From the sequence record EF437941: a DNA stretch of 64,000 nt; one strand, given 5' to 3'. A model generated the notes under the pieces. The model made no database searches. It saw nothing but the letters and a program-made list of their open reading frames with translations, and was not told where the DNA came from. The position numbers were made by a program, and so were the translations under genes. Positions within the stretch are counted from its first letter, which is position 1; each line of letters opens with the position of its first letter. This DNA is from Escherichia phage Phi1. Shown here one piece after another: positions 1 through 64,000 of this stretch.

Positions 1-2109
1 TTAAAATTTAACATTCTTAACCAGTTTCATAAAGTCTTGTGCGCGTTTGTCATTATGCAGAATACGATACCAGTTATCTACAATATCATACAGTAACGGG
101 CTATTCTCTTTAAACTTCGCACAAACTGCTTTAATTCGTTCGTTTGCTGCCGTGAATTTTTCGTCACAGATCTTTTTAGTTTCTTCGTCCATAATCCAAC
201 GAGTACGAAGGAGTAACTTGGAAACCTCTTTATTATAATGACGACCGTACAGTCTGTCAATAAATTCTGGAATACAGCGTTCTAATTCATCGTCATGAAA
301 CAACATAGTGATCACACCCAGATATTCGCCATACCCCAGATGATTGGTCTTAACCTTCTTAGCCAGACCAGCCAGCTTACCGCGAACAAATTCTAGCGCA
401 CATTCCAATTGTTCGTCAACGAGATATTTTTGTGTCTCGTTTCGAGTAATAATATACTTTGTTACCCCGAAGTAGTCAAGCGCCGTGTGTAATGTATTTT
501 CATTATAGATCGATTGACGGCTACGGCTTTCGAATGTATCACCCACGCGGAACATGTGCAAGCCGGATAACTCGCGAATCTCTGCCGCTTTCATGTGATG
601 GCTGGTTTTATGCCAACTGTCACCAATCTTTTCCATGATATACACGTTAGGCAGCTTAGGAGTCGCTTCACGTTGTGTACGCTCGGTCTTCTCCGGCTTA
701 ACTGCTTTAGCACGCAGATCATCGGCCTCGGACACTTTAATCACGGTCATTTCAGATTCATCATAATACTGTTTGATGTACTCGAAAGTCTCCATATGTT
801 TTTCGTTTTTCTGACGGAACACCAGTACCTTTTTATTGATGCCGTATTCCTGGACCATACCGTTAAGAGTCAGTGCACGCAGTTTCGGTTTATCGGTGTC
901 ATCAATAAGACACGTAATATCTTCTTTATGCATCCATACAAAATGCGTAATGTTGTATTGACTGCTAACGAAAGCAGGGCGCAATTTACTGATTGTGTGA
1001 CGAGTATGATACAGAGTATACACTTGACCTTCTACGTCATTTGGCGAATCTTTACCCGCATTCACAAACTTATTATAGATTGCTACCGGGTCGTCCCATT
1101 GTCCGATCTTACCCATCTTGCTAATAATATTGCGTTGCGTCGATGAATACTCGCTCATAAATTGAGCAAGTTTACGCTCTGTTTTAATGTTGGCGATCTT
1201 TTCTTTAACCTTTTCCAACATCATTTCATTGATTTCTGCAATGCGTTTTTCGATGTTAGCTTTAGTCTCAATTGACAAGTGAACTTCTTCACGCGATGGC
1301 ATCAGGTCCAGATCACCCAACTCAAAATTAATGTAAATGGTCTGGTGCTGGCGGTTTACAGCTTCTAACCATGTTCCGCGAACATATTCATACGGGATCG
1401 GATACTGGATCTTACCCATGATTGCATATACCACATACGCATCATTATCTCGACCATTACAAACATAATAATTATCAAAGCTAGGGAAATAATTAATTTC
1501 GATTGCGTTGATATTCGGTTTGTGTTCCCCAAAATGACGCAGTACAAACTGTGCTTCTCGATGCCATGTCTGAATGTCTTTTTCTTTCACCGGAATAGTG
1601 ATTTTCAGACCATTGTCTTCATAGGTCGGTTCGTCGAAAATCTGCACCATTTTCGGCATAGAGTTTTGCACGAATGCGGTAAAGCCATAAGCGCGACCAT
1701 TGTAGTAGTTTACGATTGTAAAGGTGTCGGTGTAGCTATAAGCAGATTTCGCACCCAAACCAAAAGATCCGATATAATCATTAGTTTGGTCTTTTGTTGA
1801 TTCAAAGTAAACCGTAAACAGTTGTTCTAATTCTTTCTTAGACGGAATACCAGTACCATAATCACGCACAGAAAAATACGGTTCGATTGCAGTCGGTAAA
1901 TGAATATCAAACGGACGATCTAAGGTTCCGGCTTCTTTGTGGGTGTCGGTAGCATTGCATGAATACTCACGGACGCAAGCACGCTCACAATATTGATAAG
2001 TGTTCTTAGAAAGCACCATAAAAGCCTTGCTACTTGCTTTCAGTGAAAAATCAACCGCACCGCTCAAGTCACTGCCAAATACTTCTTCATTATCAATATG
2101 CATTTTCAT
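1..2109 (-). CDS. rIIA: rIIA protein (membrane-associated; GHKL/HSP90-like ATPase fold in N-terminal half)
   Basis: 702-aa ORF; GTGIP and GSFGLGAKSAY ATPase-type motifs; GAGGA RBS before ATG; position next to topo II gene as in T4. Confidence 0.8.
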   Translation of the reverse strand: MKMHIDNEEVFGSDLSGAVDFSLKASSKAFMVLSKNTYQYCERACVREYSCNATDTHKEAGTLDRPFDIHLPTAIEPYFSVRDYGTGIPSKKELEQLFTVYFESTKDQTNDYIGSFGLGAKSAYSYTDTFTIVNYYNGRAYGFTAFVQNSMPKMVQIFDEPTYEDNGLKITIPVKEKDIQTWHREAQFVLRHFGEHKPNINAIEINYFPSFDNYYVCNGRDNDAYVVYAIMGKIQYPIPYEYVRGTWLEAVNRQHQTIYINFELGDLDLMPSREEVHLSIETKANIEKRIAEINEMMLEKVKEKIANIKTERKLAQFMSEYSSTQRNIISKMGKIGQWDDPVAIYNKFVNAGKDSPNDVEGQVYTLYHTRHTISKLRPAFVSSQYNITHFVWMHKEDITCLIDDTDKPKLRALTLNGMVQEYGINKKVLVFRQKNEKHMETFEYIKQYYDESEMTVIKVSEADDLRAKAVKPEKTERTQREATPKLPNVYIMEKIGDSWHKTSHHMKAAEIRELSGLHMFRVGDTFESRSRQSIYNENTLHTALDYFGVTKYIITRNETQKYLVDEQLECALEFVRGKLAGLAKKVKTNHLGYGEYLGVITMLFHDDELERCIPEFIDRLYGRHYNKEVSKLLLRTRWIMDEETKKICDEKFTAANERIKAVCAKFKENSPLLYDIVDNWYRILHNDKRAQDFMKLVKNVKF

Positions 2110-2123
2110 AATATAATCCTCAC

Positions 2124-2381
2124 TTAATTAAAATCTTCTTTGTCCATCTCTGCGTAGATTACATCCCACGCCCATAAATCAATAAACGCATTATATGTCA
2201 CGGTGCAATCGTTGTCAATCACTTCTTTCGCATATTTCTTGATGTTTTCGTAGGAAACTTGCGGATCAATTTTGTGTTTACGAAGGTGCGCATATTCATA
2301 CCTCAAACATTTCATAAACAGGTCCATCGATTTCTTTTCTCGATGGTACTTGGCGATCAGAAAATCAAAACTTCGACTCAT
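2124..2381 (-). CDS. hypothetical protein (rIIA.1 position)
   Basis: 85-aa ORF tightly packed downstream of rIIA neighbour genes; no recognisable motif. Confidence 0.5.
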   Translation of the reverse strand: MSRSFDFLIAKYHREKKSMDLFMKCLRYEYAHLRKHKIDPQVSYENIKKYAKEVIDNDCTVTYNAFIDLWAWDVIYAEMDKEDFN

Positions 2382-2392
2382 TTTCTACTCCC

Positions 2393-2587
2393 TTATACAT
2401 TTTCAATCACCCATTGCAGATGGGCTTCTGCGTCAACCAGTTCAGCGCGGCTTTTCTCTAAGAACTTGCTGTATTCTTTACGTTCCCAATCAGCAATTTC
2501 GTTTTTCAGGACTTCTTCATAGTAAGCAATTACGCCTTTCAGGTCTGAAACTTTACGGCTTGCCAGTTCGATGTAATGGTTACGCAT
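2393..2587 (-). CDS. hypothetical protein
   Basis: 64-aa ORF, start overlaps stop of upstream gene. Confidence 0.45.
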   Translation of the reverse strand: MRNHYIELASRKVSDLKGVIAYYEEVLKNEIADWERKEYSKFLEKSRAELVDAEAHLQWVIENV

Positions 2588-2774
2588 TTTGATTCTCCTT
2601 TGTTACTAGATAACGAATTTGGTCTTGCATTGCGATCAGTTCCCAGCGTGCTACTTTCATCATGGAAACTGACTCTTTGAACATAATATTAGCTTTTTCC
2701 TTCTCCCCTGTCAAGTAGATTTCTGCAATTTTTTCACAAAATTTTTGAGTTTCTTCATTCTTAAACGGTTTCAT
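2580..2774 (-). CDS. hypothetical protein
   Basis: ORF track start is TTG; first ATG (MKPFKNEE) chosen; promoter cassette immediately upstream. Confidence 0.45.
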   Translation of the reverse strand: MKPFKNEETQKFCEKIAEIYLTGEKEKANIMFKESVSMMKVARWELIAMQDQIRYLVTKENQNA

Positions 2775-2804
2775 ATAAGTCAACCTTTTGTTTTTGATGG
2801 GGAC

Positions 2805-2833
2805 ATTATGCTATATCCCCGATCCAGTGTCAA
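2805..2833 (-). promoter_or_regulatory. early sigma70-like promoter with stem-loop around -10 (PeSL-type)
   Basis: minus strand TTGACA-N17-CATAAT; GGGGATATAGCATAATGTCCCC hairpin. Confidence 0.5.
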
Positions 2834-2840
2834 TAACTTT

Positions 2841-3140
2841 TTAATCTTTTTTCAGTGCATCCATTACTCGCGCTGCGATCAGTTCTCGTAAGCACTGATA
2901 ACCATGATATTTGATGGCAATATCACGCAGGTCATTAACCAGTTCCCGTACTTCATGGTCTTTCAAATCGTCTCTGTATTTCGATTTAACCGTGTCTTTA
3001 GGTGGATTGCGGATAACCTGAAAACCTTGTTCTGCAATCACTGCGGCTTCTCGCTGGCGTTCATGCTGTACTGTATTTTTGATCAGGTCTACTTCCATGA
3101 ACTTTGCCATACTCATCATCATGTTATTCTTTTTGCTCAT
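2841..3140 (-). CDS. hypothetical protein
   Basis: ORF 2841..3221 trimmed to internal ATG (MSKKNN) because a promoter cassette occupies 3175..3202. Confidence 0.5.
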   Translation of the reverse strand: MSKKNNMMMSMAKFMEVDLIKNTVQHERQREAAVIAEQGFQVIRNPPKDTVKSKYRDDLKDHEVRELVNDLRDIAIKYHGYQCLRELIAARVMDALKKD

Positions 3141-3174
3141 TATTAAATCCTCATAAAAGAAAAGGGAGACTCCC

Positions 3175-3202
3175 ATTATAGAGAATCTCCCTTGTATGTC
3201 AA
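3175..3202 (-). promoter_or_regulatory. early promoter (PeSL-type)
   Basis: TTGACA ... TATAAT with GGGAG..CTCCC inverted repeat flanking -10. Confidence 0.5.
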
Positions 3203-3205
3203 GTG

Positions 3206-5029
3206 TTATGATTGCATCCAAATTTTGCGTTGATCTGCATCTTCACTATAGAGCAAATCGAATAGCTCTTTATAGTTTTCCGGCAACGTGATGATCTCCA
3301 TTACAGGATCGTTGATCACGCGATGATAATCTGATTCTGTAAGAGATGCTAACCCTTTGATATATCGAATGCTATAACCTTTGATATTATCTCGGTCGTT
3401 CTCAAAATCTTCTAGGTCATAATACCATCGAACATCATCACCTTTCTTTGGTTCCGCAATGATAATAGGTGTTTTGATAAACCGGATTCGACCATCTTCG
3501 AACAATTCAGGCCAACGTGCAAAGAAAGAGATCAGACTAGGTTTAATAGACCCGATCCCGTCAGTATCAGCGTCAGTCATAATCGCAATATTTTTGTATT
3601 GCATAACTTCCAATGCATCAACACCAAATTGCAAGCCAGTGATCGCCATGATGTTAAAAATTTCGGCGTTCTTAACGATCTTTGCCTCCGGTTGTTCCCA
3701 CGTTGTAAGAGTTTTGCCTCGCAACGGGAAACCGCCATGTAAATCTTGATCACGTACAGAGATCAGATAGTTGATCGCGGAATCACCTTCCGTCAAAAAC
3801 AGGGTAGTTTCTGCGTCAGTTCCAATAAGGTTAGCTTTAACGTGCTTTGCTACCTTAGCCCGTTTTGCTGCCTTTGCTGCCTTAGTCGCTGCCGCTTTAT
3901 CTGCTGCCTCTTTGCGTGCCAGGACTACAGCAATAATAGGCATAATAATGTTTTCTTTCTTCGCAATGACTTTAGCCAGCTTTTTAAAATCCAGATCAAT
4001 ATGACGCTTGATATCACCAGTTGGATTAGTCAAGCGTTCTTTTGTCTGTGAATCAAAACGAAGGTTAGGCAATTCACGAACAATCAAAATACAGGTCAAT
4101 CCAGACTTAACCGCAGCTTTAGTAACATCAACCTTATATTCTTTCTTGATTCGTTTTACAATCTCTTCACAAAGATCATCTGTCACGTAGTCTACGTGTG
4201 TTCCCCCGTTTTTGGTAAACAGACCATTAGCAAAGGATACTGATTTAAAACCTTCTCCCTCGACCGCAGGAACTAGGGCAAGTGAAAAGTTTTTATCTTC
4301 AATGACAAACGGATCATCATTGTATAGTTTAGCATAATCCTTGAACTTACTAACAATACGTTTACCATTAAACTTAAACGTGATCTTAGGAAAGATTACG
4401 CTCAATGATTGCAGACGATCATGAACAATATCTAAAACAGAGTTGTCCATCATATAACCTTCGAAGTGGTCGAAGTCTGGGCAAAATGTAACCTTTGTTC
4501 CCTTCAATTTTGATGGTTTTGATGACCATGTGATATTTTCAGCACCGTTTGTGCACTGTACGGTCATTTCTGTTTCGCCGTCACAAGTTACACCAGTAAA
4601 CCAATCGCTAAAGAAATTTGACAACGACGACCCCACACCGTTCATACCTTGCGTTAATCGATTGGTATCATCAAAGTTAGACCCTGCTTTTGTTCGTGTC
4701 CATGCGGCTACAGGTTGAGGAATCTGTGTACCCTCTGGGGTAGTAACCATATGTTGAGGAATACCGCGACCATTGTCTGTTACCGTAACAATATTGTTTT
4801 GGATATCGACGCTAATCACATTGGCAAATTCAAAATTAGTGCGGATCGCCTCGTCTACAGAGTTATCGATGATCTCATCAATGATTTTAACCAGTCCAGG
4901 AACATATGAAATTTTTGTCCATTTACCGAACAGGAAACGTTGATGTTCTTCGTAAGTTGTTGATCCTATATACATTCCTGCACGCTTAAGGACATGTTCA
5001 CGATCAGATAAAATGCGAAACTCACTCAT
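3206..5029 (-). CDS. 39: DNA topoisomerase II large subunit (gp39, 39/60 fused form; GyrB-like ATPase + Toprim)
   Basis: 607 aa; GHKL ATPase motifs (NGRGIP, GxxGxG), Toprim EGDSA and DxD motifs; size matches unsplit gp39 of T2-type phages. Confidence 0.9.
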   Translation of the reverse strand: MSEFRILSDREHVLKRAGMYIGSTTYEEHQRFLFGKWTKISYVPGLVKIIDEIIDNSVDEAIRTNFEFANVISVDIQNNIVTVTDNGRGIPQHMVTTPEGTQIPQPVAAWTRTKAGSNFDDTNRLTQGMNGVGSSLSNFFSDWFTGVTCDGETEMTVQCTNGAENITWSSKPSKLKGTKVTFCPDFDHFEGYMMDNSVLDIVHDRLQSLSVIFPKITFKFNGKRIVSKFKDYAKLYNDDPFVIEDKNFSLALVPAVEGEGFKSVSFANGLFTKNGGTHVDYVTDDLCEEIVKRIKKEYKVDVTKAAVKSGLTCILIVRELPNLRFDSQTKERLTNPTGDIKRHIDLDFKKLAKVIAKKENIIMPIIAVVLARKEAADKAAATKAAKAAKRAKVAKHVKANLIGTDAETTLFLTEGDSAINYLISVRDQDLHGGFPLRGKTLTTWEQPEAKIVKNAEIFNIMAITGLQFGVDALEVMQYKNIAIMTDADTDGIGSIKPSLISFFARWPELFEDGRIRFIKTPIIIAEPKKGDDVRWYYDLEDFENDRDNIKGYSIRYIKGLASLTESDYHRVINDPVMEIITLPENYKELFDLLYSEDADQRKIWMQS

Positions 5030-5132
5030 TATTAAACCTCTTCATAACATAACCATAACTTACTGCAACCGCCACAAAGACGGCTGCAACAATCATATTA
5101 AAAATTGAGTGATTGTCAAGTATATGACTCAT
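5022..5132 (-). CDS. small hydrophobic protein (36 aa)
   Basis: short ORF MSHILDNHSIFNMIVAAVFVAVAVSYGYVMKRFNNE; ATGA overlaps both neighbours; not in ORF track (<60 aa). Confidence 0.3.
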   Translation of the reverse strand: MSHILDNHSIFNMIVAAVFVAVAVSYGYVMKRFNNE

Positions 5133-5302
5133 GACACACGCACATTTTTATCGTAATACCCGCCATTAATCCCGCGCGGGGCAGTTAATCCCTGTTTGCA
5201 TTCTTTACCACATTCAGGACATTCTGCCTTTTCACGCTCGGAAATTTTGCGGATTTTCTGAAATTGACCATGTTCTTCACAAGAATAATCATATAATGGC
5301 AT
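5129..5302 (-). CDS. FmdB-family zinc-ribbon protein
   Basis: MPLYDYSCEEHG...CPECG: N-terminal MP-x-Y-x-Y-x-C and paired CxxC typical of FmdB zinc ribbon; internal ATG chosen. Confidence 0.6.
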   Translation of the reverse strand: MPLYDYSCEEHGQFQKIRKISEREKAECPECGKECKQGLTAPRGINGGYYDKNVRVS

Positions 5303-5303
5303 A

Positions 5304-5972
5304 TTATCCCCTTTGTTTCTTAACTGAATTTGGATCTGGATTTTCTGGCAAGTCTTCCAGACCCATAGCATAACGTTGTGCATAGATTAGCATAAGAATA
5401 TCGCGAGCGCAATCATGAATTGCATCATGCGCGATAAATCCGTCTAGCGTACCCATTGGTAACGGACACTCACACATCCCGCGATGCATCAATGTACGCT
5501 CAATGGCGGTACGAACATCTCGGATGTTCCAGAATCGCACAGGTTCAAGATTGAACGTCTCTCGTGTATTGTGTGCACGTCGAATCATATCAACTAGTAA
5601 TGGAATATCAAACGCATTACCGCGTGACCACATTACGGATTTAACCGGATCTACTCCTACGGATTCACAGAATGCGTTAAAACGCGCTAAACCTTCTTTA
5701 GTTGATACTTCCGTACCATTTGTGATTAATTGCTTTCTCATGCCTTCTGAGGCGGTATTCTTCCACCATTCAACCACACCATGATCAAACACCCTTACAC
5801 CTTTCTGGGAAGGAATATCAAATTTTACCAGAAAGGAATTGTCAACCAGTTCTTTAAATGTAGGTGGGTTGTGCGGATCTTCTTTAAATCCGATTGCTGC
5901 CATATTGATCACCGCCCCATCAGGCGGATAACCTAAACTTTCAAAGTCAATCATTAAATCCACAGGAAGCAT
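5304..5972 (-). CDS. dexA: exonuclease A (DexA, DnaQ-like 3'-5' exonuclease)
   Basis: DFESLG exo motif I, HDAIHDC motif III; close resemblance to T4 DexA as I remember it; internal ATG chosen. Confidence 0.85.
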   Translation of the reverse strand: MLPVDLMIDFESLGYPPDGAVINMAAIGFKEDPHNPPTFKELVDNSFLVKFDIPSQKGVRVFDHGVVEWWKNTASEGMRKQLITNGTEVSTKEGLARFNAFCESVGVDPVKSVMWSRGNAFDIPLLVDMIRRAHNTRETFNLEPVRFWNIRDVRTAIERTLMHRGMCECPLPMGTLDGFIAHDAIHDCARDILMLIYAQRYAMGLEDLPENPDPNSVKKQRG

Positions 5973-5973
5973 T

Positions 5974-6216
5974 TTAAATATCCTCCGCGATATGCCGGAA
6001 CAACTCCAGATCGTTTTTATCAAGAATGAAACCACTACAATCAATAATTCCTTTACCGTAATTATCGGTTAACAATCGGTCCGTTGCCATGTATGCGCGT
6101 ACTTTGTTGTTAAAATTCATTACATGTTGTGCATAGTCACAATGAATCTTTTGACGGTTCCACGCGACAATTGACTGTAGATGTATTACATTAGCCATAT
6201 CATTAATAACAACCAT
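5974..6216 (-). CDS. hypothetical protein
   Basis: 80-aa ORF; same TGA-T-ATG junction architecture as the two genes upstream. Confidence 0.45.
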   Translation of the reverse strand: MVVINDMANVIHLQSIVAWNRQKIHCDYAQHVMNFNNKVRAYMATDRLLTDNYGKGIIDCSGFILDKNDLELFRHIAEDI

Positions 6217-6446
6217 ATCAAAAACCTCGCTTAGTGAAATGTTCTGTCATTTTATTGATACATACATCTTGGTAGTCACGAGATTTTTTTGACGAATTAA
6301 GAGCTACAGCCAAAAAATCCTGTAACTGTTCGTTTGTCATTTTTGGCTTACAACGCGTATCTAAACTCTTCGTTCTTCTAGCTTCATTAGCCATATCAAA
6401 AACCTCGCTTAGTGAAATGCTCGATCATTTTATTGATACATGCAGC
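6213..6446. repeat. direct repeat pair (about 56 bp each, at 6213..6268 and 6391..6446)
   Basis: ccatatcaaaaacctcgcttagtgaaatg...cattttattgatacat repeated with few mismatches; covers 3' end of one small gene and start of next. Confidence 0.7.
6218..6394 (-). CDS. hypothetical small protein (paralog, C-terminal CINKMTEHFTKRGF)
   Basis: 58-aa ORF found by manual translation; shares C-terminal 14 aa with next gene. Confidence 0.45.
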   Translation of the reverse strand: MANEARRTKSLDTRCKPKMTNEQLQDFLAVALNSSKKSRDYQDVCINKMTEHFTKRGF

Positions 6447-6563
6447 TTCACTATCGCCGGACACGTTCCAGCCGTATAGACCCCATCTAAAGCACATGGT
6501 AACAGTTCCATTGTGACGGCTTACCGTCACATCATTAAATTCTGGGATACTTCGCATAATCAT
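6396..6563 (-). CDS. hypothetical small protein (paralog, C-terminal CINKMIEHFTKRGF)
   Basis: 55-aa ORF found by manual translation; GAGGA RBS. Confidence 0.45.
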   Translation of the reverse strand: MIMRSIPEFNDVTVSRHNGTVTMCFRWGLYGWNVSGDSEAACINKMIEHFTKRGF

Positions 6564-6573
6564 AATAATTTCC

Positions 6574-7965
6574 TCAAATATAGTCTACTCGATACCGCGC
6601 ACGGGTAACACCCACATATAATAACTGCATTGCCAATTCGAAGTCAACATTGTCTGTACACATGCAAGGAGTATACAGGAACACGCGGTCTACGCTGATC
6701 CCTTGTGACTTATGAATGGTGCAAGCTGGTAATGCTTTTACATTCAAGAACATACGTTTCATAGTCCAGAAAGAGTCCCAATCTGGTTTAAATTTTGGAT
6801 TCTCTTTCTTCATTTCGCGATATTGTCCGGCGACCGTATTCAGATAGATAGAGAAAATGTTCTTCTGACGTTGTTCTGTCAGAATGTTGATTTCTACCAA
6901 ATCCGGTTTATCTGTAGTGATTCCGACTGCATCTAAACCGACTTTCTGATTTAGGATTTCTTTGTCTTCGTCATCATCGACGCTTTCCACTTTCAGAGTA
7001 TAGCCTAAAACTGGTTGCGGGTCTACTCCCGTGCAACGTAATGTAAATTCACGCGGGATGACCTCTTTAACTCGGATCATCTCACCATTGTTAAAAATGA
7101 CATTGGGAATCTTCTTCCCGCGTTCATCTCGCAGATATTCGATCAACGGTTCCTGAGTAACCAGAATTTCATCTACAATCACTGGTTCATCGGTGTTATA
7201 AACGCGCTTGCGCACAATTTCATTGAGTTTTTCGACGCTCTTGTTAGTGTAAGCCAGAATACGGTTTTCTAGAAGGTCTTCCGGCGTTTTAACGGTTTCG
7301 AAATAATGTTTCATAAACTCCGGCAGAGTTGAGCTATGGAATACACCCTCGTTACCGCACTGCTTTTCGAATACCCATTTACCGTTACGGACAGCGGTCG
7401 CCACATCAATGATCGGTGCATTAGATCGTTTAATTTCTGTCAACTCCACGTTTTGAAAATTTTCATCCGTGAAGAAAGGAGAAATTGACGTTGCACCGCT
7501 CGGATCAACTGGTCGTAACTGGTGCGGATCGCCCACGGCAATAATAACAATTCGACCGTTGATACTCTTCATGAGAATATCAAATAACTTCTTATCGACC
7601 ATACTCGCTTCATCAACAATGATGATCTGAACATCATCTAGTTTAGGAGTATCTTTTTGTTCAAATACTTGAGTATCTTCATAGTTGGTCGGGTTAAGAC
7701 GCAATAAAGCATGTAAAGTAAATGCTTGACGACCTACCGCTTTACTCAAAACCTTTTTAGCCTGGTGGGTAGGCGTTGCCAAAACCACACCAGTTACACC
7801 ACGGCGGACCATTTCCTGAACAATGAATTTCATCATTGCGGTTTTACCAGTACCCGCCGCACCCCGGACAGTTGTATGCTTCTTTTGTTCAATGCGTTTC
7901 ATTAGAACATCAAAAGCATGTTTTTGCCCGTCTGTCAACATATCGAAAGTTAATACTCTGCTCAT
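6574..7965 (-). CDS. dda: Dda DNA helicase (SF1)
   Basis: 463 aa; Walker A GAAGTGKT, DEASM Walker B; strong similarity along length to T4 Dda as remembered. Confidence 0.9.
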   Translation of the reverse strand: MSRVLTFDMLTDGQKHAFDVLMKRIEQKKHTTVRGAAGTGKTAMMKFIVQEMVRRGVTGVVLATPTHQAKKVLSKAVGRQAFTLHALLRLNPTNYEDTQVFEQKDTPKLDDVQIIIVDEASMVDKKLFDILMKSINGRIVIIAVGDPHQLRPVDPSGATSISPFFTDENFQNVELTEIKRSNAPIIDVATAVRNGKWVFEKQCGNEGVFHSSTLPEFMKHYFETVKTPEDLLENRILAYTNKSVEKLNEIVRKRVYNTDEPVIVDEILVTQEPLIEYLRDERGKKIPNVIFNNGEMIRVKEVIPREFTLRCTGVDPQPVLGYTLKVESVDDDEDKEILNQKVGLDAVGITTDKPDLVEINILTEQRQKNIFSIYLNTVAGQYREMKKENPKFKPDWDSFWTMKRMFLNVKALPACTIHKSQGISVDRVFLYTPCMCTDNVDFELAMQLLYVGVTRARYRVDYI

Positions 7966-8279
7966 TATCCTAAAATCCTCACCTTGCGAACACAGATAGT
8001 ATTGAGTTCTCGCCGTACCCGTTCTTTTTCATATTCCGGAATTTTATATTCGATACCATCCCGAACAATGTCAGAGGACCGGATTATACCAAATTTCCTT
8101 TTGGGCACAACCTTGTATTTCGGTTCACCTGCTAATAGACTCTCACGATAATCTATCTGATCACACATTGACGCTAACGCAGCATCATGTGTTTCGCAAG
8201 TTAGGACGCGACCCTTCGCGTCCACTGAGTATTGAAAGAATCCGTCTTTATCACGATAACATACAGCAAATACATGCAT
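7965..8279 (-). CDS. hypothetical protein (dda.1 position)
   Basis: 104-aa ORF, stop overlaps dda start (TAATG). Confidence 0.5.
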   Translation of the reverse strand: MHVFAVCYRDKDGFFQYSVDAKGRVLTCETHDAALASMCDQIDYRESLLAGEPKYKVVPKRKFGIIRSSDIVRDGIEYKIPEYEKERVRRELNTICVRKVRILG

Positions 8280-9034
8280 TATAAACCTACCTTCGCTTTC
8301 ATCAATTCAATCCACGACGCATCAATCGGAAGCCCGTATTTCACGCGTTCTTTTTGTGCTGGCGTTAAGTTCTCATACTTAGAAAGAGATTCAATCAAAA
8401 CGCTGGTATATTTTAGCACGATTTCGGTATTGTTTGCAATAGCCTTAAGTTTTTCTTCTTTCTTGTTGATTTCGCTAAGTGCTTGCTTGAGATCTGCAAT
8501 TTTCTGATAACGTTCTTCCATACGGAAGAGAGTATTTTTAATCGCTCGCTCGGCTGCCTCTGCTTTCTCCGGTTCGTTGTGCTTTTTGTGGCGCTCGATT
8601 GCTAATTTCTTTTCTTCGATTGCCAGTTCCTGATTTTTGATGCGATTCTCGTTAAGTTCGATCCACTCGATGTACTTCGCACGTAGGGCAATTTCATCAT
8701 CAGAAAGTTTACCGTTAGTTCCTAGTTCCTGGATCTCTTTAAGAGATTCGATAGTGTGATTGCCACGGAAAGAATTATATTTCAGTTTAACCGGAATTAC
8801 ATTGCCATCAACATATCCCAGATTGCAATCAATGCGCTCTAAGGAGAGTCCGTCATCACCTTCACCGAAAGCCTCACCCGAATAGGCGCAACGAGTCTGA
8901 CGGTAAATGTTGCGCACAGTGACTAAGCTCATAGAGAAGTCTTTGTTGCGACGTGAAGCGCCAGCCATGATAGAGTTCAGACGGAAAACAACCAGCGCCA
9001 ATTCTTCGTTAGATTTAAAAGCAAATAGTTTCAT
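8279..9034 (-). CDS. hypothetical protein at srd position (possible Srd-like)
   Basis: 251 aa, coiled-coil C-terminal half; assignment positional only. Confidence 0.5.
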   Translation of the reverse strand: MKLFAFKSNEELALVVFRLNSIMAGASRRNKDFSMSLVTVRNIYRQTRCAYSGEAFGEGDDGLSLERIDCNLGYVDGNVIPVKLKYNSFRGNHTIESLKEIQELGTNGKLSDDEIALRAKYIEWIELNENRIKNQELAIEEKKLAIERHKKHNEPEKAEAAERAIKNTLFRMEERYQKIADLKQALSEINKKEEKLKAIANNTEIVLKYTSVLIESLSKYENLTPAQKERVKYGLPIDASWIELMKAKVGL

Positions 9035-9063
9035 AATTGATTCTCCTTAGTTGGTATGTGTGT

Positions 9064-9092
9064 ATTATTGTCTATCTGGTTTGTGTTGTCAA
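9064..9092 (-). promoter_or_regulatory. early promoter
   Basis: TTGACA-N17-AATAAT followed by GGAGAATCAA RBS. Confidence 0.45.
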
Positions 9093-9095
9093 CAC

Positions 9096-9599
9096 TTAAA
9101 TTAAAGAAAATTTGTAAATCTCTATCAGATCGCCGTTACACGCGTAAACTTCCTCGATCTCATCAAGGATCATGGTCGTCCCTGTCTTGTATATGCACTC
9201 GCGCTCATCTGCCAACATAGCATACAAAGACAGTCGAGTAGTCGGATTGTCATACTCTTTAGACACCACTCGGTCAATAGCATGTTCGTAATAATTCATG
9301 CAAGGCTTGGTGGGTTTTATCGCAATAATCTTTCCTGTTGCATAAACATCGGTTGCAAAGTCCTCGGCTGTTGATTGCAGTGGCGTAAAGCTCATAGGAC
9401 GCTCTACAACGAAAGAATCACCTACAATTAAGGTATCCAACTTACGGCCTTCTCTTTTGCTCACACCGCGATACAAGGCTTCATGATGCACTAACCGTTC
9501 AGTCTTTTCGATCAATCCATTAAGGATCGACATATCGATATTTTCTTTAGAGTTCATCACTTCATCAATGATATTAAGTTCTTCTGGTGTAAATTGCAT
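9096..9599 (-). CDS. ADP-ribosyltransferase, ModA/ModB-like
   Basis: candidate R-S-ExE triad (YRG ... SFT ... ERE) in order; position between srd-like gene and gene 56 as modA/modB in T4; internal ATG with GGAGG RBS. Confidence 0.5.
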   Translation of the reverse strand: MQFTPEELNIIDEVMNSKENIDMSILNGLIEKTERLVHHEALYRGVSKREGRKLDTLIVGDSFVVERPMSFTPLQSTAEDFATDVYATGKIIAIKPTKPCMNYYEHAIDRVVSKEYDNPTTRLSLYAMLADERECIYKTGTTMILDEIEEVYACNGDLIEIYKFSLI

Positions 9600-9667
9600 A
9601 ATAAAAAGCCTCCAATCTTTCGACGGGAGGCATAATAAAACCATTATAGATTAGTGTCAACTAATTT

Positions 9668-10192
9668 TTAGTAGCCGCGTTCTTGACGGGCGAAGTTTTC
9701 AGCATTTTTCAGATAGTACAGAATAAAGAGTTCTTGAGCCTCAATACCCAGCGGGATCATCTTTGACAGAATGAAGTGGATAGCGTCCACAAATTCAAAT
9801 TTCACTTCAAGCTGATCTTCTGGTGACAGTTCAGAGAATTTACGCGCTCGCGCTTCCCCGTGGTTCTTTTTCCACATTTTCCAGATTGCGCTTGCATCTT
9901 TACCGTTGGACATTCCACCCAGCGATGTGTAAAGCTCTCGTGTTTCGTCTGCGATAGCGTCATCCATCCGTTGCATCCAATCCAGCATTTCACCGCAAGT
10001 CTCTAGCTTAGTTGGATTTGGGACCCAATCAAATTTTTCGGATAATGCAACCTGCAAACCAGTTTGCATTTCGAGCATCACCTGAAACGGATCTTTACCT
10101 TCTGCAATCGCGTGATGATATGCGGCGATAGCCGCGTTAATATCTTTTTCGTTAACCAGACCAGCACAAGAATTAAATTCTGACATATTCAC
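9668..10192 (-). CDS. 56: dCTP pyrophosphatase gp56 (MazG-like)
   Basis: 174 aa; C-terminal LYYLKNAENFARQERGY and central MazG-like helices match T4 gp56 as remembered. Confidence 0.8.
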   Translation of the reverse strand: MNMSEFNSCAGLVNEKDINAAIAAYHHAIAEGKDPFQVMLEMQTGLQVALSEKFDWVPNPTKLETCGEMLDWMQRMDDAIADETRELYTSLGGMSNGKDASAIWKMWKKNHGEARARKFSELSPEDQLEVKFEFVDAIHFILSKMIPLGIEAQELFILYYLKNAENFARQERGY

Positions 10193-10200
10193 CTCATTAA

Positions 10201-11229
10201 TTAAAATTTACAATATTTCATAAACCGCATTTTAGCCATCAGACCTTGTACGGTGTTCTCTTTGATGTATTCCATGATCTGGTCGCGTGTAGCGCCCTCG
10301 TCCTGAATCATGGCATTAACGTCTTTAGAATGCCACGGGCAACGATCCCACAAAACAATCTTTTCCCCTGCATTGATAAACTTTTCCAGTCGGTGCATTG
10401 TATCGGCTGACCGTGGTTCCGCATCAAGTACAAACACTCGTTGGTCTGGGAAAGGGATTTCATCTAATCCCAACGTACCGCCAGTAATTGCACACCCGTT
10501 ATCAATAAACAATGAATCGATCGGACCTTCTAAGAAATACACTGGTTTACTCGGATCGGCGCGTTCAAGACCATAGACCTTACTCGCTAACTCGTGAGTT
10601 TTAATCGTCATATATTTGGTCTTTCCGTAATCCTTTCTCAATGCTCGCCCCTGAATGGATTCTATCTTGTTCTCGCGGTTAAAGATAGGAATCACTAAAC
10701 GCGGTTCAGGTTGTGGATTCTTGAAAGTATCAGCCTTAATGTGATTTGCTACCTTTTGCCATTCTCTCGTGAAATACAGAAGATCCCATTTATCGTGGGG
10801 AATGCAACGATCACTGACATACTTTATTATAGGATGATTAGCCGGAAGAGTATCTAATCTCTCGCAGAAAGGCAATGTTTGCACTTTCTTAATCTCCGGC
10901 TTTTCTACCTTTTTCAGTGGCTTGAACGTGGTGTTCTTGTGGTCGCCTTGTTCCTTCCGTCGTTCCATAAGCCATTCCCTGAATAGGTCCGGCTTATATT
11001 GTTTGAGAAATTCACCTAACGGCTGATTGTAGTTACAGTTGAAACAGCCGCAACGCAAACTATCCTTATAGGTATAGATACGGAATCGCGCTTGAGTATG
11101 ATTTTTCTTTGAGTCACCGCAGATCGGACAACTACAGACCAGCGTAAATGAGCTAGTATGCAACCGTTTAAAATTTCGTTCGCCGTATATGGCTTTTTCC
11201 GCTATTTCATAATCTGCGTAGTAAATCAT
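10201..11229 (-). CDS. 61: DNA primase gp61
   Basis: 342 aa; N-terminal CPICGD zinc ribbon, Toprim-like core, C-terminal MAKMR..KY; same length as T4 gp61. Confidence 0.9.
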   Translation of the reverse strand: MIYYADYEIAEKAIYGERNFKRLHTSSFTLVCSCPICGDSKKNHTQARFRIYTYKDSLRCGCFNCNYNQPLGEFLKQYKPDLFREWLMERRKEQGDHKNTTFKPLKKVEKPEIKKVQTLPFCERLDTLPANHPIIKYVSDRCIPHDKWDLLYFTREWQKVANHIKADTFKNPQPEPRLVIPIFNRENKIESIQGRALRKDYGKTKYMTIKTHELASKVYGLERADPSKPVYFLEGPIDSLFIDNGCAITGGTLGLDEIPFPDQRVFVLDAEPRSADTMHRLEKFINAGEKIVLWDRCPWHSKDVNAMIQDEGATRDQIMEYIKENTVQGLMAKMRFMKYCKF

Positions 11230-11238
11230 AATAACCTC

Positions 11239-11442
11239 TTATAGCTCAAATTTCATGAAAGTTCCTACACTTTCATTTTCATTCTCTCCGTTTTCATCTA
11301 AGCCAAATTTATAGACACTACCATCTGGCGATGTGTAAGAGAATACACGAAAACGGCCTACCGGATCAAGTTCTGTAAATTCATATTCTTTTCCGGCTTC
11401 AAAAAGTGCATATGTGCTTTTAAGACATTTCATCGTAATCAT
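11239..11442 (-). CDS. hypothetical protein
   Basis: 67-aa ORF. Confidence 0.5.
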   Translation of the reverse strand: MITMKCLKSTYALFEAGKEYEFTELDPVGRFRVFSYTSPDGSVYKFGLDENGENENESVGTFMKFEL

Positions 11443-11582
11443 TTAAGCGCCACCGACAACAGAATGAGAACTACACCAACATACATTGTGATCTCGGATA
11501 ACTTTTCTGTTTTTGTTTTGTGTCCAGATAATCCGAAAACAACAACACCGATAATAGCGGACAGCAAGCCAACGATAAACAT
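11439..11582 (-). CDS. small membrane protein (47 aa)
   Basis: manual translation MFIVGLLSAIIGVVVFGLSG...; stop overlaps next ATG. Confidence 0.4.
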   Translation of the reverse strand: MFIVGLLSAIIGVVVFGLSGHKTKTEKLSEITMYVGVVLILLSVALK

Positions 11583-11589
11583 GATGATA

Positions 11590-11766
11590 CTAAGCACCGT
11601 CTTTCTCCTTTTTGCGTTTTTCTTTACCCGCTACACTAGGTCCACGATTGGTAATAGATCCGTTCGTTTCACCTGCTGCGATCTTCTCAGGATTGCCGCC
11701 AGCATCGCCAGCGGTCATATCTTCTTTGAGTTTATTTTCTTCAACAAACTGTTTAAAGCCAATCAT
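11590..11766 (-). CDS. small protein (58 aa)
   Basis: manual translation MIGFKQFVEENKLKEDMTAGDAGG...; ATGA overlap with upstream gene. Confidence 0.4.
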   Translation of the reverse strand: MIGFKQFVEENKLKEDMTAGDAGGNPEKIAAGETNGSITNRGPSVAGKEKRKKEKDGA

Positions 11767-12140
11767 AGAATAATCTCTTTCAGTAAGTCAACAATCTGGT
11801 CTTTTGTCAGTTTATCCTGATTCTCTACAATCTTGATAACACAAGCGTTAACATCTTTTCGAGTCACGCGGGAGATCGTTTTAATACGATGAAACGGTTC
11901 GTAGAAATATACTGCTTCATTATAGAGAGCGGATACTTTACGACGCATTTGATCTTTATCCGACAAGAAAACAAGTGCTGTTTTATGACCTTCTACACCC
12001 GCCACGTTATATAGTTCAGCAACACCCCAGCGACCGTCCGGTTCAATCATTCCGGCGTGTTTACCGTCGATAAAAATAAGAATATCTCCGTTGAATGCGG
12101 TTTTGAATGCTACATCTTCCGGCGTAATCATATTTTTCAT
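11763..12140 (-). CDS. hypothetical protein
   Basis: 125-aa ORF. Confidence 0.55.
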   Translation of the reverse strand: MKNMITPEDVAFKTAFNGDILIFIDGKHAGMIEPDGRWGVAELYNVAGVEGHKTALVFLSDKDQMRRKVSALYNEAVYFYEPFHRIKTISRVTRKDVNACVIKIVENQDKLTKDQIVDLLKEIIL

Positions 12141-12170
12141 AATATAGTCTCCTTAGAGTTTCATTATAAA

Positions 12171-12806
12171 TTAATCTAATGTAGAAAGCAAATGTTTTGT
12201 TTCTTTCAGTTGTCGTTCAAGATTTTTGCGTTTCTCTTTAAGTTGCATTTTAGCATTATTTCGCTCTCTTGTAACCTCTTTATCAATGCTCTTATTCCAG
12301 TTATCAATATCAGAATAAGTTGGCATACCCAATTCTAGACCTAATGCGGTTGGATGCAGGGTAACAGTCCATAAACCGCTAATCTTCTTAAACAGGTCTG
12401 GGTGTATTGTACTACCTACATCTTCCGGTGTCAACTCTTTTTCTTCTTTCAGTGGTGGGGTCTCGTCATATGGTTCCAGTGCATTTACTTTAATATCAGA
12501 TACCTCATCAAAGAATCCTCGTACATCCGCAGGAAATACACAAGCAATTTCCCAACCGTGATCACGCAGAGAAGTAATATTTTTCACTCCCCCACCATGT
12601 GTGATGATTGATGTGACATTGCCATCAAGGTCCACCGAATTTACGAGAAATGGCTTATCGTCTGTCAGATCATTATAAAACTGTGCTTCGGCTGTAGTCA
12701 TCTCCAGAAACAGATCTCGGATCGGACGACCATCAGGTGCGTTACCTTCCTTGAGAGTATAAAAGCGACTTACGATCCATTTTGGCGGTAAAGCATTAGC
12801 GATCAT
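12171..12806 (-). CDS. hypothetical protein
   Basis: 211-aa ORF with C-terminal coiled coil. Confidence 0.55.
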   Translation of the reverse strand: MIANALPPKWIVSRFYTLKEGNAPDGRPIRDLFLEMTTAEAQFYNDLTDDKPFLVNSVDLDGNVTSIITHGGGVKNITSLRDHGWEIACVFPADVRGFFDEVSDIKVNALEPYDETPPLKEEKELTPEDVGSTIHPDLFKKISGLWTVTLHPTALGLELGMPTYSDIDNWNKSIDKEVTRERNNAKMQLKEKRKNLERQLKETKHLLSTLD

Positions 12807-12856
12807 GTTATATCTCCTATCAAATCATTCACCAGCGCCCCGCAGGGCGCATTTTA

Positions 12857-14269
12857 TTAGAAAGTCATGTTATTTGCTAGCTCGTCGAGTTTTTCTCGTT
12901 TCTCGGCTTGCTGTGCGCTTTGTGGTTTAACTTGTGCATTCTCCTGATCTGCGATCTGGTTTGGTACTTCATACCAACGCTGATTGCCTTTTTTCACACC
13001 AACGTTAAACCGTGAATAATAGTTCTTGTCACCGTAACGAGACTTGATCTGCTTCATGAGTTGAACGCCCATTTTAGCCAGGTCTTCGGTTTCGATAACA
13101 CCCAACATAAAATCGGCTGTAGCCGGAAGACCTGCTGATTCAGCGGTATCACTCATGTTAAGGTCGGAAGCATCCCAACCCGCGCGGGTAGTCTGTGCCG
13201 CAGTCCAACCAACAACATCCCACTTAACAAAAAATCCTCGCAGTTCTTCCGCAATCGCCTTAACTAGTGTGTAACTATTTTCAGAGTATACACGCAAGCG
13301 AGACGATGCGCAAATCCCCAGATAGTCAACAATCACAACATCAGGTTTAAACTGTTTCTTGAGTCGCAATTCATTCATTAACGCCTCAAAGTGATTGGAG
13401 TTCGCGCCACCAGTCGGATACTGCTTGATCATCAATTTTCCAACCGGACGATCTCCGATCTTCTTATTCTTAACACGCTTCATACGTGCTGAATATTCCG
13501 CAAAAGAAACATTACCATTATCCAATTCATCTAATGTAATGTCAAGCAAGTTTGCGTCGATACGTTTGGCTACGACATGCTCTGCCATCTCCATTGAGAT
13601 ATACAATACATCATAACCACATTCCATATAATCCGCAGCAAGAGAACACAATCCAAGCGATTTACCAACATTTACACCAGCAAGCAACACATTTAGCGTT
13701 TTTCTTTCCGCCCCTCCTTTCGTGATTTTATTCAACATCGGCAGCTTAAACGGGATCTTATTCGCTTTAGTCTGATATAGCAAGAATCGTTTTTCAAAGT
13801 CATTAAACCAGTCATGACCTACATCAGAATCAAACGTAATGGATAGTGCTTCCTGCATGATCTCAGGAATAGCTCCCTCACTCGGCAATTTCTTATTCTG
13901 TTTCTCTTTTGGTAGTTGTGCGTTCGCCTGAATCTCTAGCGCCCGTGACATTGCATTATACATGGCACGGTCACGAATAAATTTTTCGGTTTCCTTCATT
14001 AACCAATCAAGGTCTTCCGGTGTATTCTCCAGCGAATCGAGAAGAGTTTTAGCCCCTTCATATGTTGTCTGATTGCCTCTCTCCTTGTCCAAAGCAATCT
14101 GTAATGCAGTTGGCGTAGGAATATTGGAATATTCGTCTACGTGCTTTTTAATCAGCTTATAAATCAGTTTTTCTTCGTCTTCGGTGAAGTAGTCCGCTTT
14201 AAGGTGAGGCCATACATTCGTAAAGAATGCGCCATTGTAAATCAACTGTGAAAAGATAGTTTTAATCAT
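12857..14269 (-). CDS. 41: replicative DNA helicase gp41 (DnaB-like)
   Basis: 470 aa; Walker A GVNVGKS; RecA-fold C-terminal domain. Confidence 0.9.
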   Translation of the reverse strand: MIKTIFSQLIYNGAFFTNVWPHLKADYFTEDEEKLIYKLIKKHVDEYSNIPTPTALQIALDKERGNQTTYEGAKTLLDSLENTPEDLDWLMKETEKFIRDRAMYNAMSRALEIQANAQLPKEKQNKKLPSEGAIPEIMQEALSITFDSDVGHDWFNDFEKRFLLYQTKANKIPFKLPMLNKITKGGAERKTLNVLLAGVNVGKSLGLCSLAADYMECGYDVLYISMEMAEHVVAKRIDANLLDITLDELDNGNVSFAEYSARMKRVKNKKIGDRPVGKLMIKQYPTGGANSNHFEALMNELRLKKQFKPDVVIVDYLGICASSRLRVYSENSYTLVKAIAEELRGFFVKWDVVGWTAAQTTRAGWDASDLNMSDTAESAGLPATADFMLGVIETEDLAKMGVQLMKQIKSRYGDKNYYSRFNVGVKKGNQRWYEVPNQIADQENAQVKPQSAQQAEKREKLDELANNMTF

Positions 14270-14583
14270 ACATAGCCCCCAACTACACGCATAACAAAGG
14301 TCTTGAGTTTATACCAGAAAGTTTCTTTTTTCAACTTTTCTTCTGCTTCTTTGATCTGCGCGGTTAACGCCTTAATGACGTGTGGATATACCACATCACG
14401 ATCTGACGGCGTGGAGTAGTCGACCACAATACCTTTAGTGTCTGGATCGTATTCAACATTATGAATATAGACAATATGATGTTCTCCCTCTTCATCAACA
14501 ATTATCAGTTCCTGAATAACTGTCTTCATTGCTTCTTGAATCAAGCCGTGTGCTTCTTCTAAACTTGTTGGCTTCTTATCCAT
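14266..14583 (-). CDS. hypothetical protein (gene 40 position)
   Basis: 105-aa ORF between gp41 and uvsX. Confidence 0.5.
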   Translation of the reverse strand: MDKKPTSLEEAHGLIQEAMKTVIQELIIVDEEGEHHIVYIHNVEYDPDTKGIVVDYSTPSDRDVVYPHVIKALTAQIKEAEEKLKKETFWYKLKTFVMRVVGGYV

Positions 14584-14605
14584 AATATAATCCTCTCTAG
14601 ATATG

Positions 14606-14625
14606 AAAAAGGGGCACGTAGCCCC
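14606..14625 (-). terminator. rho-independent terminator
   Basis: GGGGCACGTAGCCCC hairpin followed by T-run on minus strand, downstream of uvsX. Confidence 0.55.
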
Positions 14626-14638
14626 TTTACTACCATTG

Positions 14639-15709
14639 TTATGCTAACATATCTTCGATTTCTTTGTCAACTGCTTCGTCGCTGATCACTTGCCCCAGCT
14701 TATAATGATCGTTGATTGCTTCGTTAAACTTATCGTTTGTCAGAAGTGGTTTCCAGAACTCAATGCTATTGGTTTCTTTAGCACGGAACTTGCGTTCTTC
14801 GGTTTCCATCTCTCCGGTCTCAGTATTCAGGATTGAACGAGAATACCAGCCGTTTGACGGTTTCACTACCCAGCCTAACTCTACAGCCAACTCCAGCAAA
14901 CCGGAATAAGGATCGATGCCACCGCTAAATGTTACGCTAATCGGGAACTTAGATTTTTCTTTAACGGTTCGTGATTTTTCCGCATTCAGGATAAAATCAT
15001 AACCAGTAATTTCGGTTCCTTCTTTCTGCTGACGACGACCAATAATAAAAACTTCATTGGCTGAATACATTGCGCCAGTACCGCCGGACATAACGGTCTT
15101 ACTAAACATTTCTTGCGTTTCGTAAGTGTGGTTAATAGCGATGCACGGGATATCATTCATAGTCAGATACGGCGTAACCATACGGAACAAGCCTTTAAGT
15201 GCTTTAGCTCGCGTCATATCCTGTGCGGATTTCTCATTAATCGCGTCTTCAACTTCTTTTTTACTTGCTAAGTTACCGATTGAGTCAATAAAGATGATCA
15301 CTTTATCTTCACGGGTAATTTGCTCAAGCTGGTTCATGATTTCAAATTTAAGTTCTTCGATGTTCTTGATTGGAACATGCACCACGCGATCAGGATCTAC
15401 ACCCATAGATTCAAGATAAGCGGATGTAATACCGAACTCAGAATCAAAGAACAAACACGCCGCATCAGGATTCTGTTTCATGTATGCACTAACGCAAGTT
15501 AATCCCATGTTTGATTTAAAGTGCTTAGACGGACCAGCAAAGAAAATCAGACCAGATTGAAAGCCTTTTTTAAGATCACCTGAAAACGCAATATTCAGCA
15601 TCGGGATCTTAGTGCGAGTATTTGTTTTTTCGTTAAAGAAGCTGGATTTAGACAGTACCGCAGTAGTTTTCAGGGTAGAGTTCTTTTTCAGTTTTTCCAG
15701 TACAGACAT
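14639..15709 (-). CDS. uvsX: UvsX recombinase (RecA-like)
   Basis: 356 aa; Walker A GPSKHFKS; RecA core. Confidence 0.9.
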   Translation of the reverse strand: MSVLEKLKKNSTLKTTAVLSKSSFFNEKTNTRTKIPMLNIAFSGDLKKGFQSGLIFFAGPSKHFKSNMGLTCVSAYMKQNPDAACLFFDSEFGITSAYLESMGVDPDRVVHVPIKNIEELKFEIMNQLEQITREDKVIIFIDSIGNLASKKEVEDAINEKSAQDMTRAKALKGLFRMVTPYLTMNDIPCIAINHTYETQEMFSKTVMSGGTGAMYSANEVFIIGRRQQKEGTEITGYDFILNAEKSRTVKEKSKFPISVTFSGGIDPYSGLLELAVELGWVVKPSNGWYSRSILNTETGEMETEERKFRAKETNSIEFWKPLLTNDKFNEAINDHYKLGQVISDEAVDKEIEDMLA

Positions 15710-15720
15710 TATTAATACCT

Positions 15721-15948
15721 CTATTCAGTTAATCCGTAATACTTTAATTGCTTCATTGTTATTCGATCTTTGTAGTGCTCTTGAATTAACTTTTTCATCG
15801 CATCAACATCGATCGTCACAAATACTTCGTTGCTGTGATTTCCGTGAACTTTCTTGAAATGCTCTATGCCTTCCTCACGTTCGCGTTTAATCTTTTCAAT
15901 GTCTCTCATAATATATTTCTCACGTTGGCGGGTATCGTCACCCAACAC
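15721..15948 (-). CDS. hypothetical protein
   Basis: 75-aa ORF between DNA polymerase and uvsX, where T4 carries beta-gt and gene 42. Confidence 0.5.
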   Translation of the reverse strand: MLGDDTRQREKYIMRDIEKIKREREEGIEHFKKVHGNHSNEVFVTIDVDAMKKLIQEHYKDRITMKQLKYYGLTE

Positions 15949-15970
15949 CCGCCATTATACACACTTTATC

Positions 15971-18649
15971 TTAAATGTCAAACAGGTCCGTAAGCGATGC
16001 CACCTTTTCATATTGCAGCTTTGCAGCCGTGGTAATGTTCTCAAGCGGTTTGACGAAAGTCTTATTAAACAACAAAGGCCAGTCTAACCACTTCAACACT
16101 TCTGATTCAATTTCTGGAGGAATACGAGTACCAGACAACCAACCAAAACAGATTTCTCCAAACGGATTTCGATCTTTAAGCGGTACAATCATAACCTTCT
16201 CGCCTTCACGAATCGGATCTAGTCCGAATTTTCGAGCATTACGATTATAACACAATACACTCTTAACCGCATACGGACAACCCTTAATCGGATACCCGTT
16301 TGAATCGCTGTATTTCTGTAGGTTGTTTGCCGATGATACCGCAGCAACCTCAAGATAGTCAAGTTTTCTAAACTCTTGCTCAAAAATACCGTAGTATTCC
16401 TGCAATGACTCTTCACCTTCCTGCAACATACGGCGAATACATTCTTTCAGTGATTTCTGACATGCTTTAGGTGTAGAACTACGCTGTGTTTCCAAACCCA
16501 TGATTTTTAGCTTAGGTTCAGCAAAGCGCGTTCCTTCCATATCCCAAACATTAAGAGCATAGCGTTTTTTACCCGTCCAGAATCCACCGATACCCGCAGA
16601 TTTCAACGGAGGACCAGCAATTGCCTCACGGTCCATAAACATCAAGTGCTCGTAGTTGTTCATGTACTCGCATAACTCGCGATATCCCTTGTCGATAATA
16701 GGTTCCATTCGATGTTTACCGAAATTATCAAGGAAGTCAACAAGTTTTTCGGTATCGTCGAAACGGTCTTCCCCGCCAACCTTATCAATAACATTATTAA
16801 CCAGCACATAAACGGAGTCAGTATCACAATAACGAACATATGCAAAATCGGTTGTTCCGCAAAGCTCGTTTAAGTATTCGTTAATCTTACGCTCAATCCA
16901 CTGAATTGCAAGCTGACCGAACAGTGTGATCGCACTCGCGTTACGGAGATCATAAAAACGGAATTTAGGATTCCCCAACGCACCATAAAGGGAGTTGATC
17001 AAAACTTTACGAGAAAGCTGGTTTGTATTGCACAAGATCGACTCGTCTTTACATTCTTCCAGCAATTTCTCTAAGGCATCTTTACTTAATTCAGAAAGCA
17101 TCGATTTAAACGCTTCATCAAAGTCGTGACGCACTTCAACGCTATAGCTAATGGTTCCCCCATAAACATGATTTTCATCGTGTAGAATCGCTTTACAGAG
17201 TTCAGCATTGCGATCACATGCCAACATCATGTTTTTGTACTGCTTACGCTGATCGAATACCTTTTTAATCTCAATCGGTACGATACCATGAATATCTTTT
17301 CGATACATCCACCCGTTAGGCGAGCAAGAATACTCATCACTAGGACGCGGTGCAGTTTTATTGATATACGCGTGCATCGGTGCAGCATCAAAAGATCCCG
17401 CGATTGTTTCAGGCGAAATATTAACCTGTCGAATAATAGATGGATACAGACTTGTCAAGTCAAAGCTCATCATCCAACGGTAAGCATTCGGCACAGGTTC
17501 TTTTACGAATGCGCCAGGATAAGTCTGCTTCGGCTGTATCTTGTTCTCTGGTACTACTTTACCCTCAGCTTTCAGAGATCCGAAGATAATAGCATCCCAT
17601 ACTTTCATCGGGTTATAAACATGGTTAAATTTAATCTTTGCATAGAAACATAGGCTATACACCAGATCAATAAAACCACGCTTTTTATCAATCGCCAGCA
17701 CACGATCAACGTCGCCGATGTTATAATCGATGTAAAGTTGATGGTTGTCATCACGCAATTTCTTTAACGGACCATCATAATCAACCTTACCGATTCCGGT
17801 CTCATATTCAGCAACATAATCTAATGCATATGTTGGTTGAGTCGTAAAGCTAAATTTCTTGTACAGGTCAATATAATCAAGGCTTTCGATCCCCATGATC
17901 GTAAATGCTTCACGCTCGTTGCCAAAATCATCCTGTGAGATTCGGGATTTAATCTTACCGCACGGGCTTAGACGGTTAGCGGTTCTACTTCCGAACTTAT
18001 TACTGATACGTTTAATGATATATGGAATATCGAATGTTTCTGTGTTCCAGCCAGTGAAACCAACGGGTCGGTTTTCCTCAAAGAATCGGATGTATTCTAA
18101 TAGCAATTCATCTTCTGTGTCATAGACGTTATAAACAACGCGCTCTACAATATCAGGTCGAAGAATAGACTTGCTTGCTTCCCAGATTTCACCGCTTTTT
18201 CCTTTCAAATCAAATACAAAGAAACGATCATGCACGGAATCATAATGCGTAATTGCATCGATAGGATATTTCGCTTCTTCTGGTTTAGGAAATTCCGGTG
18301 CAGTGACCTCGATATCAACCCATGCTACACGGATTTTATTTCGGTCATATCGAATCTCGCCTTTATACGTATCGGACAGATATGAGATGATAAAATCATC
18401 CATCCCTAGTGCCTCTTGCCCCATTTCTCCCATCTTTTTACGCCATTTGTTGGCCTCGTTCATAGATGGGAATTTTTTAGCAATGCAAGGCTTGCCATAG
18501 ATATCTTTATAATTCGTAACCATACCAGGCGCGGCATGATGAAATAAAGTTGGCGTGTATTCAACGTAACGCTCTTGTTCTTGTCCAACATCATCAATAT
18601 AACGCTCGTAGATCTTATCACCCACTCGCTCACATGACAGAAAATACAT
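15971..18649 (-). CDS. 43: DNA polymerase gp43 (family B)
   Basis: exo motifs, DxxSLYPS and YGDTDS polymerase motifs; start set at internal ATG with AAGGAG RBS (MYFLSCERVG). Confidence 0.95.
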   Translation of the reverse strand: MYFLSCERVGDKIYERYIDDVGQEQERYVEYTPTLFHHAAPGMVTNYKDIYGKPCIAKKFPSMNEANKWRKKMGEMGQEALGMDDFIISYLSDTYKGEIRYDRNKIRVAWVDIEVTAPEFPKPEEAKYPIDAITHYDSVHDRFFVFDLKGKSGEIWEASKSILRPDIVERVVYNVYDTEDELLLEYIRFFEENRPVGFTGWNTETFDIPYIIKRISNKFGSRTANRLSPCGKIKSRISQDDFGNEREAFTIMGIESLDYIDLYKKFSFTTQPTYALDYVAEYETGIGKVDYDGPLKKLRDDNHQLYIDYNIGDVDRVLAIDKKRGFIDLVYSLCFYAKIKFNHVYNPMKVWDAIIFGSLKAEGKVVPENKIQPKQTYPGAFVKEPVPNAYRWMMSFDLTSLYPSIIRQVNISPETIAGSFDAAPMHAYINKTAPRPSDEYSCSPNGWMYRKDIHGIVPIEIKKVFDQRKQYKNMMLACDRNAELCKAILHDENHVYGGTISYSVEVRHDFDEAFKSMLSELSKDALEKLLEECKDESILCNTNQLSRKVLINSLYGALGNPKFRFYDLRNASAITLFGQLAIQWIERKINEYLNELCGTTDFAYVRYCDTDSVYVLVNNVIDKVGGEDRFDDTEKLVDFLDNFGKHRMEPIIDKGYRELCEYMNNYEHLMFMDREAIAGPPLKSAGIGGFWTGKKRYALNVWDMEGTRFAEPKLKIMGLETQRSSTPKACQKSLKECIRRMLQEGEESLQEYYGIFEQEFRKLDYLEVAAVSSANNLQKYSDSNGYPIKGCPYAVKSVLCYNRNARKFGLDPIREGEKVMIVPLKDRNPFGEICFGWLSGTRIPPEIESEVLKWLDWPLLFNKTFVKPLENITTAAKLQYEKVASLTDLFDI

Positions 18650-18681
18650 AATATAAACTCCTTCACTTACGAAAGACACTC

Positions 18682-18710
18682 ATTATAGGGGAATCGACTT
18701 AGTTTGTCAA
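18682..18710 (-). promoter_or_regulatory. promoter upstream of gene 43
   Basis: TTGACA-N17-TATAAT on minus strand, about 30 nt before the polymerase ATG. Confidence 0.5.
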
Positions 18711-18731
18711 TACCCCTATCCCATCAGTATC

Positions 18732-19094
18732 TTAGCGTCCGATCTGATATTTCTCGATCAGCGTCCACTCTTCTTTCTGTTTGAAAGACAGTACACGGAA
18801 ATTATTAACTTCGGTAGTTTCAAAATCACTATCAATCAAGGTACACAGATTCCACTGCGCCAGAAGTTTTGCAATGTTATTACGGCGTAATTCATCTTCC
18901 CACGTCATTTTAACACTACGACCATCTAATTTCAACAACTCCTTGAAATGAACGATGTAATAGCGCCCCTTCTTCTGGAGAATATGACAAGACTGATACA
19001 GTGTCTTGTCTCGATTGTTGGCAATGCCGCAGCGGGTTAAAGTTTCCTTAATTTTAAGGAAGTTTTCAGGACTAATCAAATTAATTTCAATCAT
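18732..19094 (-). CDS. regA: translational repressor RegA
   Basis: 120 aa; near-collinear match to T4 RegA as remembered. Confidence 0.9.
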   Translation of the reverse strand: MIEINLISPENFLKIKETLTRCGIANNRDKTLYQSCHILQKKGRYYIVHFKELLKLDGRSVKMTWEDELRRNNIAKLLAQWNLCTLIDSDFETTEVNNFRVLSFKQKEEWTLIEKYQIGR

Positions 19095-19095
19095 T

Positions 19096-19674
19096 TTACC
19101 ACCTTTCTATAATCTTTTTAAGTCGTTTCCTTTCTGTCTGATTCTGAGTAACACCCGCAAAAAGTTCATCGGTCGCATACGGTTTAATGTGCTTCAATAA
19201 CTTGTCCATATATCCCTTTTCATTAGCCAAATCGAGATAAAACCGGGCGTCATCCATATTTACACAATATGCTTTCGCCACTGCCATTAAAACCAATTTT
19301 TGGTCCAATTCTTCTGTTAGTTTAGCCCATTTACCGTATCGTTTCCCCTTAGAAATACTCTGTAAGAGATAATCAAAATGCATTTGATCTGGGAGGCCAT
19401 GACCGATTAAATTCATCACATACGCGCTATATAGACAATCTGCGTGCTGGGAAAGAGCGGTGTTAATCCATCTCTGGTTATATGCAGAATTGTTTCCCAC
19501 ATTAACGCGCTGTTTATCTAAGGTGATATGATCCATCAGAGCAAATAATGCATTGTCGGTTTTCTCGGTGAATGTATCCGCTAATTCAGACACCTTTTCC
19601 CAATCACGAGAGCGCCATGCAATTTCATGCTCGTTTAATTGTGTATCATCTTCACCGAAAAATTGACCTAACAT
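19096..19674 (-). CDS. 62: clamp loader small subunit gp62
   Basis: 192 aa; position between regA and gp44. Confidence 0.8.
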   Translation of the reverse strand: MLGQFFGEDDTQLNEHEIAWRSRDWEKVSELADTFTEKTDNALFALMDHITLDKQRVNVGNNSAYNQRWINTALSQHADCLYSAYVMNLIGHGLPDQMHFDYLLQSISKGKRYGKWAKLTEELDQKLVLMAVAKAYCVNMDDARFYLDLANEKGYMDKLLKHIKPYATDELFAGVTQNQTERKRLKKIIERW

Positions 19675-20648
19675 TATACGAACTCCAATTCAACCATTAA
19701 TTGCATTAACAAAAAGACAATATGAATCTCTTTATCAGCCGCGTGCGCAAACATCTGATTATTTTCACCGATAATCTCAGTGAGACGAATAATAGAAGCT
19801 GGCTTAACTTGAGTATACAACTCATTATAAAGTTTCTTGACAAATTGAGCGTATGTATTGGTATATCGCGGTGCAAGTTTACGCACATTAGCAAACTGTT
19901 TAGTTTTAAGTGCTTCCACCACATCGGTTACTTCGGTATTGCTACTTTCGATAACCATGCTCAATACGCCAGCATCAATTTTACCATGTTTAGCGTAGCG
20001 ATCCAAAAGTTTCATTACGCGCCGGAAGTCTGGAAAGTTCTGCTTAACCAGTTCCGCTAATACGCGCATTTCTTCTACTGGCACACCTTCTTTATCAAGA
20101 ATTGCTTTACACCGGACGATCATTTCTTTCATCATGCGAAGCTGATCATCTTTAGTCGGAGATCCAAACGTGATGGGATCAAATCGAGATCGTAACGCCG
20201 GGATAATACCTTCTAGATCGTTTGCTGTGATAATGAATGTCACGTTGTTTGAGTATGCCTCAGAGAAACTACGCAAGTGTCTTTGAGCGTCAGCTAGCCC
20301 CGCTCGGTCATACTCATCGATAATAACAACTTTGCCTTTTTCTCGTTTTTCTTCATCGAGTGATACACTCTGCGCAAAGCGTGTAATCTCATCGCGGATA
20401 AAATCAATCTTACAATCTGCGCCGTTAACAAACAGATAATCAACACCCACATCTTCGCAAAGCGCCTTAGCAACGGTTGTTTTACCAGTACCCGGCGATG
20501 GGCTATGCAGAATCATTGAAGGGATTCGGCCTTGCTTAACAATCTGCGCGAAGATCTTTTTATCTGCTTCCGGCAGAATACATTCAGAAATTGATTTCGG
20601 ACGGTATTTCTGTTCCCACTGAAACTCATTTTCATTAACACTCAGCAT
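19674..20648 (-). CDS. 44: clamp loader large subunit gp44 (AAA+)
   Basis: Walker A SPSPGTGKTT, DEYD Walker B, SRC motif-like; internal ATG with GAGGTGA RBS. Confidence 0.9.
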   Translation of the reverse strand: MLSVNENEFQWEQKYRPKSISECILPEADKKIFAQIVKQGRIPSMILHSPSPGTGKTTVAKALCEDVGVDYLFVNGADCKIDFIRDEITRFAQSVSLDEEKREKGKVVIIDEYDRAGLADAQRHLRSFSEAYSNNVTFIITANDLEGIIPALRSRFDPITFGSPTKDDQLRMMKEMIVRCKAILDKEGVPVEEMRVLAELVKQNFPDFRRVMKLLDRYAKHGKIDAGVLSMVIESSNTEVTDVVEALKTKQFANVRKLAPRYTNTYAQFVKKLYNELYTQVKPASIIRLTEIIGENNQMFAHAADKEIHIVFLLMQLMVELEFV

Positions 20649-20713
20649 ATAATCACCTCTCACAAATTACATCATTAAAACGGGGAGTATTTACACTCCC
20701 CACAAACATTATA

Positions 20714-21403
20714 TTAGTCGGTGTAGCTGGAGTCAAGGTCACACGCGATCATATAAGATACGGTTTCACTTGCCAGCCATACAGCCTTACGGCGAGTGAA
20801 GCTCAGTTTGTAATCGCCGAAGTCAGTAGCAACCAGTTTCATGTTATCTTTACGAATAAAGAAATGGAAGTCTGCGGTTCCGGTATATTCGCCCATATCA
20901 AGACAAAACATCTCATTAGGATTATTTTTGTCAATCTCTTCCCAGCCTTTGATCATAAGACGACCATCAATCGGCAGAAATTCAAGGCGATCCACTTTAA
21001 GCTGATTGCTCATTTTCATAAGCTGTTTCAGATCGTCGTTGCTCAGTTCGTAATCTACATCGCTTGCAGGTGGAGTAACTCGGCCTTTCGGTGACACGAT
21101 AGCGGCAGCACTAGCACCAGGATAATTAATTTTCAGACGATCATTAGACACACGAATGTTTCCGGTGCGGTCATCAACCGTAATATCTGCTTCATCGCCT
21201 ACCAGATTCAGAATACCCAGGAAAGAGTTAAGATCATAGATCCCAATTTCGTGTTCCAGTTCTTGATTCAGAGTCGCTTCACCATATACAACGTTTGTCA
21301 TGTTTTTGGTGATCAGGACGTTTCCTTTTTTCAGGATGATACCTGGGTTAATAGCGGAAAAGTTTTTCAGGGTAGCAATGGTTTCTTTAGTCAGTTTCAT
21401 CAA
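20714..21403 (-). CDS. 45: sliding clamp gp45
   Basis: 229 aa; position and size. Confidence 0.85.
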   Translation of the reverse strand: MMKLTKETIATLKNFSAINPGIILKKGNVLITKNMTNVVYGEATLNQELEHEIGIYDLNSFLGILNLVGDEADITVDDRTGNIRVSNDRLKINYPGASAAAIVSPKGRVTPPASDVDYELSNDDLKQLMKMSNQLKVDRLEFLPIDGRLMIKGWEEIDKNNPNEMFCLDMGEYTGTADFHFFIRKDNMKLVATDFGDYKLSFTRRKAVWLASETVSYMIACDLDSSYTD

Positions 21404-21430
21404 ATCACCTTTATCATGTTAATCAATTAA

Positions 21431-21808
21431 TTACGGGTTTACTTCGTGTTCGTTACGAATCTTGAGCATTTTGTTTTGGAAGTTTTCCGCAGCTTGCTCA
21501 TCAATATTATGAGTATACTTAAATCCAATGTATGCTGTCAAGTATTGTTGCAGAGCATAGACAGTAACAGGATTCTTTGCGGTCTTCTTGCCTTCTAGAT
21601 ATACCAGATCACCACGAACATCAAACGCAAGTTTACGACGAATCACATTATCAACAAACTCATCAACAACAAAATGCCAAATGTTGCTATCGGTTCCAAT
21701 ATCAAAATTAACCACACAGCCATGTTTGACATAATCAAACGGTATCGGGAATAGTTTATAGTCAAGTTCGATAAACATTAATTGTTCTTTTAAGCTCATA
21801 CGTTTCAT
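21431..21808 (-). CDS. hypothetical protein (rpbA position)
   Basis: ORF downstream of gene 45; start ambiguous. Confidence 0.5.
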   Translation of the reverse strand: MKRMSLKEQLMFIELDYKLFPIPFDYVKHGCVVNFDIGTDSNIWHFVVDEFVDNVIRRKLAFDVRGDLVYLEGKKTAKNPVTVYALQQYLTAYIGFKYTHNIDEQAAENFQNKMLKIRNEHEVNP

Positions 21809-21812
21809 TCTA

Positions 21813-22190
21813 TCACTTCCCATCAGCAATTGCGATCAGACGAGTTACTACTACGCTAGCGGCTTCAATCAGCAGTTCATCAGTGTCAATCTGATAACCC
21901 TTTTCGAGAATATCTTTACCTCGAATAGTTTTAGCGCCTTTAGCAATTGAATCATTATAATACTTGCGCATTGCCGCGATCCATTCTTTTTGCACCATAT
22001 CGTCAATATGCGCGTACAGTTCAAAGCGTGCTTGCTGCGGGATAACCTTCATTTTAGCTTTCTCGCTTTCCGGCATTTGTAGTACCCACGCTTTACGGAT
22101 CTTATTCATTGCTCGGTCAAATTCGAGGCTGGTTTTCTTGTTCTGAATGTCTGCTACAGTAATTTTAGCCAGGTTTGCGGAAGTAGTCAT
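21813..22190 (-). CDS. hypothetical protein
   Basis: ORF 21813..22205 with start moved to ATG after GGAGA RBS. Confidence 0.5.
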   Translation of the reverse strand: MTTSANLAKITVADIQNKKTSLEFDRAMNKIRKAWVLQMPESEKAKMKVIPQQARFELYAHIDDMVQKEWIAAMRKYYNDSIAKGAKTIRGKDILEKGYQIDTDELLIEAASVVVTRLIAIADGK

Positions 22191-22220
22191 AATATTAATC
22201 TCCAAAATAAAATCAGTATA

Positions 22221-22451
22221 TCACGTTCTAAAGTTTGTTGCAACCCCAGCATCAGGGTAATCAAGTTTATCTAAGTTGGGGACCAGCATAAACTCATGAT
22301 GACGACAAGACAACATTTTTGTTATGTCTTCATCGCTGTATATGCTGTTTTTCATATCCCCCATACTAACTACATATTCTTCACCGGAATATAGATTGAT
22401 TAAGGTATACAATTCTAACTCCGGCTGCGTTACTCTGTCAAATGTTAACAT
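22221..22451 (-). CDS. hypothetical protein
   Basis: 76-aa ORF. Confidence 0.45.
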   Translation of the reverse strand: MLTFDRVTQPELELYTLINLYSGEEYVVSMGDMKNSIYSDEDITKMLSCRHHEFMLVPNLDKLDYPDAGVATNFRT

Positions 22452-24120
22452 TCATTTCAGTGAATCGCCCACGTTTAACCATCTTGAGATGACGGCTAAA
22501 ATCATCAGGGTTATGGTCACGATGGCTGATAATATACACGTTATCATCTAACTTGTCAATGATGGAATCAAGTGCTTTTACGCCTTGAACGTCCGTAGCC
22601 CCATCATAAATTTCGTCGAGTACCAACAAAGAAATATTAGTACCAGATACCTTACCAGCAACATCACGCCATGTAAAGAGCATCGCAAGATCAATACGTG
22701 CTTTTTCGCCTTGACTGAATGATGTATACGAAAACGATTCACGCCCCCGTGATTTGATTGTTTCGTTAAACTCTTCATCTAGCGTAAAGATATAATCCGC
22801 TTCCATGATATCAAGATAATACGCAATCCGATCATTGAAATATGGAATATATTTCTTGACGATAGACGCCTTAACACCGGAATCTTTCAACATTTCTGTT
22901 ACAAATCCACGGTGATATTTTTCAAGAACTAGCTTTGATTTTTCATTAGTGATCTCTACCAGTTCGTGTTCCAGTTTAGCAAGTTCTTCGGAATTGTCAA
23001 CCCTTTCTTTTTGCAATTCTTGCATTGCTTTCTGGATCTGCTTAGCACGACCTACAGATGCCGTTAAATTCGCTCTCTGTAACTCTATAGCGCGTTTAAT
23101 TTCCAAGACCTTAGTTTGTGCTGTCTGGAAAGAATTGGCCTTCTCTGCGTACTCTACGCGTTTCTCGTCAATCAGAGACAGTTTATGTTCTGCTTGTGCT
23201 TTTTGTTCGCGTACAGCTTGATCATTACCCTGAATGATCGGTTGTGTGCACGTAGGACAGATCCCGCCTTTCTCATGCATATGAATAACACGGTCAAAGT
23301 TCTGGATCTGCGCACCAATCTGTGCGATGGCCGTATTAATTTTAGCCAATGCCGCGCTAGGATCTTCCGGCATAACAACAGCCAATAGCTCATCGGTCAA
23401 GCGCGTTTCTTCGGCTTTAAACGCTTTAGCTGATTCTACTTCTTTCTCGTACATATTCTGCAAACGCTGTAGATTCTCGGCACTCGCCTTGCTAGCGTCT
23501 TCTATGTACTTTTTATGAGTGTTGATTTGTTGCTGAACGTGATTAGCTTTCATTTCCTGCATTTGGATATTCTGGGTAATCTCGCGCACATACGCTTTAT
23601 TCAGTTTATCCATTTCGCCTAGCGTAGCAATATCTAATAGGTCTTCTACCAGTTTACGGCGACCCGCTGCCGGAAGACTCATAAACGGAACATAACCAGC
23701 AGTGCCTAAAACAACGATCTGTTTGAAGCTGGCTAGGTTCATGCCTATGATACCTTCAAAATATTCCTGAAAGTCTTTGGTGCTTGCGCTCTCGTCGATC
23801 TTTTGACCGTCGCGATGCACTTCGAATACTTCCGGCTTTTGACCACGTTTGATATAAAACTCTTTCCCGTCCAGTTCAAACCAGACTTCGACTAACAGTT
23901 TCTTTTTGTGAACGCTGTTAATCAATTGGCCTTTCTTGATACTACGAAACGGTTTACCGAACAACACAAAGCAAAGCGCCTCGATCATTGTTGATTTACC
24001 AGCACCGTTAACACCAGTGATTAGTGTCTTTTTGAATCCGTCTAGCTGAATCTCTACAGGTTCAGCACCCACGCTCATTATATTTTGATAGCGCAAGGTT
24101 TTAAAATTTAACTTTGCCAT
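22438..24120 (-). CDS. 46: recombination endonuclease subunit gp46 (Rad50/SbcC-like ATPase)
   Basis: 560 aa; Walker A GVNGAGKST, coiled coil with CPTC zinc hook, signature and D-loop at C-terminus. Confidence 0.9.
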   Translation of the reverse strand: MAKLNFKTLRYQNIMSVGAEPVEIQLDGFKKTLITGVNGAGKSTMIEALCFVLFGKPFRSIKKGQLINSVHKKKLLVEVWFELDGKEFYIKRGQKPEVFEVHRDGQKIDESASTKDFQEYFEGIIGMNLASFKQIVVLGTAGYVPFMSLPAAGRRKLVEDLLDIATLGEMDKLNKAYVREITQNIQMQEMKANHVQQQINTHKKYIEDASKASAENLQRLQNMYEKEVESAKAFKAEETRLTDELLAVVMPEDPSAALAKINTAIAQIGAQIQNFDRVIHMHEKGGICPTCTQPIIQGNDQAVREQKAQAEHKLSLIDEKRVEYAEKANSFQTAQTKVLEIKRAIELQRANLTASVGRAKQIQKAMQELQKERVDNSEELAKLEHELVEITNEKSKLVLEKYHRGFVTEMLKDSGVKASIVKKYIPYFNDRIAYYLDIMEADYIFTLDEEFNETIKSRGRESFSYTSFSQGEKARIDLAMLFTWRDVAGKVSGTNISLLVLDEIYDGATDVQGVKALDSIIDKLDDNVYIISHRDHNPDDFSRHLKMVKRGRFTEMNVNI

Positions 24121-24364
24121 TAATCCACTCCGCGATCACACATTCCATAATATTAAATGCTAACACATCTTCATCAATGTTGTAAACACTTGCCGCCTTC
24201 ACTTTAACTAGTGTGTCTTTGCGATCTGGCAACATGATCACATAATCCAGTGTCGCAGGATCATATGTCATAAAGGGATCAATGTAAATCCCTTTATTCA
24301 ATGCCAGATATTCGCGAAGACCTTCTATAACCCTGTGTCTAAGGTAGGTCATCGATAGAATCAT
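24101..24364 (-). CDS. hypothetical protein
   Basis: 87-aa ORF. Confidence 0.45.
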   Translation of the reverse strand: MILSMTYLRHRVIEGLREYLALNKGIYIDPFMTYDPATLDYVIMLPDRKDTLVKVKAASVYNIDEDVLAFNIMECVIAEWINGKVKF

Positions 24365-24957
24365 TTTAGTTTATGTTCCTCTAAAAATTCTTCAATTTCA
24401 CCTTGCAGGTCTTCCGCTTGTTGTTCCAGAATATCGCGAAATTCACCTACAGTCAAGCGGTAATCACATTTCACCAGTCGATGTGGGAGAATATACCCTT
24501 TATACATCGTCTCTGACGCTTCCAGGAATACCCCACTATGCATGACAGAGATCCAACCTGTTAACGTCAATGGAGTATTAGGGAAATAATACTTGCTGGA
24601 TTGTTTCCACTGGACGAAAGCACCATATACAATCGGATTATATTCACCAACCACACTCTTAATAATGGATTCTACTTTGTCTTTTACAAAGTCGCCAATG
24701 CCCATAGTCACCATCAATTCTTGTGGGTGAATCACTTTAAGGTAACGACGGTAGCCGTCATCATACCACATCTTAACAACTGGCTGACCCCACATTTTAG
24801 CAATACGCGCTTTCAGATAACCATAGATCGGATTCTTGTAATATGATTGTTTTATTGTGTATGCGTGCACCAATTCAATAAAATATTCCATTGCTATCGA
24901 ATCAGGATCAGCCGCGACCATAGTCGTATTCATAATATGTTCCTCGTTCAATTTCAT
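24361..24957 (-). CDS. hypothetical protein
   Basis: 198-aa ORF. Confidence 0.5.
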   Translation of the reverse strand: MKLNEEHIMNTTMVAADPDSIAMEYFIELVHAYTIKQSYYKNPIYGYLKARIAKMWGQPVVKMWYDDGYRRYLKVIHPQELMVTMGIGDFVKDKVESIIKSVVGEYNPIVYGAFVQWKQSSKYYFPNTPLTLTGWISVMHSGVFLEASETMYKGYILPHRLVKCDYRLTVGEFRDILEQQAEDLQGEIEEFLEEHKLK

Positions 24958-25225
24958 ATTGTTTCAGGTCTTCTAAAAGTTCATCCACTGCTTGTTTCAG
25001 CACATGACGCAGCGTAAAGTAATAGCTTTCATCAAATTCTATTTCCGCGCGAGGAATAGAGCGAAACTTACACTTAACGGTAGTATCAGTGAGTCGCTTT
25101 TCGACCATCATCCGAACTTCTTCATGCTCTTTGGAATACCATACATCAACGGAGATCCCCTTACGTCGAGCAAACATAGGCAATGCCGCATTAAATTCCA
25201 TTACCTTTTGTGCAAGTGTTTTCAT
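24908..25225 (-). CDS. hypothetical protein
   Basis: 105-aa ORF. Confidence 0.45.
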   Translation of the reverse strand: MKTLAQKVMEFNAALPMFARRKGISVDVWYSKEHEEVRMMVEKRLTDTTVKCKFRSIPRAEIEFDESYYFTLRHVLKQAVDELLEDLKQYEIERGTYYEYDYGRG

Positions 25226-25485
25226 CGTACAGACCCCATAGATCCACGCGCAATAACATTCTGGGTAATATCAGCAACCTTACGGGATACGATGTTTGTT
25301 AGCCCCTCTTTGGTGATATTTTCACGATCAAATGGGATTTCGTCATGAGTCCACAAACCATAGTTAGATCGAAATGATAGCATATACTGACCATCTCGCA
25401 CAACTTCAAATACATGGATCTTAGTGAATTTCGATAAACCTTCGTTGATTTCTTTCAGTGCATTAGCAATCATAACAACCTCCAA
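25222..25485 (-). CDS. hypothetical protein
   Basis: 87-aa ORF. Confidence 0.45.
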   Translation of the reverse strand: MEVVMIANALKEINEGLSKFTKIHVFEVVRDGQYMLSFRSNYGLWTHDEIPFDRENITKEGLTNIVSRKVADITQNVIARGSMGSVR

Positions 25486-25527
25486 TCAATTTTTAGAGAG
25501 TATAACGGGGATTTCTCCCCGCGTCAA

Positions 25528-26553
25528 CTAACTTTTTGCGCTATTTACTTCGGCTAAAAGTTCATCAGAAATACGCTTAACTGCCGCAAGTTCTTCCGGT
25601 TCTAGGTTTTGTTCTTCCAGATATTCGTAGACCATCTGAATAGTGCTTTTAACTTCAATAACACCTGTTTCCTGTGATGCGCTACTCTCCAGCTTATGGA
25701 CCACTTTTAGCTTGTGTACAACGGCCTCTAACGCGCTTTCTAACTTACTTAACCCATTATCAGCAACCGTTGCGATAAGACGCACACTAAGCCCCTTAAA
25801 GCGTTCTACATCGATTTTATCATCTGACGGGTAAGTGATACGCACATGATAAGTTTTGTCATTCTGGATAAACTCTTTTTTGTGTGTATCGGTATCGAAT
25901 ACCCAAAACCCACGCGGATCGTTTTCGTCACCCGCCGTTAGTGTGTATGGTGTACCAATATACGTTACGTTACCGCCATCACTGATAGTATGAAAGTGAC
26001 CGGAAAACACTTCACGGTATTTCTTTAGGAAGTCCGCGCTATAACCTTCGGATTTTAGACCTTTATAGAAATAGTAACCGGACAATTCCCAATGGCCTAC
26101 ACAATATTCGCTGAATGAGTTTTGAATAAACTCTAAAATCTCTGATTTGTTATCATCACAAAACCACGGGAACAGATCAAATGATACACCATCAAAGGTG
26201 AATGTTTCCGGCTTATCAATAACTTTAATACAATCATACTGGCTTAACACTTCACGCGGTGCGTTAGGCTGGATCTTGTTTCGTTTAAACATATCATGAT
26301 TCCCAACCGTGATATAACAAGTAATACCAGCCTCTTCCAGTAGCGGGATAATTTTCGTTCTATTAAAACGCATAGTTGCATGTGTGATTGCTTTTCGGCA
26401 ATCAAACCAGTCCCCTGTCTGAATCCATACCTTAATATTATGCTCTTTGGAGTATTCAACCGCTTTCTTGATGGTATCAAGAATATACTCATGCACCCAC
26501 GGATCATCGCCACCGATACCAGTATGCAGATCACCTAAAAGCAAAATTTTCAT
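25528..26553 (-). CDS. 47: recombination nuclease gp47 (Mre11/SbcD-like)
   Basis: 341 aa; calcineurin-like phosphoesterase motifs GDLH, GDWFD, GNHD. Confidence 0.9.
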   Translation of the reverse strand: MKILLLGDLHTGIGGDDPWVHEYILDTIKKAVEYSKEHNIKVWIQTGDWFDCRKAITHATMRFNRTKIIPLLEEAGITCYITVGNHDMFKRNKIQPNAPREVLSQYDCIKVIDKPETFTFDGVSFDLFPWFCDDNKSEILEFIQNSFSEYCVGHWELSGYYFYKGLKSEGYSADFLKKYREVFSGHFHTISDGGNVTYIGTPYTLTAGDENDPRGFWVFDTDTHKKEFIQNDKTYHVRITYPSDDKIDVERFKGLSVRLIATVADNGLSKLESALEAVVHKLKVVHKLESSASQETGVIEVKSTIQMVYEYLEEQNLEPEELAAVKRISDELLAEVNSAKS

Positions 26554-26599
26554 AGTCTCTTCCTCTCTTCGTTTTCGATGCTCTCACTATATCACAGAA

Positions 26600-26625
26600 A
26601 AATAAAAAGGGAAACCCCTTTCAGA
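26600..26625 (-). terminator. weak hairpin/terminator
   Basis: AAAGGGGTTTCCCTTT followed by T-run on minus strand. Confidence 0.3.
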
Positions 26626-26643
26626 GTCTCCCTTATAAAGCCA

Positions 26644-26958
26644 TTACAGCATACTTAATACCGTTTGCCTTGTACTAATCCACATAGCAGAAAGCAGTTC
26701 TGGCGTGTGTGGCTGTTTGTAGATATCACGTAACTTTCCGATAGCGTAGATATACGCATCACGGTTATCATCGATGATAGCTTGTTCAGCCCACCGCTTA
26801 AGGCGTGCAATCTCTCGCGAGTTCTTACGCAAGATCTTTTCCGCTTTCTTAGCGGCTTTAGCCTCTAGTTCTGCTTGTACTTTGTCTACTTCATTCACTG
26901 CAATCTGGTCATGCTGTTCATCGTAAGTCATGTTATTTTCCTTCCGGGATATAGTCAA
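26644..26958 (-). CDS. hypothetical protein
   Basis: 104-aa ORF. Confidence 0.5.
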   Translation of the reverse strand: MTISRKENNMTYDEQHDQIAVNEVDKVQAELEAKAAKKAEKILRKNSREIARLKRWAEQAIIDDNRDAYIYAIGKLRDIYKQPHTPELLSAMWISTRQTVLSML

Positions 26959-27166
26959 TTATTAAAGAAAATTCATCTTCTGATACATTATAGCTATGTG
27001 AGATTGTACCCGTCAAGACCTCAAGATCCGGTGATTTGATATTGCACGGATCGATAATCACCGGAACACCGCAATCTCTCAAAAATAATTTGGCGAAATA
27101 CGGCACAAGGTCAGTTTCAAACTCGGCTTCTTCCAGCAAACGGGAAATGTTAATTTTCAATCTCAT
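26933..27166 (-). CDS. hypothetical protein
   Basis: 77-aa ORF. Confidence 0.45.
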
Positions 27167-27683
27167 AAAATTGGTCCAGGCTAGGCAATTCCTCGGTCAA
27201 TACATCTTCAACCTTTGGCGCTTTCGGTTTATTGACCGATTCCTCGTAGTTGTTGATTTTATCGTAAATGTCCTGTATGAATGCCTCATCAGCAATCTGG
27301 CACATATCAGCGTCGCGTTCGTCATATACATGATGCACAAAATATTTGTATTTTGCGGCTGTCGCTGTTCTTTCTTTTTTAATGCGCTGCACAAAAGCAT
27401 TAAAGCACGCTTGCGTGATGTAAGCATGAGGATTTTTATACTTTGTCTCGTCAAAATTAATCAAACCCTTGACCGCCGCTTCGATTCCGTCGTCGATCAT
27501 TTCTTCGCGCCATGTTTGACTATAACCAGAAAAGTTAAAACGCCGTGATAGATTTTTAGAGATTTGCATAATTGCCAGGCCGATTTGATCGCTCATTGGC
27601 ACTTGCCGACCTTCTGCTGCAATTCGTTGTTTCCAACGGCAAATTTCTTCGTAAAGCTCTTTATTGTTTACATAATCAGACAT
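27150..27683 (-). CDS. 55: late-transcription sigma factor gp55
   Basis: 177 aa; strong similarity to T4 gp55 as remembered ([31 protein letters not shown]). Confidence 0.9.
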
Positions 27684-27723
27684 TTCGCACCCTCGCTATT
27701 ATTTAGGAAATAACCCTTTCGGG

Positions 27724-29193
27724 CTATTCCCCATTGCCATTATACTTTCTTTGCTTAGTTATCCACACTCTAACCATCTCTACTGATTCGCCGTCAGAGG
27801 GATCAAGAGTTTTTCCTTTTTTCTTCATGCGGTACTTAAATCCGTTAAATCTTGCATTCTCTTGCTCGTTAAAGTCGAACATCTTTTTAAATGATTTTCT
27901 CCCTTTACGCTCACCGCATTCTAGCGGAATCATTCGATCTGTTATTACATTGGCATTAGGCAGAAACGTTTTTAGATAATCCACCAACGCCCAATCAGGA
28001 ACATATAGATTAACATTCTCCTTGCTCTCGTTGTCTCTCAGGTTACAACGCAAACATAATTGAAATGCTGGTTCCAGATAATCAGACACATGACGCGCTT
28101 TCAAAAACTCGTTTGTCGGGAGATCACAACTATTAGCAAGACCTTTTAAAATATCAATCTCCCATCGTTGAGGGTTAAAGCTGAACATCACAGCAACATT
28201 TTTATGATGAATGTAAGAGTTAAGACCATAAGATCCGTAAGGTATCCGCTCACCAATACCATTTGTGCACGCTTCACGGTCCCGATTCACGGTATAAATG
28301 AAGTCATCACCACATTCATTTTTAACCATATCAACAAGACGTTCAAAGGTATTGTTTGTTTCTGACTGGTGACGTGACCAGCGTTCGGAGTCCGTCATAA
28401 GGATGATGTTAACTCTATCTGTATTTTTATACTCTTTGAAATATAGTCTGGATTCTAGCGCACTCGGAACAAAATCGCAATTTGCATAGTATCGTAGATA
28501 CTTCCCACTATATGTATCAAAGAGATTTGCACATGCTATCGTAACCTTTTTAAAGTCTCCCCACGTAACGTGTTTGTTATCGTTCAAGAAAACAATTTTC
28601 GACCCATTCTTCCGGTGTCCTTCGTTATGTTTTACCATAACGTTGATTTTCTTCTCTAATAACGCCTCATAAAGCCCTCTAAGAGAAGAATCGATCATAT
28701 CAGTACCATCCTTTGCACTTTCTATCTTTTCTTTGATAGCGGCCTTCTCAGAGTCTTTTAGAACTAAGTTCTGTAGGCATTCCGATTCGTCGGCGATTGG
28801 TTCGCAATGCTTCGTGATAAGTTCAAGATTAGACTTAAACGGATACTCATTAAATTCAACCAGTTGAGGAACTTCATCAATGTAAAGAGCATATTCACCA
28901 AACATTTTTGAACGTTCCATATTAGATAACGCTGTATGTGTAATGAATATCACATCAGCACCATCTTTAACTGATTGCATTATAGACGCTTGCACTGTCT
29001 TAAGGCTTCTTAGTCTTGTGCTATCAATCAAGACAGCACGACCGCCCATTCTTTTAAACTTATTGTAAGATTGTTCACTTAAAACACGAGATGGCGAAGC
29101 AATAACCGCTTTTTCTTTTGTCTCTAGGACGTGGGAAAGTATAGCATCAGTTTTCCCCGCCGCTGGCAATGCGATTAATGTTTCAATCTTCAT
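27724..29193 (-). CDS. P-loop NTPase, helicase-like (function unknown)
   Basis: 489 aa; Walker A ALPAAGKT at residues 8-15, SPSRVL (motif Ia-like), YIDEVPQ Walker B; remaining 370 aa without motifs I recognise. Confidence 0.65.
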   Translation of the reverse strand: MKIETLIALPAAGKTDAILSHVLETKEKAVIASPSRVLSEQSYNKFKRMGGRAVLIDSTRLRSLKTVQASIMQSVKDGADVIFITHTALSNMERSKMFGEYALYIDEVPQLVEFNEYPFKSNLELITKHCEPIADESECLQNLVLKDSEKAAIKEKIESAKDGTDMIDSSLRGLYEALLEKKINVMVKHNEGHRKNGSKIVFLNDNKHVTWGDFKKVTIACANLFDTYSGKYLRYYANCDFVPSALESRLYFKEYKNTDRVNIILMTDSERWSRHQSETNNTFERLVDMVKNECGDDFIYTVNRDREACTNGIGERIPYGSYGLNSYIHHKNVAVMFSFNPQRWEIDILKGLANSCDLPTNEFLKARHVSDYLEPAFQLCLRCNLRDNESKENVNLYVPDWALVDYLKTFLPNANVITDRMIPLECGERKGRKSFKKMFDFNEQENARFNGFKYRMKKKGKTLDPSDGESVEMVRVWITKQRKYNGNGE

Positions 29194-29498
29194 TAGAAAC
29201 CCTTACGTCGTGCTTTCTGGCATTTCTTAATCATTTTATCAGAAATTTCGCGCTTAGGTGCAATCTCTTTCACACCGAAAGCACTAATGCCAAATTCAGA
29301 GAGAATATATTCAACCAACAATTCACGCACACGCGCTTTACCGATATTCACGCCGTTATTTTTCAGATATGTCTGGCCTTCGACTTGCATCAGATCTAAG
29401 TCTGCGTCGGTAATATTGATTTCTTCCATGCGCCCAAATCGAGAATAAACCATGTGTGCGATTGCATTGTGTACTAACATAATATATTCCTCACTCAA
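29193..29498 (-). CDS. hypothetical protein, translationally coupled to NTPase
   Basis: 101-aa ORF whose stop overlaps NTPase start. Confidence 0.5.
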   Translation of the reverse strand: MSEEYIMLVHNAIAHMVYSRFGRMEEINITDADLDLMQVEGQTYLKNNGVNIGKARVRELLVEYILSEFGISAFGVKEIAPKREISDKMIKKCQKARRKGF

Positions 29499-29501
29499 GA
29501 A

Positions 29502-29660
29502 TTACTTAATGATACTTACTTTACCAGATCCGTGACAATGAGCGCAACACCCATCACCACGCAATCCTGTTCCGTTACAGTGTTTACACTTCTTCAACGG
29601 TAAAGCCATTATAGCAAATAAAGCAATAATGAACACAGAAACTAAATTCTCAATAATCAT
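29502..29660 (-). CDS. small membrane-anchored zinc-finger protein (52 aa)
   Basis: manual translation: N-terminal hydrophobic segment then CKHCNGTG...CAHCHGSG (DnaJ-type CxxCxGxG x2); GAGGG RBS. Confidence 0.4.
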   Translation of the reverse strand: MIIENLVSVFIIALFAIMALPLKKCKHCNGTGLRGDGCCAHCHGSGKVSIIK

Positions 29661-29919
29661 AAATCGCCCTCAGTTCTTTATAGCCTCCAATGTGCTCGTT
29701 GTCAATGAATATCTGGGGGTATACAAATCGGAGGCTCTTTGAGTTCAGCCTCCCCGCCAGTTCTTCAATCATATCACGGTCGGGAATAATGTCAACCCCG
29801 ACCTGCTTGAATACTGGTTTAAGTGTATACGGAATACCCAGATCATCCAGTAGCTTCATTGCACCAATACAACCATAACAATGATAAGCCTCTTTCGGTA
29901 TGCCGTATATCTCGATCAT
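29650..29919 (-). CDS. glutaredoxin/NrdH-like redoxin
   Basis: 89 aa; CYGC dithiol motif near N-terminus, glutaredoxin-like length; nrdH position. Confidence 0.6.
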   Translation of the reverse strand: MIEIYGIPKEAYHCYGCIGAMKLLDDLGIPYTLKPVFKQVGVDIIPDRDMIEELAGRLNSKSLRFVYPQIFIDNEHIGGYKELRAIYDY

Positions 29920-30392
29920 TTCTCAGCCTTTAATCTTTCTAGTTCTTCTTGCAGTTCCTTGATCCGTTGGTCACGTTCAAAGTCACGCTGCAACTTAGTG
30001 GCAAATACTCGTTTAAACTGTTTGTAATCATCGATTTTAAACACTTCTTCTTCGCCATAGCGACGCACAGAAACTTCGTAGTTATTGAAGAATTGTTGCA
30101 TCATTGCTTCGGATGATAGTTCTGCTGATACTACTTTAAAATATTGATCTTCGGTAGGTGAAAACCAATTACAAGCATAAAGATAAACCTTTTCATTGTC
30201 TGGACACTGGTAAGCCTTACCATCGATTTCAATCACAGAAACATATTCAGGTATAGTAGATGAATCAATAGCTAAGACTTTAAACGAACGGTCCCCGATA
30301 AACTCGGAGATCACACGATTCGCATCACTGGTTGCAAAGGCTTTACGCGCTTGTTCGCTTTTCCACTGATAGGTCATACCAACAACAAACAT
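29916..30392 (-). CDS. paralog family A protein
   Basis: MFVVGMTYQWKSEQARKAF...IEIDGKAY...; shares the about 90-aa N-terminal domain with seven neighbours. Confidence 0.55.
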   Translation of the reverse strand: MFVVGMTYQWKSEQARKAFATSDANRVISEFIGDRSFKVLAIDSSTIPEYVSVIEIDGKAYQCPDNEKVYLYACNWFSPTEDQYFKVVSAELSSEAMMQQFFNNYEVSVRRYGEEEVFKIDDYKQFKRVFATKLQRDFERDQRIKELQEELERLKAEK

Positions 30393-30393
30393 A

Positions 30394-31218
30394 TTACCAA
30401 CCTCGCTCTTTACCAATCAAAAATTCAACTTCACGACGTTTAATGTCTTCTTGAAGGTCTTTAATCTTCTGGCGATCTTGCATGATTTCGTCCATTTTGT
30501 CAAGTGCTGCAATAAAATCATCGAAACGTTCAAAGGTTTTACCTTCATTTGCTTCGCCAAATTTAACCATTGTCAGGCCGTAACGACTACTAAACAGACG
30601 TTTCAACTGTCCAACGATCTTAGAATCAGTGGTTATAACTTCCAATTCTTCTACTTCTTGAAAGAATTTTCTATCAGAATCAATAAACCAGCTAGTTCCT
30701 TTATGGTCTTTATCCTCGGTTGCGCTCATTAGAGTATGGTCTTTACCATCAATTTCAATTACATCAATTTGCCCACATGGACTAACCTTTTTAACAGTAA
30801 AAGGTCTATAATTTATTGCTCGTGCAATAACATAATTAAGGTTAGATACGTTTTCAGCATAATGACAGAAGTCGGTCATAGCCTTATCATCTTTCCCAGT
30901 GTAAGTTTTACCAACCTCCCATTTCTGGAGAACTTCTTCAACTTCACGAAAGAATTTTCTATCGAATGGACTAAAGAAATATGTTGCAGTCCAAATGTCT
31001 TTTCCTGTAGCAGTTTTCGCCGTATGATAAACACCGTCTAGCTCTATTGCATTAATCCAACCGTTACCCTCGATCTCGATGATGGTAAATGGCTTGTCAC
31101 CAATAGCTACGCTAATATCGCTATTAAGTGGAGAAAGAACACCTTCTCCGTTAGTAATAAACTCAGTTTTAGAGTTTTCATCTTTCCAAGTGTAAGTTTT
31201 ACCAATTTCCCATTTCAT
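30394..31218 (-). CDS. paralog family A protein (two tandem domain copies)
   Basis: MKWEIGKTYTWKD...DRKFFREVEE then KWEVGKTYTGKD...DRKFFQEVEE, followed by coiled-coil tail. Confidence 0.6.
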   Translation of the reverse strand: MKWEIGKTYTWKDENSKTEFITNGEGVLSPLNSDISVAIGDKPFTIIEIEGNGWINAIELDGVYHTAKTATGKDIWTATYFFSPFDRKFFREVEEVLQKWEVGKTYTGKDDKAMTDFCHYAENVSNLNYVIARAINYRPFTVKKVSPCGQIDVIEIDGKDHTLMSATEDKDHKGTSWFIDSDRKFFQEVEELEVITTDSKIVGQLKRLFSSRYGLTMVKFGEANEGKTFERFDDFIAALDKMDEIMQDRQKIKDLQEDIKRREVEFLIGKERGW

Positions 31219-31230
31219 AATATATTCCCC

Positions 31231-31695
31231 TTAACCGATTTTATCAAGTTCGTTTAATGCTTTCTCTGCTTCCTGTATAGCTTGCACCCTTTCCGGCATT
31301 TTGTCAAGAAAATCTTTCAACTCTTCAAAACTGGAGATATGACGCAAGGCGTTAGCACCGATAGCCGCATGTGATTTGCATTCAAAGCGAATTTTATAAT
31401 TATCCATCGCCAATTTGAGAAGATCAATTAGTTTAGATTCTTCTGGAATACTAATTTCTTCAAATCTGCTACGGTCGTGATCCAGAAACCAACAATATAG
31501 ACCTACATCGGTTGAACTCATATAAGTTCCATCATGAAGATATACAGATCGCACGTATCCTTTTTTCACATCAACCGACGCAACTTTAAACGGTAATCTC
31601 AGATATTTCAAATAATCAACATCATACCATTTAAAAAATTGGTTTGCATCTTTTACATCTTTCCACGCATAGGTCTTACCAACTTCCCATTTCAT
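31231..31695 (-). CDS. paralog family A protein
   Basis: MKWEVGKTYAWKD ... DRSRFEEI; helical C-terminus. Confidence 0.6.
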   Translation of the reverse strand: MKWEVGKTYAWKDVKDANQFFKWYDVDYLKYLRLPFKVASVDVKKGYVRSVYLHDGTYMSSTDVGLYCWFLDHDRSRFEEISIPEESKLIDLLKLAMDNYKIRFECKSHAAIGANALRHISSFEELKDFLDKMPERVQAIQEAEKALNELDKIG

Positions 31696-31699
31696 AATA

Positions 31700-32227
31700 T
31701 CATCTCTCATTTTTGATACGTGATTCTAATTGGATCATACGGTCGCGCGTTTGCTTGTATTCGCGGATAGCACCGATCCGGCTAGGCATACCATCCAGTA
31801 CGCTCTTAATCCCTTCTAGGGTAGTGATTTTAGCAATGCTATTATGTAACCCCATCTTATCGATCAACTGAATGTCGTAGGCTTCCATAAGCAGACCCAG
31901 GCGTTCTAAAGTTAGGTCTTCTTCCTTTTCTTCCGATTCTGGAATCTTAGGTTCAATAGTAACTTCTGTAAAGAAACGACGCTCACCCGACCAAAACCAC
32001 ACGCCGGAACAACCAATAGGGGATTCTTTTAACGTCATAGAGTCGTAACCACTGCCGATAATAGTAATTTCTCTAACATCACCATCATCGTCAATGTCTT
32101 CTACCCTAAACGGGCGACCAGCCAACAAGTCAACAATACATCTGTTAATAGACGACGAAAATTTAGTCAGTTCGGCTTTCGACGCTTCGCATTCAATCTT
32201 GTAAGTTTTACCAACTTCCCATTCCAT
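31700..32227 (-). CDS. paralog family A protein
   Basis: MEWEVGKTYKIE ... ERRFFTEV; helical C-terminus; GAGGTGA RBS. Confidence 0.6.
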   Translation of the reverse strand: MEWEVGKTYKIECEASKAELTKFSSSINRCIVDLLAGRPFRVEDIDDDGDVREITIIGSGYDSMTLKESPIGCSGVWFWSGERRFFTEVTIEPKIPESEEKEEDLTLERLGLLMEAYDIQLIDKMGLHNSIAKITTLEGIKSVLDGMPSRIGAIREYKQTRDRMIQLESRIKNER

Positions 32228-32237
32228 AATAATCACC

Positions 32238-32741
32238 TCAAATAATTTTCACTGGAATACTATTAACAATCTTGTATTGTACTTGATTGTCAGACCCCCG
32301 CCACGGCTTCTTCGTTGGCATATCTTTAATATAACGACCATCGATGAACATGTCAACTGATTCTACAATTTTTCTTTGCTCATCATTCAATTGGTCAAGG
32401 GTATAACCGGACCATAGCCAAATATCTTTATTTGGCATCCATGATTTTACTTCATCGATGATCCGCTGTACACCCTTTAAATTGCGTTTATACAGTGGAT
32501 CTCCACCTAAGAATGTTAGCCCCTGAATAAAATCAGGTCTAAGCAGATCCAGAATCAATCCCATTGTATCATCGGTGAATGGTTCCCCGTTCTTAGGATT
32601 GAGTATACTGGAATTAAAGCAACCATCACATGCGTGTGAACATCCGGTAACGTAAAGGGAGACTCTCACTCCCTCACCGTTAACCATATCACAATCTTTA
32701 ATATCGGCATAGCGTAGTTTGCCGTATGTATCAGAACTCAT
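32238..32741 (-). CDS. nrdG: anaerobic ribonucleotide reductase activating protein NrdG (radical SAM)
   Basis: CSHACDGC (Cx3Cx2C-type cluster) near N-terminus; about 167 aa. Confidence 0.85.
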   Translation of the reverse strand: MSSDTYGKLRYADIKDCDMVNGEGVRVSLYVTGCSHACDGCFNSSILNPKNGEPFTDDTMGLILDLLRPDFIQGLTFLGGDPLYKRNLKGVQRIIDEVKSWMPNKDIWLWSGYTLDQLNDEQRKIVESVDMFIDGRYIKDMPTKKPWRGSDNQVQYKIVNSIPVKII

Positions 32742-32883
32742 ATTCAATTACCCCGAACTCGTTTACAATCTGCGCTTTATAGTAACCGCCGCGAGATGCC
32801 AATAGATAAGCTGGGCTTAGGTATTCGTATTCACGGATTTCTACTTGTGCGTTTTCAGTTTCCCAAATCAGTAAAGTCCACAT
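32731..32883 (-). CDS. small protein (50 aa)
   Basis: manual translation MWTLLIWETENAQVEIREYEY...; preceded by cassette RBS GGAGAATCAAAT. Confidence 0.4.
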   Translation of the reverse strand: MWTLLIWETENAQVEIREYEYLSPAYLLASRGGYYKAQIVNEFGVIEYEF

Positions 32884-32924
32884 ATTTGATTCTCCTGTAA
32901 AGTTGTATCTCGTCTTGATGAATA

Positions 32925-32955
32925 TAGTATAGGGGATCTCGCGATCCCAGTCAAG
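32925..32955 (-). promoter_or_regulatory. early promoter (PeSL-type)
   Basis: TTGACT GGGATCGCGAGATCCCC TATACT: the 17-nt spacer is a perfect hairpin. Confidence 0.5.
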
Positions 32956-32958
32956 CGT

Positions 32959-33486
32959 TTATTTTAAATTTTTTCGAATGTATTCAGACCATTCCTTCCC
33001 TGTCATTTCGGACCCGTTCTGGAAACTGAAATATTCATACGGCATCGAGTCAAGATAAAACAGGATCATACATCGCGCCATATAATACCAATCACGATTA
33101 AAGTAAACTACGTTATCACCAGTACCATCAACCCCTTTATCATAACCATCGCGGGTACGGGAGACCCATTGAATAGTATCAGTTTTCTCACGGATAGTAA
33201 CAGGTTCCCAATATCCAGCACATCCAGCATGACCACACGAACAAGTAAGGAAATATTGTCCTTTTGCTTTGTTGTCATCCCATTCACGATGGATTGGTTC
33301 GATCTCGTGAAACAGTGCCAAACAATCATGATTATGCAACACTGGCTTACCATCAATCAATGCATGGAATGTATGCAAACGACCAGTAGACAAATAGCTA
33401 TCCTCACGCTCAACCAGTTCAATAGCAATCCTTTTAGCTCGTTCTTTGTGTCGTTGTGCTTTACGCTTACGGTTTAATGATTTCAT
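32959..33486 (-). CDS. hypothetical Cys/His-rich protein
   Basis: HNHDC ... CSCGHAGCAGYW; start at ATG after GAGGTGA RBS. Confidence 0.5.
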   Translation of the reverse strand: MKSLNRKRKAQRHKERAKRIAIELVEREDSYLSTGRLHTFHALIDGKPVLHNHDCLALFHEIEPIHREWDDNKAKGQYFLTCSCGHAGCAGYWEPVTIREKTDTIQWVSRTRDGYDKGVDGTGDNVVYFNRDWYYMARCMILFYLDSMPYEYFSFQNGSEMTGKEWSEYIRKNLK

Positions 33487-33503
33487 ATTCACCTCACACA
33501 TTA

Positions 33504-34046
33504 TCAAAGGTCGCGATATAGTACATTATGAAAATGAGAACTTGCATTACCAATATTGTAGATAATAAATTCTTCATCCGGCGCTTGCGCTACAAATTGA
33601 GTATGAGCAACCGCCACAACCTTAAAAATACGATCCGTTATCTTGTGTTTAATTTCTGCTCCTACTTCCATAGGAACATATTCCTGTGTTTCTGTTTCAG
33701 TCGCAAAACAGCCATCTTCTTCATAAGCACGAACAAATCGATCGCAATCAGTACGCTTAACAAATTCAAGAGTATACAATTCTCGTGAATTGTCGGTATA
33801 GACCAATACAGAATTATTATGATAGCGAATCACATACAGGTTATTATCATCGTCAATTACGCAAAAGCTACGGATTCCTTCGCCTTTACTCCAGCAGATA
33901 TTAACCACCGTTCCTCTAATAAAAAAACTTTCCTTTAAATTAAAACTAGTCAATGTGCTAGCGTGCATTTTAACAACAACACCATCGCCAATTTCCAGTT
34001 TACGAAGTTTAACTTCTTTGCTCAGTACACAAAACATCATCATCAT
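33504..34046 (-). CDS. hypothetical protein
   Basis: 180-aa ORF. Confidence 0.5.
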   Translation of the reverse strand: MMMMFCVLSKEVKLRKLEIGDGVVVKMHASTLTSFNLKESFFIRGTVVNICWSKGEGIRSFCVIDDDNNLYVIRYHNNSVLVYTDNSRELYTLEFVKRTDCDRFVRAYEEDGCFATETETQEYVPMEVGAEIKHKITDRIFKVVAVAHTQFVAQAPDEEFIIYNIGNASSHFHNVLYRDL

Positions 34047-34075
34047 GTTGTCCTCTCGTTGTTTTCGATGTGAGC

Positions 34076-34103
34076 ATTATACATTAGCTAATCACGTTGT
34101 CAA
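34076..34103 (-). promoter_or_regulatory. early promoter
   Basis: TTGACA-N16/17-TATAAT. Confidence 0.5.
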
Positions 34104-34113
34104 CACCCCAAAA

Positions 34114-34140
34114 CGAAAAAGCCGACCCTTTCGGATCGGC
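34114..34140 (-). terminator. rho-independent terminator after nrdD
   Basis: AGCCGATCCGAAAGGGTCGGCTTTTTCG; same hairpin family as terminators at 47362 and 53276. Confidence 0.6.
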
Positions 34141-34146
34141 TAAAAA

Positions 34147-36009
34147 TTACATGTGCTTAACGCGGTTTACCATCTCGGAGTGTTTCCCGTGGTTAAATGG
34201 ACGCAGATCAACAGATCCAAGATATCCACTAACGCGACGGATAACATTCATTTTTTCCAGATTATCATTGCCGCAATCAGGACAAACAAAACCAGTCTCG
34301 GTCGCTCTCATTTCCTTAGTAGATCCGCATACATGACACACATCAGAAGGAGTATTAACACCGAAGTAGTGCAATTTATCCATTGCATAGTCTACTACAG
34401 TTTCAAGACCTTTCAGGTTGTTTTTCATGTCTGGGAACTCAACATAAGAGATCATGCCACCGGACGCCAGCCAGTGATAATCTTTCTCAAAGTCGATTTT
34501 CTCAAATGGAGTGACTTTCCGGTCTACGTCGAGGTGGAATGAGTTGGTGTACCAGTCTTTATCGGTAGCGCCCTTAACAATACCAAATTGCTCTCGGTCC
34601 AGTCGATTAAATCGATAGCAAAGGCTCTCGGCTGGCGTACCGTAAAGACTAAACCCAAGTCCGGTTTCGTCCTTCCATTTTTCAGTATAATGACGCAAGA
34701 TCTTAAGAATATGTTTACCGTATCGCTGCACATCTTCCGAATCAAACGGATGAACACCAAACAGGACGCTCAATACCTCATGTAAACCAATATATCCAAG
34801 AGAGATACTAGCGCGACCATCTTTCAGCACTTCAAAAATTTCATCGTTTTGATGAATACGGAAAAATGCACCTTCGGTATACAGTACAGGAGCAACATTG
34901 GCTTTAGCCCCTTTTAAAGCGTCTACGCGACTCATGAGCGCATCAAAGCAAATAGGCATACGATTAGCTAGCTCTTGTTCGAATAGCTCAATTCTGCGCA
35001 TTACAGACGCTTTACCAGCACGACGCGCGGCAATAAGGGCAATACGCGGAAGATTCAGAGTCACAACACCTAAGTTATTACGTCCGTCTAATACTTCTTC
35101 GCCTTTCTCATTATGCCACACACCCAGGAAGCTACGACAACCCATCGGGCTAACCGGAACACTAGATCCAGTGATACTACGGTTATTCTTCGCAGAGATA
35201 TAATCAGGGGTAAGACGCTTACTAGAACATTCCAATGCAAGTTGCTTAATGTCGTAGTTCGGATCTTCCGGGTTAAGGTTTAATCCTTCTTCTAAGAACA
35301 TCACCAGCTTAGGAAACACCGGAGTTATACCATCTTTACCTAAACCTTTAGTTCGAACTTTCAGGATCGCTTTCTGAATCAGTTTTTCTTCCCAGCTAGT
35401 ACCCATACCAAATGTTAAAGTCACAAAAGGCGTTTGACCGTTGGTGGAGAACAAAGTGTTGATTTCATATTCCAACGCTTGATACCCGTCTAGCGTTTCT
35501 TTTTCTGTCTTCTCTTGTGCATAGAGAGTATCAGCTTTGATTCCGTAGGTTTCGGCATCAGCAAGGTGTTTATGATATGTTTTCTCAACATACGGTGCTA
35601 ACACCTGATCGATGTTTGCAATTGTGGTCCCGCCATATTGATGACTTGCCACCTGTGCGATAATTTGAGCGGTTACAGCACAAGCAACACCGATCGATTT
35701 AGGACTTTCGATTTGTGCGCTACCCAATTTAAAACCATTCTCTAACATGTCTTTGAGATTAACAAGACAGCAGTTAGTAAACGGCATAGCGGGTGCATAA
35801 TCCATATCATGATAATGAATATCACCGTCTACATGCGCTTTATAGATGTGCTCAGGTAACACGGTTTTAGCAATCTGTTTAGACACAGCGCCAGCAATCA
35901 GATCTCGACGTGTCGGGAATGTTCGCGCGTCTTTGTTCGCGTTCTCTTTGCTTACTTCGTTTTCTTTACCCGTTGCGATCTCTGTAATGTCTTTGATTAG
36001 TTTTTCCAT
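34147..36009 (-). CDS. nrdD: anaerobic ribonucleoside-triphosphate reductase NrdD
   Basis: 620 aa; C-terminal zinc ribbon CHVCGS...CPDCG and glycyl radical motif RVSGYLG; continuous ORF (no intron). Confidence 0.95.
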   Translation of the reverse strand: MEKLIKDITEIATGKENEVSKENANKDARTFPTRRDLIAGAVSKQIAKTVLPEHIYKAHVDGDIHYHDMDYAPAMPFTNCCLVNLKDMLENGFKLGSAQIESPKSIGVACAVTAQIIAQVASHQYGGTTIANIDQVLAPYVEKTYHKHLADAETYGIKADTLYAQEKTEKETLDGYQALEYEINTLFSTNGQTPFVTLTFGMGTSWEEKLIQKAILKVRTKGLGKDGITPVFPKLVMFLEEGLNLNPEDPNYDIKQLALECSSKRLTPDYISAKNNRSITGSSVPVSPMGCRSFLGVWHNEKGEEVLDGRNNLGVVTLNLPRIALIAARRAGKASVMRRIELFEQELANRMPICFDALMSRVDALKGAKANVAPVLYTEGAFFRIHQNDEIFEVLKDGRASISLGYIGLHEVLSVLFGVHPFDSEDVQRYGKHILKILRHYTEKWKDETGLGFSLYGTPAESLCYRFNRLDREQFGIVKGATDKDWYTNSFHLDVDRKVTPFEKIDFEKDYHWLASGGMISYVEFPDMKNNLKGLETVVDYAMDKLHYFGVNTPSDVCHVCGSTKEMRATETGFVCPDCGNDNLEKMNVIRRVSGYLGSVDLRPFNHGKHSEMVNRVKHM

Positions 36010-36054
36010 TGTATCACCTATGAAAAAGCGGGATTTTCTCCCGCTCGTTGATAG

Positions 36055-36549
36055 TTATTTTACCAGTTCTGCTAATTCTTTTTCTTTAGCTTCCAGTTCA
36101 GCCTTAAGCTGTTTAATCTCTTGTCGCTTCTTATTAGCGGCTTCCTGCTTACTATTTCGGATAATCTGATCTAGATACAACTCCCAATCCTGAATATTTT
36201 TGATAATATAACCGTCAACATTAATTGGTCGGATATTTAGTACAGCTTCCAGTTTAGTCGCAAAAACTTTAATTGCTGGTGTGAAGTATTCATATTCGTT
36301 ATCTTCAAACCAATAACCTAGACTTGCATTCTCAATGCGAAGACGAAGTTCAAGATCAAGGTCTTTATCTTCGGTGTAAAGATCTTGCACATGTCCCATC
36401 GAGCTAACAACAACTTTAAAACGAATTTTATCAACACCACCAAACACATCAGTAAGGATACCAGCAATTGAGCTATTAGCGCAAGATTGGTCGCTGAATG
36501 CGTCAAGGTTTTCTTTAGTTACAGTATACCAAACATCTTGTACCCACAT
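36055..36549 (-). CDS. paralog family A-like protein (divergent)
   Basis: divergent copy of the N-terminal domain plus coiled-coil C-terminus (KQLKAELEAKEKELAEL). Confidence 0.5.
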   Translation of the reverse strand: MWVQDVWYTVTKENLDAFSDQSCANSSIAGILTDVFGGVDKIRFKVVVSSMGHVQDLYTEDKDLDLELRLRIENASLGYWFEDNEYEYFTPAIKVFATKLEAVLNIRPINVDGYIIKNIQDWELYLDQIIRNSKQEAANKKRQEIKQLKAELEAKEKELAELVK

Positions 36550-36579
36550 AATATAATCCTCTCGTTGTTAAGTGGGAGT

Positions 36580-36607
36580 ATTATAGCATACTCCCTTTGC
36601 ATGTCAA
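36580..36607 (-). promoter_or_regulatory. early promoter (PeSL-type)
   Basis: TTGACA ... TATAAT inside GGGAGTATGCTATAATACTCCC hairpin. Confidence 0.5.
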
Positions 36608-37782
36608 GCACGAACTTTTTTCTTTACTGCTTTCACCTTCTGGCGAATTGCTCGAATCTCTTCGATCTCTTTTTCAGTCTCTTTAACAATTTCTTTGCGA
36701 TTCTGAATATCTGTATCGAGATTATCATCAAGTTTAGGCAGCATGTCAATCAAGAACTTTTTAAAGTCTTTCAGGTTTCGGATAACAGCACCTTCACCCA
36801 TTACCGCCACCCCTACACCATCCGGCAGATCACCAAACAGCTTAACCAGTTCAGATAGATGACCATGATCTTCTAGTGCTTCTTCCGGTTCAGATGGCAG
36901 TTCAACAAAGTAATAACGTTCATCATTGCTGATCAGGTGATACCAGCAAAGCCCAAAAGATTTAGGAGTATATTCTACACCACCAACTTCAACCGCGTCA
37001 ACACTTCCGAAAGAATCTACTTTAGTTACCTTAAATCCATGTTCCAGCGTTTTAATAATTTCAATAACATGACTGGATACGGTTTCAGTATTAAACCAAT
37101 GAGGCAAATTATGTGGATTTGGTTTGTATCGTTCGCCTACTTTAAATCTCTGACCACGCTCTTGCATACGGACATATTCAACTCGCGTGATTTCCGCGAA
37201 GTATTCAAATTCGCTACCGTCAAACAAGCAATTCCATTGATCACAAAAACGATCCGCCTTAACGGTTTCACCTTTCGCGGTGATCATGGTAGCCGACCCG
37301 TGCAATTCTTCTTCAACTAAAAAGCCATATTCGACAAAATCAACAAGTTTCATGGCTTCTTTGTGCTCTGGATCATGCTCTCCCCAGAATCGCTTAAATT
37401 CTTGCAAACCTTCCGGGGTAAACGAATAACATTTACCTTTTTCAAAGTAAGTCGGCATTGCATCCTCTTTCTTGTTCATCGCTTCGTATGCCTCTTTTGA
37501 GATACGTTTAAAGAATTTACGCTCATCGTGCATAAGCATAACAGCCCAATAATAAACGATATCCTCAGCGGAATAAACTACATCTCCAGCTTCAATAGTA
37601 ATAACATGACCGTGGTCATCTTTTTCTAATACTTTAAAGCCCTTTTCTACGATTCCAGCAACCCGAATATGACCACGGCGCGAAGCATCGGTCGGAATAG
37701 TTGAATAGCGAGAAAAGTCTAGAAACTCATCTTTACCACCTTCACGGAATGCATAGTAATGCCCTTCAAAGAATTTAGCCAT
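36604..37782 (-). CDS. paralog family A protein (multi-domain, 392 aa)
   Basis: three to four repeats of the family domain (e.g. HDERKFFKRI, NDERYYFVEL) plus coiled-coil tail. Confidence 0.6.
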   Translation of the reverse strand: MAKFFEGHYYAFREGGKDEFLDFSRYSTIPTDASRRGHIRVAGIVEKGFKVLEKDDHGHVITIEAGDVVYSAEDIVYYWAVMLMHDERKFFKRISKEAYEAMNKKEDAMPTYFEKGKCYSFTPEGLQEFKRFWGEHDPEHKEAMKLVDFVEYGFLVEEELHGSATMITAKGETVKADRFCDQWNCLFDGSEFEYFAEITRVEYVRMQERGQRFKVGERYKPNPHNLPHWFNTETVSSHVIEIIKTLEHGFKVTKVDSFGSVDAVEVGGVEYTPKSFGLCWYHLISNDERYYFVELPSEPEEALEDHGHLSELVKLFGDLPDGVGVAVMGEGAVIRNLKDFKKFLIDMLPKLDDNLDTDIQNRKEIVKETEKEIEEIRAIRQKVKAVKKKVRA

Positions 37783-37813
37783 AATATAATCCTCTCGTTG
37801 TTTAAATGGGAGT

Positions 37814-37842
37814 ATCTTACTACTCCCGTTTCATCATGTCAA
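37814..37842 (-). promoter_or_regulatory. early promoter (PeSL-type)
   Basis: TTGACA-N17-TAAGAT with GGGAGTAGTAAGATACTCCC hairpin; -35 overlaps upstream stop codon. Confidence 0.5.
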
Positions 37843-38405
37843 GCGTTAAATGACTTTTGGATCTCTTTCAGTTCAGCTACTTTATCGGCGCTATACTTTG
37901 CTTGATGTTCCATGCGCTTAAGCTCACCTTTGATATAGGTTTCTAGCTTAGGTTTATTCTCAATCAGAAAATCTTTCAAGTCATCGGCATTTTTAAAGTA
38001 TAGCTGATTATCAAAGCTAAAATCTTCCAGCGTCAATGATACCAAAGAAGACTTCGCAAACAAGTTAATCAGATCTTCCAGAGATTCTTCTTTCTTAACT
38101 GGTTTCATTTCTTCAAACTGCTTTTTAGTGATGCGTTTAAAGTATTTGCGCTCGCTTGCATCAATCATTATTGACGCGCCCTCATAATCATGAGTTTCTA
38201 CCAAATACACTTTACCCATAACATTAACCGTAAGAACTTTAAAGCCCCGGTGAAGCACACCATACAGGAACTTGTTATGTTGTGGATAGCGTTTAACAAA
38301 TTCCTCTGCGGACTCAGAATTACGGAAAGTGTAATAACGACCTCGTTCAAAAACAGCATCATTTGAAGACTTAGACGGATACAATTTATACGTTTTCTGT
38401 ACCAT
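37839..38405 (-). CDS. paralog family A protein
   Basis: MVQKTYKLY ... SERKYFKRI; helical C-terminus. Confidence 0.55.
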   Translation of the reverse strand: MVQKTYKLYPSKSSNDAVFERGRYYTFRNSESAEEFVKRYPQHNKFLYGVLHRGFKVLTVNVMGKVYLVETHDYEGASIMIDASERKYFKRITKKQFEEMKPVKKEESLEDLINLFAKSSLVSLTLEDFSFDNQLYFKNADDLKDFLIENKPKLETYIKGELKRMEHQAKYSADKVAELKEIQKSFNA

Positions 38406-38419
38406 AATATAATCCTCTA

Positions 38420-38692
38420 TCATTTCACTAATTGAACAGCACGAAACAGAATGCGGTCACACGGAAGCAGCATAAATTCCCAACGCGGATCAAAGTCTTT
38501 AGCGGTGTATGTTTTCCCATCAACAGAGATTTCACTTACATAACCAATAGGTGACACTTTAAGAACAGTAAATCCATTCTTGATTGCTTCGTAGGTATCT
38601 TTCAGACCTTCGTAGTCGTCCTCTAAGAAGTCTTTACGTGCTTGCTCAGATTTAAAAACATAGGCCACGCCAGCTTTAAACATCTTACGCAT
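38420..38692 (-). CDS. paralog family A protein (single domain)
   Basis: MRKMFKAGVAYVFKSEQARKDF ... VDGKTYTAKDF; AAGGAGAATCAACA RBS. Confidence 0.55.
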   Translation of the reverse strand: MRKMFKAGVAYVFKSEQARKDFLEDDYEGLKDTYEAIKNGFTVLKVSPIGYVSEISVDGKTYTAKDFDPRWEFMLLPCDRILFRAVQLVK

Positions 38693-38723
38693 TGTTGATT
38701 CTCCTTCTTGATTAGATGGGAGC

Positions 38724-38752
38724 ATTTTACTACTCCCATTTCTTATTGTCAA
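38724..38752 (-). promoter_or_regulatory. early promoter (PeSL-type)
   Basis: TTGACA-N17-TAAAAT with GGGAG..CTCCC hairpin. Confidence 0.5.
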
Positions 38753-38755
38753 CTA

Positions 38756-39229
38756 CTATCTTAATCTTTGTATGAATTGTTTCTTATACTTCTTCGTGAT
38801 TTCTTCTCGTGTATCAGCGTCGCAGTAATCGAAACCTTCTGCGTCCATAATAGCAACCATCTCCGCTCGTGTCAAGCGTGAAAATCGTTTTACTTTATCA
38901 ACGGCATATTGAGGATGTAAATGATTGTTGGTGTAGTCTCCTTTGATGTAATTAACATAGTTTGTAGCCCAAACAACGAAATCAGCACCTAAAGCACCAA
39001 CACCAAACCGTTTAAAGTCTCCGGTCAACGATCCTTCTAGGCGGTTGCAACACGAATGAAGCAATCCCCTTACGCGGCCTTGCCCTTTCCCTTCTAGATC
39101 GTGGTCGTGGTCAAGATGGTTTTTGCTCATATCCTCAAAAAGTGGCAATTGACAAAGGGGGCAAATGCCCCCCTGTTTTTCGAATAGTTCTTGTTTGTAC
39201 TCTTTAGCACTCTTAGCAGTCAGTAACAT
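38756..39229 (-). CDS. 49: endonuclease VII (gp49, Holliday junction resolvase)
   Basis: 157 aa from internal ATG; CPLCQ ... HLDHDHDL ... RGLLHSCCN zinc/His-Cys box matches T4 endo VII. Confidence 0.9.
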   Translation of the reverse strand: MLLTAKSAKEYKQELFEKQGGICPLCQLPLFEDMSKNHLDHDHDLEGKGQGRVRGLLHSCCNRLEGSLTGDFKRFGVGALGADFVVWATNYVNYIKGDYTNNHLHPQYAVDKVKRFSRLTRAEMVAIMDAEGFDYCDADTREEITKKYKKQFIQRLR

Positions 39230-39253
39230 AAATTCACCCTCCAAAGAAGGTAT

Positions 39254-39535
39254 TTAACCATTAATCTTGTTTTTGACTACAAAGGATCGGAACTCATCAA
39301 AGCCACCGATATAATCACCATCATAGAAAATCTGCGGCATGGTGGCAATAACTTCTACCCCTGCGCGATCCTGAATATCGGCAATGATAGAATCAATCTT
39401 TACCGGGCGACCGTTTTCGTCCACACCATCATTAACCGGAATGTAGATGTAAGGGATCTTACGCGCTTCACAAAGGCGCTTTGCATTCTGGCAATACTTA
39501 CAGTTGTAACCTTCAAAACCAAAAATTTCTACCAT
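39254..39535 (-). CDS. nrdC: NrdC thioredoxin/glutaredoxin
   Basis: CKYC active site followed by NAKRL as in T4 thioredoxin (CVYC..NAKRL); about 93 aa. Confidence 0.75.
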   Translation of the reverse strand: MVEIFGFEGYNCKYCQNAKRLCEARKIPYIYIPVNDGVDENGRPVKIDSIIADIQDRAGVEVIATMPQIFYDGDYIGGFDEFRSFVVKNKING

Positions 39536-39543
39536 GTTATACC

Positions 39544-40356
39544 TCAATCTACGTTAGTTACATAAACTTCTTGCGTATCAGAAGACTTGCCACCTGAACG
39601 ATCTAGGCAATAGGTCTTATTCAACAAGACGCAGTTTAAATCATTCCGCTTGATAAAGTCAAGAAGATGATCATTTGCCTTTCCCTTATGATGCGTGACA
39701 TTACTTATACCAAACTGAAAACCACGCGCCATAATAGATTCTACCCACTGATAGAATTTAATCTCTTCCTCGTCACTCCAGAACTTATTATATTCCGCAG
39801 AAGTGATAAGGTACGGCGGGTCCAAATAAACGAAATCACCTGGCAAGATCTCGATCTCGTCATAACGACCGGACGTAAAACTGATTCGACCGTCTTTGTT
39901 TTCTTCCTTAAAATTCAGGACACGCTCTACCGCGTTTTCGTTAAAAGTCCGGCGACCAAAATTAGCATTAAATTCGCCCTTCCTGTTATGGCGGTTAATG
40001 TTGCTAAAACTGTGCTGAATCAGAACAAACAGAGATAGCGGATCTGGATTCTCATTATACTTCTTACGGAATGCCATGTAAGCATCTTTATCATCACGAG
40101 ACAAATCATTCTCGGCAATAATCCGCTTGATCGTAGAAACCGGATCAGGACACTCGTCAATCGCTTTGTACGCTTCAATTAAGCGGTGATCATAGTCATT
40201 AGCCAGCACATCCCCTTCGACGTACAGAGACACGCTCAAGCCGCCACAAAAGGCATCAACAAAGCGGTTATAGTGCTTAGGGAAATACTTACTAACACCT
40301 GGCAATAGCTTTTCCTTATTGCCAGTATAGGGAATTAAACCTAATGCTTTCTTCAT
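39544..40356 (-). CDS. dam: DNA adenine methyltransferase Dam
   Basis: 270 aa; FCGG SAM-binding motif and DPPY catalytic motif; collinear with T4 Dam as remembered. Confidence 0.9.
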   Translation of the reverse strand: MKKALGLIPYTGNKEKLLPGVSKYFPKHYNRFVDAFCGGLSVSLYVEGDVLANDYDHRLIEAYKAIDECPDPVSTIKRIIAENDLSRDDKDAYMAFRKKYNENPDPLSLFVLIQHSFSNINRHNRKGEFNANFGRRTFNENAVERVLNFKEENKDGRISFTSGRYDEIEILPGDFVYLDPPYLITSAEYNKFWSDEEEIKFYQWVESIMARGFQFGISNVTHHKGKANDHLLDFIKRNDLNCVLLNKTYCLDRSGGKSSDTQEVYVTNVD

Positions 40357-40787
40357 TATCCCTTCCTCAAATAAGTTCTCTCAATCTCTACCAGTTCGAA
40401 AAATTCTTGCCAATCACACGGAAAATTGCAGTTTCCGAAATGATCCTCTTTGTAAAGTTCTTTACCGGATGGCAGCTTAATATCTGTTACGCTGTAGTAT
40501 CCGCAACAATCGCAATCACCCTCTGTATATTTTGTTTTAGTCGGAATATCCATCATTGCCAGATACAAAGGTACATCGTCTTGCTCAAAGTTCATGTAAC
40601 CTTCATGGTCGAATGAAACAAAGTTATCATCGCCACCGAAAGGGATATAATGGTCATAATCGGTTACAGGTTGACCGTGTAATTCCCATTCTACAATTTT
40701 AACATTACCACTAAACTTTATACCCATAATTTCAACAAGAAAATGAGTATCGTCAATGTAAATCTTACTAGGGGTTGGATAAACCAT
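40356..40787 (-). CDS. hypothetical protein
   Basis: 143-aa ORF. Confidence 0.5.
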   Translation of the reverse strand: MVYPTPSKIYIDDTHFLVEIMGIKFSGNVKIVEWELHGQPVTDYDHYIPFGGDDNFVSFDHEGYMNFEQDDVPLYLAMMDIPTKTKYTEGDCDCCGYYSVTDIKLPSGKELYKEDHFGNCNFPCDWQEFFELVEIERTYLRKG

Positions 40788-40797
40788 TATATAATCC

Positions 40798-41094
40798 TCA
40801 TATCTCAGAGAATAGAATCTCTGTTAGCTTCACTGACTGCTCTCTGAATGTTAGCGTATACTCGAAAGGAAAGTCAACACCTAATTTCAGAAGAGAATAG
40901 CCTACCGCCTCTTTATGTTTATCGGTTAGGGCGATCCTAACCAATTCCCGTTGAATCTCTTTAGGCGGTGAATGGATAGTAACACGGGTATCATGTAATG
41001 TCCAGTCACCATTTCGAATTAAGATTAACGGTTTATCATCATTGAAGATCACCGACCCCTTTCCGGTCGGTGAGTGTTTTATATTAATCATCAA
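40798..41094 (-). CDS. hypothetical protein
   Basis: 98-aa ORF. Confidence 0.5.
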   Translation of the reverse strand: MMINIKHSPTGKGSVIFNDDKPLILIRNGDWTLHDTRVTIHSPPKEIQRELVRIALTDKHKEAVGYSLLKLGVDFPFEYTLTFREQSVKLTEILFSEI

Positions 41095-41305
41095 ATTCTA
41101 AGAAATATTCTGGAACGATATAACCGTTAAAGTCATTACACTTATAAAAATGTGGTGCATTTAATGCTGGATGAGCATTAGTAAAGAGTTTACCCTCTAG
41201 AAACAGAATGTAATTAATAGGTCTAATACCGACAGAATCAGGGTCTAAACCTTTTTCTTTCAGTTCAGCCAGCGTTAAAACTCGTCCAGATCGTAACTTA
41301 GCCAT
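41084..41305 (-). CDS. hypothetical protein
   Basis: 73-aa ORF. Confidence 0.45.
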   Translation of the reverse strand: MAKLRSGRVLTLAELKEKGLDPDSVGIRPINYILFLEGKLFTNAHPALNAPHFYKCNDFNGYIVPEYFLEFDD

Positions 41306-41591
41306 GATTTACCCCCAATTCATCAAGATTATGTCGCAGCATTTCAGAGTATTTTTCTACTTCCTTAATCTTAGTGTGGATCTCCACGATCTCATCTTCA
41401 CTATCAGAAAGTTTAATGGCAATAGGGGTGCTGCTTTTACCCACCTTGATCGCTTCTTTCAGTTCAACCAACATGTCCGCGTGTTTCAATAGTAATTCTT
41501 CACGTTGAACATAAGCTACGGTCAAAGCCTCATCAGCGATTTCTAAAGCATTTTCAGCGACACCAACAACCATTTTACGAGTAGACAGCAT
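41298..41591 (-). CDS. hypothetical protein
   Basis: 97-aa ORF. Confidence 0.45.
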   Translation of the reverse strand: MLSTRKMVVGVAENALEIADEALTVAYVQREELLLKHADMLVELKEAIKVGKSSTPIAIKLSDSEDEIVEIHTKIKEVEKYSEMLRHNLDELGVNHG

Positions 41592-41605
41592 AAATTCACC
41601 TCACA

Positions 41606-41914
41606 TTATTTCACATTAACGCCGTCATCAATCCAGCCGACGCTATTTGGTTTAACAGTTTTACCATAGGATGCATACTTAATCAAGCATGGTTTAACAT
41701 CATTATCAAATCTTCCTAAACGTACCCCAAGATCAGGAATATCCATGTATGCGGCTTTATATCCCCATGTGCCATATTCAGAATCAATCTCAACCGGACG
41801 GCCTTTAAAAGCATACACTACACCGTGACGGTCAACGATAACATAGCAATAACCAGCCGGAAGATACACAGTTTCGCCGTAAACTTTAACTGGAGTAGCA
41901 GAAGAGATAAACAT
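41606..41914 (-). CDS. hypothetical protein
   Basis: 102-aa ORF. Confidence 0.5.
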   Translation of the reverse strand: MFISSATPVKVYGETVYLPAGYCYVIVDRHGVVYAFKGRPVEIDSEYGTWGYKAAYMDIPDLGVRLGRFDNDVKPCLIKYASYGKTVKPNSVGWIDDGVNVK

Positions 41915-41984
41915 AATATAATCCTCACATCGTTCATTTGATGCGGTTATTATAGATTAACCGCATTTTCATGTCAAACAGTTT

Positions 41985-42293
41985 TTAAAAATCTTCTTCC
42001 GGTTTATATCGACCGTCATCGACTGGTTTTGGACTGAATCCGGTATGTGTGCGCGGCTTCGCTTCCGGTTTACCGGCAATCATCAAACCAAAACATTTCA
42101 GCCCTTTATAACACATAACAATATTAACCACGCTCCAAGTTATAGGCCATATAATAGAACAAATGGCATATGCTCCAATATCGACCTCTTTGGTGTCCTT
42201 GTCGAATCTGGCATACAAGCAAATTATAAGATAGGTGATCATTGCACCAGTAGGCCAAATATAAAGCACATTAACAATATCTTGTGTTGTCAC
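41985..42293 (-). CDS. hypothetical membrane protein
   Basis: 102 aa, two hydrophobic segments. Confidence 0.5.
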   Translation of the reverse strand: MTTQDIVNVLYIWPTGAMITYLIICLYARFDKDTKEVDIGAYAICSIIWPITWSVVNIVMCYKGLKCFGLMIAGKPEAKPRTHTGFSPKPVDDGRYKPEEDF

Positions 42294-42302
42294 GTTATCC
42301 TC

Positions 42303-42581
42303 CTACATGTCTTGCAGAGCATAAAAGCATTTTTCTTCGTAGTCATAGAAAATGTCAAAGTATGCTTTTTCTACATACTCACCATTGATCCAAGCGGCAG
42401 TAACAATCAGAGTGGTCCAGTTAGATCCGCTCTCAACGGTAAAGGTTTTAATACCCAGCTTAACAGCCAAGTCACGAGCAAACTGGTCGCAACCACGACA
42501 GGATGTGATATTGGAAGTTTTGATTTTAAAGCCACCGCGAGTTTTAGAAATTTCTACTTTAGCGAAAGACAGGTTGCTCAT
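42303..42581 (-). CDS. hypothetical protein
   Basis: 92-aa ORF with cassette RBS. Confidence 0.5.
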   Translation of the reverse strand: MSNLSFAKVEISKTRGGFKIKTSNITSCRGCDQFARDLAVKLGIKTFTVESGSNWTTLIVTAAWINGEYVEKAYFDIFYDYEEKCFYALQDM

Positions 42582-42623
42582 TTTGATTCTCCTTAAGAAA
42601 GTATGTTTCGTTTTGATGTGTGT

Positions 42624-42652
42624 AGTATAGGGGATACGTGATCCCCTGTCAA
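42624..42652 (-). promoter_or_regulatory. early promoter (PeSL-type)
   Basis: TTGACA GGGGATCACGTATCCCC TATACT: spacer is a perfect palindrome. Confidence 0.5.
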
Positions 42653-42659
42653 CAACTTT

Positions 42660-42989
42660 TTATGATTTTAGTGAATTAACTACTACATCAAAATGATGTA
42701 CAGAGTACACCTTACGAAACACGTATTCATCATGTTTAGGAATCGCCCCTAACCGCTCTATTTCGCTCGCTGACACGATAAACCGCTTATCTGGTGCATT
42801 TACCTTATATGCTTCAACAACGCACGGAAAACGCGTTTTAGCGAGTTCTGGATAGTTTTCCGAATCCATCAGGACAATGAATACCCTATTACATTGATTG
42901 TAGAATCCTGTTTTTGATTTCATCAAGTTTTCTTCTCTGTGAAATTCGTGCAATCTTCCTTTCATGATTTCGTTGGTTCCTGTCTTCAT
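42660..42989 (-). CDS. hypothetical protein
   Basis: ORF; start uncertain (overlaps upstream ORF). Confidence 0.45.
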   Translation of the reverse strand: MKTGTNEIMKGRLHEFHREENLMKSKTGFYNQCNRVFIVLMDSENYPELAKTRFPCVVEAYKVNAPDKRFIVSASEIERLGAIPKHDEYVFRKVYSVHHFDVVVNSLKS

Positions 42990-43230
42990 AGTCTACCCAC
43001 TCAACAAGGTCTTTACCTAACTCGAAAGCCCATTCTCGGTCCTGCTTTACGTTTTGTAGGTATGGGCTTTCCGACACTCGACGAAGTGATGTTGTCGTAA
43101 CAAGAATGATCCCAGGAATGGTCGGATGTTCCTTGCCATATACAATAGGACGCGAGTTACTATCAATACCTTGTAAGAAGGTGTATCCTGAATCACTTAG
43201 AATCATATACTTTTTCATTTCACACATCAC
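42889..43230 (-). CDS. hypothetical protein
   Basis: 113-aa ORF. Confidence 0.45.
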   Translation of the reverse strand: MMCEMKKYMILSDSGYTFLQGIDSNSRPIVYGKEHPTIPGIILVTTTSLRRVSESPYLQNVKQDREWAFELGKDLVEWVDYEDRNQRNHERKIARISQRRKLDEIKNRILQSM

Positions 43231-43487
43231 AGTTTCCTCAACCAGTTATTAAAGCGAGTAAACCATGATGCTTTTCGTGCTTCTTCTTCGGCTTTGCACG
43301 CACGCAAACCACTGAAACACCATTCATAATCATCACTGAAACATGATTCAACAGGAACACCCGCATTTCGTAGTTCTCTGGTCGTTATCATGAATCCTTG
43401 ACATAATGGGCGACCTTCAACAATGATAGGAAGTTTAACTTTTTCCATGAAAGTATACCCAGCACGGTCAATAATTTCAATCTTCAT
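43227..43487 (-). CDS. paralog family B protein
   Basis: MKIEIIDRAGYTFMEKVKLPIIVEGR...; paralog of 43505..43702 and 45820..46041. Confidence 0.5.
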   Translation of the reverse strand: MKIEIIDRAGYTFMEKVKLPIIVEGRPLCQGFMITTRELRNAGVPVESCFSDDYEWCFSGLRACKAEEEARKASWFTRFNNWLRKL

Positions 43488-43504
43488 AATATAATCTCAA
43501 TTAG

Positions 43505-43702
43505 TTATACCGCCCAGGCTTCATTTGCACGAAAACACCATTCATACTCAGGAAAATAACCTTTAATTGGTACGCCAGCTTTTTGTAGTTCCTGCGTTTC
43601 TACAAGATAATCAAGCCCATAACGACGACCTTCCACGATGATAGGAAGTTTAACGCCATTCATGAAAGAAAATCCACCGTCATCAATAATTTCAATTTTC
43701 AT
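43505..43702 (-). CDS. paralog family B protein
   Basis: MKIEIIDDGGFSFMNGVKLPIIVEGR...YEWCF. Confidence 0.5.
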   Translation of the reverse strand: MKIEIIDDGGFSFMNGVKLPIIVEGRRYGLDYLVETQELQKAGVPIKGYFPEYEWCFRANEAWAV

Positions 43703-43946
43703 TTACATTATCTCCATAGATCTTTCCAGCAATATCAATTTCACCAGCGCGAACATCTAGGATAAGATGCGGTAGGTGTATGCAGTTTTCCCACCCTACG
43801 CGCTTCATTTCTTCTACGGTAACGTAAGCCCACCCGTTCGCTGTAATAAAGTCTACTTCAACCTTGATAGGAAAGCAAGACTTTTCTATGTCTTCGAATC
43901 CGACAATATGTTTTGTTGTTGAATATGGAATATATCCGGTGATCAT
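43692..43946 (-). CDS. hypothetical protein
   Basis: 84-aa ORF. Confidence 0.45.
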   Translation of the reverse strand: MITGYIPYSTTKHIVGFEDIEKSCFPIKVEVDFITANGWAYVTVEEMKRVGWENCIHLPHLILDVRAGEIDIAGKIYGDNVNEN

Positions 43947-44404
43947 TTTGTGATCTCCTTATACTCAACACACCATAAGCGGGTAGCCCATGATAAACGC
44001 TCATAACGCTGGCAGAAATCGGACCATAGATATTGTGCACCGTTCGGCATAGTTGAAATATGCGTTTTCTCTCCAACTTTCACGAAAGAAGTATTCGATT
44101 TTGTGATCTCGACCGGAGTATATCCGAAAGCGGGTTCCAATCCAACATCTGAACTAAATTCCAATTTAACAGAATTTGTTTTTCTGACCGCTGTACGGTT
44201 TCCTTCTGGGTATAGCACAGCAGGTTTAGCGCCTAAGCGGATAAACTCAGTGTTTTTAATAAACAGAATATCATGATAACCGTCATATTCCGACACTTCC
44301 ATAGTAACAGGAAAATCGATATGTGCTAAACCTGGTAGATCTCGCATATCATGAAATGTAGCCATCAACTTTTTCATCTTGTATGCCTCACTCTTCTGTT
44401 TCAT
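43943..44404 (-). CDS. hypothetical protein
   Basis: 153-aa ORF. Confidence 0.5.
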   Translation of the reverse strand: MKQKSEAYKMKKLMATFHDMRDLPGLAHIDFPVTMEVSEYDGYHDILFIKNTEFIRLGAKPAVLYPEGNRTAVRKTNSVKLEFSSDVGLEPAFGYTPVEITKSNTSFVKVGEKTHISTMPNGAQYLWSDFCQRYERLSWATRLWCVEYKEITK

Positions 44405-44624
44405 TTCTTTTATATGGTACTATAACAGGATTAATACAGCAAGCACCAATTACGTTATGAGCACCACAATTTAAACATTTATAGTCATGGAACTTATTAA
44501 GAAATCGACCAAACTCATAACCGACTAGCGCCGCATGTACTTGAGTCTCGATCTCATCCATATCAGCCAATGTTTTAACCTTCATAGTATAATCCTCAAA
44601 TGGTAGTTTTGCGAAGATGGTCAT
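44388..44624 (-). CDS. hypothetical protein
   Basis: 78-aa ORF. Confidence 0.45.
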   Translation of the reverse strand: MTIFAKLPFEDYTMKVKTLADMDEIETQVHAALVGYEFGRFLNKFHDYKCLNCGAHNVIGACCINPVIVPYKRNETEE

Positions 44625-44886
44625 TACATGCTTTTAATGCATCGGTCGCGGTGTCATAGCGAGTATTATCATAGCACCAATAACCATCTGTCAACTGATA
44701 AATTAATCCATCCTTTTTAGCTTCGATGAAAGACAACTCTTTGAAAGTTTCTACTTTCTTTGCTGATACTCCACGGTCACGGCGTTTATAGAGTTTAGCT
44801 AAAATGCGTTCAGCTTGTTCCTCTTTATCGCCAGACAGATCCCAGATGATGCTTCGGATATGCTTGATTAATTGTTCAGTGGTCAT
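44596..44886 (-). CDS. hypothetical protein
   Basis: 96-aa ORF with cassette RBS. Confidence 0.5.
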   Translation of the reverse strand: MTTEQLIKHIRSIIWDLSGDKEEQAERILAKLYKRRDRGVSAKKVETFKELSFIEAKKDGLIYQLTDGYWCYDNTRYDTATDALKACNDHLRKTTI

Positions 44887-44915
44887 CTTTGATTCTCCTT
44901 AGTTGGTATGCGTGC

Positions 44916-44943
44916 ATTATAGCATTGTGATTATCTTTGTCAA
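44916..44943 (-). promoter_or_regulatory. early promoter
   Basis: TTGACA-N16-TATAAT. Confidence 0.5.
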
Positions 44944-44947
44944 CACC

Positions 44948-44981
44948 CAAAAAACAAAAAAGGCTATCCCGAAGGATAGCC
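44948..44981 (-). terminator. rho-independent terminator
   Basis: GGCTATCCTTCGGGATAGCC hairpin followed by T-run on minus strand. Confidence 0.6.
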
Positions 44982-44988
44982 CATAAAA

Positions 44989-45765
44989 TTACACGCGAGC
45001 ACCGTAGATCGTGCCTACTTTATCCCAACGAGGGGCATTACCAGTAACGGCTTTACCAGCAGCACCACCGTTATATTCTGTACCGTTACCCTGAGTATTA
45101 CATCTTCCTCCAGCAGCACCAACGTTACCTCCAGCACCGCCTGTATATGCACTAAGAGACCCCGAACCAACAGATCCTTTACCTGGAGCGGAAATGGAGC
45201 CAGCGGTTGCACCAGAACCCATATTAGAGGAAGACCCACCAGCACCGAATGGGCGACCACCGCCACCACCAAATACTAGTATACCCCTGTTACCGCCACC
45301 ACCACCGCCACCGCCGCCAACGATAGCACCGTTATTTGTAATTCGTAGACGTGTACCGATAGCGTTATTGATTGCGTTTCCACCAGCAGCGCCAGCAGCG
45401 TTACTACCACCATTACCCCCACGTCCGTAGACAGTCACACCGGAGTTAATGATCAATGTTACATATTCGTTTGTTAACGAGCTAGGGAAGTCAAGACAAG
45501 GAACGCCAGTAGAATGAGAAACAATATTACCAGTGATAGTAATTACTACCGGAGTAGATCCTTGTGCTTTCATCCAGTTAATAAGAGTGTCTTTATTGTA
45601 AGAGTTACTAGCACCAATGCTATAATGAATCTCTTTAGAGCGTCCGACCATTGCCGACATATACGCCGGACGACCTAAGCGTACAGCTTGCATTGCGGCG
45701 CTCATCCACCGTTGACCAGTCTCGGACACCGCAGATGATCCTACCCATCCAGAAGATATTGCCAT
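44989..45765 (-). CDS. glycine-rich protein (function unknown)
   Basis: 258 aa; globular N-terminal region then long Gly/Ala/Ser/Asn low-complexity region with G9 run; GAGGA RBS; own terminator. Confidence 0.6.
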   Translation of the reverse strand: MAISSGWVGSSAVSETGQRWMSAAMQAVRLGRPAYMSAMVGRSKEIHYSIGASNSYNKDTLINWMKAQGSTPVVITITGNIVSHSTGVPCLDFPSSLTNEYVTLIINSGVTVYGRGGNGGSNAAGAAGGNAINNAIGTRLRITNNGAIVGGGGGGGGGNRGILVFGGGGGRPFGAGGSSSNMGSGATAGSISAPGKGSVGSGSLSAYTGGAGGNVGAAGGRCNTQGNGTEYNGGAAGKAVTGNAPRWDKVGTIYGARV

Positions 45766-45819
45766 AAAATTTCCTCACAAGAAAAGCCCCAATTAAGGGG
45801 CATTGATTGATAATATTAC

Positions 45820-46041
45820 TTAGATGACCTCTGCTTCACCATCCAGGAAGAAAGACCATGTTTTGTTAGGATAGCGAAGCGCCCATGATTCAGCAGTTTT
45901 AACACCAGCTTCGAACAATTGACGGCTGGTTACTTTAGCCATACCATCTTCGATGGCAACGTTTTCAATAATCATCGGGTACTTAGCGCCACGCATGAAA
46001 CCGAAACCAGCGGAAGATTTGATAATTTTAACAGTTGCCAT
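45820..46041 (-). CDS. paralog family B protein
   Basis: MATVKIIKSSAGFGFMRGAKYPMIIENV...; internal ATG after GGAGAATCAAAA. Confidence 0.5.
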   Translation of the reverse strand: MATVKIIKSSAGFGFMRGAKYPMIIENVAIEDGMAKVTSRQLFEAGVKTAESWALRYPNKTWSFFLDGEAEVI

Positions 46042-46080
46042 TTTTGATTCTCCTAGAAAGTGTCGTGTTTCGATGGGTGT

Positions 46081-46110
46081 ATTATGCAATAACACCGGAA
46101 CGATGTCAAC
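46081..46110 (-). promoter_or_regulatory. early promoter
   Basis: TTGACA-N17-CATAAT. Confidence 0.5.
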
Positions 46111-46127
46111 ACTTTCTAAGAAAAATT

Positions 46128-46412
46128 TTAAATTAATCGAATATAGCCCAGAATTTCAGCACCTTTAGCTAGTCCTAAAACCTCCCATTCAAGGTCGCCG
46201 TAGTCATAATTTGCAACCATCAGTTCACCGTTTTTCATGCAGCAATCATGAGAGAAAATTTGCCCCGCATAAACTACGATAGTAATAAACTTTCCTGATT
46301 CTGGCGGTATGGAAGACAAAGCGACCATATGACCATTCAGCTTAGTCACCAGTGATGGAACAATAAAATTCGGGCTTACCTGAATACCGTTAAATTCGTT
46401 TGTGTCTTTCAT
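46128..46412 (-). CDS. hypothetical protein
   Basis: 94-aa ORF. Confidence 0.45.
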   Translation of the reverse strand: MKDTNEFNGIQVSPNFIVPSLVTKLNGHMVALSSIPPESGKFITIVVYAGQIFSHDCCMKNGELMVANYDYGDLEWEVLGLAKGAEILGYIRLI

Positions 46413-46759
46413 GCCAGACCTCGCAAAACACTAATAGCATAATCATGCTGGTTATTCATAATATCAATTGCATTGTGATAACGAGCTAAACCATCAAGGA
46501 TAAATTCTTGTTTATCCTGTTTCAGTTTGGTATCACGCGCAGCCATAAGAGCATCGAGAACAGGTCCAAAGTGATTATCTAATTCATCTTCGGTTGCAAT
46601 GTTTCCTATTGCATCGTCGATCCGTGATTCTAATGCTTGCTTTTCGTTGATCACTTGCTGGGTATATTCCAACACATCAAGAATATCGCGGGTAACGTCG
46701 CCATGATAAGGTATCCCCGCATGAAGATGATCAATTAATCGCTGAATATCAATGTTCAT
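46409..46759 (-). CDS. hypothetical protein
   Basis: 116-aa ORF. Confidence 0.5.
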   Translation of the reverse strand: MNIDIQRLIDHLHAGIPYHGDVTRDILDVLEYTQQVINEKQALESRIDDAIGNIATEDELDNHFGPVLDALMAARDTKLKQDKQEFILDGLARYHNAIDIMNNQHDYAISVLRGLA

Positions 46760-47094
46760 TTGTAACCCTCCTCTGAAAGCACATCCCAGATCGTTGCGTC
46801 AAGATGCATTAAATTCCACATAATAGAGTCATAACTACCGAAGCCAGAAGTAAAAATTACATCACACTGGCGATAAGTCTTATGAAAATCGGTAGCGGTC
46901 TTTGCGTCAATAGGCATATCGTCACCGGAAAGCACCAGACATTTAAGAATCATAACTCTGTTAGCCGTTGGCGCTTGCTTAGTCTTTTCAGCATATTTTT
47001 CGATGATCCGTTTTGCCTTTTCTTCTTTGATACGTCCAGACCAAATCCGGTTTCGGTATTGATTCATAATAATTTCAATCACATCATTTTGCAT
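46756..47094 (-). CDS. hypothetical protein
   Basis: 112-aa ORF. Confidence 0.5.
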   Translation of the reverse strand: MQNDVIEIIMNQYRNRIWSGRIKEEKAKRIIEKYAEKTKQAPTANRVMILKCLVLSGDDMPIDAKTATDFHKTYRQCDVIFTSGFGSYDSIMWNLMHLDATIWDVLSEEGYK

Positions 47095-47293
47095 TCTTCA
47101 CGGTCTCCATAATTGTTTTGTAAGCCAGTTTAAGATGATCACCGAAAAACTTTGCAGTGTTACCCTTCGGATCGCGGAGCATGGTTTCTACGATCTCATC
47201 GGCAGTAACAATTTCTCCTTTCTTTGCTGCATGTTCTACCATATACTTCAAAGTTTCTTCGGAAGCAAGTGCTGCGGCTACTGGATTAATCAT
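47084..47293 (-). CDS. hypothetical protein
   Basis: 69-aa ORF with cassette RBS. Confidence 0.5.
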   Translation of the reverse strand: MINPVAAALASEETLKYMVEHAAKKGEIVTADEIVETMLRDPKGNTAKFFGDHLKLAYKTIMETVKNAK

Positions 47294-47322
47294 TTTGATT
47301 CTCCTTTGTTGTCGATGTGTGC

Positions 47323-47351
47323 ATTATGCTATACCATGATCCGGTTGTCAA
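47323..47351 (-). promoter_or_regulatory. early promoter
   Basis: TTGACA-N17-CATAAT. Confidence 0.5.
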
Positions 47352-47361
47352 CACCTAAAAA

Positions 47362-47387
47362 CGAAAAAGCCACCCTTTCGGATGGCT
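47362..47387 (-). terminator. rho-independent terminator
   Basis: AGCCATCCGAAAGGGTGGCT hairpin followed by T-run. Confidence 0.55.
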
Positions 47388-47402
47388 TTTGATTATATTT
47401 TA

Positions 47403-47700
47403 TTCACGTCCATTTGTATAGTAGTGTTTGAATCGACCGTAACCAGTTTCAATGGTCATTGTTCTTTGGTGAACAATAGCCCAATAACCGTTACAGGAAT
47501 ATTGCAGATACAAATCTTTACCTTTCATAAACTCATTAAAGATTGTTTCTGCCAGTCATAATAGACAACATCTTCAAGTTACCCATCCATGCGGGTCTTC
47601 CGATTCGGCAGTAATTGAACACGCGAAAGTATGAGGAAGCCAAATGGTTGTGTTAATGCTAGTTTTCTTTTACTTCTGGTATGTATCCCACTGTGACTAA
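47403..47700 (-). pseudogene. possible decayed gene / gene remnant
   Basis: three short minus-strand ORF fragments (14, about 40, and 42 codons) in different frames, no long ORF, no obvious RBS. Confidence 0.25.
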
Positions 47701-47702
47701 CA

Positions 47703-48101
47703 TTAAGCCAGTCGAGTGAGTTTATAAATTGTTTTAAAGCATAGAGCTTTGATATCGTCTAAAACACTCTGTAACGAGCTATCAACATCATTATAAATCT
47801 CACTAGCCATTTGCGTTAACTCTTGCAAATAGGCAATTTCGCTAATCTCCTTGCGGACGACCAACGTTGGCTGATAACGACCAGTGATCCCAATATTGGT
47901 TTCAGTGAAATTATCAACCAATTCTTGCATTTCAAGATAGAACTCTTCTAGAGCCTTATGTTTTGCATAAGACCCCGGACCAGTTACCCCAAAATGCGCA
48001 GAATGCATATAAGTAACACTCATCAGACATTCACCGATAAAGCGGTCAACTTTATTAGCTTTCCCATCTTCGGACGTCTTTCGAAAATCACTGAATTTCA
48101 T
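47703..48101 (-). CDS. hypothetical protein, possibly ferritin/Dps-like
   Basis: YMHSAHFGVTGPGSYAKHKALEEFY resembles Dps helix-A/B signature; shorter than Dps; start set at internal ATG. Confidence 0.45.
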   Translation of the reverse strand: MKFSDFRKTSEDGKANKVDRFIGECLMSVTYMHSAHFGVTGPGSYAKHKALEEFYLEMQELVDNFTETNIGITGRYQPTLVVRKEISEIAYLQELTQMASEIYNDVDSSLQSVLDDIKALCFKTIYKLTRLA

Positions 48102-48390
48102 GTTCTCGATTCTCCATATTATGCAACATAACAAATTGTTGTGCGGCATATTCCCCCATAATAAAACACTGCTTAGAATCCATACATTTACTACGAGCAT
48201 ACATCTTCATAATATGGGCATGAAATTTCTGGCTGGTTTCAATGGAAGGAGATATTTTGTTTACATATACTATCATTGCACCGTCGAAATAATCAGTAAA
48301 GTCACCAGTTGGATCATATTGATCAGCACTAACGCTTCCGACCGCAGTAAAGCATATTGCCGCTGTTAGAGTTTTACGAATAAATGACAT
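48088..48390 (-). CDS. rI: RI lysis-inhibition antiholin-like periplasmic protein
   Basis: 100 aa; N-terminal signal/anchor; two Cys in C-terminal domain; adjacent to tk; late-promoter motif upstream. Confidence 0.55.
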   Translation of the reverse strand: MSFIRKTLTAAICFTAVGSVSADQYDPTGDFTDYFDGAMIVYVNKISPSIETSQKFHAHIMKMYARSKCMDSKQCFIMGEYAAQQFVMLHNMENREHEIQ

Positions 48391-48423
48391 AAGTCATTCC
48401 CCCAGATTTAAAATATTCAGTTA

Positions 48424-48431
48424 TATTTATA
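48424..48431 (-). promoter_or_regulatory. T4-type late promoter motif TATAAATA
   Basis: exact TATAAATA on minus strand about 35 nt upstream of the rI-like ATG. Confidence 0.45.
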
Positions 48432-48458
48432 ATCTGGGGCTTTATTTATGATTAACTC

Positions 48459-49055
48459 TTATTTGGTAGTACCGTCAATAAAATGTTTACGGCACACAGA
48501 AACATATTTATCCTCTGCACCAACTTCTATTTGAGCACCATCGCGAATAACATTACCATCTTTATCTACTCGAAGGACCATTGTTGCTTTCTTGCCACAA
48601 TGACAAATACCCTTCATTTCGACCAGCTTATCGGCAAATGCCATTAATGCCGCAGATCCTTCAAATAGATTGCCCTGAAAGTCAGTGCGAAGGCCATAGC
48701 ACAGTACAGGGATATTTGCATCATCAACAAGCGCACACAAGCCTAAAACATGCTCTTTAGTCATAAATTGGGCTTCGTCTACAAAAACTGCATCTGGACG
48801 CCATCGATCCGGTCTACGCTTACCTAACGATTCACGATAAACCAAGTCGAAAAGATCATCAGATTTAGTGAAGGTGATCGCTGGAGCACTTAGGCCAATT
48901 CGGGAAACGACTTCACTTTCTGAATCTCGATTATCAATCGCTGGCTTAAGAATTAATACTCGCATATCACGTTCGGTATAGTTATAAGCACTTTGTAATA
49001 GGGAAGTTGATTTGCCAGCGTTCATAGATGCATAGTAGAAATATAATTGCGCCAT
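48459..49055 (-). CDS. tk: thymidine kinase
   Basis: 198 aa; P-loop MNAGKST, VDEAQF, zinc ribbon CHCGKKA ... CRKH. Confidence 0.9.
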   Translation of the reverse strand: MAQLYFYYASMNAGKSTSLLQSAYNYTERDMRVLILKPAIDNRDSESEVVSRIGLSAPAITFTKSDDLFDLVYRESLGKRRPDRWRPDAVFVDEAQFMTKEHVLGLCALVDDANIPVLCYGLRTDFQGNLFEGSAALMAFADKLVEMKGICHCGKKATMVLRVDKDGNVIRDGAQIEVGAEDKYVSVCRKHFIDGTTK

Positions 49056-49348
49056 TAATTAATCTCCAAAAATCCAGCAAGACCTAAACCGATATAAGTC
49101 CATATACCAATAAAAAAGATGTTAATGCTCATGGCAAGGATAAACCCTTTCAGCGTTTTGGGATACCCAACCCAATATTCCCGACCATCTTCTAACCGGA
49201 TCAACTTATTGCCTTGCGAGTCCATATCAACTACAACATGTTTATTTCGAGATTGCACTAGATATTGTTTTACAATCTCTACACCCGCCATAATAACAAT
49301 AACGAAAATAAAAGTCCACACAACAAGATTAATGATAGTCTCAAGCAT
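49055..49348 (-). CDS. hypothetical membrane protein
   Basis: 97 aa, two hydrophobic segments. Confidence 0.5.
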   Translation of the reverse strand: MLETIINLVVWTFIFVIVIMAGVEIVKQYLVQSRNKHVVVDMDSQGNKLIRLEDGREYWVGYPKTLKGFILAMSINIFFIGIWTYIGLGLAGFLEIN

Positions 49349-49391
49349 TTTCTATCACCTCCACCCAATCAGGTGTTTCCTGAAAGACTCC

Positions 49392-49583
49392 TTAGCCTTC
49401 ATGATGGTCGCAACCTTTATTGCTACAGTACATCCACCAATCCCACATTCCCCACGGTAAACGCTGCATATCGTCGTTACAACAAGTGAAGATGATAGGC
49501 CAACCACATCTAACACATCGGCAGTTTTCTTTCATGTGAGCGGTATTAGGCTTCTTCATAGATGACTCCAATATAATCGACAT
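49392..49583 (-). CDS. Cys-rich small protein
   Basis: 63 aa; CRCVRCG ... CCND ... CSNKGC. Confidence 0.4.
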   Translation of the reverse strand: MSIILESSMKKPNTAHMKENCRCVRCGWPIIFTCCNDDMQRLPWGMWDWWMYCSNKGCDHHEG

Positions 49584-49786
49584 TTACATTTAGGGCAATG
49601 CGGTTCTTTAATATAATACCCGTCTGTCTTTGGAACACTAACAGGAGCGGTTTTTATATTATATTCAGTGAAACAACGAAAACAAGTTACGTTTTCTACA
49701 GACTGACGTTTCACCCAATCACCGGAATATAGATCATTTTTATTTGTCATATTCAACCACCACAATGTTAATGTCTGGAGTAGCAA
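49556..49786 (-). CDS. Cys-rich small protein (zinc-ribbon-like)
   Basis: CFRCF ... CPKCKC. Confidence 0.4.
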   Translation of the reverse strand: MLLQTLTLWWLNMTNKNDLYSGDWVKRQSVENVTCFRCFTEYNIKTAPVSVPKTDGYYIKEPHCPKCKCRLYWSHL

Positions 49787-50195
49787 TATTAATAATCTCT
49801 TCTACACATTCCCACTCAAGGCCACCGATACCGCAACCGATTTTAGGAATATAGAAAGGCTGTATAGCACCTTCAAAAACATCATTGAGAGACTCAAATC
49901 CTTTCAGGATAGCACCATATTCAGCATTTGGACCCGGTCGGAATTGGGTATAGAGATTCACCCCGCACCAGTTATAACCATTAACTTGATGCGTCCAGAT
50001 ACTAAACCCACCCAACTTTTCTACCTTACCGCGAGAAGTTTGCTTGTCAATCTCTAACGCTTGCGGGAACTCTTTCGCGATCTTTGCAGCAATACCAGCG
50101 CCCATAGTATGAAAACAATTACAACCATGAATTAAATGACCGTTTCCTTGTTTAAACAGGGCGATGAGATCGCCCTTTACAGTATCAATAATCAT
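49740..50195 (-). CDS. macro domain protein (ADP-ribose binding/processing)
   Basis: 151 aa; HGCNCFHTMGAGIA and GCGIGG motifs typical of macro domains. Confidence 0.65.
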   Translation of the reverse strand: MIIDTVKGDLIALFKQGNGHLIHGCNCFHTMGAGIAAKIAKEFPQALEIDKQTSRGKVEKLGGFSIWTHQVNGYNWCGVNLYTQFRPGPNAEYGAILKGFESLNDVFEGAIQPFYIPKIGCGIGGLEWECVEEIINIATPDINIVVVEYDK

Positions 50196-50210
50196 AATAT
50201 AAACCTCTCA

Positions 50211-50570
50211 TTAGTCACGGGAAGACAACCCAGCCATAAAACGGCTTAACAGTGTGTCGCGATAAGCAAAGCATAATTGCTTATCAGGGGCAGTATCACA
50301 CAGGTTGCGTTTTGTTTTAGCAAAGCTGGCAATACTCAGATCCCATGCTCGATTTTTTCGTTTTTCGTCTCGACCTTGTTTGTATGCTTCATCAAGTTCG
50401 AGCGCGATAAAATCACTACACATGTTATCATCATCACAGAAAGTTTTAATTATCTTTTTGTTGATCTCAAATCCTTTGTATTCGAACTTTGGATAAGGGC
50501 GCTCATTACTAGCAAGCGCACCAGCCGAGAACATCATAGCAATCATAGCAATTATTGTCAACTTTTTCAT
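50211..50570 (-). CDS. secreted/periplasmic hypothetical protein
   Basis: 119 aa; N-terminal signal peptide (MKKLTIIAMIAMMFSAGALA), four Cys. Confidence 0.5.
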   Translation of the reverse strand: MKKLTIIAMIAMMFSAGALASNERPYPKFEYKGFEINKKIIKTFCDDDNMCSDFIALELDEAYKQGRDEKRKNRAWDLSIASFAKTKRNLCDTAPDKQLCFAYRDTLLSRFMAGLSSRD

Positions 50571-50577
50571 ATATTCC

Positions 50578-51168
50578 TCAATAGCGTTTAGTCTTAAGAA
50601 TGCCTTTACTCTTTAGATGGTTAGCCTTTTTTAGTACGTCATCAGCATAACCTAATCCGGCTTTATAGTTCCATCCAGCATTGTAAGAAGCTAGCGCGAG
50701 TCGGATATTACCGTTTCGAATATCCAGCCAGTATGCTAACTCATCCATCGCGTAGAATGCAGAAACCTCGCGATTCATGATAAAGTTGATAGTCTGGCGA
50801 TCACTCATTTTAACACCACGCTTTGCATTTTTCGCTTTCACCGTTTTAAGGTAATTTTGAAATAATCCATAAGCATGATGATTTTTCTTTGGTGCTAAGT
50901 TTGCACCCGCGCTTGATTCTTGCCATGCGATACCCGCTAGGATGTGGCCTAAACCCTTTCCGTTATAGCGAATATTCGGATGGTACTTTTTCAACTTACC
51001 GCTTTTCTCGAATTGCTCGCCGTATTGATAGGCGAAATGTAAATTATCTAGTTGGTGTGCTGTAAAGTTGTCTATCGGCGCTTTTTTGATCGGTGCGCTA
51101 GTCGATGCGTGTGTAGCACCAACGGCTAGTGACAGACTCAATACTATCGCTTTTAGAACTTTTAACAT
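50578..51168 (-). CDS. soluble lytic transglycosylase-like protein with signal peptide
   Basis: 196 aa; signal peptide; SLT motifs GIAWQES (catalytic Glu) and SYNAG. Confidence 0.65.
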   Translation of the reverse strand: MLKVLKAIVLSLSLAVGATHASTSAPIKKAPIDNFTAHQLDNLHFAYQYGEQFEKSGKLKKYHPNIRYNGKGLGHILAGIAWQESSAGANLAPKKNHHAYGLFQNYLKTVKAKNAKRGVKMSDRQTINFIMNREVSAFYAMDELAYWLDIRNGNIRLALASYNAGWNYKAGLGYADDVLKKANHLKSKGILKTKRY

Positions 51169-51204
51169 TAATTTCTCCTGTTTGGCTTAACTTTCTGATT
51201 CCAT

Positions 51205-51231
51205 AATATAGCCCTATCACCAGAAAGTCAA
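51205..51231 (-). promoter_or_regulatory. promoter (TTGACT-N15-TATATT; possible MotA-box-like TGCTTGA)
   Basis: minus strand AATGCTTGACT...TATATT upstream of SLT gene. Confidence 0.35.
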
Positions 51232-51254
51232 GCATTATTTTTAACCAATTTCCA

Positions 51255-51677
51255 TTATTGGTCTACCTTCAAAACAACCGCCGACATTTTACCCGCCAGT
51301 CGTTTTGGATTCTCTATAATCATTCGGCAGCATAGACCGTGATATGGCTTACCCTCTTCGATTAGATCTACTGTCATCCCGATCCACATGTTACCGTCAG
51401 TAATTTCTAATCGATTAGGTCGGTCTTCCATTTTCAGGAAGTCGAAGATCTCCGGCAAACGAGTTTCTATCTTATTGAATAGTTCCATTGTCTTATGTTC
51501 ATCAATATGACGATCGGTTAGACGGTCGATCATATGCGGACTAAAGCGAATGAAAATATACTCACCATAACCATCATTCAAGCACTTTTCTTTGATCTTC
51601 GCATTGGTTTTGCGCATTTCGGTTTCGAAGAATCTACGCAGCTTACTACGGCGAACATGTACGTTAATTGTTTCCAT
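51255..51677 (-). CDS. regB: RegB site-specific endoribonuclease
   Basis: RRSKLRRFFETE, RLEITDGNMWIGMTV, CRMIIENPKRLAGK match T4 RegB as remembered; start at ATG after AAGGA. Confidence 0.85.
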   Translation of the reverse strand: METINVHVRRSKLRRFFETEMRKTNAKIKEKCLNDGYGEYIFIRFSPHMIDRLTDRHIDEHKTMELFNKIETRLPEIFDFLKMEDRPNRLEITDGNMWIGMTVDLIEEGKPYHGLCCRMIIENPKRLAGKMSAVVLKVDQ

Positions 51678-51681
51678 TTTA

Positions 51682-52017
51682 TTATCCTTTCTTAAACAAA
51701 TTGCGAATCCAGTATACAAACGGGATTTCTTTAAACTTGAATTTCTCTATAGTTAATTCTTTAGTAGCAAGATGAATACCATAAGCATCATGTGTCACGA
51801 TATGCCATTTTCTATAGTCCAAATGTGAACAACCGTCTGGATCTAGGTTAATAAGAGTTTCTCGCTCACTAGGATTATTTTTCCACAATTTTGTAATAGG
51901 ATCGCACATAATTCGACCTAGCGTACCATGAATAATCTCACAACGGTAAAGTTTTCCAGCAGTGAGATAGGCGCACCCGTCATAGTCGGTATAAACAAAC
52001 ACTTCTTTAACACTCAT
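51682..52017 (-). CDS. paralog family C protein
   Basis: DGCAYL ... DPDGCSHLDYRKW; internal ATG after AAGGAG. Confidence 0.5.
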   Translation of the reverse strand: MSVKEVFVYTDYDGCAYLTAGKLYRCEIIHGTLGRIMCDPITKLWKNNPSERETLINLDPDGCSHLDYRKWHIVTHDAYGIHLATKELTIEKFKFKEIPFVYWIRNLFKKG

Positions 52018-52045
52018 TTTAATACTCCTTTGTTTCGATGGGGGT

Positions 52046-52074
52046 ATATTACTACCCCCGTTTTGTTGTGTCAA
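52046..52074 (-). promoter_or_regulatory. early promoter (PeSL-type)
   Basis: TTGACA-N17-TAATAT within GGGGGTAGTAATATACCCCC hairpin. Confidence 0.5.
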
Positions 52075-52320
52075 CTACTTTTTCAAGATTTTTTTAATTG
52101 CGTTCCAAAGACCTTTATTCTCAGGTTGTTTTGGTTCTTCGATCAGTGTCCAGGTTCGACCGTCTAAGTGTGCACAATTTTTAAGACAAATAAAAATCTG
52201 GTGTCCCTTATCATCACGGATATAACCACTATTCGCAAATCTTTCATGTGGTGTATATTCATACAGTGTATTTGGTGTAATATACTTGCGGTTACTATAA
52301 GGTGTCATCACATACATCAT
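52075..52320 (-). CDS. paralog family C protein
   Basis: NCAHLDGRTW motif. Confidence 0.5.
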   Translation of the reverse strand: MMYVMTPYSNRKYITPNTLYEYTPHERFANSGYIRDDKGHQIFICLKNCAHLDGRTWTLIEEPKQPENKGLWNAIKKILKK

Positions 52321-52511
52321 GGTACTAACTCCCATTTATCACCGCGAAGATGAGAACATCCACCATCAAGAAGGATCGTAATACGAAACCCCGCATCATC
52401 TTCAATATACCCGATAGTCGGTGGATATTCGTCGTCTCGTGCCGGGGTAAAATCATACATCTTTCCCGGTGTGATATCAGTGCCTTTATTGCTATTGGTA
52501 TAAACTTGCAT
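52317..52511 (-). CDS. paralog family C protein
   Basis: GGCSHLRGDKW motif. Confidence 0.5.
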   Translation of the reverse strand: MQVYTNSNKGTDITPGKMYDFTPARDDEYPPTIGYIEDDAGFRITILLDGGCSHLRGDKWELVP

Positions 52512-52532
52512 TTTCTTAATCTCCTATATTAA

Positions 52533-53231
52533 CTAACCACGGGTATAGTGTTCCAGAACAACTGTCAGATGAATATATTCTAATAGATCTTTCCAAAAGT
52601 CAACATCTGGTTCTTCCGGCATACCGTTTTTCTTTGCCTCTTCACGAGCGAGTTTAACACGCTCGTAGAGATCTTTCAATTCTTCCCGCACATTATCAAA
52701 GGTTCTTTCTCCTAACTTACACGCTAAAATAGAAGAACGTCGCGCGAGCGGGAATTGTAGATCACCTGTCTGATAGATTTCAAGTAGCTGATAACCAACA
52801 CGCAGAGCATGAGAAAGATCTTTCCAGTTACTGAAATACTTTTCAGATTTGGCTACCTGTTTCTTGAGATAACCAGACAAACCCCACATCCCAACATGAT
52901 AGAATTTATCGCGATGTGTTCGGATGTATTCCCATTCTCTGGAGGATTCGATCAACATGTTACTAGGAGCGTGCACCATGTCAATAGCGCCGATATCACC
53001 TTTACATGCCAGATTGATAAACCGTTTTAGACTGAACATATTAACGTCAATATCGTCTTTGGTGTTCTTGATACCTTGACCGCTAGTGCTTTGGTCATAG
53101 TGTTCTTTCATCGATCCTAAGATAATTTCTTTCGCAGTCGGAACAAAGATACCACGATAATCTTTATCGGAATTTTCAGTATCAAGGCCGTATAAGTGAG
53201 ATCCGAAGACCATTTTAACCATTGTATGCAT
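52533..53231 (-). CDS. Pol-beta superfamily nucleotidyltransferase (function unknown)
   Basis: 232 aa; N-terminal FGSHLYG-x6-SDKD = G[SG]x(9-13)DxD nucleotidyltransferase signature; helical C-terminal half; GAGGG RBS. Confidence 0.65.
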   Translation of the reverse strand: MHTMVKMVFGSHLYGLDTENSDKDYRGIFVPTAKEIILGSMKEHYDQSTSGQGIKNTKDDIDVNMFSLKRFINLACKGDIGAIDMVHAPSNMLIESSREWEYIRTHRDKFYHVGMWGLSGYLKKQVAKSEKYFSNWKDLSHALRVGYQLLEIYQTGDLQFPLARRSSILACKLGERTFDNVREELKDLYERVKLAREEAKKNGMPEEPDVDFWKDLLEYIHLTVVLEHYTRG

Positions 53232-53275
53232 AATTAAACCCTCAGTTGATTAAGAGATTGCATCATATCATCATA

Positions 53276-53308
53276 AAACGAAAAAGCCAACCCTTTTCGG
53301 ATTGGCTT
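53276..53308 (-). terminator. rho-independent terminator
   Basis: GCCAATCCGAAAAGGGTTGGC hairpin followed by T-run, downstream of grcA-like gene. Confidence 0.55.
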
Positions 53309-53317
53309 GATGAAAAA

Positions 53318-53734
53318 TTAGAGAGATTCGGTAAAGGTACGCGCGATAACGTCACGCTGCTGGTCTGGAGTCAGACTATTGAAGCGCACCGCGTAACCAG
53401 AAACGCGAATTGTAAGCTGCGGGTACTTCTCAGGATGTTCAACAGCGTCCAGCAACATTTCTCGTAACAATACGTTAACATTCAAATGCTGACCACCTTC
53501 GACAACCGGAGCACCATTATCTACAATGACAGGGCGGAAGCTAGTTGTGTGCAGTGCCAGCGAATCGACGTCTTCTGCGGTGATCACATGATCTTCTGCG
53601 AAAGTTTTACTAACAATTACTTTAGCGCCGATCAGTGCTTTCGGTTCGGATACCAGAATCATAGGCGCGAAGTGTCCACCAATAATAGTACCTTTATGCT
53701 CACCTTTCATGATTTGAATTGCTTTAAATTCCAT
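53318..53734 (-). CDS. grcA: autonomous glycyl radical cofactor GrcA/YfiD-like protein
   Basis: 138 aa; C-terminal about 60 aa nearly identical to E. coli GrcA as I remember it ([11 protein letters not shown]...[32 protein letters not shown]). Confidence 0.85.
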
Positions 53735-53744
53735 AATTCACCTC

Positions 53745-53870
53745 TTATAGATCAGGACGTTCGTCATTAACTTTTCCAACCAAAACACCATAGAGTTTAT
53801 CAGGTTGGACTTTACGATTCTTTTTAATTGTAGCACGAAATCGACGAGCTACGCTATCTTTATTTTTCAT
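53745..53870 (-). CDS. small basic protein (41 aa)
   Basis: manual translation MKNKDSVARRFRATIKKNRKVQPDKLYGVLVGKVNDERPDL; TAATG overlap with upstream gene. Confidence 0.35.
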   Translation of the reverse strand: MKNKDSVARRFRATIKKNRKVQPDKLYGVLVGKVNDERPDL

Positions 53871-54355
53871 TAGTTGATACCTAAGCCAATGAAAATAGGT
53901 TGGTCTTCTACATTACCCATCCCAACACTAAGTCGATTTACTTCTAAAAACTGCAATACGCTGTCAGTAAATCCGCGCATGGTAGTATCTAGGATAAAAA
54001 TTGTTTTGTCAAGACTACGACCTCGCCATGTGATCGGATTCAGGAAAGTTCGGATCGACGTACAATCTACATTTGAAATATTTACATTTTCACCGCGACC
54101 GCGATCTCGGATCGTTTTGACATGTTCCCGCGTTGTTGAAACGATAAAGACACTATAGCCTTTTCGCGTATAATGATCATATAACTTGATTGTAGCGTCT
54201 GTATGCCCTGTTTGACGGCCTAAATTGATTGAGACGATGGAATCTAGGTCATCAGCAAAATTGCGTCGCTTACGGCGTTCTATGATGCCATTTACGGCAG
54301 ATACACACGCAGCATAAATCAAATCTTTACTTTCTAATTTTACATCAATATTCAT
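53870..54355 (-). CDS. hypothetical protein
   Basis: 161-aa ORF. Confidence 0.5.
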   Translation of the reverse strand: MNIDVKLESKDLIYAACVSAVNGIIERRKRRNFADDLDSIVSINLGRQTGHTDATIKLYDHYTRKGYSVFIVSTTREHVKTIRDRGRGENVNISNVDCTSIRTFLNPITWRGRSLDKTIFILDTTMRGFTDSVLQFLEVNRLSVGMGNVEDQPIFIGLGIN

Positions 54356-54417
54356 GGTAAAGTCTCCAGTGAACGGGGAGAGATCCTTAGATGGTCTCCC
54401 CGTTGATGGTTAATATT

Positions 54418-54807
54418 TTATTTTTGGTCTGGGTATTTGCTGTGTGGTAATTGTAGATGAGGACCATCTTTAAACGATACCCAATCCCCACCCCATTCAA
54501 CAGGAACACCCAATTCTCGACCAGCTTGTTTAAATGCATCAGCGATCATGCGGTAATATTTCATATTCCATGTATCTTTATCTTTCGGATACGCTACAAC
54601 GTCAACCGCGAAACCGTGAAGATGACGAGATTTCATAGTCTTAGATTTACCTTCCGCAACATATTTCTTTTGCGTTGCGAGACTACGCACACCTTCCGTA
54701 ATACCAAAATCGACCGGAGTCAGTTCTAACGCACGATGAACGACTTTTACCAGGTCTGGATGTACACCAACAAGCCGATCTTTGCTTCTTTGAGATAATT
54801 TAAACAT
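54418..54807 (-). CDS. endolysin, L-alanyl-D-glutamate peptidase (peptidase M15/VanY-like)
   Basis: 129 aa; SRHLHGFAVDV zinc-binding motif (SxHxxGxAxD) and C-terminal His; occupies the position of lysozyme e. Confidence 0.8.
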   Translation of the reverse strand: MFKLSQRSKDRLVGVHPDLVKVVHRALELTPVDFGITEGVRSLATQKKYVAEGKSKTMKSRHLHGFAVDVVAYPKDKDTWNMKYYRMIADAFKQAGRELGVPVEWGGDWVSFKDGPHLQLPHSKYPDQK

Positions 54808-54835
54808 TATTCACCCCCTTTGTGAGTGATAATAT

Positions 54836-55027
54836 TTAGATTCCGGCGATCCTGCATAGAGTTCTTGTATTAGCACCAATAAGGATAGCATTAACGACAA
54901 CCATTCCCCAATCAACCCACGGATTATTATAAATGTTAAATCCGTTTGTTAGGCCAAATACAAGCATTCCAGTACACATACTCAGAGCAACAATCAACAT
55001 CACGGTAAAACCAAATGCAAATCTCAT
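54836..55027 (-). CDS. small membrane protein
   Basis: 63 aa, two hydrophobic helices. Confidence 0.45.
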   Translation of the reverse strand: MRFAFGFTVMLIVALSMCTGMLVFGLTNGFNIYNNPWVDWGMVVVNAILIGANTRTLCRIAGI

Positions 55028-55028
55028 A

Positions 55029-55295
55029 TCATTTTCCTTTTCTCTGTTTACGTTTATAAAAGTAATACATTACATCATCACGTCCGGTGATCCAACATGC
55101 TAGGGCAGTAAACAGGTTTACAATTCCCAACACACCTACTGACGCGGCGCTGTCAACAGACATAGGAACAGTAAAGGCCATAGCTAACATAGCAACGCCA
55201 CAAATGACATTAAGCACCATTATAATAAGACCGAAGAAAACCATTGTCAATCCTCCCAAATAAGAAAACCAACAATCACGCCAGTGATAAGACAT
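55029..55295 (-). CDS. small membrane protein
   Basis: 88 aa, hydrophobic. Confidence 0.45.
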   Translation of the reverse strand: MSYHWRDCWFSYLGGLTMVFFGLIIMVLNVICGVAMLAMAFTVPMSVDSAASVGVLGIVNLFTALACWITGRDDVMYYFYKRKQRKGK

Positions 55296-55438
55296 GATGC
55301 GCCGCTAATAAGACAACCCGCGCCAAGTGATTCCCACCAGATCAGAGAAGCGACAATAACGCAAAATCCCCAGACTACCGCAATCACAACATAGGCAATG
55401 GTCGCCCAAAACATATATTTGTTCATAATAAACCCCAT
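55247..55438 (-). CDS. small membrane protein
   Basis: 63 aa, hydrophobic. Confidence 0.4.
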   Translation of the reverse strand: MGFIMNKYMFWATIAYVVIAVVWGFCVIVASLIWWESLGAGCLISGASCLITGVIVGFLIWED

Positions 55439-55611
55439 TCACCAAACAAATAAGAAAAAAGCCATATCAACAGAAACGAGGCAATTGATCCGGCAAGCAA
55501 AATGATATTAGAGAATCCGCCGTCTATCCAGGCGACAAAACAGAATACGCCAGTATAGAAGCATAAACCCATTACAAAGCATACTATAAGCAACCATAGA
55601 CAAAACGCCAT
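55423..55611 (-). CDS. small membrane protein
   Basis: 62 aa, hydrophobic. Confidence 0.4.
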   Translation of the reverse strand: MAFCLWLLIVCFVMGLCFYTGVFCFVAWIDGGFSNIILLAGSIASFLLIWLFSYLFGEWGLL

Positions 55612-55672
55612 AGAAAGCCCTCCATCGAGATAAATTAGTGCGGGTAGGGGACTGCACTACCCGCTTTGTTAA

Positions 55673-55831
55673 TCAACGCAGAGCTTGTTCTAGCGCGATC
55701 CCAAACCATCCACAAACAACGCCCATACAGACAGCTACAAGAAGATTCATTCTCTCTTTAGGGATCATTGCAATCATAACAACAACCATACAGAAAGCCA
55801 TTACCATTGAAGTTAACATTTGTTCAACCAT
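55673..55831 (-). CDS. small membrane protein (52 aa)
   Basis: manual translation MVEQMLTSMVMAFCMVVVMIAM... Confidence 0.35.
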   Translation of the reverse strand: MVEQMLTSMVMAFCMVVVMIAMIPKERMNLLVAVCMGVVCGWFGIALEQALR

Positions 55832-55833
55832 TA

Positions 55834-56172
55834 TCACACCTTTAAAGTCATAGACGCATAAACATTAATGCCAGGCCAGTTAGGATCGCAATTATACTCA
55901 ACATCCCACAAATAAAGCGGTTTAGATGTATCAGCCAAGTTTTTAAAATCTTCTACCCACATTTCAATGCTATATGATGGATAAACTAGGCTGTCATATC
56001 CTCCGTAACGTTGGCCTACTGGTCGGTCAGTAAAAACTACCTCAAGATCCGGTAATTCTTTTTCAAGGATAACCGCCAGCGCATAAATCAGACGGTCTTC
56101 CTTGTTACGCTGCCGAAGGACCGTTGTCAGTTGGTTTTTCTGGTTCACTAGCAAGCACCTCCACATTTTCAC
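55834..56172 (-). CDS. hypothetical protein (start uncertain; overlaps upstream ORF by 68 nt)
   Basis: 112-aa ORF. Confidence 0.4.
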   Translation of the reverse strand: MKMWRCLLVNQKNQLTTVLRQRNKEDRLIYALAVILEKELPDLEVVFTDRPVGQRYGGYDSLVYPSYSIEMWVEDFKNLADTSKPLYLWDVEYNCDPNWPGINVYASMTLKV

Positions 56173-56425
56173 AGAATGAAATTTTCACAGACACAATTTT
56201 ACCATAAGTGAAGAATGAATATACATTATCGATATATTCAACGTCACCTACAATCACATCAAACTGCGGATCAGCAACCGCCGCAACATATTCTACCAGT
56301 TCATCAAGAGAATGCAACTTAATTTCATCAATTCGGCTGTATTTGGTTGCATCTTTGATTTTAAAACCACGTTCTTTCAGCTTATCAATTAGAATTTCAC
56401 GCGGAGTTTCAAACAGTTTGCTCAT
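56105..56425 (-). CDS. hypothetical protein
   Basis: 106-aa ORF with GAGGATT RBS. Confidence 0.5.
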   Translation of the reverse strand: MSKLFETPREILIDKLKERGFKIKDATKYSRIDEIKLHSLDELVEYVAAVADPQFDVIVGDVEYIDNVYSFFTYGKIVSVKISFCENVEVLASEPEKPTDNGPSAA

Positions 56426-56446
56426 AATATAATCCTCACATTAAAT

Positions 56447-56647
56447 CTAAAATTTGTTAACGACGAATTGCATAATTAGACTAATCACAAACATTGCAAA
56501 CCAAGTATAAATGCAACAGATAAAAGCTACATACAATTCAATCTGGTCAGAGAATACACCGGGTAAAAGCATTAGCAAAATAACAACAGTAAAGACGCTA
56601 GCGATACCCGCAACAAAACCAATATCATTTTTACTAATCGTCATCAA
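56447..56647 (-). CDS. small membrane protein
   Basis: 66 aa hydrophobic. Confidence 0.45.
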   Translation of the reverse strand: MMTISKNDIGFVAGIASVFTVVILLMLLPGVFSDQIELYVAFICCIYTWFAMFVISLIMQFVVNKF

Positions 56648-56853
56648 GTCACCGTTTTGTAAAGAAACACAATAAAATCCAAGACAAGAAAGACAGTGTA
56701 AATGATCATCGTCAAGACAGTAAACACTGTCAAATTTTCATCGTTAGTTAATTCATAGTCGCCCATCCATACAATCACAAGATATAGCATTGAAAGAATG
56801 GAAGCACCTACGAAGTTAAAAAACATATTCTTGAGCGTCATATTAACAACCAT
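56644..56853 (-). CDS. small membrane protein
   Basis: 69 aa hydrophobic. Confidence 0.45.
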   Translation of the reverse strand: MVVNMTLKNMFFNFVGASILSMLYLVIVWMGDYELTNDENLTVFTVLTMIIYTVFLVLDFIVFLYKTVT

Positions 56854-57025
56854 CGCGGCTTAAGTCAACAGCAATTGCATACAGCATAATGAATATGCTA
56901 GCAGATCCAAGAATCAATACACCCTCACATTTTGAAACTCGCTCATCAAAATGTAACATTATCCATCCGAGGATGTTAAAGGCGCAGACCGCGCCTATGT
57001 TCGCTAACCAATTAATCTTTTTCAT
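56843..57025 (-). CDS. small membrane protein
   Basis: 60 aa hydrophobic. Confidence 0.4.
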   Translation of the reverse strand: MKKINWLANIGAVCAFNILGWIMLHFDERVSKCEGVLILGSASIFIMLYAIAVDLSRDGC

Positions 57026-57033
57026 AATATACC

Positions 57034-57360
57034 TTAGAAAGAAACAGTTTTCAAGAAATCCAGATTTTCAGTACCGAAAACAGAAAAGTAGTGTTTTCCT
57101 TTTTCGGTTTTAGAGAAAGCGATTGTCTTCTCTACATGGTGACGGAAGCCAGACAGACGATCACCCAGGTCAAGGCGGCAAGCGTAAGTAGTGCCGTTTT
57201 CGAAAGTAACCTCGATTTGAGTTTTGTCATATTCGCTTTCATAGGCTTTTGCTGCCGCGTCCTGTGCTTTACGCTCGAAGTCTTCGAAGTGGAATACTTC
57301 GTTTGCGTTAGCGAATACAGAAGATTCAGAGAAGATAACTTTAACAGATACTGGTTTCAT
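57034..57360 (-). CDS. hypothetical protein
   Basis: 108-aa ORF with cassette RBS. Confidence 0.5.
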   Translation of the reverse strand: MKPVSVKVIFSESSVFANANEVFHFEDFERKAQDAAAKAYESEYDKTQIEVTFENGTTYACRLDLGDRLSGFRHHVEKTIAFSKTEKGKHYFSVFGTENLDFLKTVSF

Positions 57361-57402
57361 TTTGATACTCCTTAGTAGTTCGTGTTTCGTTTCGATGGGT
57401 GT

Positions 57403-57431
57403 ATTATGCTATACACCCTCTTGTGTGTCAA
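57403..57431 (-). promoter_or_regulatory. early promoter
   Basis: TTGACA-N17-CATAAT. Confidence 0.5.
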
Positions 57432-57439
57432 CAACTTTT

Positions 57440-57628
57440 TTAGTCTTTTTTCATAATTTCTAGAGCAGTTTCTACAGCACCTTTCCAACCCTCCCACATA
57501 ATGGACATAGTAATGAAGTTAAAGCACCCGCAGGAATCAACCTTTTTAGAGATAAACCATTCAACAAATCCTTCGCTCATACCATGCTCTTTAGCGGATT
57601 CGCGTAATTGTTCAATTTGGTCTTCCAT
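57440..57628 (-). CDS. hypothetical protein
   Basis: 62-aa ORF. Confidence 0.45.
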   Translation of the reverse strand: MEDQIEQLRESAKEHGMSEGFVEWFISKKVDSCGCFNFITMSIMWEGWKGAVETALEIMKKD

Positions 57629-57637
57629 AGTATCACC

Positions 57638-57826
57638 TCAACACTTAACGTTATTCAAACGATTTTGAAAGTACATATAGCAAGCATAATTTTGCTTTGG
57701 TTGTACCGTATCAGATAGACACGCTTTTACAGCCTCGCGGTCCGATGGATCTACACCCTCAGCTTTAAGTAATGCTAAAATCTGGTTATATCGTACTCTT
57801 AGTTGTACTAATGGTTTATCCCCCAT
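57638..57826 (-). CDS. hypothetical protein
   Basis: start at internal ATG after GGGGG RBS. Confidence 0.45.
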   Translation of the reverse strand: MGDKPLVQLRVRYNQILALLKAEGVDPSDREAVKACLSDTVQPKQNYACYMYFQNRLNNVKC

Positions 57827-57836
57827 ATTACCCCCA

Positions 57837-58064
57837 TTATAGTTGATCAGCAATGTATGCGGTGCATTTGCGGAGTTTAGCCATAGCACCACCTTTCATG
57901 TCGCTTGCGCCTACAATGTTCATGATCTCTAAGCGATCAGCCGGATTCAGTCTAGTAGCCCAGATCTGGTTAGCCAGTTCCATTTTACCCATCTGCGGTT
58001 CCATCTCAAACAGTTCACGCTCAAAGTCGATAATTTCTTTTGCGGCGTCTTTAAAGTTAATCAT
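57837..58064 (-). CDS. hypothetical protein
   Basis: 75-aa ORF with cassette RBS. Confidence 0.5.
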   Translation of the reverse strand: MINFKDAAKEIIDFERELFEMEPQMGKMELANQIWATRLNPADRLEIMNIVGASDMKGGAMAKLRKCTAYIADQL

Positions 58065-58093
58065 TTTGATTCTCCCGTTTCGTTGATGGTTGT

Positions 58094-58122
58094 ATTGTAG
58101 GGGAGTTATCCTCCCCTGTCAA
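58094..58122 (-). promoter_or_regulatory. early promoter (PeSL-type)
   Basis: TTGACA GGGGAGGATAACTCCCC TACAAT: spacer is a hairpin. Confidence 0.5.
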
Positions 58123-58130
58123 CACTTTTA

Positions 58131-58316
58131 TCAGAAATATGCAATATAGTTTGCCAGTCCTACAGAGTCATCATTCGGCATTGCTTTTACTGCCAGTTCA
58201 AACCCTGCTTCAACTTTCTGTTTAGCGGATTCTTCGTTATAACCCCAGATTACCAGAATAGCTACTACGTTTTCTTTGCTTACTGCTTTCAGTGCTTTAG
58301 TGATGCGACGTGCCAT
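58131..58316 (-). CDS. hypothetical protein
   Basis: 61-aa ORF. Confidence 0.45.
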   Translation of the reverse strand: MARRITKALKAVSKENVVAILVIWGYNEESAKQKVEAGFELAVKAMPNDDSVGLANYIAYF

Positions 58317-58362
58317 AATTTGATTCTCCGTTTAAGAAAGTGTGTTTCGTTTCGATGGGTGT

Positions 58363-58391
58363 ATTATGCTATAGGCCGGATCTGGTGTCAA
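58363..58391 (-). promoter_or_regulatory. early promoter
   Basis: TTGACA-N17-CATAAT. Confidence 0.5.
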
Positions 58392-58415
58392 CAACTTTTT
58401 TAAAAAAATTTTAGG

Positions 58416-58444
58416 CAATAAAAAAGCCACTCCGAAGAGTGGCT
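58416..58444 (-). terminator. rho-independent terminator
   Basis: AGCCACTCTTCGGAGTGGCT hairpin (UUCG loop) followed by T6. Confidence 0.6.
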
Positions 58445-58448
58445 TATA

Positions 58449-58590
58449 GGGAAGGTAGCGAATCTTCCTTGTCTCCAACCTGCTAGCGGCCTAGCAAGTG
58501 AATGCTTTAGCGTACCGGATCGCCCACATACGCTGTAATAAATGCGGCTAGGTGACGTCCAAATCATTCTAACCGCGCTGTCTTTAGTTC
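58449..58590 (-). ncRNA. candidate small structured RNA (untranslated region between late-promoter motif and terminator)
   Basis: no plausible ORF; two stable hairpins; TATAAATA motif at 58596..58603 upstream and terminator downstream. Confidence 0.25.
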
Positions 58591-58594
58591 ACTA

Positions 58595-58813
58595 TTATTT
58601 ATATCGCTTTCTCTCGCGACGTTTTTGATCTTCTTCCTTGATAGAGTTAAATGCATCAAAAAGACACATGACACTGATAATGAACATAACCGTATTTTCT
58701 ACGATATCCAACGGCTTCGCATCAGTACAGATCACCCAAACGGTAAGAAATGCAAATAAGGCAGAAGAGATCACAAGCATGATACTTGCTAAGATATAAA
58801 AAGTCATTTTCAT
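58595..58813 (-). CDS. small membrane protein
   Basis: 72 aa, two TM helices then basic tail. Confidence 0.45.
   Translation of the reverse strand: MKMTFYILASIMLVISSALFAFLTVWVICTDAKPLDIVENTVMFIISVMCLFDAFNSIKEEDQKRRERKRYK
58596..58603 (-). promoter_or_regulatory. T4-type late promoter motif TATAAATA
   Basis: exact TATAAATA on minus strand. Confidence 0.35.
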
Positions 58814-59004
58814 GGTTTTACCTCAATTCTTCGATATTCATCACACATCCACGCAGTAAGCAAGAATCCCAACACATAAGCAACAAAATACGTTAATGCT
58901 TCTTCTGGTTCGGTGCTATGCGCCATCATCAGACCAGCGAGAAAGGTCTTAACAATTACATTTAAAATAATTAGCCACGCAAATAATTTCATCGTTTGCC
59001 CCAT
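58810..59004 (-). CDS. small membrane protein
   Basis: 64 aa. Confidence 0.45.
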   Translation of the reverse strand: MGQTMKLFAWLIILNVIVKTFLAGLMMAHSTEPEEALTYFVAYVLGFLLTAWMCDEYRRIEVKP

Positions 59005-59228
59005 TTCGGACGAGTCTTTTCAAACTTATACATTACGCAACAATCTCGAATCATCCACGTAACAAGAGCACCAGTCAACACAGACAACACACAGAAGAAG
59101 TAAAACGGTCCGGTTGCATTATCAACATGAGCAAGCCATGTAAAGAAAACACATGCAAGGAATGTAAAGAACATCATAAAACACAAGAAAGCAAAATATT
59201 TTATGCTACTCATAGCGCCACCATACAA
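58989..59228 (-). CDS. small membrane protein
   Basis: 79 aa. Confidence 0.45.
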   Translation of the reverse strand: MYGGAMSSIKYFAFLCFMMFFTFLACVFFTWLAHVDNATGPFYFFCVLSVLTGALVTWMIRDCCVMYKFEKTRPKWGKR

Positions 59229-59316
59229 CAGATCATAAGAAAACCCAACGCAATAAGAATTGCATCAAATTTAGTGAACTCCGGTCCACCTATCAACATC
59301 ATTCGTTCCTGTTCAG

Positions 59317-59559
59317 TTATAGATCACAGAGCCATCTTAAAGCACCACATAAAGCGAGCAGAATACTAGGTATAAACGAGATCAAAACAAGTTTGCAAAA
59401 ATCATCTAAGGTAACACCGGAATAGCTACCAACTGTAACAACACCGATCATAAGACACAGAAAGAAAACAAATGCAATCAGAAACAAAGTATTGCTAAAC
59501 AGTTTAGTGATCATTAGACACCCCACGACGGTCAATTTCAAAAACTTTTTTATCATCAA
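59317..59559 (-). CDS. small membrane protein
   Basis: 80 aa. Confidence 0.45.
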   Translation of the reverse strand: MMIKKFLKLTVVGCLMITKLFSNTLFLIAFVFFLCLMIGVVTVGSYSGVTLDDFCKLVLISFIPSILLALCGALRWLCDL

Positions 59560-59707
59560 CGAAGCATGTCACAACTGCCTCGTTGACTTCCGCAAATTGT
59601 TGTGTTACCCACTTAAGGTCAGATCGAAACAATGTTCTATTAATAACAAATGTTTTACCGCTCTTATCCTTACCCATAAATTTTGCTTTAACCATATCCA
59701 ATTCCAT
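59504..59707 (-). CDS. hypothetical protein
   Basis: 67-aa ORF with AAGGTGA RBS. Confidence 0.45.
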   Translation of the reverse strand: MELDMVKAKFMGKDKSGKTFVINRTLFRSDLKWVTQQFAEVNEAVVTCFVDDKKVFEIDRRGVSNDH

Positions 59708-59716
59708 ATTATCACC

Positions 59717-59875
59717 TTATTTGCTAATCGCTAAACCTAATCCGAAGAGAGCACCCGACGCTACAGTATACCCGAAAGTTTCAAAGGCAGTAAAGATATC
59801 TAAGCCACCAGCTAACAGAGTTGCAGTAAACAGAGTACCAGCTACGAACATAAAAGTTTTACCGATAAATTTCAT
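59717..59875 (-). CDS. small membrane protein (52 aa)
   Basis: manual translation MKFIGKTFMFVAGTLFTATLLAGGLDIF... Confidence 0.4.
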   Translation of the reverse strand: MKFIGKTFMFVAGTLFTATLLAGGLDIFTAFETFGYTVASGALFGLGLAISK

Positions 59876-59906
59876 TTTGATTCTCCTTTCGTTTGTTTGT
59901 GGGGGT

Positions 59907-59935
59907 ATCTTACTACCCCCGTTTCATGTTGTCAA
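59907..59935 (-). promoter_or_regulatory. early promoter (PeSL-type)
   Basis: TTGACA-N17-TAAGAT inside GGGGGTAGTAAGATACCCCC hairpin. Confidence 0.5.
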
Positions 59936-59941
59936 CTATTT

Positions 59942-60316
59942 TTAAGAATATTTTACTTCGTCTACAATGTCTTTCATGACATTGATTTCCATTCCGGTCA
60001 GAACACGTTGGAACATGTGCTGAACATACGCTTTCAGGTATTCATTTGATGGCTTGCTATCGAAAGTCTTTTTAGTGTAGTAGTCATCACCGAAAGCTAC
60101 TGTAATTACATTTTCGTCGTCGTTCCAAGCGATATAAGCAAATTTGCCGTTATCCCAGAAGCGAGCACTAATTGCTACTTTTGTTGAATCGAATCCTACT
60201 TCGCTGTGAGATTCAAGAACTACTTGCGTGCCAGTTTCTTTATGAATGTAGTAGCGGGATACTAAGTCAAAGTTACGGGTGTAGTGACATTCGAACTTAT
60301 CTTTAAACATCATCAT
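59942..60316 (-). CDS. hypothetical protein
   Basis: ORF with GGAGAATCAAAA RBS. Confidence 0.5.
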   Translation of the reverse strand: MMMFKDKFECHYTRNFDLVSRYYIHKETGTQVVLESHSEVGFDSTKVAISARFWDNGKFAYIAWNDDENVITVAFGDDYYTKKTFDSKPSNEYLKAYVQHMFQRVLTGMEINVMKDIVDEVKYS

Positions 60317-60354
60317 TTTTGATTCTCCCAAGTGTTTTTCGTTTCTATGTGTGC

Positions 60355-60383
60355 ATTATGCTATAGTCGTTTATGGTTGTCAA
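60355..60383 (-). promoter_or_regulatory. early promoter
   Basis: TTGACA-N17-CATAAT. Confidence 0.5.
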
Positions 60384-60391
60384 CACATAAA

Positions 60392-60420
60392 AACAAAAAA
60401 ACCCCGAAAAATTTTCGGGG
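60392..60420 (-). terminator. rho-independent terminator
   Basis: CCCCGAAAATTTTTCGGGG hairpin followed by T-run. Confidence 0.6.
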
Positions 60421-60427
60421 TATAGAA

Positions 60428-60898
60428 TTACAGTTTGGTCGTCCACTCCAGGTCTAGATCTTCGACATATTCATGAGATCGGACAATCTCTAAATCGAAC
60501 TCTAGGTCAGTGCCAAATTTACGCGCACCAACATCATAAGAAAGCGTGATATGCGGTACATATTCAGGATAATCCCACGTCGCACCTAAAGCAGTTCCGA
60601 TATCGTGTCTGAATTGCATGTAGTCGCTTTCAAATGCCAACACAAGCGCATTAGTACCGGATTGAGTTTCAAACACTTTCAGATGGCATAGAGAGCCTAA
60701 AAACTTTTCACCCTCTTCTGGGATAAACGGAACATAGACACGAGAATATAAGATAGTGCTATGCAGTTTATCACGAGGAACGGCATTAGGCAGATCGTAG
60801 AACTCCTGCAATTTTTCAATGCGGTCTAGTGTATCCTCAGTGAATTTAACAGCCGCATATGTACCTTTAACGGATTCTCGAAACGGGGTCATAATCAA
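60428..60898 (-). CDS. 57B: 2H phosphoesterase, gp57B/Acb1-like (anti-CBASS cyclic-nucleotide phosphodiesterase candidate)
   Basis: 156 aa; two H-x-T/S-x motifs (HSTI, HITL) at the spacing of 2H phosphoesterases; immediately downstream of 57A-like and gene 1 as in T4. Confidence 0.65.
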   Translation of the reverse strand: MIMTPFRESVKGTYAAVKFTEDTLDRIEKLQEFYDLPNAVPRDKLHSTILYSRVYVPFIPEEGEKFLGSLCHLKVFETQSGTNALVLAFESDYMQFRHDIGTALGATWDYPEYVPHITLSYDVGARKFGTDLEFDLEIVRSHEYVEDLDLEWTTKL

Positions 60899-61161
60899 GC
60901 CTCCGTGATCAGTTCTACTTCCTCTTTATCGTCTTCCGCTGCTTCGTCTTTAGGGAGAAGTGCTTTCACTTCTTCGACAATCGCATCAAGGGAAACAGTG
61001 CCGTTTTCGTCTGGCTGAATACCCAGAATGCGTACCAGTTCCATCAATACACGCTCACGATCTTTCAGTTGGCCTTCTAAGAATGCGGCCTTTTCTTGAG
61101 TGTCAAACAGACGTACTTTCAGGACATTAATCATTTGTTCATGCTGATTGGACATATTCAC
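60895..61161 (-). CDS. 57A: tail-fibre assembly chaperone gp57A-like
   Basis: 88 aa, acidic coiled coil; position between gene 1 and 57B. Confidence 0.55.
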   Translation of the reverse strand: MNMSNQHEQMINVLKVRLFDTQEKAAFLEGQLKDRERVLMELVRILGIQPDENGTVSLDAIVEEVKALLPKDEAAEDDKEEVELITEA

Positions 61162-61187
61162 ATCTCCTACTTGTTGATAACTTTTTA

Positions 61188-61844
61188 TTAAATGTTCGCG
61201 AGAATCGCGCTTTCAAATTCTTCTAATGTGCCATTATTTATAATGATGGTTTCACCGTCAATAGGCAAAATTCCTTTTTCGGTGGAGTGAGTCGATACAA
61301 TACCAGTATCACGCTGAATATGCAACACCTTAGCACCCATAGAACGCATGAGAGCAATTTCAATAGGCTGACGCACATCAACCACTACAAAATACCCTTC
61401 TTCATTTTTGCGCTTCATAAACTCATCCACAAAGAGATTACACCAATAAAGCGGATTGATCAAGTTAACCATTATATCAGTACCGAGAGTGGTTAACATG
61501 AGACGAATAGACCAGACGTTATTATGTTTTTCGCCGATCTCATTAACGACCTTGTAAATCTCAGCCAGACGATCACAAGTAAAGGAGCTACCGCCATACT
61601 TCGAATCTAGCATAAGCAGACACTGAATAAACCACTTATGCGCGGTGTAGGTATCAATACCTAGATCGGCTTCTCTGTCACGCCCTAACCCGTCAAAGTC
61701 AAGATAAGTCAGACCTAAGTCTGGTTGACATTCGCATAAGATTTCTTTGATCGGTGCTGCCAGTTGATAACTGTGTCCATCAATGATTAACGCGGCAGTG
61801 TCTTTTCCTACTCGCTTTTTACCACAAAGTGCAATCAATTTCAT
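61188..61844 (-). CDS. 1: deoxynucleoside monophosphate kinase gp1
   Basis: 218 aa; P-loop GKKRVGKDT, TLGTD, VVVDVRQ; collinear with T4 gp1 as remembered. Confidence 0.85.
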   Translation of the reverse strand: MKLIALCGKKRVGKDTAALIIDGHSYQLAAPIKEILCECQPDLGLTYLDFDGLGRDREADLGIDTYTAHKWFIQCLLMLDSKYGGSSFTCDRLAEIYKVVNEIGEKHNNVWSIRLMLTTLGTDIMVNLINPLYWCNLFVDEFMKRKNEEGYFVVVDVRQPIEIALMRSMGAKVLHIQRDTGIVSTHSTEKGILPIDGETIIINNGTLEEFESAILANI

Positions 61845-61859
61845 TATATAAGCCTCTTA

Positions 61860-62450
61860 TTACTTTCTAAAAGCAGGGTGCATAGCTTTAATACCTTCCA
61901 CCCGCTGACGATCCGCCGCCTGAATTGCTGGGCGAGGAACGATCAGTTGACCATCACGTTCAATGCTCATTGTTTTAAATGGAAGAATTGCAGTACACAC
62001 CAGAGATTCATGCATATCATCGGTGTATGTTAACTCAAGTTCCCCCAATTGTGAACACCAACAACCATAAAAGTTAAAGGTGCAAACAATGTTACGTCGT
62101 TCATTGTCCATCATGTGAACTTGAACGGCTTCCGGCATTGAATCCTTCCACGCTGTGGAATTACCGTTATTGTAGTCTACTATAGAAAGCATCCATGTGT
62201 AAAGGTTTAGATAGCTTTCTAGATGTTCATCGACAATAAACCGAACTACCAACGGGTCAAACTCCACATGACTAGACGGATAATCAGCAACCGCCAAACC
62301 ATATTGACCAGCAACTTGCTTAGTCGGTGGAATGGTTATAGCAGGAAGTGTAACACCTTGACAGTTTAAAGTAAAGCCTTTTGTTAGTTGTCCATCTGGA
62401 ATATTGATCTGCCAGTTACTAGGGTTAGCATAGTTAAAGAGATTAGACAT
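61860..62450 (-). CDS. hypothetical protein at gene 3 position (possible tail completion protein)
   Basis: 196-aa ORF following gene 1; positional inference only; GAGGAA RBS. Confidence 0.4.
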   Translation of the reverse strand: MSNLFNYANPSNWQINIPDGQLTKGFTLNCQGVTLPAITIPPTKQVAGQYGLAVADYPSSHVEFDPLVVRFIVDEHLESYLNLYTWMLSIVDYNNGNSTAWKDSMPEAVQVHMMDNERRNIVCTFNFYGCWCSQLGELELTYTDDMHESLVCTAILPFKTMSIERDGQLIVPRPAIQAADRQRVEGIKAMHPAFRK

Positions 62451-62639
62451 TACTGATTCCTCAAATGAAAATATTTATTAACAATTGTCGCTTTGCGACG
62501 TGCCGTAGGCACTGACTACTTTTTAACCGAAACAAATTTTTATTATTCTAAAGATCTTTCTTCGTTTTGGTTATGTTTTAACCAATAACTATATTTTTAT
62601 ACAGTAATAAATAAAACGGGTACTATACGAGGACTTCTT

Positions 62640-62894
62640 ATGACAGAAGACATTTTGTTAAAACTCTATGATCGTTTGGATAACGAATTAGCAACATTGC
62701 GGGGTGAAGTTCTCTATTTGTCTAAATGCAATACAGATCTGCTTAAGCAGATTGCAGAAAGGGATGACCAAATAAAATCCCTTTCAGGTGCATTACGTGA
62801 TCGCGACAAGGCATTAGAGATTTTACAGCGTGTTACCAATAAGGAAGAATTAAAAGACTTCTTACATGGTTATGCTCATGCTATCGATCTATAA
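62640..62894 (+). CDS. hypothetical coiled-coil protein (plus strand)
   Basis: 84-aa ORF with GAGGA RBS 7 nt upstream; followed by strong bidirectional terminator. Confidence 0.5.
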   Translation: MTEDILLKLYDRLDNELATLRGEVLYLSKCNTDLLKQIAERDDQIKSLSGALRDRDKALEILQRVTNKEELKDFLHGYAHAIDL

Positions 62895-62895
62895 T

Positions 62896-62926
62896 AAAAA
62901 AGCCCGTCAATGACGGGCTTAATTTT
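62896..62926. terminator. bidirectional rho-independent terminator
   Basis: AAAAA AGCCCGTCAATGACGGGCT TAATTTT between convergent genes. Confidence 0.6.
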
Positions 62927-63977
62927 AATATGTATCAGCTAATTTAATTATGTTATCAAGTTCCGTGATTGGTAAAGTTTCTGTGTATCCATCTTTCAAC
63001 ATGGATTTGTCAACAACGCCACAATGATAAGTTCTCTTTATTTCCTTTTCAAGTTCCCACGGAATCCAGCCATCAACACTTTGTTTGACGTAAACAAGTT
63101 TGTGAACAAACTTAGATTTCTGCATATGTTGTTTCATTCTGGTTTCTGGTAATTCATTGGTTACACCAAACTTTATAAATTTATCATCTAACGTCTGGAT
63201 ATAAAAATATCCCATCTCAGATGGACGATAGCCAGAAGAACTACATTTCGGACACCCTTTAGATCTATGACCATCAAAAGTACAAAATCTAACAGAAAAC
63301 TCCTGATTGTGTTTATTGCACTTCATTTTCAACCATGATTTATCAGATCCTATCCATCCACCATCAAATTCAATAAAACTATAATTTAATTGGTCGCATC
63401 TTTCAATTATTCGTTTAATAGCCACACTTTCTGGTAACAAGTGTGTTGTCTTTTTACTTTCGTTTACACATTTCTTACAACCACATGTCCCACACTTCGT
63501 GAAGTTAAAGAATTGTGTGTTCTTCCAAATATGGTTATGTTTCTTACATTTTAATATCATTTTAGTAGTGACGTGCTTCCACGCACCAACAAAACCTAAA
63601 AATTCATAGTTTAATTCCTCACATCTTTCTTTTGCTATTTTAATAGCGTCTTCTTCTAGTAAAGACCCGTTACACTGCGGACAGCCTACTATAACCTTTT
63701 TACCATAGAAACTATTGCTAGAAACATCATAGATAGACCCGTGCTTATTGCATTGGATAACAGATCTAGTCAATTTTCCTTTCCATTCTCCAGAAAATCC
63801 TAAGAATGTATGGTCGACAAGTTTACACCTTTCAATAACTTTATCCGCAAATTCTCTAGGAGATTTTGTTACCTTGTTTACTCTGTATTCTATTTCTTCC
63901 GGTTGACGAAGATCATAAACGTGGGGATTGCTCCCCACGGAATTAATATTACGCATCTTTCCACACCTTCCTTGCAT
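62925..63977 (-). CDS. multi-zinc-ribbon protein with C-terminal T5orf172/GIY-YIG-like domain (homing-endonuclease-like)
   Basis: 350 aa; three repeated modules with CxxC pairs; C-terminus GYFYIQ...KFGVT...R...E pattern resembling GIY-YIG/T5orf172. Confidence 0.5.
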   Translation of the reverse strand: MQGRCGKMRNINSVGSNPHVYDLRQPEEIEYRVNKVTKSPREFADKVIERCKLVDHTFLGFSGEWKGKLTRSVIQCNKHGSIYDVSSNSFYGKKVIVGCPQCNGSLLEEDAIKIAKERCEELNYEFLGFVGAWKHVTTKMILKCKKHNHIWKNTQFFNFTKCGTCGCKKCVNESKKTTHLLPESVAIKRIIERCDQLNYSFIEFDGGWIGSDKSWLKMKCNKHNQEFSVRFCTFDGHRSKGCPKCSSSGYRPSEMGYFYIQTLDDKFIKFGVTNELPETRMKQHMQKSKFVHKLVYVKQSVDGWIPWELEKEIKRTYHCGVVDKSMLKDGYTETLPITELDNIIKLADTY

Positions 63978-64000
63978 CGTAATTTTTTCCCTTTGACAAG

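Follow-up and report, generated by a model that had tools for sequence, protein, structure and literature searches.

The repeated terminator–promoter–RBS modules of coliphage Phi1 are very probably the published PeSL (promoter-early stem-loop) cassettes. They are not new, since the window, i.e., the whole 64-kb stretch analysed here, is the first 64 kb of the same genome, and the elements are those of the original PeSL description. The window encodes an exact copy of the Phi1-unique protein phi1p084.1, matches 8 of 8 proteins labelled 'identical to phi1', and is 96–98% identical to RB49-type Krischvirus genomes. PeSLs were defined in Phi1 and RB49 by Arbiol et al. 2010, with the use of reporter assays and mini-circle PCR, as an AT-rich region, sigma70 -35 and -10 boxes, a stem-loop (often polyG...polyC) at one of five positions (upstream of -35, over -35, between the boxes, over -10, or downstream of -10), and a Shine–Dalgarno (SD) sequence with ATG; an upstream stop codon marks their 5′ boundary, and the Shine–Dalgarno sequence and start codon their 3′ boundary (PMC2839356). 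Phi1 has 52 of them, preferentially in hyperplastic regions and upstream of ORFans, with the exceptions of nrdD and of g43, which has PeSLs on both flanks (PMC2839356). Their promoter and terminator activity and their mini-circles have been demonstrated: in lacZ fusions, the promoter strength was ~13,000 Miller units and termination was on par with rrnB T1, and the mini-circles were detected by inverse PCR; the assayed cassettes, PeSL206/205 (promoter) and PeSL211/210 (the sole one assayed for terminator activity), both lie outside the 64-kb window (PMC2839356). Comeau et al. 2014 extended PeSLs to T4/PST and KVP40/nt-1 (PMC4122927). What our analysis adds to the PeSL paper is the exclusivity of one hairpin per cassette, the place of this hairpin relative to the predicted +1, the covariation of the stems from copy to copy with mismatches leaning to sense-strand G:U, the resemblance of the RBS box to RegB sites, and the finding that, in 15 genomes, only a minority of the indels are associated with cassettes.

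The original prediction of at least 20 intergenic minus-strand sites between 2805 and 60420 was correct in its span, and we counted 26 such sites. Each of them consists of an AT-rich tract, TTGACA, a spacer of 16–17 nt (17 nt had been predicted), a TATAAT-like -10, and an RBS with ATG. The set (n = 26) comprises the intergenic matches of a wider promoter scan (spacer of 16–18 nt, at most 2 mismatches; 72 matches on the minus strand vs. 7 on the plus strand) that have a stop codon upstream and SD and ATG downstream. While the promoter architecture is shared as predicted, the RBS box is not universal: GGAGAATCAAA is present exactly at 10 starts and at 13 with one mismatch, and the remaining cassettes have GAGGATTATATT-ATG or other RBSs. 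The match to PeSLs, previously proposed, holds for the architecture, for all five positional subclasses, for the preference for hyperplastic regions and ORFans (17/26 cassettes within the hyperplastic 32–61 kb stretch, p = 0.048), and for the loci named in the literature, namely the g43 flanks (c18710 and c15981) and nrdD (c34103); we saw no structural difference. The cassettes and one terminator-only region are as follows:

c60383, 60317..60425, minus: upstream of ORF125; terminator hairpin 60401-60421 with T-run, -35 60383-60378, -10 CATAAT 60360-60355, GGAGAATCAAA 60328-60318, then ATG
c59935, 59876..59941, minus: upstream of ORF124; -10 TAAGAT in GGGGGTA/TACCCCC loop, GGAGAATCAAA 59886-59876
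c58391, 58317..58445, minus: upstream of ORF117; terminator 58424-58445, -35 at 58391, -10 CATAAT with degenerate stem, GGAGAATCAAA 58329-58319
c58122, 58065..58130, minus: upstream of ORF116; spacer palindrome GGGGAGGATAACTCCCC, GGAGAATCAAA 58075-58065
c57431, 57361..57439, minus: upstream of ORF113; -10 CATAAT in GGGTGTAT/ATACACCC loop, box GGAGTATCAAA
53232..53317, minus: terminator-only intergenic region; hairpin 53284-53308 with T-run (third copy of the shared terminator), degenerate promoter
c52074, 52018..52074, minus: upstream of ORF095 and regB; -10 TAATAT in GGGGGTA/TACCCCC loop, box GGAGTATTAAA
c51231, 51169..51254, minus: upstream of vs.1; long interrupted hairpin from -35 to ~+15, -19.6 kcal/mol
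c47351, 47294..47399, minus: upstream of ORF084; shared terminator 47365-47390, -35 at 47351, -10 CATAAT, GGAGAATCAAA 47304-47294
c46109, 46042..46127, minus: upstream of ORF080; weak stem, GGAGAATCAAA 46053-46043; left partner in the phiS deletion
c44943, 44887..44988, minus: between gp38 (upstream) and ORF078 (downstream); terminator 44961-44982, perfect TTGACA-N16-TATAAT, GGAGAATCAAA 44898-44888; right partner in the phiS deletion, other variant in G2248, MIZ4 and G5211
c42652, 42582..42665, minus: upstream of ORF070; spacer palindrome GGGGATCACGTATCCCC, GGAGAATCAAA 42592-42582
c41977, 41915..41984, minus: upstream of ORF068; -10 TATAAT in GCGGTTA/TAACCGC loop, RBS GAGGATTATATT
c38752, 38693..38755, minus: upstream of ORF060; -10 TAAAAT in TGGGAGTA/TGCTCCCA loop, box GGAGAATCAAC
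c37842, 37783..37842, minus: upstream of frd.2; -10 TAAGAT in GGGAGTA/TACTCCC loop, RBS GAGGATTATATT
c36607, 36550..36607, minus: upstream of ORF057; perfect TTGACA-N16-TATAAT, -10 in GGGAGTAT/ATACTCCC loop
c34103, 34047..34146, minus: between nrdD (upstream) and ORF055 (downstream); shared terminator AGCCGATCCGAAAGGGTCGGCT with T-run, then perfect TTGACA-N16-TATAAT
c32954, 32884..32958, minus: upstream of ORF053; spacer palindrome GGGATCGCGAGATCCC, GGAGAATCAAA 32895-32885
c25527, 25474..25527, minus: upstream of ORF038; spacer palindrome CGGGGAGAAATCCCCG
c20736, 20649..20736, minus: upstream of gene 44; hairpin GGGGAGT..ACTCCCC with T-run, from ~-2
c18710, 18650..18731, minus: upstream of gene 43; hairpin TAGGGG...CCCCTA around -35 and spacer
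c15981, 15910..15981, minus: downstream of gene 43; perfect promoter, hairpin GGCGGGT..ACCCGCC, -7 to +21
c9660, 9600..9667, minus: upstream of modB; hairpin GCCTCC..GGAGGC with 7 T, -6 to +17
c9092, 9035..9095, minus: upstream of srd; promoter with GGAGAATCAAT, the sole copy without a detectable hairpin
c5119, 5030..5119, minus: upstream of gene 39; hairpin -7 to +25
c3202, 3141..3205, minus: upstream of ORF005; perfect promoter; 14-bp hairpin with the -10 in its loop, then T-run
c2833, 2775..2840, minus: upstream of ORF004; -10 CATAAT in GGGGATAT/ATGTCCCC loop

The stem-loops are not due to chance: measured against dinucleotide shuffles, the 26 intergenic promoter regions had a mean folding z-score of -2.03, while that of 45 in-gene promoter look-alikes was 0.06 (Mann–Whitney p = 2e-6). 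One hairpin was present in 25 of the 26 cassettes, and an upstream T-tailed terminator and an embedded hairpin were mutually exclusive (0/5 vs. 20/21, Fisher p = 9e-5). As predicted, the -10 box was found inside a hairpin loop, in 9 copies and in a weak tenth at 46109, but the 'many' perfect GC-rich spacer palindromes had been overstated: there are four (58122, 42652, 32954, 25527), although the one quoted, at 42624-42652, was exact. The terminators at 34114, 47362, and 53276 do share a nearly identical hairpin; they have in common AGCC(n)ATCCGAAA(A)GGGT(n)GGCTTTTTCGTTTT and show a compensatory pair (G-C, A-T, or deleted). Stem covariation among paralogous copies was 0.225 vs. 0.135 in shuffled ones (0/500). 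Moreover, the stem mismatches were biased towards sense-strand G:T (17, vs. 5 A:C; p = 0.017), a bias that was not significant in promoter-embedded stems alone (9 vs. 3).

All the hairpins start upstream of the predicted +1, which we placed at the 7th nt after the -10 box with the indirect support of a conserved CCC|A and of a secondary citation of 5′ mapping, and would therefore be complete only in read-through RNA. The nine -10-in-loop hairpins reach to between -1 and +3, except for one that reaches +8. The RB49 early-promoter consensus, in which C is favoured at -3 to -1, fits the mapped 5′ ends (PMC1524935). A hairpin with a U-run, which is the canonical criterion for an intrinsic terminator, was found in the five upstream terminators, at 53284-53308, and in c9660, c3202, and c20736. 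The remaining spacer and -10-in-loop hairpins have 0–4 T in the next 8 nt (0–1 for the -10-in-loop type). Thus, most embedded hairpins have no U-run and are not canonical intrinsic terminators. The c9660 hairpin would be a terminator for read-through RNA only.

One could imagine, though we consider it unlikely, that the embedded stem-loops act at the level of DNA or the promoter and not on RNA, whether as a GC-rich discriminator tuning promoter strength or timing, by supercoil-dependent extrusion, or as a site for early-promoter shut-off. Such an action would fit the location of the 3′ arm CCCCC between the -10 box and +1 (the discriminator region is occupied in 9 cassettes), the toxicity of cloned PeSL promoters unless mutated (PMC2839356), and the fact that the mechanism of T4 early-promoter shut-down is not fully understood (PMC3014915). 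However, hairpins at differing positions (upstream terminator, spacer, -10, downstream) replace each other one-for-one, an argument for a role that does not depend on the geometry of the promoter. In addition, the hairpin behaved like a terminator in the published assay (PMC2839356), and the excess of G:T over A:C favours a structure in the single-stranded sense strand.

Judging from the sequence, the hairpins would rather act on read-through RNA, and each cassette would be a self-contained early expression unit between genes. The AT-rich, UP-like tract and the near-consensus sigma70 promoter would drive transcription by host RNA polymerase right after infection. The single stem-loop, which precedes the start site or spans it and is whole only in RNA coming from upstream, would terminate or attenuate this RNA, or cap its 3′ end, and would be followed by a strong RBS. 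Small gene blocks would thereby be transcriptionally insulated by the cassettes. Because there are ~50 dispersed, near-identical copies of 60–100 bp, all oriented alike, the efficient homologous recombination of the phage may occasionally cross over between them, deleting, inserting, or swapping the intervening ORFs and leaving a functional chimeric cassette.

The identity between cassette pairs is up to 87% over 61 nt. All cassettes are kept at the same positions in the 15 related genomes compared, among which there are 8 ORFan-level indels. Exactly 44886-46040 is missing from phiS, and c46109 is fused there to ORF078 at GGAGAATCAA..ATG, which represents a clean cassette-to-cassette deletion. 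In G2248, MIZ4, and G5211, a different cassette variant at c44943 is accompanied by the loss of gp38, indicating cassette replacement. The gene shuffling that had been anticipated at the cassette boundaries is real, but it is not demonstrably preferential, because cassettes were involved in only 2 of the 8 ORFan-level indels, which is about the fraction (~0.34) expected for single-gene indels at random gene boundaries. Most indels involve non-cassette repeats or are homing endonucleases.

It is very doubtful that PeSLs are dedicated recombination elements, with a specific protein that binds or cleaves DNA at the GGGG...CCCC stem-loop and so actively drives an integron-like excision and insertion of ORFs. 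Such a protein could be a recombinase, for instance, or endonuclease VII if a cruciform is extruded, along the lines of a speculation by Arbiol et al. The phage does encode endonuclease VII (~38756-39244), both the phiS deletion and the G2248-type swap are located at cassettes, and the crossovers of mini-circles occurred inside PeSLs, one of them in a hairpin loop (PMC2839356). However, no integrase or recombinase gene has been reported, as the PeSL authors themselves state (PMC2839356), and the junction in phiS falls within the shared RBS box, outside any hairpin. The sequence and position of the hairpin differ among copies, with none at the promoter in 5 cassettes, and the stem mismatches lean to sense-strand G:T, a kind of pairing that would not be tolerated in a cruciform formed by both strands. 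Moreover, the same kind of deletion occurred through non-cassette repeats (event E2, through the 5′ ends of tandem paralogs), and indels were not enriched at cassettes in the 15 genomes. We regard cassette recombination as a probably passive by-product of sequence similarity, and not as a dedicated mobility mechanism.

A reading without any repeated module, in which AT-richness or a usual density of promoters merely mimics recurrence, is refuted: a loose scanner does yield many weak promoter-like sites (87 vs. 58.6 expected), but TTGACA-N17-TATAAT with at most one mismatch had 25 matches, all on the minus strand, vs. 0.96 ± 0.89 in shuffles (an excess over AT-rich chance that had been predicted), the 11-mer GGAGAATCAAA with at most one mismatch had 13, also all on the minus strand, vs. 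1.8 expected, the structure z-scores were unlike those of the in-gene controls, and the repeat families D1-D4, D10, and D13 were recovered blind. The AT fraction in the upstream 18 nt was 0.74 for the cassettes, as compared with 0.62 for the in-gene look-alikes (p = 3e-4) and 0.60 genome-wide.

As in T4, the early promoters of the RB49 type are recognised by host sigma70, their -35 and -10 boxes are strong, positions -40 to -44 form an A-rich, UP-like tract, and the early genes that they serve are on the counter-clockwise strand (PMC1524935). They differ from those of T4 by TTGACA (G at -33) in place of GTTTAC, and by T or C at -12. A further difference from the early promoters of T4, and from its intercistronic terminators, is that the promoter has the stem-loop built into it. 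Lambdoid phage morons are small accessory genes with their own promoter and terminator, and integron gene cassettes are small accessory genes between repeated recombination sites (attC). The small accessory genes linked to PeSLs are similar in having their own promoter and terminator or flanking repeats. However, morons are without a conserved flanking repeat, and integrons need an integrase and a structured attC, whereas PeSLs have no dedicated enzyme or fixed recombination site.

Exact copies of the 11-nt box GGAGAAUCAAA are found at 10 starts, 9 of which are downstream of cassette promoters, and 10 of the 11 positions of the box fit the RegB/S1 consensus GGAGRAYARAA. In T4, this consensus describes 11-nt single-stranded targets at early-gene translation starts, which RegB cleaves between G and A of GGAG (Durand et al. 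2006, PMC1702504). Like the T4 sites, GGAGAAUCAAA, a candidate RegB site, begins with GGAG, acts as an early-gene SD, and has an A-rich tail behind it. Unlike them, it has C at position 8, where A is strongly preferred in T4, and a T4 site that has C both there and at position 10 is cleaved poorly. The PeSL paper does not link boxes of this type to RegB (PMC2839356). The phage has a regB gene (RB49 coordinates 51556-51978), and RB49 RegB, which is divergent, is nevertheless active on its own GGAU SD, with GGAG/U sites being cut in vivo.

Promoter-like sequences matching TTGACA-N17-TATAAT with no more than one mismatch occur 25 times in the window, without exception on the minus strand, while 0.96 ± 0.89 would be expected from dinucleotide-preserving shuffles. 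Similarly, 13 sites, all of them minus-strand, match the 11-mer GGAGAATCAAA with one mismatch or none, where 1.8 would be expected. A looser promoter scan (spacer of 16–18 nt, up to two mismatches) returned 72 matches on the minus strand versus 7 on the plus strand. When the promoter matches were overlaid on the minus-strand ORFs and the gaps between them, 26 minus-strand matches had a stop codon upstream and a Shine–Dalgarno (SD) sequence with ATG downstream. These are the cassettes, each designated by c and the window position of its -35; 45 in-gene look-alikes served as a natural control set. The cassettes also emerged from a blind repeat search, as repeat families D1–D4, D10 and D13, and an independent consensus scanner placed 12/12 of its best matches on the minus strand, 10 of them at cassettes, and found T-tailed terminators as well. 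No Rfam family reached the gathering threshold anywhere in the window. The original prediction had put a recurrent minus-strand module at 20 or more intergenic sites, and the 26 counted here, with motif frequencies far above those of the shuffles, bear it out. A perfect TTGACA-N17-TATAAT is also present inside coding sequence at 232-260 (rIIA) and 2190-2218 (the next ORF), on the minus strand, with neither a stem-loop nor a nearby ribosome-binding site (RBS); these two may be internal early promoters or chance matches.

The cassettes are an element already published, in the very genome in which it was described, so that the finding itself contains nothing new. Arbiol et al. (2010, PMC2839356) sequenced Phi1, set it against RB49, and defined promoter-early stem-loops (PeSLs) as the combination of an AT-rich tract, a promoter matching the E. 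coli sigma70 consensus, a stem-loop that is often polyG...polyC, and an SD sequence with ATG. The stem-loop took one of five positions (before the -35, across it, between the two boxes, across the -10, or past it), and 52 PeSLs were counted in Phi1 and 51 in RB49, mainly upstream of ORFans in hyperplastic regions, g43 (both flanks) and nrdD being exceptions (PMC2839356). The lacZ fusion of one PeSL yielded about 13,000 Miller units, one PeSL stem-loop terminated transcription as well as rrnB T1, and mini-circles with junctions inside PeSLs were detected by inverse PCR (PMC2839356). The proposed identity with PeSLs is correct: the window holds all five positional classes, both g43 flanks (c18710 and c15981), and the nrdD-associated copy (c34103), and the GEC-3S record has promoters and terminators annotated at homologous sites. 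The window is 96–98% identical to RB49-type Krischvirus phages and begins at the stop codon of rIIA, as RB49-type records do by convention. Of the proteins labelled 'identical to phi1' in the G5211 record, 8/8 are exact in the window and 1/8 in RB49. In addition, the 42 aa encoded at 47403-47528 match phi1p084.1 (YP_001469428.1) exactly; this protein is unique to Phi1 and is among the Phi1-unique ORFans of Arbiol et al. (PMC2839356). The window thus corresponds to positions 1–64000 of Phi1.

To assess the stem-loop, a segment reaching from 12 nt before the -35 to 22 nt past the -10 was folded. The mean z-score against shuffles was -2.03 at the 26 intergenic sites (58% under -2) and 0.06 at the 45 in-gene look-alikes (Mann–Whitney p = 2e-6). 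Clearly, the stem-loop exceeds chance, and these z-scores, together with the motif excess, rule out the cassettes as an artefact of AT-rich sequence. Twelve copies with the -10 in the loop were aligned, and two stem registers were prominent. The first was 71.9% paired versus 65.3 ± 1.9% in shuffles (0/500), with a covariation of 0.225 versus 0.135 (0/500), and the second was 69.0% paired; a shift of the partners by one column left only 31–44% paired. Between copies, the two arms changed in concert (GGGGG/CCCCC, GGGAG/CTCCC, GGGTG/CACCC, GCGG/CCGC). The covariation had to come from such paralogous copies, as no compensatory double changes in stems were found among the orthologues of 15 genomes, which are too similar to one another. 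In the same genomes, the non-Watson–Crick stem states were G:T in 17 and A:C in 5 cases (p = 0.017), consistent with a single-stranded structure of the sense strand; for the promoter-embedded stems alone, the difference (9 versus 3) was not significant. When read on the plus strand, the -10-in-loop hairpins at 52037-52062, 59899-59922 and 57397-57418 are followed by a T-rich tail, which comes from the A-rich promoter spacer upstream of the stem; for this reason, they score with the scanner as intrinsic terminators of possible antisense transcription.

The hairpins as originally described were largely recovered. The palindrome quoted at 42624-42652 is exact, the -10 lies inside a hairpin loop in nine copies plus a weak tenth, and the terminators at 34114, 47362 and 53276 are nearly identical, differing by one compensatory G-C, A-T or deleted pair. 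The exception is the palindromic spacer, said to occur in many copies, whose perfect GC-rich form is present in four only (58122, 42652, 32954 and 25527). When hairpins were enumerated over a span reaching from 60 nt before the -35 to 45 nt past the -10, one strong hairpin per cassette emerged, except for c9092, in which none was found within this range. Five cassettes have a canonical terminator, the T-run of which ends 49–66 nt upstream of the predicted transcript start (+1, the 7th nt past the -10), and lack a promoter hairpin, whereas 20 have a hairpin within or abutting the promoter and lack the upstream terminator. The two are mutually exclusive (Fisher p = 9e-5), and in alignment A1 the three copies with an upstream terminator have specifically lost the GC pairs of the stem around the -10. 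Moreover, all hairpins start upstream of the predicted +1. Those with the -10 in the loop end at -1 to +3, directly before the conserved CCC|A start, and the 'downstream' ones begin at -7 to -2, so that part of their 5' arm is missing from the cassette's own transcript. In c9660, with a 9-bp stem and 7 T, 6 bp would be absent from it. A U-run is absent from most embedded hairpins, which may act by termination, by pausing or just by protection of 3' ends. Most simply, hairpins at differing positions would be interchangeable in function and would act on incoming upstream RNA, not on the cassette's own transcript. This exclusivity and the geometry at +1 go beyond Arbiol et al. 2010 (PMC2839356).

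The exact 11-mer GGAGAATCAAA, an RBS box, is present at 10 gene starts, 9 of which lie 45–62 nt downstream of a cassette -35, and the remaining cassettes have GAGGATTATATT-ATG or other RBSs. In T4, RegB with ribosomal protein S1 recognizes an 11-nt single-stranded RNA, GGAGRAYARAA, the T4 form of which is GGAGAAUAAAA, and cuts inside the SD sequences of early genes, inactivating them (Durand et al. 2006, PMC1702504). The cassette box GGAGAAUCAAA equals this target in length and is identical to it at 10 positions; however, it has C at position 8, and in T4 a site carrying C at both 8 and 10 serves poorly as a substrate (PMC1702504). A regB gene is encoded in the region of the window, and RB49 RegB is active in vivo and, being divergent, may have another site preference. 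RegB is not mentioned in either PeSL paper (PMC2839356; PMC4122927). On this sequence likeness, GGAGAAUCAAA as a RegB site is plausible but unproven. The second invariant RBS type, present in exact form at seven gene starts (those of uvsX and rIIA among them), is A/U-rich over the start codon, and hence RegA-operator-like in sequence.

Gene starts with exact GAGGATTATATT-ATG
56435, minus strand
41924, minus strand
38415, minus strand
37792, minus strand
36559, minus strand
14593, minus strand
2119, minus strand

Gene shuffling through the cassettes had also been proposed. We aligned 36.7-62.4 kb of the window with 14 other Krischvirus genomes (MAFFT) and called indels from the alignment, since blastn HSP chaining, which conceals gaps within HSPs, was too coarse. 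All 14 cassettes of this stretch are kept in position, and their variation is in loops and non-stem spacer bases. Cassettes were involved in 2/8 ORFan-level events. In phiS, exactly 44886-46040 is missing, and c46109 is joined at GGAGAATCAA..ATG to the ORF normally under c44943, which is a textbook cassette-to-cassette crossover that removed gp38 and ORF080. In G2248, MIZ4 and G5211, 44949-45821 (gp38 and its terminator) is missing, and another cassette variant occupies the gap, with the palindrome CGGGGAGAAATCCCCG identical to that of c25527. The other six events are elsewhere.

ORFan-level events away from cassettes
43487-43701, deletion between near-identical 5' ends of two tandem paralogs (repeat D8)
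44134-44383, internal deletion
44383, insertion
47.4-47.7 kb, internal-deletion remnant of a 2.1-kb gene
55653, insertion
56645-56841, deletion

With 14 cassettes among roughly 75 gene boundaries, indels of single genes placed at random would meet a cassette in about 1 of 3 cases, and 2/8 therefore indicates no enrichment at cassettes in this small sample. Cassette pairs are up to 87% identical across 61 nt, which is ample for a T4-type recombination system. We conclude that recombination at PeSLs is real, and that the best view of it is homologous recombination of the ordinary kind, acting on dispersed repeats.

Tentatively, and with rather less than even confidence, we propose that the PeSL is a three-function RNA-level expression unit, and not a promoter–terminator pair. 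Its hairpin would be placed to form solely in read-through RNA, where it would stop the RNA or cap its 3' end; the promoter would begin transcription anew; and the invariant 11-nt GGAGAAUCAAA would be an RB49-type RegB/S1 cleavage site, by which early messages could be shut off on schedule. The conservation that enables recombination would then arise from selection by RNA polymerase, ribosome/S1 and RegB, and mobility would be a passive by-product. If the hairpin and RBS-box assignments are true, PeSLs would account for the brief and independent expression of each of dozens of tiny early ORFans. These secondary results (the exclusivity of the hairpins and their geometry at +1, a possible RegB site, and a soberer estimate of cassette-mediated turnover) could refine the PeSL model, and the cassettes themselves serve as a positive control, in which a genuine regulatory and recombination module with experimental support was recognized from sequence.

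Judging by the 15-genome comparison, cassette shuffling is only one way in which genes turn over in these regions, along with tandem-paralog recombination, internal deletions and homing endonucleases. The tandem paralogous small ORFs at 43411-43487 and 43626-43702 are 79% identical across their first 77 nt, and one copy is absent in 7/15 genomes, with the junction within the shared ATGAArATTGAAATTATTGA; this is a route of ORFan loss or gain without cassettes. Three insertion polymorphisms of homing endonucleases (39549, 53246-53260 and 54433-54460) lie within the aligned stretch.

HNH, AP2 or homing-endonuclease insertions, all sites empty in the window
26554, RB49 ORF040
39549, GEC-3S, Sf20, phiS
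53246-53260, JSE, JK32, MIZ4, phiS
54433-54460, JSE, JK32, G2248, G5211, phiS

The 2.1-kb insertion at 47.4-47.7 kb was rejected as cassette-associated, as the window keeps both ends of the gene (blastn; 47403-47528 and 47593-47700): phi1p084.1 is its 3' remnant, and about 90 nt of its 5' end are retained as well. RB49-like genomes have a bigger deletion of this gene with another endpoint.

Intact copies of the ~2.1 kb gene
14636-16774, JK32 (locus L010)
9814-11958, G2248 (locus L011)
15134-17281, SFHK24 (locus L012)

The gp38 adhesin gene (44989-45765) is absent at its locus in G2248, MIZ4, G5211 and phiS (L011, L013, L014, L016). G2248 lacks gp38 there but has the 2.1-kb gene in intact form at 47.4 kb, a hint of alternative host-recognition modules. 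At 6218-6394 and 6396-6563, a 178-bp tandem duplicate of the adjoining ORF (repeat D12, 91% over 58 nt) forms a 55-aa ORF that is extra relative to RB49 and Whisky and is probably phi1 ORFan009.1; its protein is also present in JSE and many further contigs. A conserved 5' segment (repeat family D5) at 30400-32250 is common to four consecutive ORFs (RB49 ORF048-051), which therefore form a tandem paralog array. Finally, a 15-bp interrupted hairpin, GCCCCAGATT...AATCTGGGGG, surrounds the late-promoter-like TATAAATA at 48395-48440 on the minus strand, immediately upstream of rI.

Follow-up and report, generated by a model that had tools for sequence, protein, structure and literature searches.

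The T4 hmC/glucosylation system, with which this locus is compared, comprises genes 56, 42 and 1, alpha-gt, beta-gt, alc, denA and denB. Nearly all phages related to T4 have gene 56, with or without gene 42, and the presence of the former without the latter is a pairing already documented (PMC2993671 Table 4; PMC8056088). Phages of the RB49 type have been published as a group that has neither gene 42 nor glucosyltransferase genes and whose cytosine is unmodified (PMC4041780; PMC2993671). Published tables give 42, alpha-gt, beta-gt, alc and denB as absent from these phages and 56 and denA as kept, and three sources agree on the missing modification genes (PMC2993671 Table 4; PMC12115623 Table 4; PMC4041780 Fig. 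S1), the first of which records the absence of gene 42, alc and denB. For the genus Krischvirus, dCTPase and denA are scored as present and hmC as absent, as are alc, denB and ndd, which sets the genus apart from T4 (PMC12115623 Table 4). RB49 DNA is cut by the cytosine-modification-sensitive enzymes HpaII and NheI (PMC4041780), and canonical cytosines were found in TB34 by HPLC-MS (PMC13390438).

Two further systems are instructive. In T4GT7-type mutants (42-, 56-, denB-, alc-), T4-type machinery copies and packages cytosine DNA, as in Krischvirus, and phages of both kinds can carry out generalized transduction (PMC12115623; PMC8056088). According to Kutter 1975, as related in PMC8056088, and to the T4GT7 genotype given in PMC12115623, cytosine DNA in T4 requires inactivation of gene 56. 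RB43-type phages (Pseudotevenvirus) resemble the DNA studied here in having no gene 42 or glucosyltransferase gene and in having gp56 and denA homologues; they are transducing and encode their own DNA methyltransferase (PMC8056088; PMC12115623 Table 4). They differ in belonging to another genus, in their larger genome and in retaining ndd (PMC12115623 Table 4).

Identity of the window and gene order

The window, by which we mean the whole stretch analysed, is the first 64 kb of Phi1; genome-wide absence of hmC genes was assessed on its relatives. It is the arm that runs from rIIA to gene 2 in an RB49-like phage of the T4 type (Krischvirus), which very probably does without the hmC pathway and has ordinary-cytosine DNA. 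Nucleotide identity to RB49, GEC-3S, MIZ4, SAP and TB34, all of the genus Krischvirus, is 97-98%. For positions 15000-28000 there were 58 matching records (95-99% identity), 57 of which spanned 80% or more of the query, and 50-60 Krischvirus genomes including RB49 are 97-98% identical over segments of 13 kb and 25 kb; RB49 is 97.0% identical over 99% of positions 28001-53000. The best genome match to the window stands at 98.0%, and none was identical among the genomes compared. The complete GEC-3S genome (163,424 bp) is colinear with the window and 97.5% identical to it, and the coordinates of the two run in parallel from rIIA (position 1) onwards.

Three approaches were used to check the order of the genes: a listing of ORFs, tblastn with 25 landmark proteins from T4, and comparison with the GEC-3S annotation. 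All genes described here lie on the minus strand. The T4 landmarks map in T4 order at 32-65% identity, with the relocated Dam as the exception, and the core genes flanking both positions of interest are arranged as in T4. Gene order is identical to that of the 'pseudo-T-even' Krischvirus phages RB49, phi1, JSE and GEC-3S from rIIA through gene 55 and beyond, and the RB49-type relatives share with the window a single small ORF between uvsX and gene 43, two small ORFs between genes 47 and 55, gp56 and Dam. Differences among them are at the level of strains: GEC-3S has an HNH homing endonuclease between nrdC and dam that is absent from the window, as is the insertion, annotated with HNH endonuclease features, by which the DNA polymerase gene of MIZ4, ECD7, kvi and Cognac is interrupted.

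In T4 the order at the beta-gt/gene 42 position is uvsX-segA-b-gt-42-imm-imm.1-43 (T4 annotation). In the window, uvsX (14639..15709; 63% identity to T4 UvsX, E 2.5e-151, tblastn), annotated at the equivalent position in GEC-3S, and the gene 43 DNA polymerase (15971..18679; 55% identity over 903 aa, E 0, tblastn; likewise annotated in GEC-3S, with the start used in relatives corresponding to about 18649) enclose a sole ORF at 15721..15948. This ORF encodes 75 aa from a GTG start, or 62 aa from the ATG annotated in relatives. It belongs to phrog_12120 (function unassigned; E 7e-42), is specific to the phage group of Phi1, has no Pfam match and resembles none of the T4 genes segA, b-gt, 42, imm and imm.1.

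The second position lies between gene 47 (25528..26553; 56% identity to T4 gp47, E 3.6e-115, tblastn) and the late sigma factor gene 55 (27150..27683; 61%, E 1.8e-68, tblastn), where the T4 annotation reads 47-47.1-a-gt-mobB-a-gt.2-a-gt.3-a-gt.4-a-gt.5-55. The window has here a homologue of T4 a-gt.4 (DUF2654; 26644..26958; BLASTP 43% identity, E 1e-19; Pfam PF10849, E 1.7e-22) and one of a-gt.5 (DUF5491; 26933..27166; BLASTP 32% identity, E 5e-11; phrog_1169, E 4e-29), the latter matching Pfam PF17595 at E 4e-4, below the curated cut-off. Since these two neighbours are kept, alpha-gt is cleanly missing from its position. At lower position numbers, four small ORFs (24101..25485; 87, 198, 105 and 87 aa) separate gene 47 from gene 46, which encodes the SbcC-like recombination nuclease subunit (22438..24120; 51% identity to T4 gp46, E 0, tblastn) that accompanies the SbcD-like gp47. 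They fall in PHROGs 14972, 16328, 15856 and 15867, all of Krischvirus type and without assigned function, and gave neither a Pfam match nor a tblastn match to T4 46.1 or 46.2; they stand in for those two genes and are not modification enzymes.

A preliminary description of this DNA had noted a lone 75-aa ORF in the first gap, small ORFs only in the second, and a gp56-like dCTPase together with a Dam methylase. Each observation was borne out, the proteins being 49% and 46% identical, respectively, to their T4 counterparts.

Search for a hydroxymethylase and glucosyltransferases

The dCMP hydroxymethylase encoded by gene 42 is a member of the thymidylate-synthase superfamily with Asp at the base-specifying position. 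Searches of the whole 64-kb window by tblastn with T4 gp42, beta-gt and alpha-gt returned nothing better than E 0.2 (best value 1.2 for gp42 and 0.2-5 for the glucosyltransferases). As the same run detected gp56 (9671-10186; 49%, E 1e-50) and Dam (39553-40347; 46%, E 6e-65) as positive controls, a gene 42 or glucosyltransferase homologue of the usual divergence would have been seen. Pfam scans of 47 window ORFs revealed no domain of the thymidylate-synthase family or of glycosyltransferases, and those of nine further GEC-3S ORFs from outside the window no glycosyltransferase or additional thymidylate-synthase-family domain (56 ORFs in total).

In the complete GEC-3S genome, alpha-gt and beta-gt had no match at E <= 0.01, and the sole match of T4 gp42 was the td thymidylate synthase (E 2e-4). 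This protein of 407 aa gives a full PF00303 match, has the dUMP-type Asn in its 'PFNVASY' motif and is the only member of its family encoded there. The T4 queries detected no pseudogene remnants of 42 or of either glucosyltransferase gene in the window or in GEC-3S, and no alc or denB product is annotated anywhere in GEC-3S. The larger ORFs without annotation were considered as disguised glycosyltransferases and all rejected: the 489-aa ORF after gene 55 is SF2/DEAD-helicase-like, a 274-aa ORF is made up of repeated phrog_5347/goF-like domains and a 392-aa ORF is goF-like; GEC-3S BN201_0241 has CapR and zinc-ribbon domains, and BN201_0263 a weak LprI match and nothing else. With gene 42 and both glucosyltransferases absent, it is therefore DNA with ordinary cytosine that is very probably replicated and packaged.

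Palindrome avoidance and DNA methylation

The composition of the window points in the same direction. Palindromes of 6 bp containing C/G are present at 0.58 of expectation, as against 0.90 in T4 (syntenic 50 kb) and 0.61 across GEC-3S as a whole, whereas non-palindromic 6-mers stand at 1.006; palindromes and non-palindromes differ with p = 7.5e-22 (Mann-Whitney). The window has no copy of fifteen palindromes for which five or more are expected, including the EcoRI, HindIII and BamHI sites. Restriction-site avoidance is a feature of the window and not of T4, and this depletion argues for cytosines exposed to type II restriction. It provides a new and cheap argument, drawn from sequence alone, that the cytosines of this lineage have had a long history of exposure to restriction enzymes. 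As protection against restriction, strong selection against restriction-site palindromes would take the place of hypermodification.

Methylation may provide additional protection. A Dam-type N6-adenine DNA methyltransferase is encoded at 39544..40356 (46% identity to T4 Dam, E 6e-71; Pfam MethyltransfD12 PF02086, E 8e-31), after nrdC and not beside gene 56 as in T4. The catalytic DPPY motif ('YLDPPYL') and the AdoMet motif FxGG ('FVDAFCGGLS') are conserved when the protein is aligned to its T4 counterpart, and we assume by homology that the enzyme is GATC-specific. GATC is not avoided in the window (377 observed, 353 expected), which fits protection by Dam. Together with two further methyltransferase genes located elsewhere in close relatives, Dam could serve an anti-restriction function.

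Retention of gp56 and the nucleotide pathway

The window shares with the T4 system gp56, gp1 and Dam, and the relatives of Phi1 share cd, td, frd and denA as well; T4 differs in having the dCMP hydroxymethylase and both glucosyltransferases, all three of which are missing here. The gp56 homologue (9668..10192), a member of the dCTPase/dUTPase family of all-alpha NTP pyrophosphatases, directly adjoins the primase gene 61 and is 49% identical to T4 gp56 over its full length (E 3e-60) and about 51% identical to a Pseudotevenvirus gp56 (P0062). It scores 24.5 bits against Pfam dUTPase_2 (PF08761; cut-off 22.9) and agrees with a 36-member family alignment at each of its 24 invariant columns, among them the conserved acidic metal-binding residues D82, E83, E86, E129, E133 and D136. 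The AF2 model is all-helical with a pLDDT of 93.6. A phmmer search of PDB sequences gave no matches, and to our knowledge no structure or substrate complex of gp56 exists. A second T4 nucleotide-pathway enzyme kept without gene 42 is the gene 1 dNMP kinase homologue (61188..61844; Pfam DNMK PF21448, E 6.5e-68), annotated in GEC-3S as 'putative dNMP kinase'.

A gp56 with every family-invariant residue in place, alongside replication that depends on dCTP, counts against the cytosine-DNA reading. T4 must lose gene 56 to make cytosine DNA, whereas Krischvirus keeps it, which would imply a difference in kinetics, regulation or pool context. The retained gp56 and gp1 dNMP kinase, with cd, td, frd and nrd in relatives, would contribute to the supply and balance of nucleotide pools and not to cytosine exclusion. 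Under this scheme gp56 would act mainly as a dUTPase, supplying dCMP/dUMP for the dTMP synthesis that a genome of 60% A+T requires, and the dCTP pool would not be emptied because the dCTPase activity of gp56 would be insufficient or would be offset by re-phosphorylation.

The protein might instead be a relic of an hmC-using ancestor that lost 42, gt, alc and denB secondarily, gp56 being kept only because it is a dUTPase too. The a-gt.4 and a-gt.5 homologues sit exactly at the position of the T4 alpha-gt module, gp56, gp1, cd and denA are retained, and several distant T4-type lineages carry gene 42 (PMC2993671 Table 4). We nevertheless consider this history doubtful. Alpha-gt is confined to T-even phages, gene 56 is far more widely distributed than 42, extending to RB43-type and other phages that have no gene 42 (PMC2993671 Table 4), and this distribution fits an ancestral gp56 with the hmC module as a later gain; nor could pseudogene remnants of 42 or gt be detected in the window or in GEC-3S. 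The relic proposal is about the past and not about what the protein does now, and it can stand alongside the explanation that Phi1 DNA contains ordinary cytosine.

The report of modified cytosine in SAP

One study stands against this explanation: the Krischvirus SAP was reported to contain 5-hmdC and alpha-gentiobiosyl-hmdC by HPLC-MS and to be BrxU-sensitive, and no responsible genes were found (PMC13390438, 2026). SAP is 99.96% identical to TB34 and 96-97% identical to the window, whose exact arrangement it shares at both gene positions. All Krischviruses, or only certain ones such as SAP, might hypermodify cytosine by an unrecognised pathway that would reside among the function-unassigned ORFs and take over the role of the missing T4 genes; the window has dozens of such ORFs, and an intact gp56 would suit a phage that excludes cytosine. 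More broadly, some RB49-like phages could carry hmC or glycosyl-hmC despite having none of the known hydroxymethylases and DNA glycosyltransferases, either through a hidden pathway or with modified precursors and enzymes that the host or a co-infecting T-even phage supplies. If SAP-type modification were real, the intact gp56 would be a visible remnant of cytosine exclusion.

We regard the unrecognised pathway as very improbable, and the broader version of hidden or borrowed modification as equally so. The SAP profile, approximately one third hmC and two thirds alpha-gentiobiosyl-hmC, is identical to the one found in seven T6-like Tequatrovirus phages belonging to the same collection, whereas its near-identical twin TB34 is unmodified (PMC13390438). 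The listed differences between SAP and TB34 consist, apart from C>T changes, largely of 1-bp indels, which would shift the reading frame of essential genes (DNA polymerase, UvsX, clamp, gp47, topoisomerase and NrdB); they look like assembly errors, and the two genomes are therefore effectively the same. Restriction-site avoidance in SAP (0.61) is as strong as in the window and would not be maintained were every cytosine glucosylated. The digestion of RB49 DNA by HpaII and NheI (PMC4041780) also stands against such a pathway, and no TS, Tet/JBP or glycosyltransferase domain occurs in any of the window's function-unassigned ORFs, few of them being long enough. The SAP result is most likely explained by a mixed or swapped stock.

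In the same comparison, the SNPs between SAP and TB34 are all C>T or G>A, and all three that were placed fall on the central base of CCSGG/CCWGG, which may hint at a methylated motif. At two of the three placed positions the SAP allele is also that of the window and GEC-3S, which suggests that the TB34 assembly is the error-prone one.

Another very improbable alternative is that the hydroxymethylase and glucosyltransferase genes have moved beyond the window: mosaicism and gene movement are features of T4-type genomes, Dam having been relocated here, a gp38-like adhesin gene sits in the early region of the window and the last ~100 kb of Phi1 lie beyond the sequence examined, but the complete GEC-3S genome has a true thymidylate synthase as its only TS-family gene and no glucosyltransferase match, and published surveys of Krischvirus genomes contain no hmC gene (PMC12115623 Table 4; PMC2993671 Table 4; PMC13390438). 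The preliminary description had offered either modification genes outside the window or DNA that is unmodified or differently modified, as reported for RB49-like phages; the genome-wide search for gene 42 and glucosyltransferase homologues that it proposed, run on GEC-3S, and the literature speak against the former, and the latter stands. Its comparison with RB49-like phages proved apt, the window being itself from an RB49-like Krischvirus (97-98% identical to RB49, GEC-3S, MIZ4 and others).

Conclusions

The absence of the T4 cytosine-modification genes from the Phi1 window is confirmed as a correct observation, one already known for RB49-like phages. Because it is the textbook answer for these phages, nothing new follows from it for the window. 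The state of cytosine modification decides whether a phage is sensitive to type I-III or to type IV restriction (McrBC, GmrSD, BrxU) and influences how readily its DNA can be sequenced and cloned. The capacity for generalized transduction likewise depends on it, a point of relevance to the safety of phage therapy (PMC12115623).

Gene content at the hydroxymethylase and glucosyltransferase loci

Landmark genes were placed by tblastn of 25 proteins from the T4 record against the window. This located uvsX (14645-15694, 63% identity), gene 43 (15980-18646, 55%), gene 46 (22453-24108, 51%), gene 47 (25618-26553, 56%) and gene 55 (27162-27677, 61%), all on the minus strand, with regA, 62, 44, 45 and rpbA in the same order as in T4. 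The T4 interval uvsX-segA-b-gt-42-imm-imm.1-43 is represented in the window by a single small ORF (15721-15948, minus strand), 75 aa long from a GTG start and 62 aa in the annotation of relatives, for which a Pfam scan returned no domain and which is assigned to a PHROG lacking functional annotation. From the T4 interval 47-47.1-a-gt-mobB-a-gt.2-a-gt.3-a-gt.4-a-gt.5-55 the window keeps two ORFs, homologues of a-gt.4 (26644-26958, minus strand; 43% identity, E 1e-19; DUF2654) and a-gt.5 (26933-27166, minus strand; 32%, E 5e-11). The preliminary description, which had reported only a 75-aa ORF in the first interval and only small ORFs in the second, is accurate on both counts. Judged from the sequence, alpha-gt is cleanly lacking at its slot, and what lies on either side of that slot is conserved.

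Two features adjoin these intervals. Gene 43 is uninterrupted in the window (15971-18679, minus strand), and the match to it in MIZ4, MIZ5, ECD7, kvi, Cognac and PTE-Eco09 is split by an insertion of 1.1-1.7 kb, with the DNA polymerase annotated as two parts and, in several of these relatives, an HNH endonuclease annotated under the match; gene 43 of JSE has been mentioned as carrying a putative intron (PMC2993671). Next to gene 55, where T4 has only small 55.x ORFs, lies a 489-aa ORF (27724-29193, minus strand; phrog_2467) with a weak N-terminal match to DEAD/SF2 helicases (PF00270, E 3e-6).

Search for cytosine modification genes

No match to T4 gp42 (dCMP hydroxymethylase), beta-gt or alpha-gt was found in the whole 64-kb window (tblastn, best E 0.2-5). 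The same run recovered, as positive controls, the gp56-like dCTPase (9671-10186; 49%, E 1e-50) and the Dam methylase (39553-40347; 46%, E 6e-65) that had been listed from the sequence. The search was extended to the complete genome of GEC-3S, a colinear relative (163,424 bp, assembled from stretches L001, L003, L004 and L007), in which T4 gp42 matched td alone (E 2e-4, 29% over 77 aa) and neither alpha-gt nor beta-gt gave a match at E <= 0.01. This gene encodes a full-length thymidylate synthase of family PF00303 (E 2e-83). A single Asn/Asp residue sets base specificity in the thymidylate synthase/dCMP hydroxymethylase family; the GEC-3S protein carries the dUMP-specifying Asn (PFNVASY) and T4 gp42 has Asp at the equivalent place (RNDYAW). 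The annotation of GEC-3S contains nothing resembling a hydroxymethylase, glycosyltransferase, alc or denB, and Pfam detected no thymidylate synthase-family or glycosyltransferase domain in 47 window ORFs and nine GEC-3S ORFs outside the window. The td gene (L004 43447-44670, outside the window) encodes 407 aa, including an insertion of ~130 aa that divides the PF00303 match into profile positions 1-109 and 110-266.

Larger unannotated ORFs considered as disguised glycosyltransferases were assigned elsewhere: the 489-aa ORF is SF2-helicase-like, one larger GEC-3S ORF encodes a CapR/zinc-ribbon protein, and a further set encodes phrog_5347 or goF-like repeat proteins. This last set includes four tandem paralogues between nrdH and nrdG (166, 274, 159 and 178 aa), all phrog_5347 and all without a Pfam match on scan. 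The 274-aa member holds two copies of the domain, which recurs in a 392-aa 'goF-like' protein; together these ORFs occupy 29916-32236 and 36604-37782 on the minus strand.

Several other genes were recognized in the window, all on the minus strand. The early hyperplastic region holds a full-length gene for a gp38-type tail-fibre adhesin (44989-45765; Pfam GP38, E 1.8e-70, plus Gp38_N), already labelled '38' in the RB49 record. The tail-fibre genes lie far away from it, and the GEC-3S annotation shows no gp38 in the interval from gene 37 to the holin gene. Three accessory genes encode an Acb1 anti-CBASS phosphodiesterase homologue (60428-60898; PF23474, E 1.5e-51), a Macro-domain protein (49740-50195; PF01661, E 6e-7) and a small glycyl-radical 'spare part' protein (53318-53734; PF01228, E 1.5e-16).

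Relation to RB49-like phages

Megablast of window positions 15000-28000 matched 58 phage records at 95-99% identity, all of them RB49-like coliphages of the genus Krischvirus, and 57 of the 58 cover at least 80% of the query. Identities are 98.0% for MIZ4, 97.5% for GEC-3S, 97.4% for SAP and TB34 and 97.1% for RB49, with FL38 also matched; positions 28001-53000 gave the same picture of relatives (RB49, 97.0% over 99% of the query). Starting at rIIA, the window follows the numbering of the GEC-3S RefSeq record from the first base onward, and it therefore represents the opening 64 kb of a Krischvirus genome in conventional orientation. The minus strand carries nearly all genes, and G+C content is ~40%.

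The gene distribution in this group has been documented repeatedly. Gene 42 occurs in T-even, JS98, RB69, CC31, Acinetobacter and some Aeromonas phages and not in the RB49 type, alc and denB have 'the same distribution as gene 42', T-evens alone have alpha-gt, and almost every T4 relative has gene 56 (Petrov et al. 2010, PMC2993671 Table 4). A 2025 survey scored Krischvirus as positive for dCTPase and denA and negative for hmC, denB, ndd and alc (PMC12115623 Table 4). RB49 is without hydroxymethylase and beta-gt, and HpaII and NheI digest its DNA but not that of T4 (Yaung et al. 2014, PMC4041780). DenA and dCTPase-dUTPase homologues persist in the RB43 and RB49 groups, neither of which has an enzyme for base modification (PMC8056088). 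Both the absence and its twist, the presence of gp56, were therefore already established; the missing modification genes are a known property of RB49-like phages, to which the window adds no new element. The GEC-3S search and this literature together support the second interpretation offered initially, namely unmodified or differently modified DNA as reported for RB49-like phages.

Restriction-site avoidance

Observed and expected counts of 6-bp palindromes were compared under a maximal-order Markov model. For C/G-containing palindromes the ratio is 0.58 in the window (64 kb), 0.61 in whole GEC-3S, 0.61 in the syntenic 50 kb of SAP and 0.90 in the syntenic first 50 kb of T4; non-palindromic 6-mers in the window stand at 1.006. 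Window z-scores are lower for palindromes than for non-palindromes (Mann-Whitney p = 7.5e-22), and of the palindromes for which 5 or more copies are expected, 15 have none, among them GAATTC, AAGCTT, GGATCC, GGTACC, CCATGG, GCATGC, CAGCTG and CCGCGG. No palindrome is absent from T4 by the same threshold. Palindrome avoidance is expected of a phage whose cytosines lie open to type II restriction and would not persist in a genome with every C glucosylated; the pattern here thus probably reflects exposed cytosines. GATC counts in the window are not below expectation (377 observed, 353 expected), but T4 1-50000 (stretch L006) shows ~3-fold depletion of GATC (59 observed, 170 expected), even though Dam is encoded by both phages. 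The undepleted GATC fits Dam methylation.

Conflicting report on the base composition of phage SAP

A 2026 paper assigned canonical cytosine to the Krischvirus TB34, and 5-hmdC plus alpha-gentiobiosyl-hmdC with BrxU sensitivity to SAP, which is 99.96% identical to TB34 and whose modification pathway its authors call unknown (PMC13390438). The arrangement of SAP at both slots is exactly that of the window. The likeliest explanation, we infer, is a mixed or swapped SAP stock: seven T6-like Tequatrovirus phages from the same collection have an identical modification profile, the SAP sequence has window-like restriction-site avoidance, and RB49 and TB34 are experimentally unmodified. The variants separating SAP from TB34 are mostly 1-bp indels, the rest being C>T or G>A (PMC13390438 Table S5), and the indels would put DNA polymerase, UvsX, the clamp, gp47, topoisomerase and NrdB out of frame. 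Frameshifts of this kind and the C>T pattern point to assembly errors, so that the two genomes are effectively identical, which likewise favours a stock problem. The SNPs are all C>T or G>A, and the three that were placed hit the central base of CCSGG/CCWGG (window gp44 c.156, ~20493; dam c.57, ~40300; 392-aa ORF c.368), the SAP allele being shared by the window and GEC-3S at two of the three. A systematic sequencing error in one of the assemblies, possibly at a methylated motif, is suggested. Cytosine modification in SAP by a genuinely cryptic pathway is very improbable.

Methylation and nucleotide metabolism without the hydroxymethylase branch

The phage most likely builds ordinary C-containing DNA and relies for anti-restriction on site avoidance plus methylation. 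The DPPY and AdoMet motifs of the window Dam are intact, and GEC-3S has two more genes annotated 'DNA methyltransferase' outside the window; a 'DNA-cytosine methyltransferase' has been mentioned in the RB49 group (PMC8056088). One of the two (L003 32656-33495, 279 aa), among baseplate wedge genes, matches Pfam MTS, Eco57I and N6_Mtase, of amino-methyltransferase type; the other (L004 23848-24564, 238 aa) has no Pfam match. The dam gene directly follows nrdC in the window (39254-40356) and adjoins gene 56 in T4; in GEC-3S an HNH homing endonuclease gene is inserted between nrdC and dam (L001 39270-41101).

T4-type nucleotide enzymes in the window comprise gp56, gp1 (61188-61844, minus strand; PF21448), tk and nrdD/G/H/C, and relatives add cd, td, frd and nrdAB; these would form a precursor-supply network minus the hydroxymethylase branch. 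Across a family alignment of 36 sequences the gp56 homologue keeps 24 of 24 invariant columns, among them two acidic clusters (D82/E83/E86 and E129/E133/D136), and its model is all-helical (pLDDT 93.6); by alignment and model, this protein is not decaying. Its sequence places it in the all-alpha NTP-pyrophosphatase superfamily (PF08761, above cut-off), for which a fold search is only suggestive. A title (Kutter 1975, in PMC8056088) and the T4GT7 genotype (in PMC12115623) indicate that T4 makes cytosine DNA only with gene 56 knocked out. We therefore infer that in Krischvirus, with a genome of 60% A+T, gp56 may serve chiefly in two capacities, as a dUTPase and as a supplier of dCMP/dUMP to the dTMP pathway, and that it probably has too little dCTPase activity to starve replication. 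The residual interest of these phages lies in this gp56 paradox and in the SAP anomaly.

Follow-up and report, generated by a model that had tools for sequence, protein, structure and literature searches.

T4 gp55.2 is a DNA-binding inhibitor of E. coli topoisomerase I that blocks the relaxation of negative supercoils by the host enzyme. In its presence the copy number of R-loop-primed plasmids goes up and T4 gains fitness, and its authors proposed a preference of the protein for R-looped DNA (PMC4396842).

The XPD, Rad3 and DinG helicases, SF2 enzymes of approximately 550-740 aa that act on DNA in the 5'->3' direction, contain two RecA domains with motifs I, Ia, II and VI and an Arch domain inserted in domain 1, and XPD and DinG carry a four-cysteine Fe-S domain. 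The Fe-S cluster is missing from some DinG and CasDinG proteins.

Herein, we analyzed a window of 64,000 nucleotides from Escherichia phage Phi1 (sequence record EF437941), in which a two-gene operon, consisting of a small protein and a 489-aa helicase-like protein, had been proposed by an earlier sequence-only reading. The 489-aa protein shares the two RecA domains and the motifs I, Ia, II and VI with XPD, Rad3 and DinG, and especially with the Fe-S-less CasDinG of CRISPR type IV, and it has an insertion in domain 1 after motif II, at the site of the Arch domain. However, it is much shorter, has no Fe-S domain, and carries a basic C-terminal tail of its own. In a Pfam scan at E <= 1, it matched neither DEAD_2 / Helicase_C_2, the signature of the XPD/DinG families, nor Helicase_C. 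It differs from the DEAD-box RNA helicases, which also have a Q motif and Helicase_C, in having DEVP, TIACAN, and QLCLRCNLR in place of DEAD, SAT, and HRIGR. It is an orthologue of neither T4 UvsW nor T4 Dda, and its predicted fold is nearer to XPD/DinG than to UvsW. The N-terminal ~450 residues of helicase-primase fusions (phrog_31024-type; SF2 helicase, AEP-like primase, and PriCT) are homologous to the Phi1 protein, whereas the latter ends at residue 489, after the tail, and lacks the primase-like/PriCT domain.

Considering that the whole length of the 489-aa protein is explained by a helicase fold, the locus is an ordinary but unstudied accessory gene pair and not a new kind of system. The gain is one of annotation: a "hypothetical protein" of ~240 T4-like genomes becomes a predicted compact, Fe-S-less, XPD/DinG-like SF2 helicase, and its upstream neighbor a predicted topoisomerase I inhibitor, gp55.2. 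T4-like phages are a reference system for the enzymology of replication and recombination, and the protein would be a fourth, never-studied helicase, present in RB49, RB43, and Aeromonas, Proteus, and Cronobacter phages and absent from T4. This merits an annotation update and perhaps a biochemical look, for a very well known enzyme class beside a known gene.

Genes and putative transcript elements of the locus

The window belongs to an RB49-like Krischvirus and has a nucleotide identity of 98.5-98.9% to RB49, AV108, GEC-3S, and JSE over 27000-30500. The 489-aa protein and phi1p044 of Escherichia phage Phi1 are identical. Both open reading frames of the proposed operon were confirmed on the minus strand, at 27724..29193 (489 aa, ATG start) and 29193..29498 (maximal ORF of 101 aa, TTG start), and both genes are real, far beyond chance. 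The order on the minus strand is nrdH, a 52-aa ORF, 55.2, the 489-aa gene, and gene 55, which confirmed the earlier placement of the pair in a variable region flanked by gene 55 and nrdH. The features are as follows:

6574-7965: dda, a separate gene in the window
27150..27683, minus strand: gene 55, downstream of the 489-aa gene
27704..27733, minus strand: hairpin with a 13-bp stem and a GAAA loop (-20.1 kcal/mol, z = -3.3, RNA fold)
27724..29193, minus strand: predicted 489-aa SF2 helicase of XPD/DinG-like architecture, equal to RB49ORF044c
29193..29480, minus strand: predicted gene 55.2 orthologue, with Shine-Dalgarno sequence GAGG at 29489-29492; the maximal ORF reaches the TTG at 29498
29502..29660, minus strand: 52-aa ORF between the small gene and nrdH
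29509..29538, minus strand: sigma-70-like promoter match TTGTCA-18-TATCAT (10/12, consensus scan only), just upstream of 55.2
29650..29919, minus strand: nrdH

The start of the small gene was reconsidered. The ATG at 29480 is preceded by GAGG 8 nt upstream and gives a 95-aa product, no Shine-Dalgarno sequence was found at the TTG at 29498, and the RB49 annotation of this gene is also the 95-aa form. For these reasons 29193..29480 was taken as the gene, most likely with its true start at the ATG at 29480 and a length of 95 aa instead of 101. At the junction TAATG, base 29193 belongs both to the stop codon of the small ORF and to the start codon ATG of the large ORF. The sequence-only reading had taken this contact to imply co-translation; the one-base overlap is real, but it is unremarkable in this genome type, as start/stop overlaps occur at 11 of the 26 neighboring gene junctions in the RB49 annotation.

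The small protein turned out to be a known protein and not an unknown partner of the NTPase. It matched Pfam DUF7570 (E 1.4e-28, 99.2 bits against a cut-off of 27) and phrog_1475, and aligned to gp55.2 of Tequatrovirus PP01 over its full length with 42% identity (E 7e-20). The position between nrdH and gene 55 is common to the window and the T-even phages, and the gene already bears the label 55.2 in the annotations of RB49, RB43, and Aeh1. On this sequence comparison, the small ORF is the orthologue of T4 gp55.2. By analogy with the T4 protein, it is predicted to be a DNA-binding inhibitor of host topoisomerase I.

The sigma-70-like match at 29538-29509 and the hairpin, which overlaps the helicase stop codon, make a transcript of the two genes plausible, and the short transcription unit of the earlier reading is therefore possible. 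The hairpin ends 20 nt before the gene 55 start and has no U-tract after it; a terminator is annotated at the equivalent position in Morganella phage MP1. The hairpin is possibly the 3' end, or a stability element, of the 55.2-helicase transcript. A search against Rfam returned no RNA family anywhere in the window. A stronger sigma-70-like match (11/12 with TG) was found by the consensus scan at 29768-29795, inside nrdH.

Motifs and predicted fold of the 489-aa protein

In every GenBank phage record the 489-aa protein is "hypothetical", and UniRef and PGAP name it automatically "DEAD/DEAH box helicase (domain-containing)". The sole mention found in the literature was a 2006 Pfam DEAD match of RB49ORF044c with E = 0.069, and no functional study was found. 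Homologues were detected in 242 phage records. The Pfam scan at E <= 1 gave only DEAD, AAA_34, and two weak unrelated matches, and the DEAD match covered residues 11-130 only, with 27.4 bits against a cut-off of 26. The protein matched phrog_2467, a PHROG without assigned function; NCBIfam held no family for it or for gp55.2, and the PDB yielded no usable match by sequence, whether queried with the single protein or with the profile of the family.

The motifs named in the earlier reading were all found in the protein, PAAGKT covering residues 10-15, SPSRVL residues 33-38, and DEVP residues 106-109. Alignment of 42 homologues revealed conserved blocks along the entire protein. In the N-terminal part these were PAAGKT (motif I), ASxSRxLSxQS (motif Ia), VIFITH, and LYIDEVP (motif II), and in the rest TIAxAN, FIYTxN, PYxxHGLN, EPAFQLCxRxNxR (motif VI), and VPD. 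In this T4-like set, Q378, R382, and R386 of motif VI were invariant, with the spacing Q-x3-R-x3-R. In the distant alignments A2 and A3, the sole invariant columns were the Walker A lysine, the Walker B DE, G..N, and Q..R..R, a pattern that an active motor would be expected to show. The protein is thus predicted from its sequence to be a catalytically intact SF2 helicase or translocase.

An AlphaFold (AF2) model built on the alignment of the 42 homologues (pLDDT 87.6, pTM 0.75) consisted of RecA domain 1 with an insertion, RecA domain 2, and a basic helical tail. The insertion follows motif II and precedes the motif III-like strand VTIACAN, consists of helices and a beta-hairpin, and occupies the position of the XPD Arch domain. 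The parts of the protein, with the genomic positions that encode them, are:

29149..29166, minus strand: Walker A (motif I) PAAGKT, residues 10-15; P10, G13, K14, and T15 invariant in 42 homologues
28867..28878, minus strand: Walker B (motif II) DEVP, residues 106-109; D106, E107, and P109 invariant in 42 homologues
28549..28836, minus strand: insertion domain in RecA domain 1, approximately residues 120-215 (AF2 model)
27934..28461, minus strand: predicted RecA-like domain 2, approximately residues 245-420, with an invariant HGLN-type loop (G323, N325) and motif VI
28036-28062, minus strand: motif VI QLCLRCNLR, residues 378-386, in RecA-like domain 2
27727..27933, minus strand: basic C-terminal helical tail, residues 421-489 (GRK...KKKGK...W477), with AF2 helices at 443-458 and 468-484

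The overall fold of the model was closest to XPD/DinG. The structural matches of the 489-aa model, with the two figures given for each, were:

2vl7, XPD: 17.2, 327
3crv, XPD: 16.0, 345
9kqh, F. magna DinG: 15.4, 368
8s35_M, type IV-A3 CasDinG: 15.0, 320
5fmf_Y, Rad3: 14.8, 343
6fwr, E. coli DinG: 14.7, 370

The distant relative P0043 (23% identity), modelled independently with pLDDT 88.8, gave the same top five structural matches. As for the Fe-S domain, a four-cysteine cluster was absent from alignments A1, A2, and A3; the segment between Walker A and Walker B, of ~90 residues, contains 1-2 cysteines, and C130 and C380 are the sole conserved cysteines. The fold is XPD/DinG-like, but the Fe-S domain, which helps to define that family, is absent and the family signature was not detected, and the protein was therefore filed as an SF2 helicase and not as a member of the XPD/DinG family.

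The assignment to SF2 draws on the two Walker motifs and on the RecA-like domains, two in tandem, with the motif VI arginines in the second. The description of the protein as a helicase-like P-loop NTPase was borne out by the motifs, the Pfam DEAD match, and the AF2 fold. By contrast, the 370 residues in which nothing had been recognized comprise, in the model, the rest of RecA domain 1, the insertion, RecA domain 2 with motif VI, and the tail. This explanation of the C-terminal part goes part of the way to what the earlier reading itself had named as its refutation. Judged from motifs and model together, the 489-aa protein is an SF2 helicase of XPD/DinG-like architecture, complete over its whole length. 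In the tail, E445 and W477 were invariant in the 42 homologues, and the tail also aligned in the nearest non-T4 relatives; it is probably a nucleic-acid-binding extension.

Relatives and descent of the helicase gene

A profile search of 1.84 billion representatives gave 1,330 matches at E <= 1e-3 and 765 at E <= 1e-10. Two size classes were seen in the helicase family, of ~450-600 aa and ~750-890 aa, and 67 of the 189 family proteins analyzed (150 of them from the profile search) had at least 700 aa. When the C-terminal domains of 14 long relatives were compared with PHROGs annotated as DNA primase, 9765 was matched in eight, 2135 in seven, and 17236 in two, and there was one match to a "replicative helicase-primase". 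PriCT_1 was matched in two of the 14 long relatives, and PriCT_1 or PriCT_2 in a few members of the family. By eye, the extension of the long class shows two strands, D-x-[DE] and a conserved R-x-R-V, and in addition the motif G-x-D-x-x-K. The primase PHROG matches together with the PriCT matches indicate that the long relatives are helicase-primase fusions. Their homology to the Phi1 protein has E values of 1e-25 to 1e-38, and they match phrog_2467 at 1e-43 to 1e-60. In the long relatives, the position of the Phi1 tail leads into the primase-like domain.

The primase-fused relatives point to DNA and replication-type transactions for the helicase module, with the link to a primase belonging to these relatives only, and they also suggest that mobile elements carry a so far undescribed helicase-primase lineage of SF2 type. 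In the collections of isolated phages and of plasmids no helicase-primase fusion turned up, except that the helicase part was matched in Atu_ph07; the plasmid collection gave just three weak matches on Sinorhizobium megaplasmids. BFVD contained the same fold in Atu_ph07, phiRSL1, Fnu1, and Pseudoalteromonas phages. A scan with one long relative returned a single Mesorhizobium locus with housekeeping neighbors, which was uninformative, and IMG/VR scans with the long relatives P0051 and P0077 gave no match.

The helicase genes of Phi1 and RB49 differ at 15 nucleotides, of which 13 are third codon positions, and their products in one amino acid. The Phi1 gene has a GC content (0.389) close to that of the window (0.402), and its identity to eight other lineages (35-42%) tracks that of gp55 (39-64%). 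These sequence data fit an old gene, vertically inherited in many non-T-even T4-like phages and absent from the T-evens. Recent horizontal acquisition was ruled out, because the GC content is like that of the genome and the divergence parallels that of gp55. A restriction of the gene to phages with unmodified cytosine was also ruled out, since Erwinia phage Cronus, a member of Tevenvirinae with an alpha-glucosyltransferase, has the helicase gene.

Gene pairing and proposed role

We favor, with moderate confidence, an accessory DNA helicase that acts in phage DNA metabolism, additional to Dda, gp41, and UvsW and co-transcribed with 55.2. Dda, gp41, UvsX, and gp39 are all encoded in the window and RB49 has its own uvsW, which makes the 489-aa protein an additional helicase; replacement of Dda or gp41 was ruled out, as both are present in the window. 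The locus would represent two early/middle-type DNA-metabolism genes on one transcript. The gp55.2 orthologue would block host topoisomerase I, as T4 gp55.2 does. The helicase may bind DNA through its tail and the RecA cleft, hydrolyze ATP with K14, D106/E107, and R382/R386, and move along single-stranded DNA, probably in the 5'->3' direction like XPD and DinG. Its putative substrates would be forks, D-loops, or R-loops, which it would unwind or clear during phage replication and recombination.

How closely the helicase and gp55.2 belong together was judged from gene order, with a 55.2 HMM run against the ORFs in all six frames of 11 T4-like loci that represent different genera. In nine of the 11 (RB49, Aeh1, RB43, PM2, S13, 65.2, MP1, Ahp1, and JC221), 55.2 was located immediately upstream of the helicase gene, with overlapping or near-abutting stop and start codons. 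In 44RR2.8t and Cronus it was located five to six small ORFs upstream. RB43 and JC221 kept nrdH, 55.2, and the helicase gene together, and gene 55 was no longer downstream. In the T-even phages, 55.2 is followed by the small 55.1, one more ORF, and gene 55, and the helicase is absent, whereas in Phi1 the helicase gene follows 55.2. By tblastn, 55.2 was found in ~1,091 phage records including the T-evens, versus 242 for the helicase. The pairing assumed in the sequence-only reading thus extends to most of these lineages, but the genes are split in two of them and 55.2 stands alone in the T-evens. No 55.2 neighbor was found beside helicase relatives outside Straboviridae, and no 55.2-helicase fusion among 202 family proteins. 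The two genes are conserved neighbors, probably co-transcribed, yet separable and not an obligate two-component system.

These data also bear on a closer relation, in which gp55.2 and the helicase form a functional pair tuning supercoiling-dependent R-loops. Here gp55.2 would favor negative supercoiling and R-loops at origins or transcribed regions, and the helicase would process or remove them, or load there. Both R-loops and D-loops are substrates for E. coli DinG, which unwinds them; in T4, the origins fire from R-loops, and these are removed by UvsW. The direct adjacency in nine of the 11 lineages and the intact nrdH-55.2-helicase block of RB43 and JC221 despite the moved gene 55 speak for such a pair, as do the effect of T4 gp55.2 on R-loop-primed plasmids and its suggested preference for R-looped DNA (PMC4396842). 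However, T4 has a working gp55.2 without the helicase, as do ~800 or more further phage records. The splitting of the pair in 44RR2.8t and Cronus and the lack of a 55.2 neighbor outside Straboviridae or of a fusion in the family point the same way, and synteny is weak evidence because T4-like genomes are collinear anyway. We therefore consider a functional pair of this kind unlikely. If the link were functional, it would tie host topoisomerase inhibition to R-loop processing, for which the present support is conserved gene order only. We give slightly less credence to its most far-reaching form, in which the helicase comes from a widespread, undescribed, compact, Fe-S-less XPD/DinG-like lineage, whose members in mobile elements are joined to an archaeo-eukaryotic-type primase as a replicative helicase-primase, and in T4-like phages was recruited in its stand-alone form as a partner of gp55.2 for two-protein control of R-loop-dependent replication initiation, the topoisomerase I block promoting R-loops and the helicase processing them.

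Equally improbable is a role of the helicase as a counter-defence DNA translocase that, for example, protects or modifies incoming DNA against restriction, comparable with the DarB-type methylase-helicase of phage P1. It is encoded in a variable, early-transcribed region, and a DNA methyltransferase gene immediately precedes that of a homologue in Atu_ph07 (D12 class) and at two further loci, L015 and L017 (N6_N4 class). But these three adjacencies, in unrelated large phages or contigs, may be coincidence, and neither the window nor any of the T4-like loci examined has a methyltransferase gene beside the helicase. PADLOC gave no defence or anti-defence signal for either gene, the helicase having one sub-threshold match (E 0.0089) without a significant stretch and 55.2 no match at all, and the helicase gene behaves like an old, vertically inherited one rather than a shuffled accessory cassette.

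A DEAD-box-like RNA helicase acting on phage transcripts or in late transcription, beside the late sigma factor gene 55, is very unlikely: DEAD is the only Pfam family matched above its cut-off and gene 55 is downstream in most lineages, but the DEAD-box motifs are absent (DEVP, no SAT, no Helicase_C), RB43 and JC221 do not keep gene 55 beside the helicase gene, and both the best full-length matches, which are DNA helicases, and the relatives fused to primase-like domains argue for the accessory DNA helicase.

Fused and split relatives of the helicase

Relatives of 750-890 aa (P0043, P0077, P0065 and ~60 others, represented in alignments A2 and A4) carried the SF2 helicase at the N-terminus and a primase-like domain at the C-terminus. 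The latter domain contained D-x-[DE], RxRV and GxDxxK motifs, generated matches to PHROGs annotated 'DNA primase', and was followed by a PriCT-like helical end that closed the protein. In typical primase-helicase fusions, the primase is N-terminal and the helicase belongs to SF3 or SF4. Searches of the isolated-phage and plasmid collections did not find the 750-890-aa fusions.

A P0077-like gene was located in Mesorhizobium sp. Root552 (L005):

L005 7998..10385, P0077-like gene in two ORFs

Here, separate ORFs encoded the helicase (462 aa) and primase-like (289 aa) portions of the gene, which is either split or frameshifted. The next ORF (10513-11985) matched the type I restriction R-subunit domain-3, and the helicase and primase-like ORFs were situated among housekeeping genes.

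Methyltransferase genes beside helicase homologues

A DNA methyltransferase gene lay just upstream of the helicase homologue in three large phages or contigs that are unrelated to one another:

L013 (Atu_ph07) 2639..7283, D12 methyltransferase and helicase homologue
L015 5610..9497, N6_N4 methyltransferase and helicase homologue
L017 7321..9488, N6_N4 methyltransferase and helicase homologue

All three loci had a non-coding gap of 1.0-1.8 kb after the helicase homologue, and no tRNAs were found in these gaps. Abundant short palindromes, such as TATAGCGTTGCTATA (three times), were present in the L015 and L017 gaps, beyond which lay a convergent block of small ORFs. In the L013 gap, a single short inverted repeat was found and no more.

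Genes and hairpins around the Phi1 helicase

The features recorded near the helicase gene, with the RB49 (L001) ORF used for comparison, were as follows:

26603-26634, terminator-like hairpin
27704..27733 (-), 13-bp stem with a GAAA tetraloop, overlapping the stop codon of the helicase gene, 20 nt ahead of gene 55
29502..29660 (-), 52-aa ORF (RB49ORF046c) between nrdH and 55.2
29916..32236 (-), tandem paralogue array of four consecutive genes, one module in five copies
L001 5000..5554, RB49ORF040c, 555-bp HNH/AP2 homing-endonuclease-like ORF flanked by gene 47 and a-gt.4

The RB49ORF046c product had a hydrophobic helix at the N-terminus, followed by CKHCNGTG and CAHCHGSG. These two CxxCxGxG motifs conform to the DnaJ zinc-finger domain pattern, and the product may therefore be a tiny membrane-anchored zinc-finger protein; the Pfam search gave no match at E <= 0.001.

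The array genes encode products of 166, 274, 159 and 178 aa, two of the five module copies being in the 274-aa gene. They are tandem paralogues with ~25% identity that share the pattern MxWEVGKTYxWK ... RPFxV ... IEIDG ... WF..DRxFFxEV, for which no Pfam match was obtained.

The mobile endonuclease of RB49 appears to be absent from Phi1, because the corresponding interval (26553..26644), judged from coordinates, is only ~90 bp; the terminator-like hairpin lies inside it.

The hairpin at the helicase stop codon had a fold energy of -20.1 kcal/mol (z = -3.3) and was not followed by a U-tract. At the same place, a terminator is annotated in MP1, and 44RR2.8t has a dispersed intergenic repeat.
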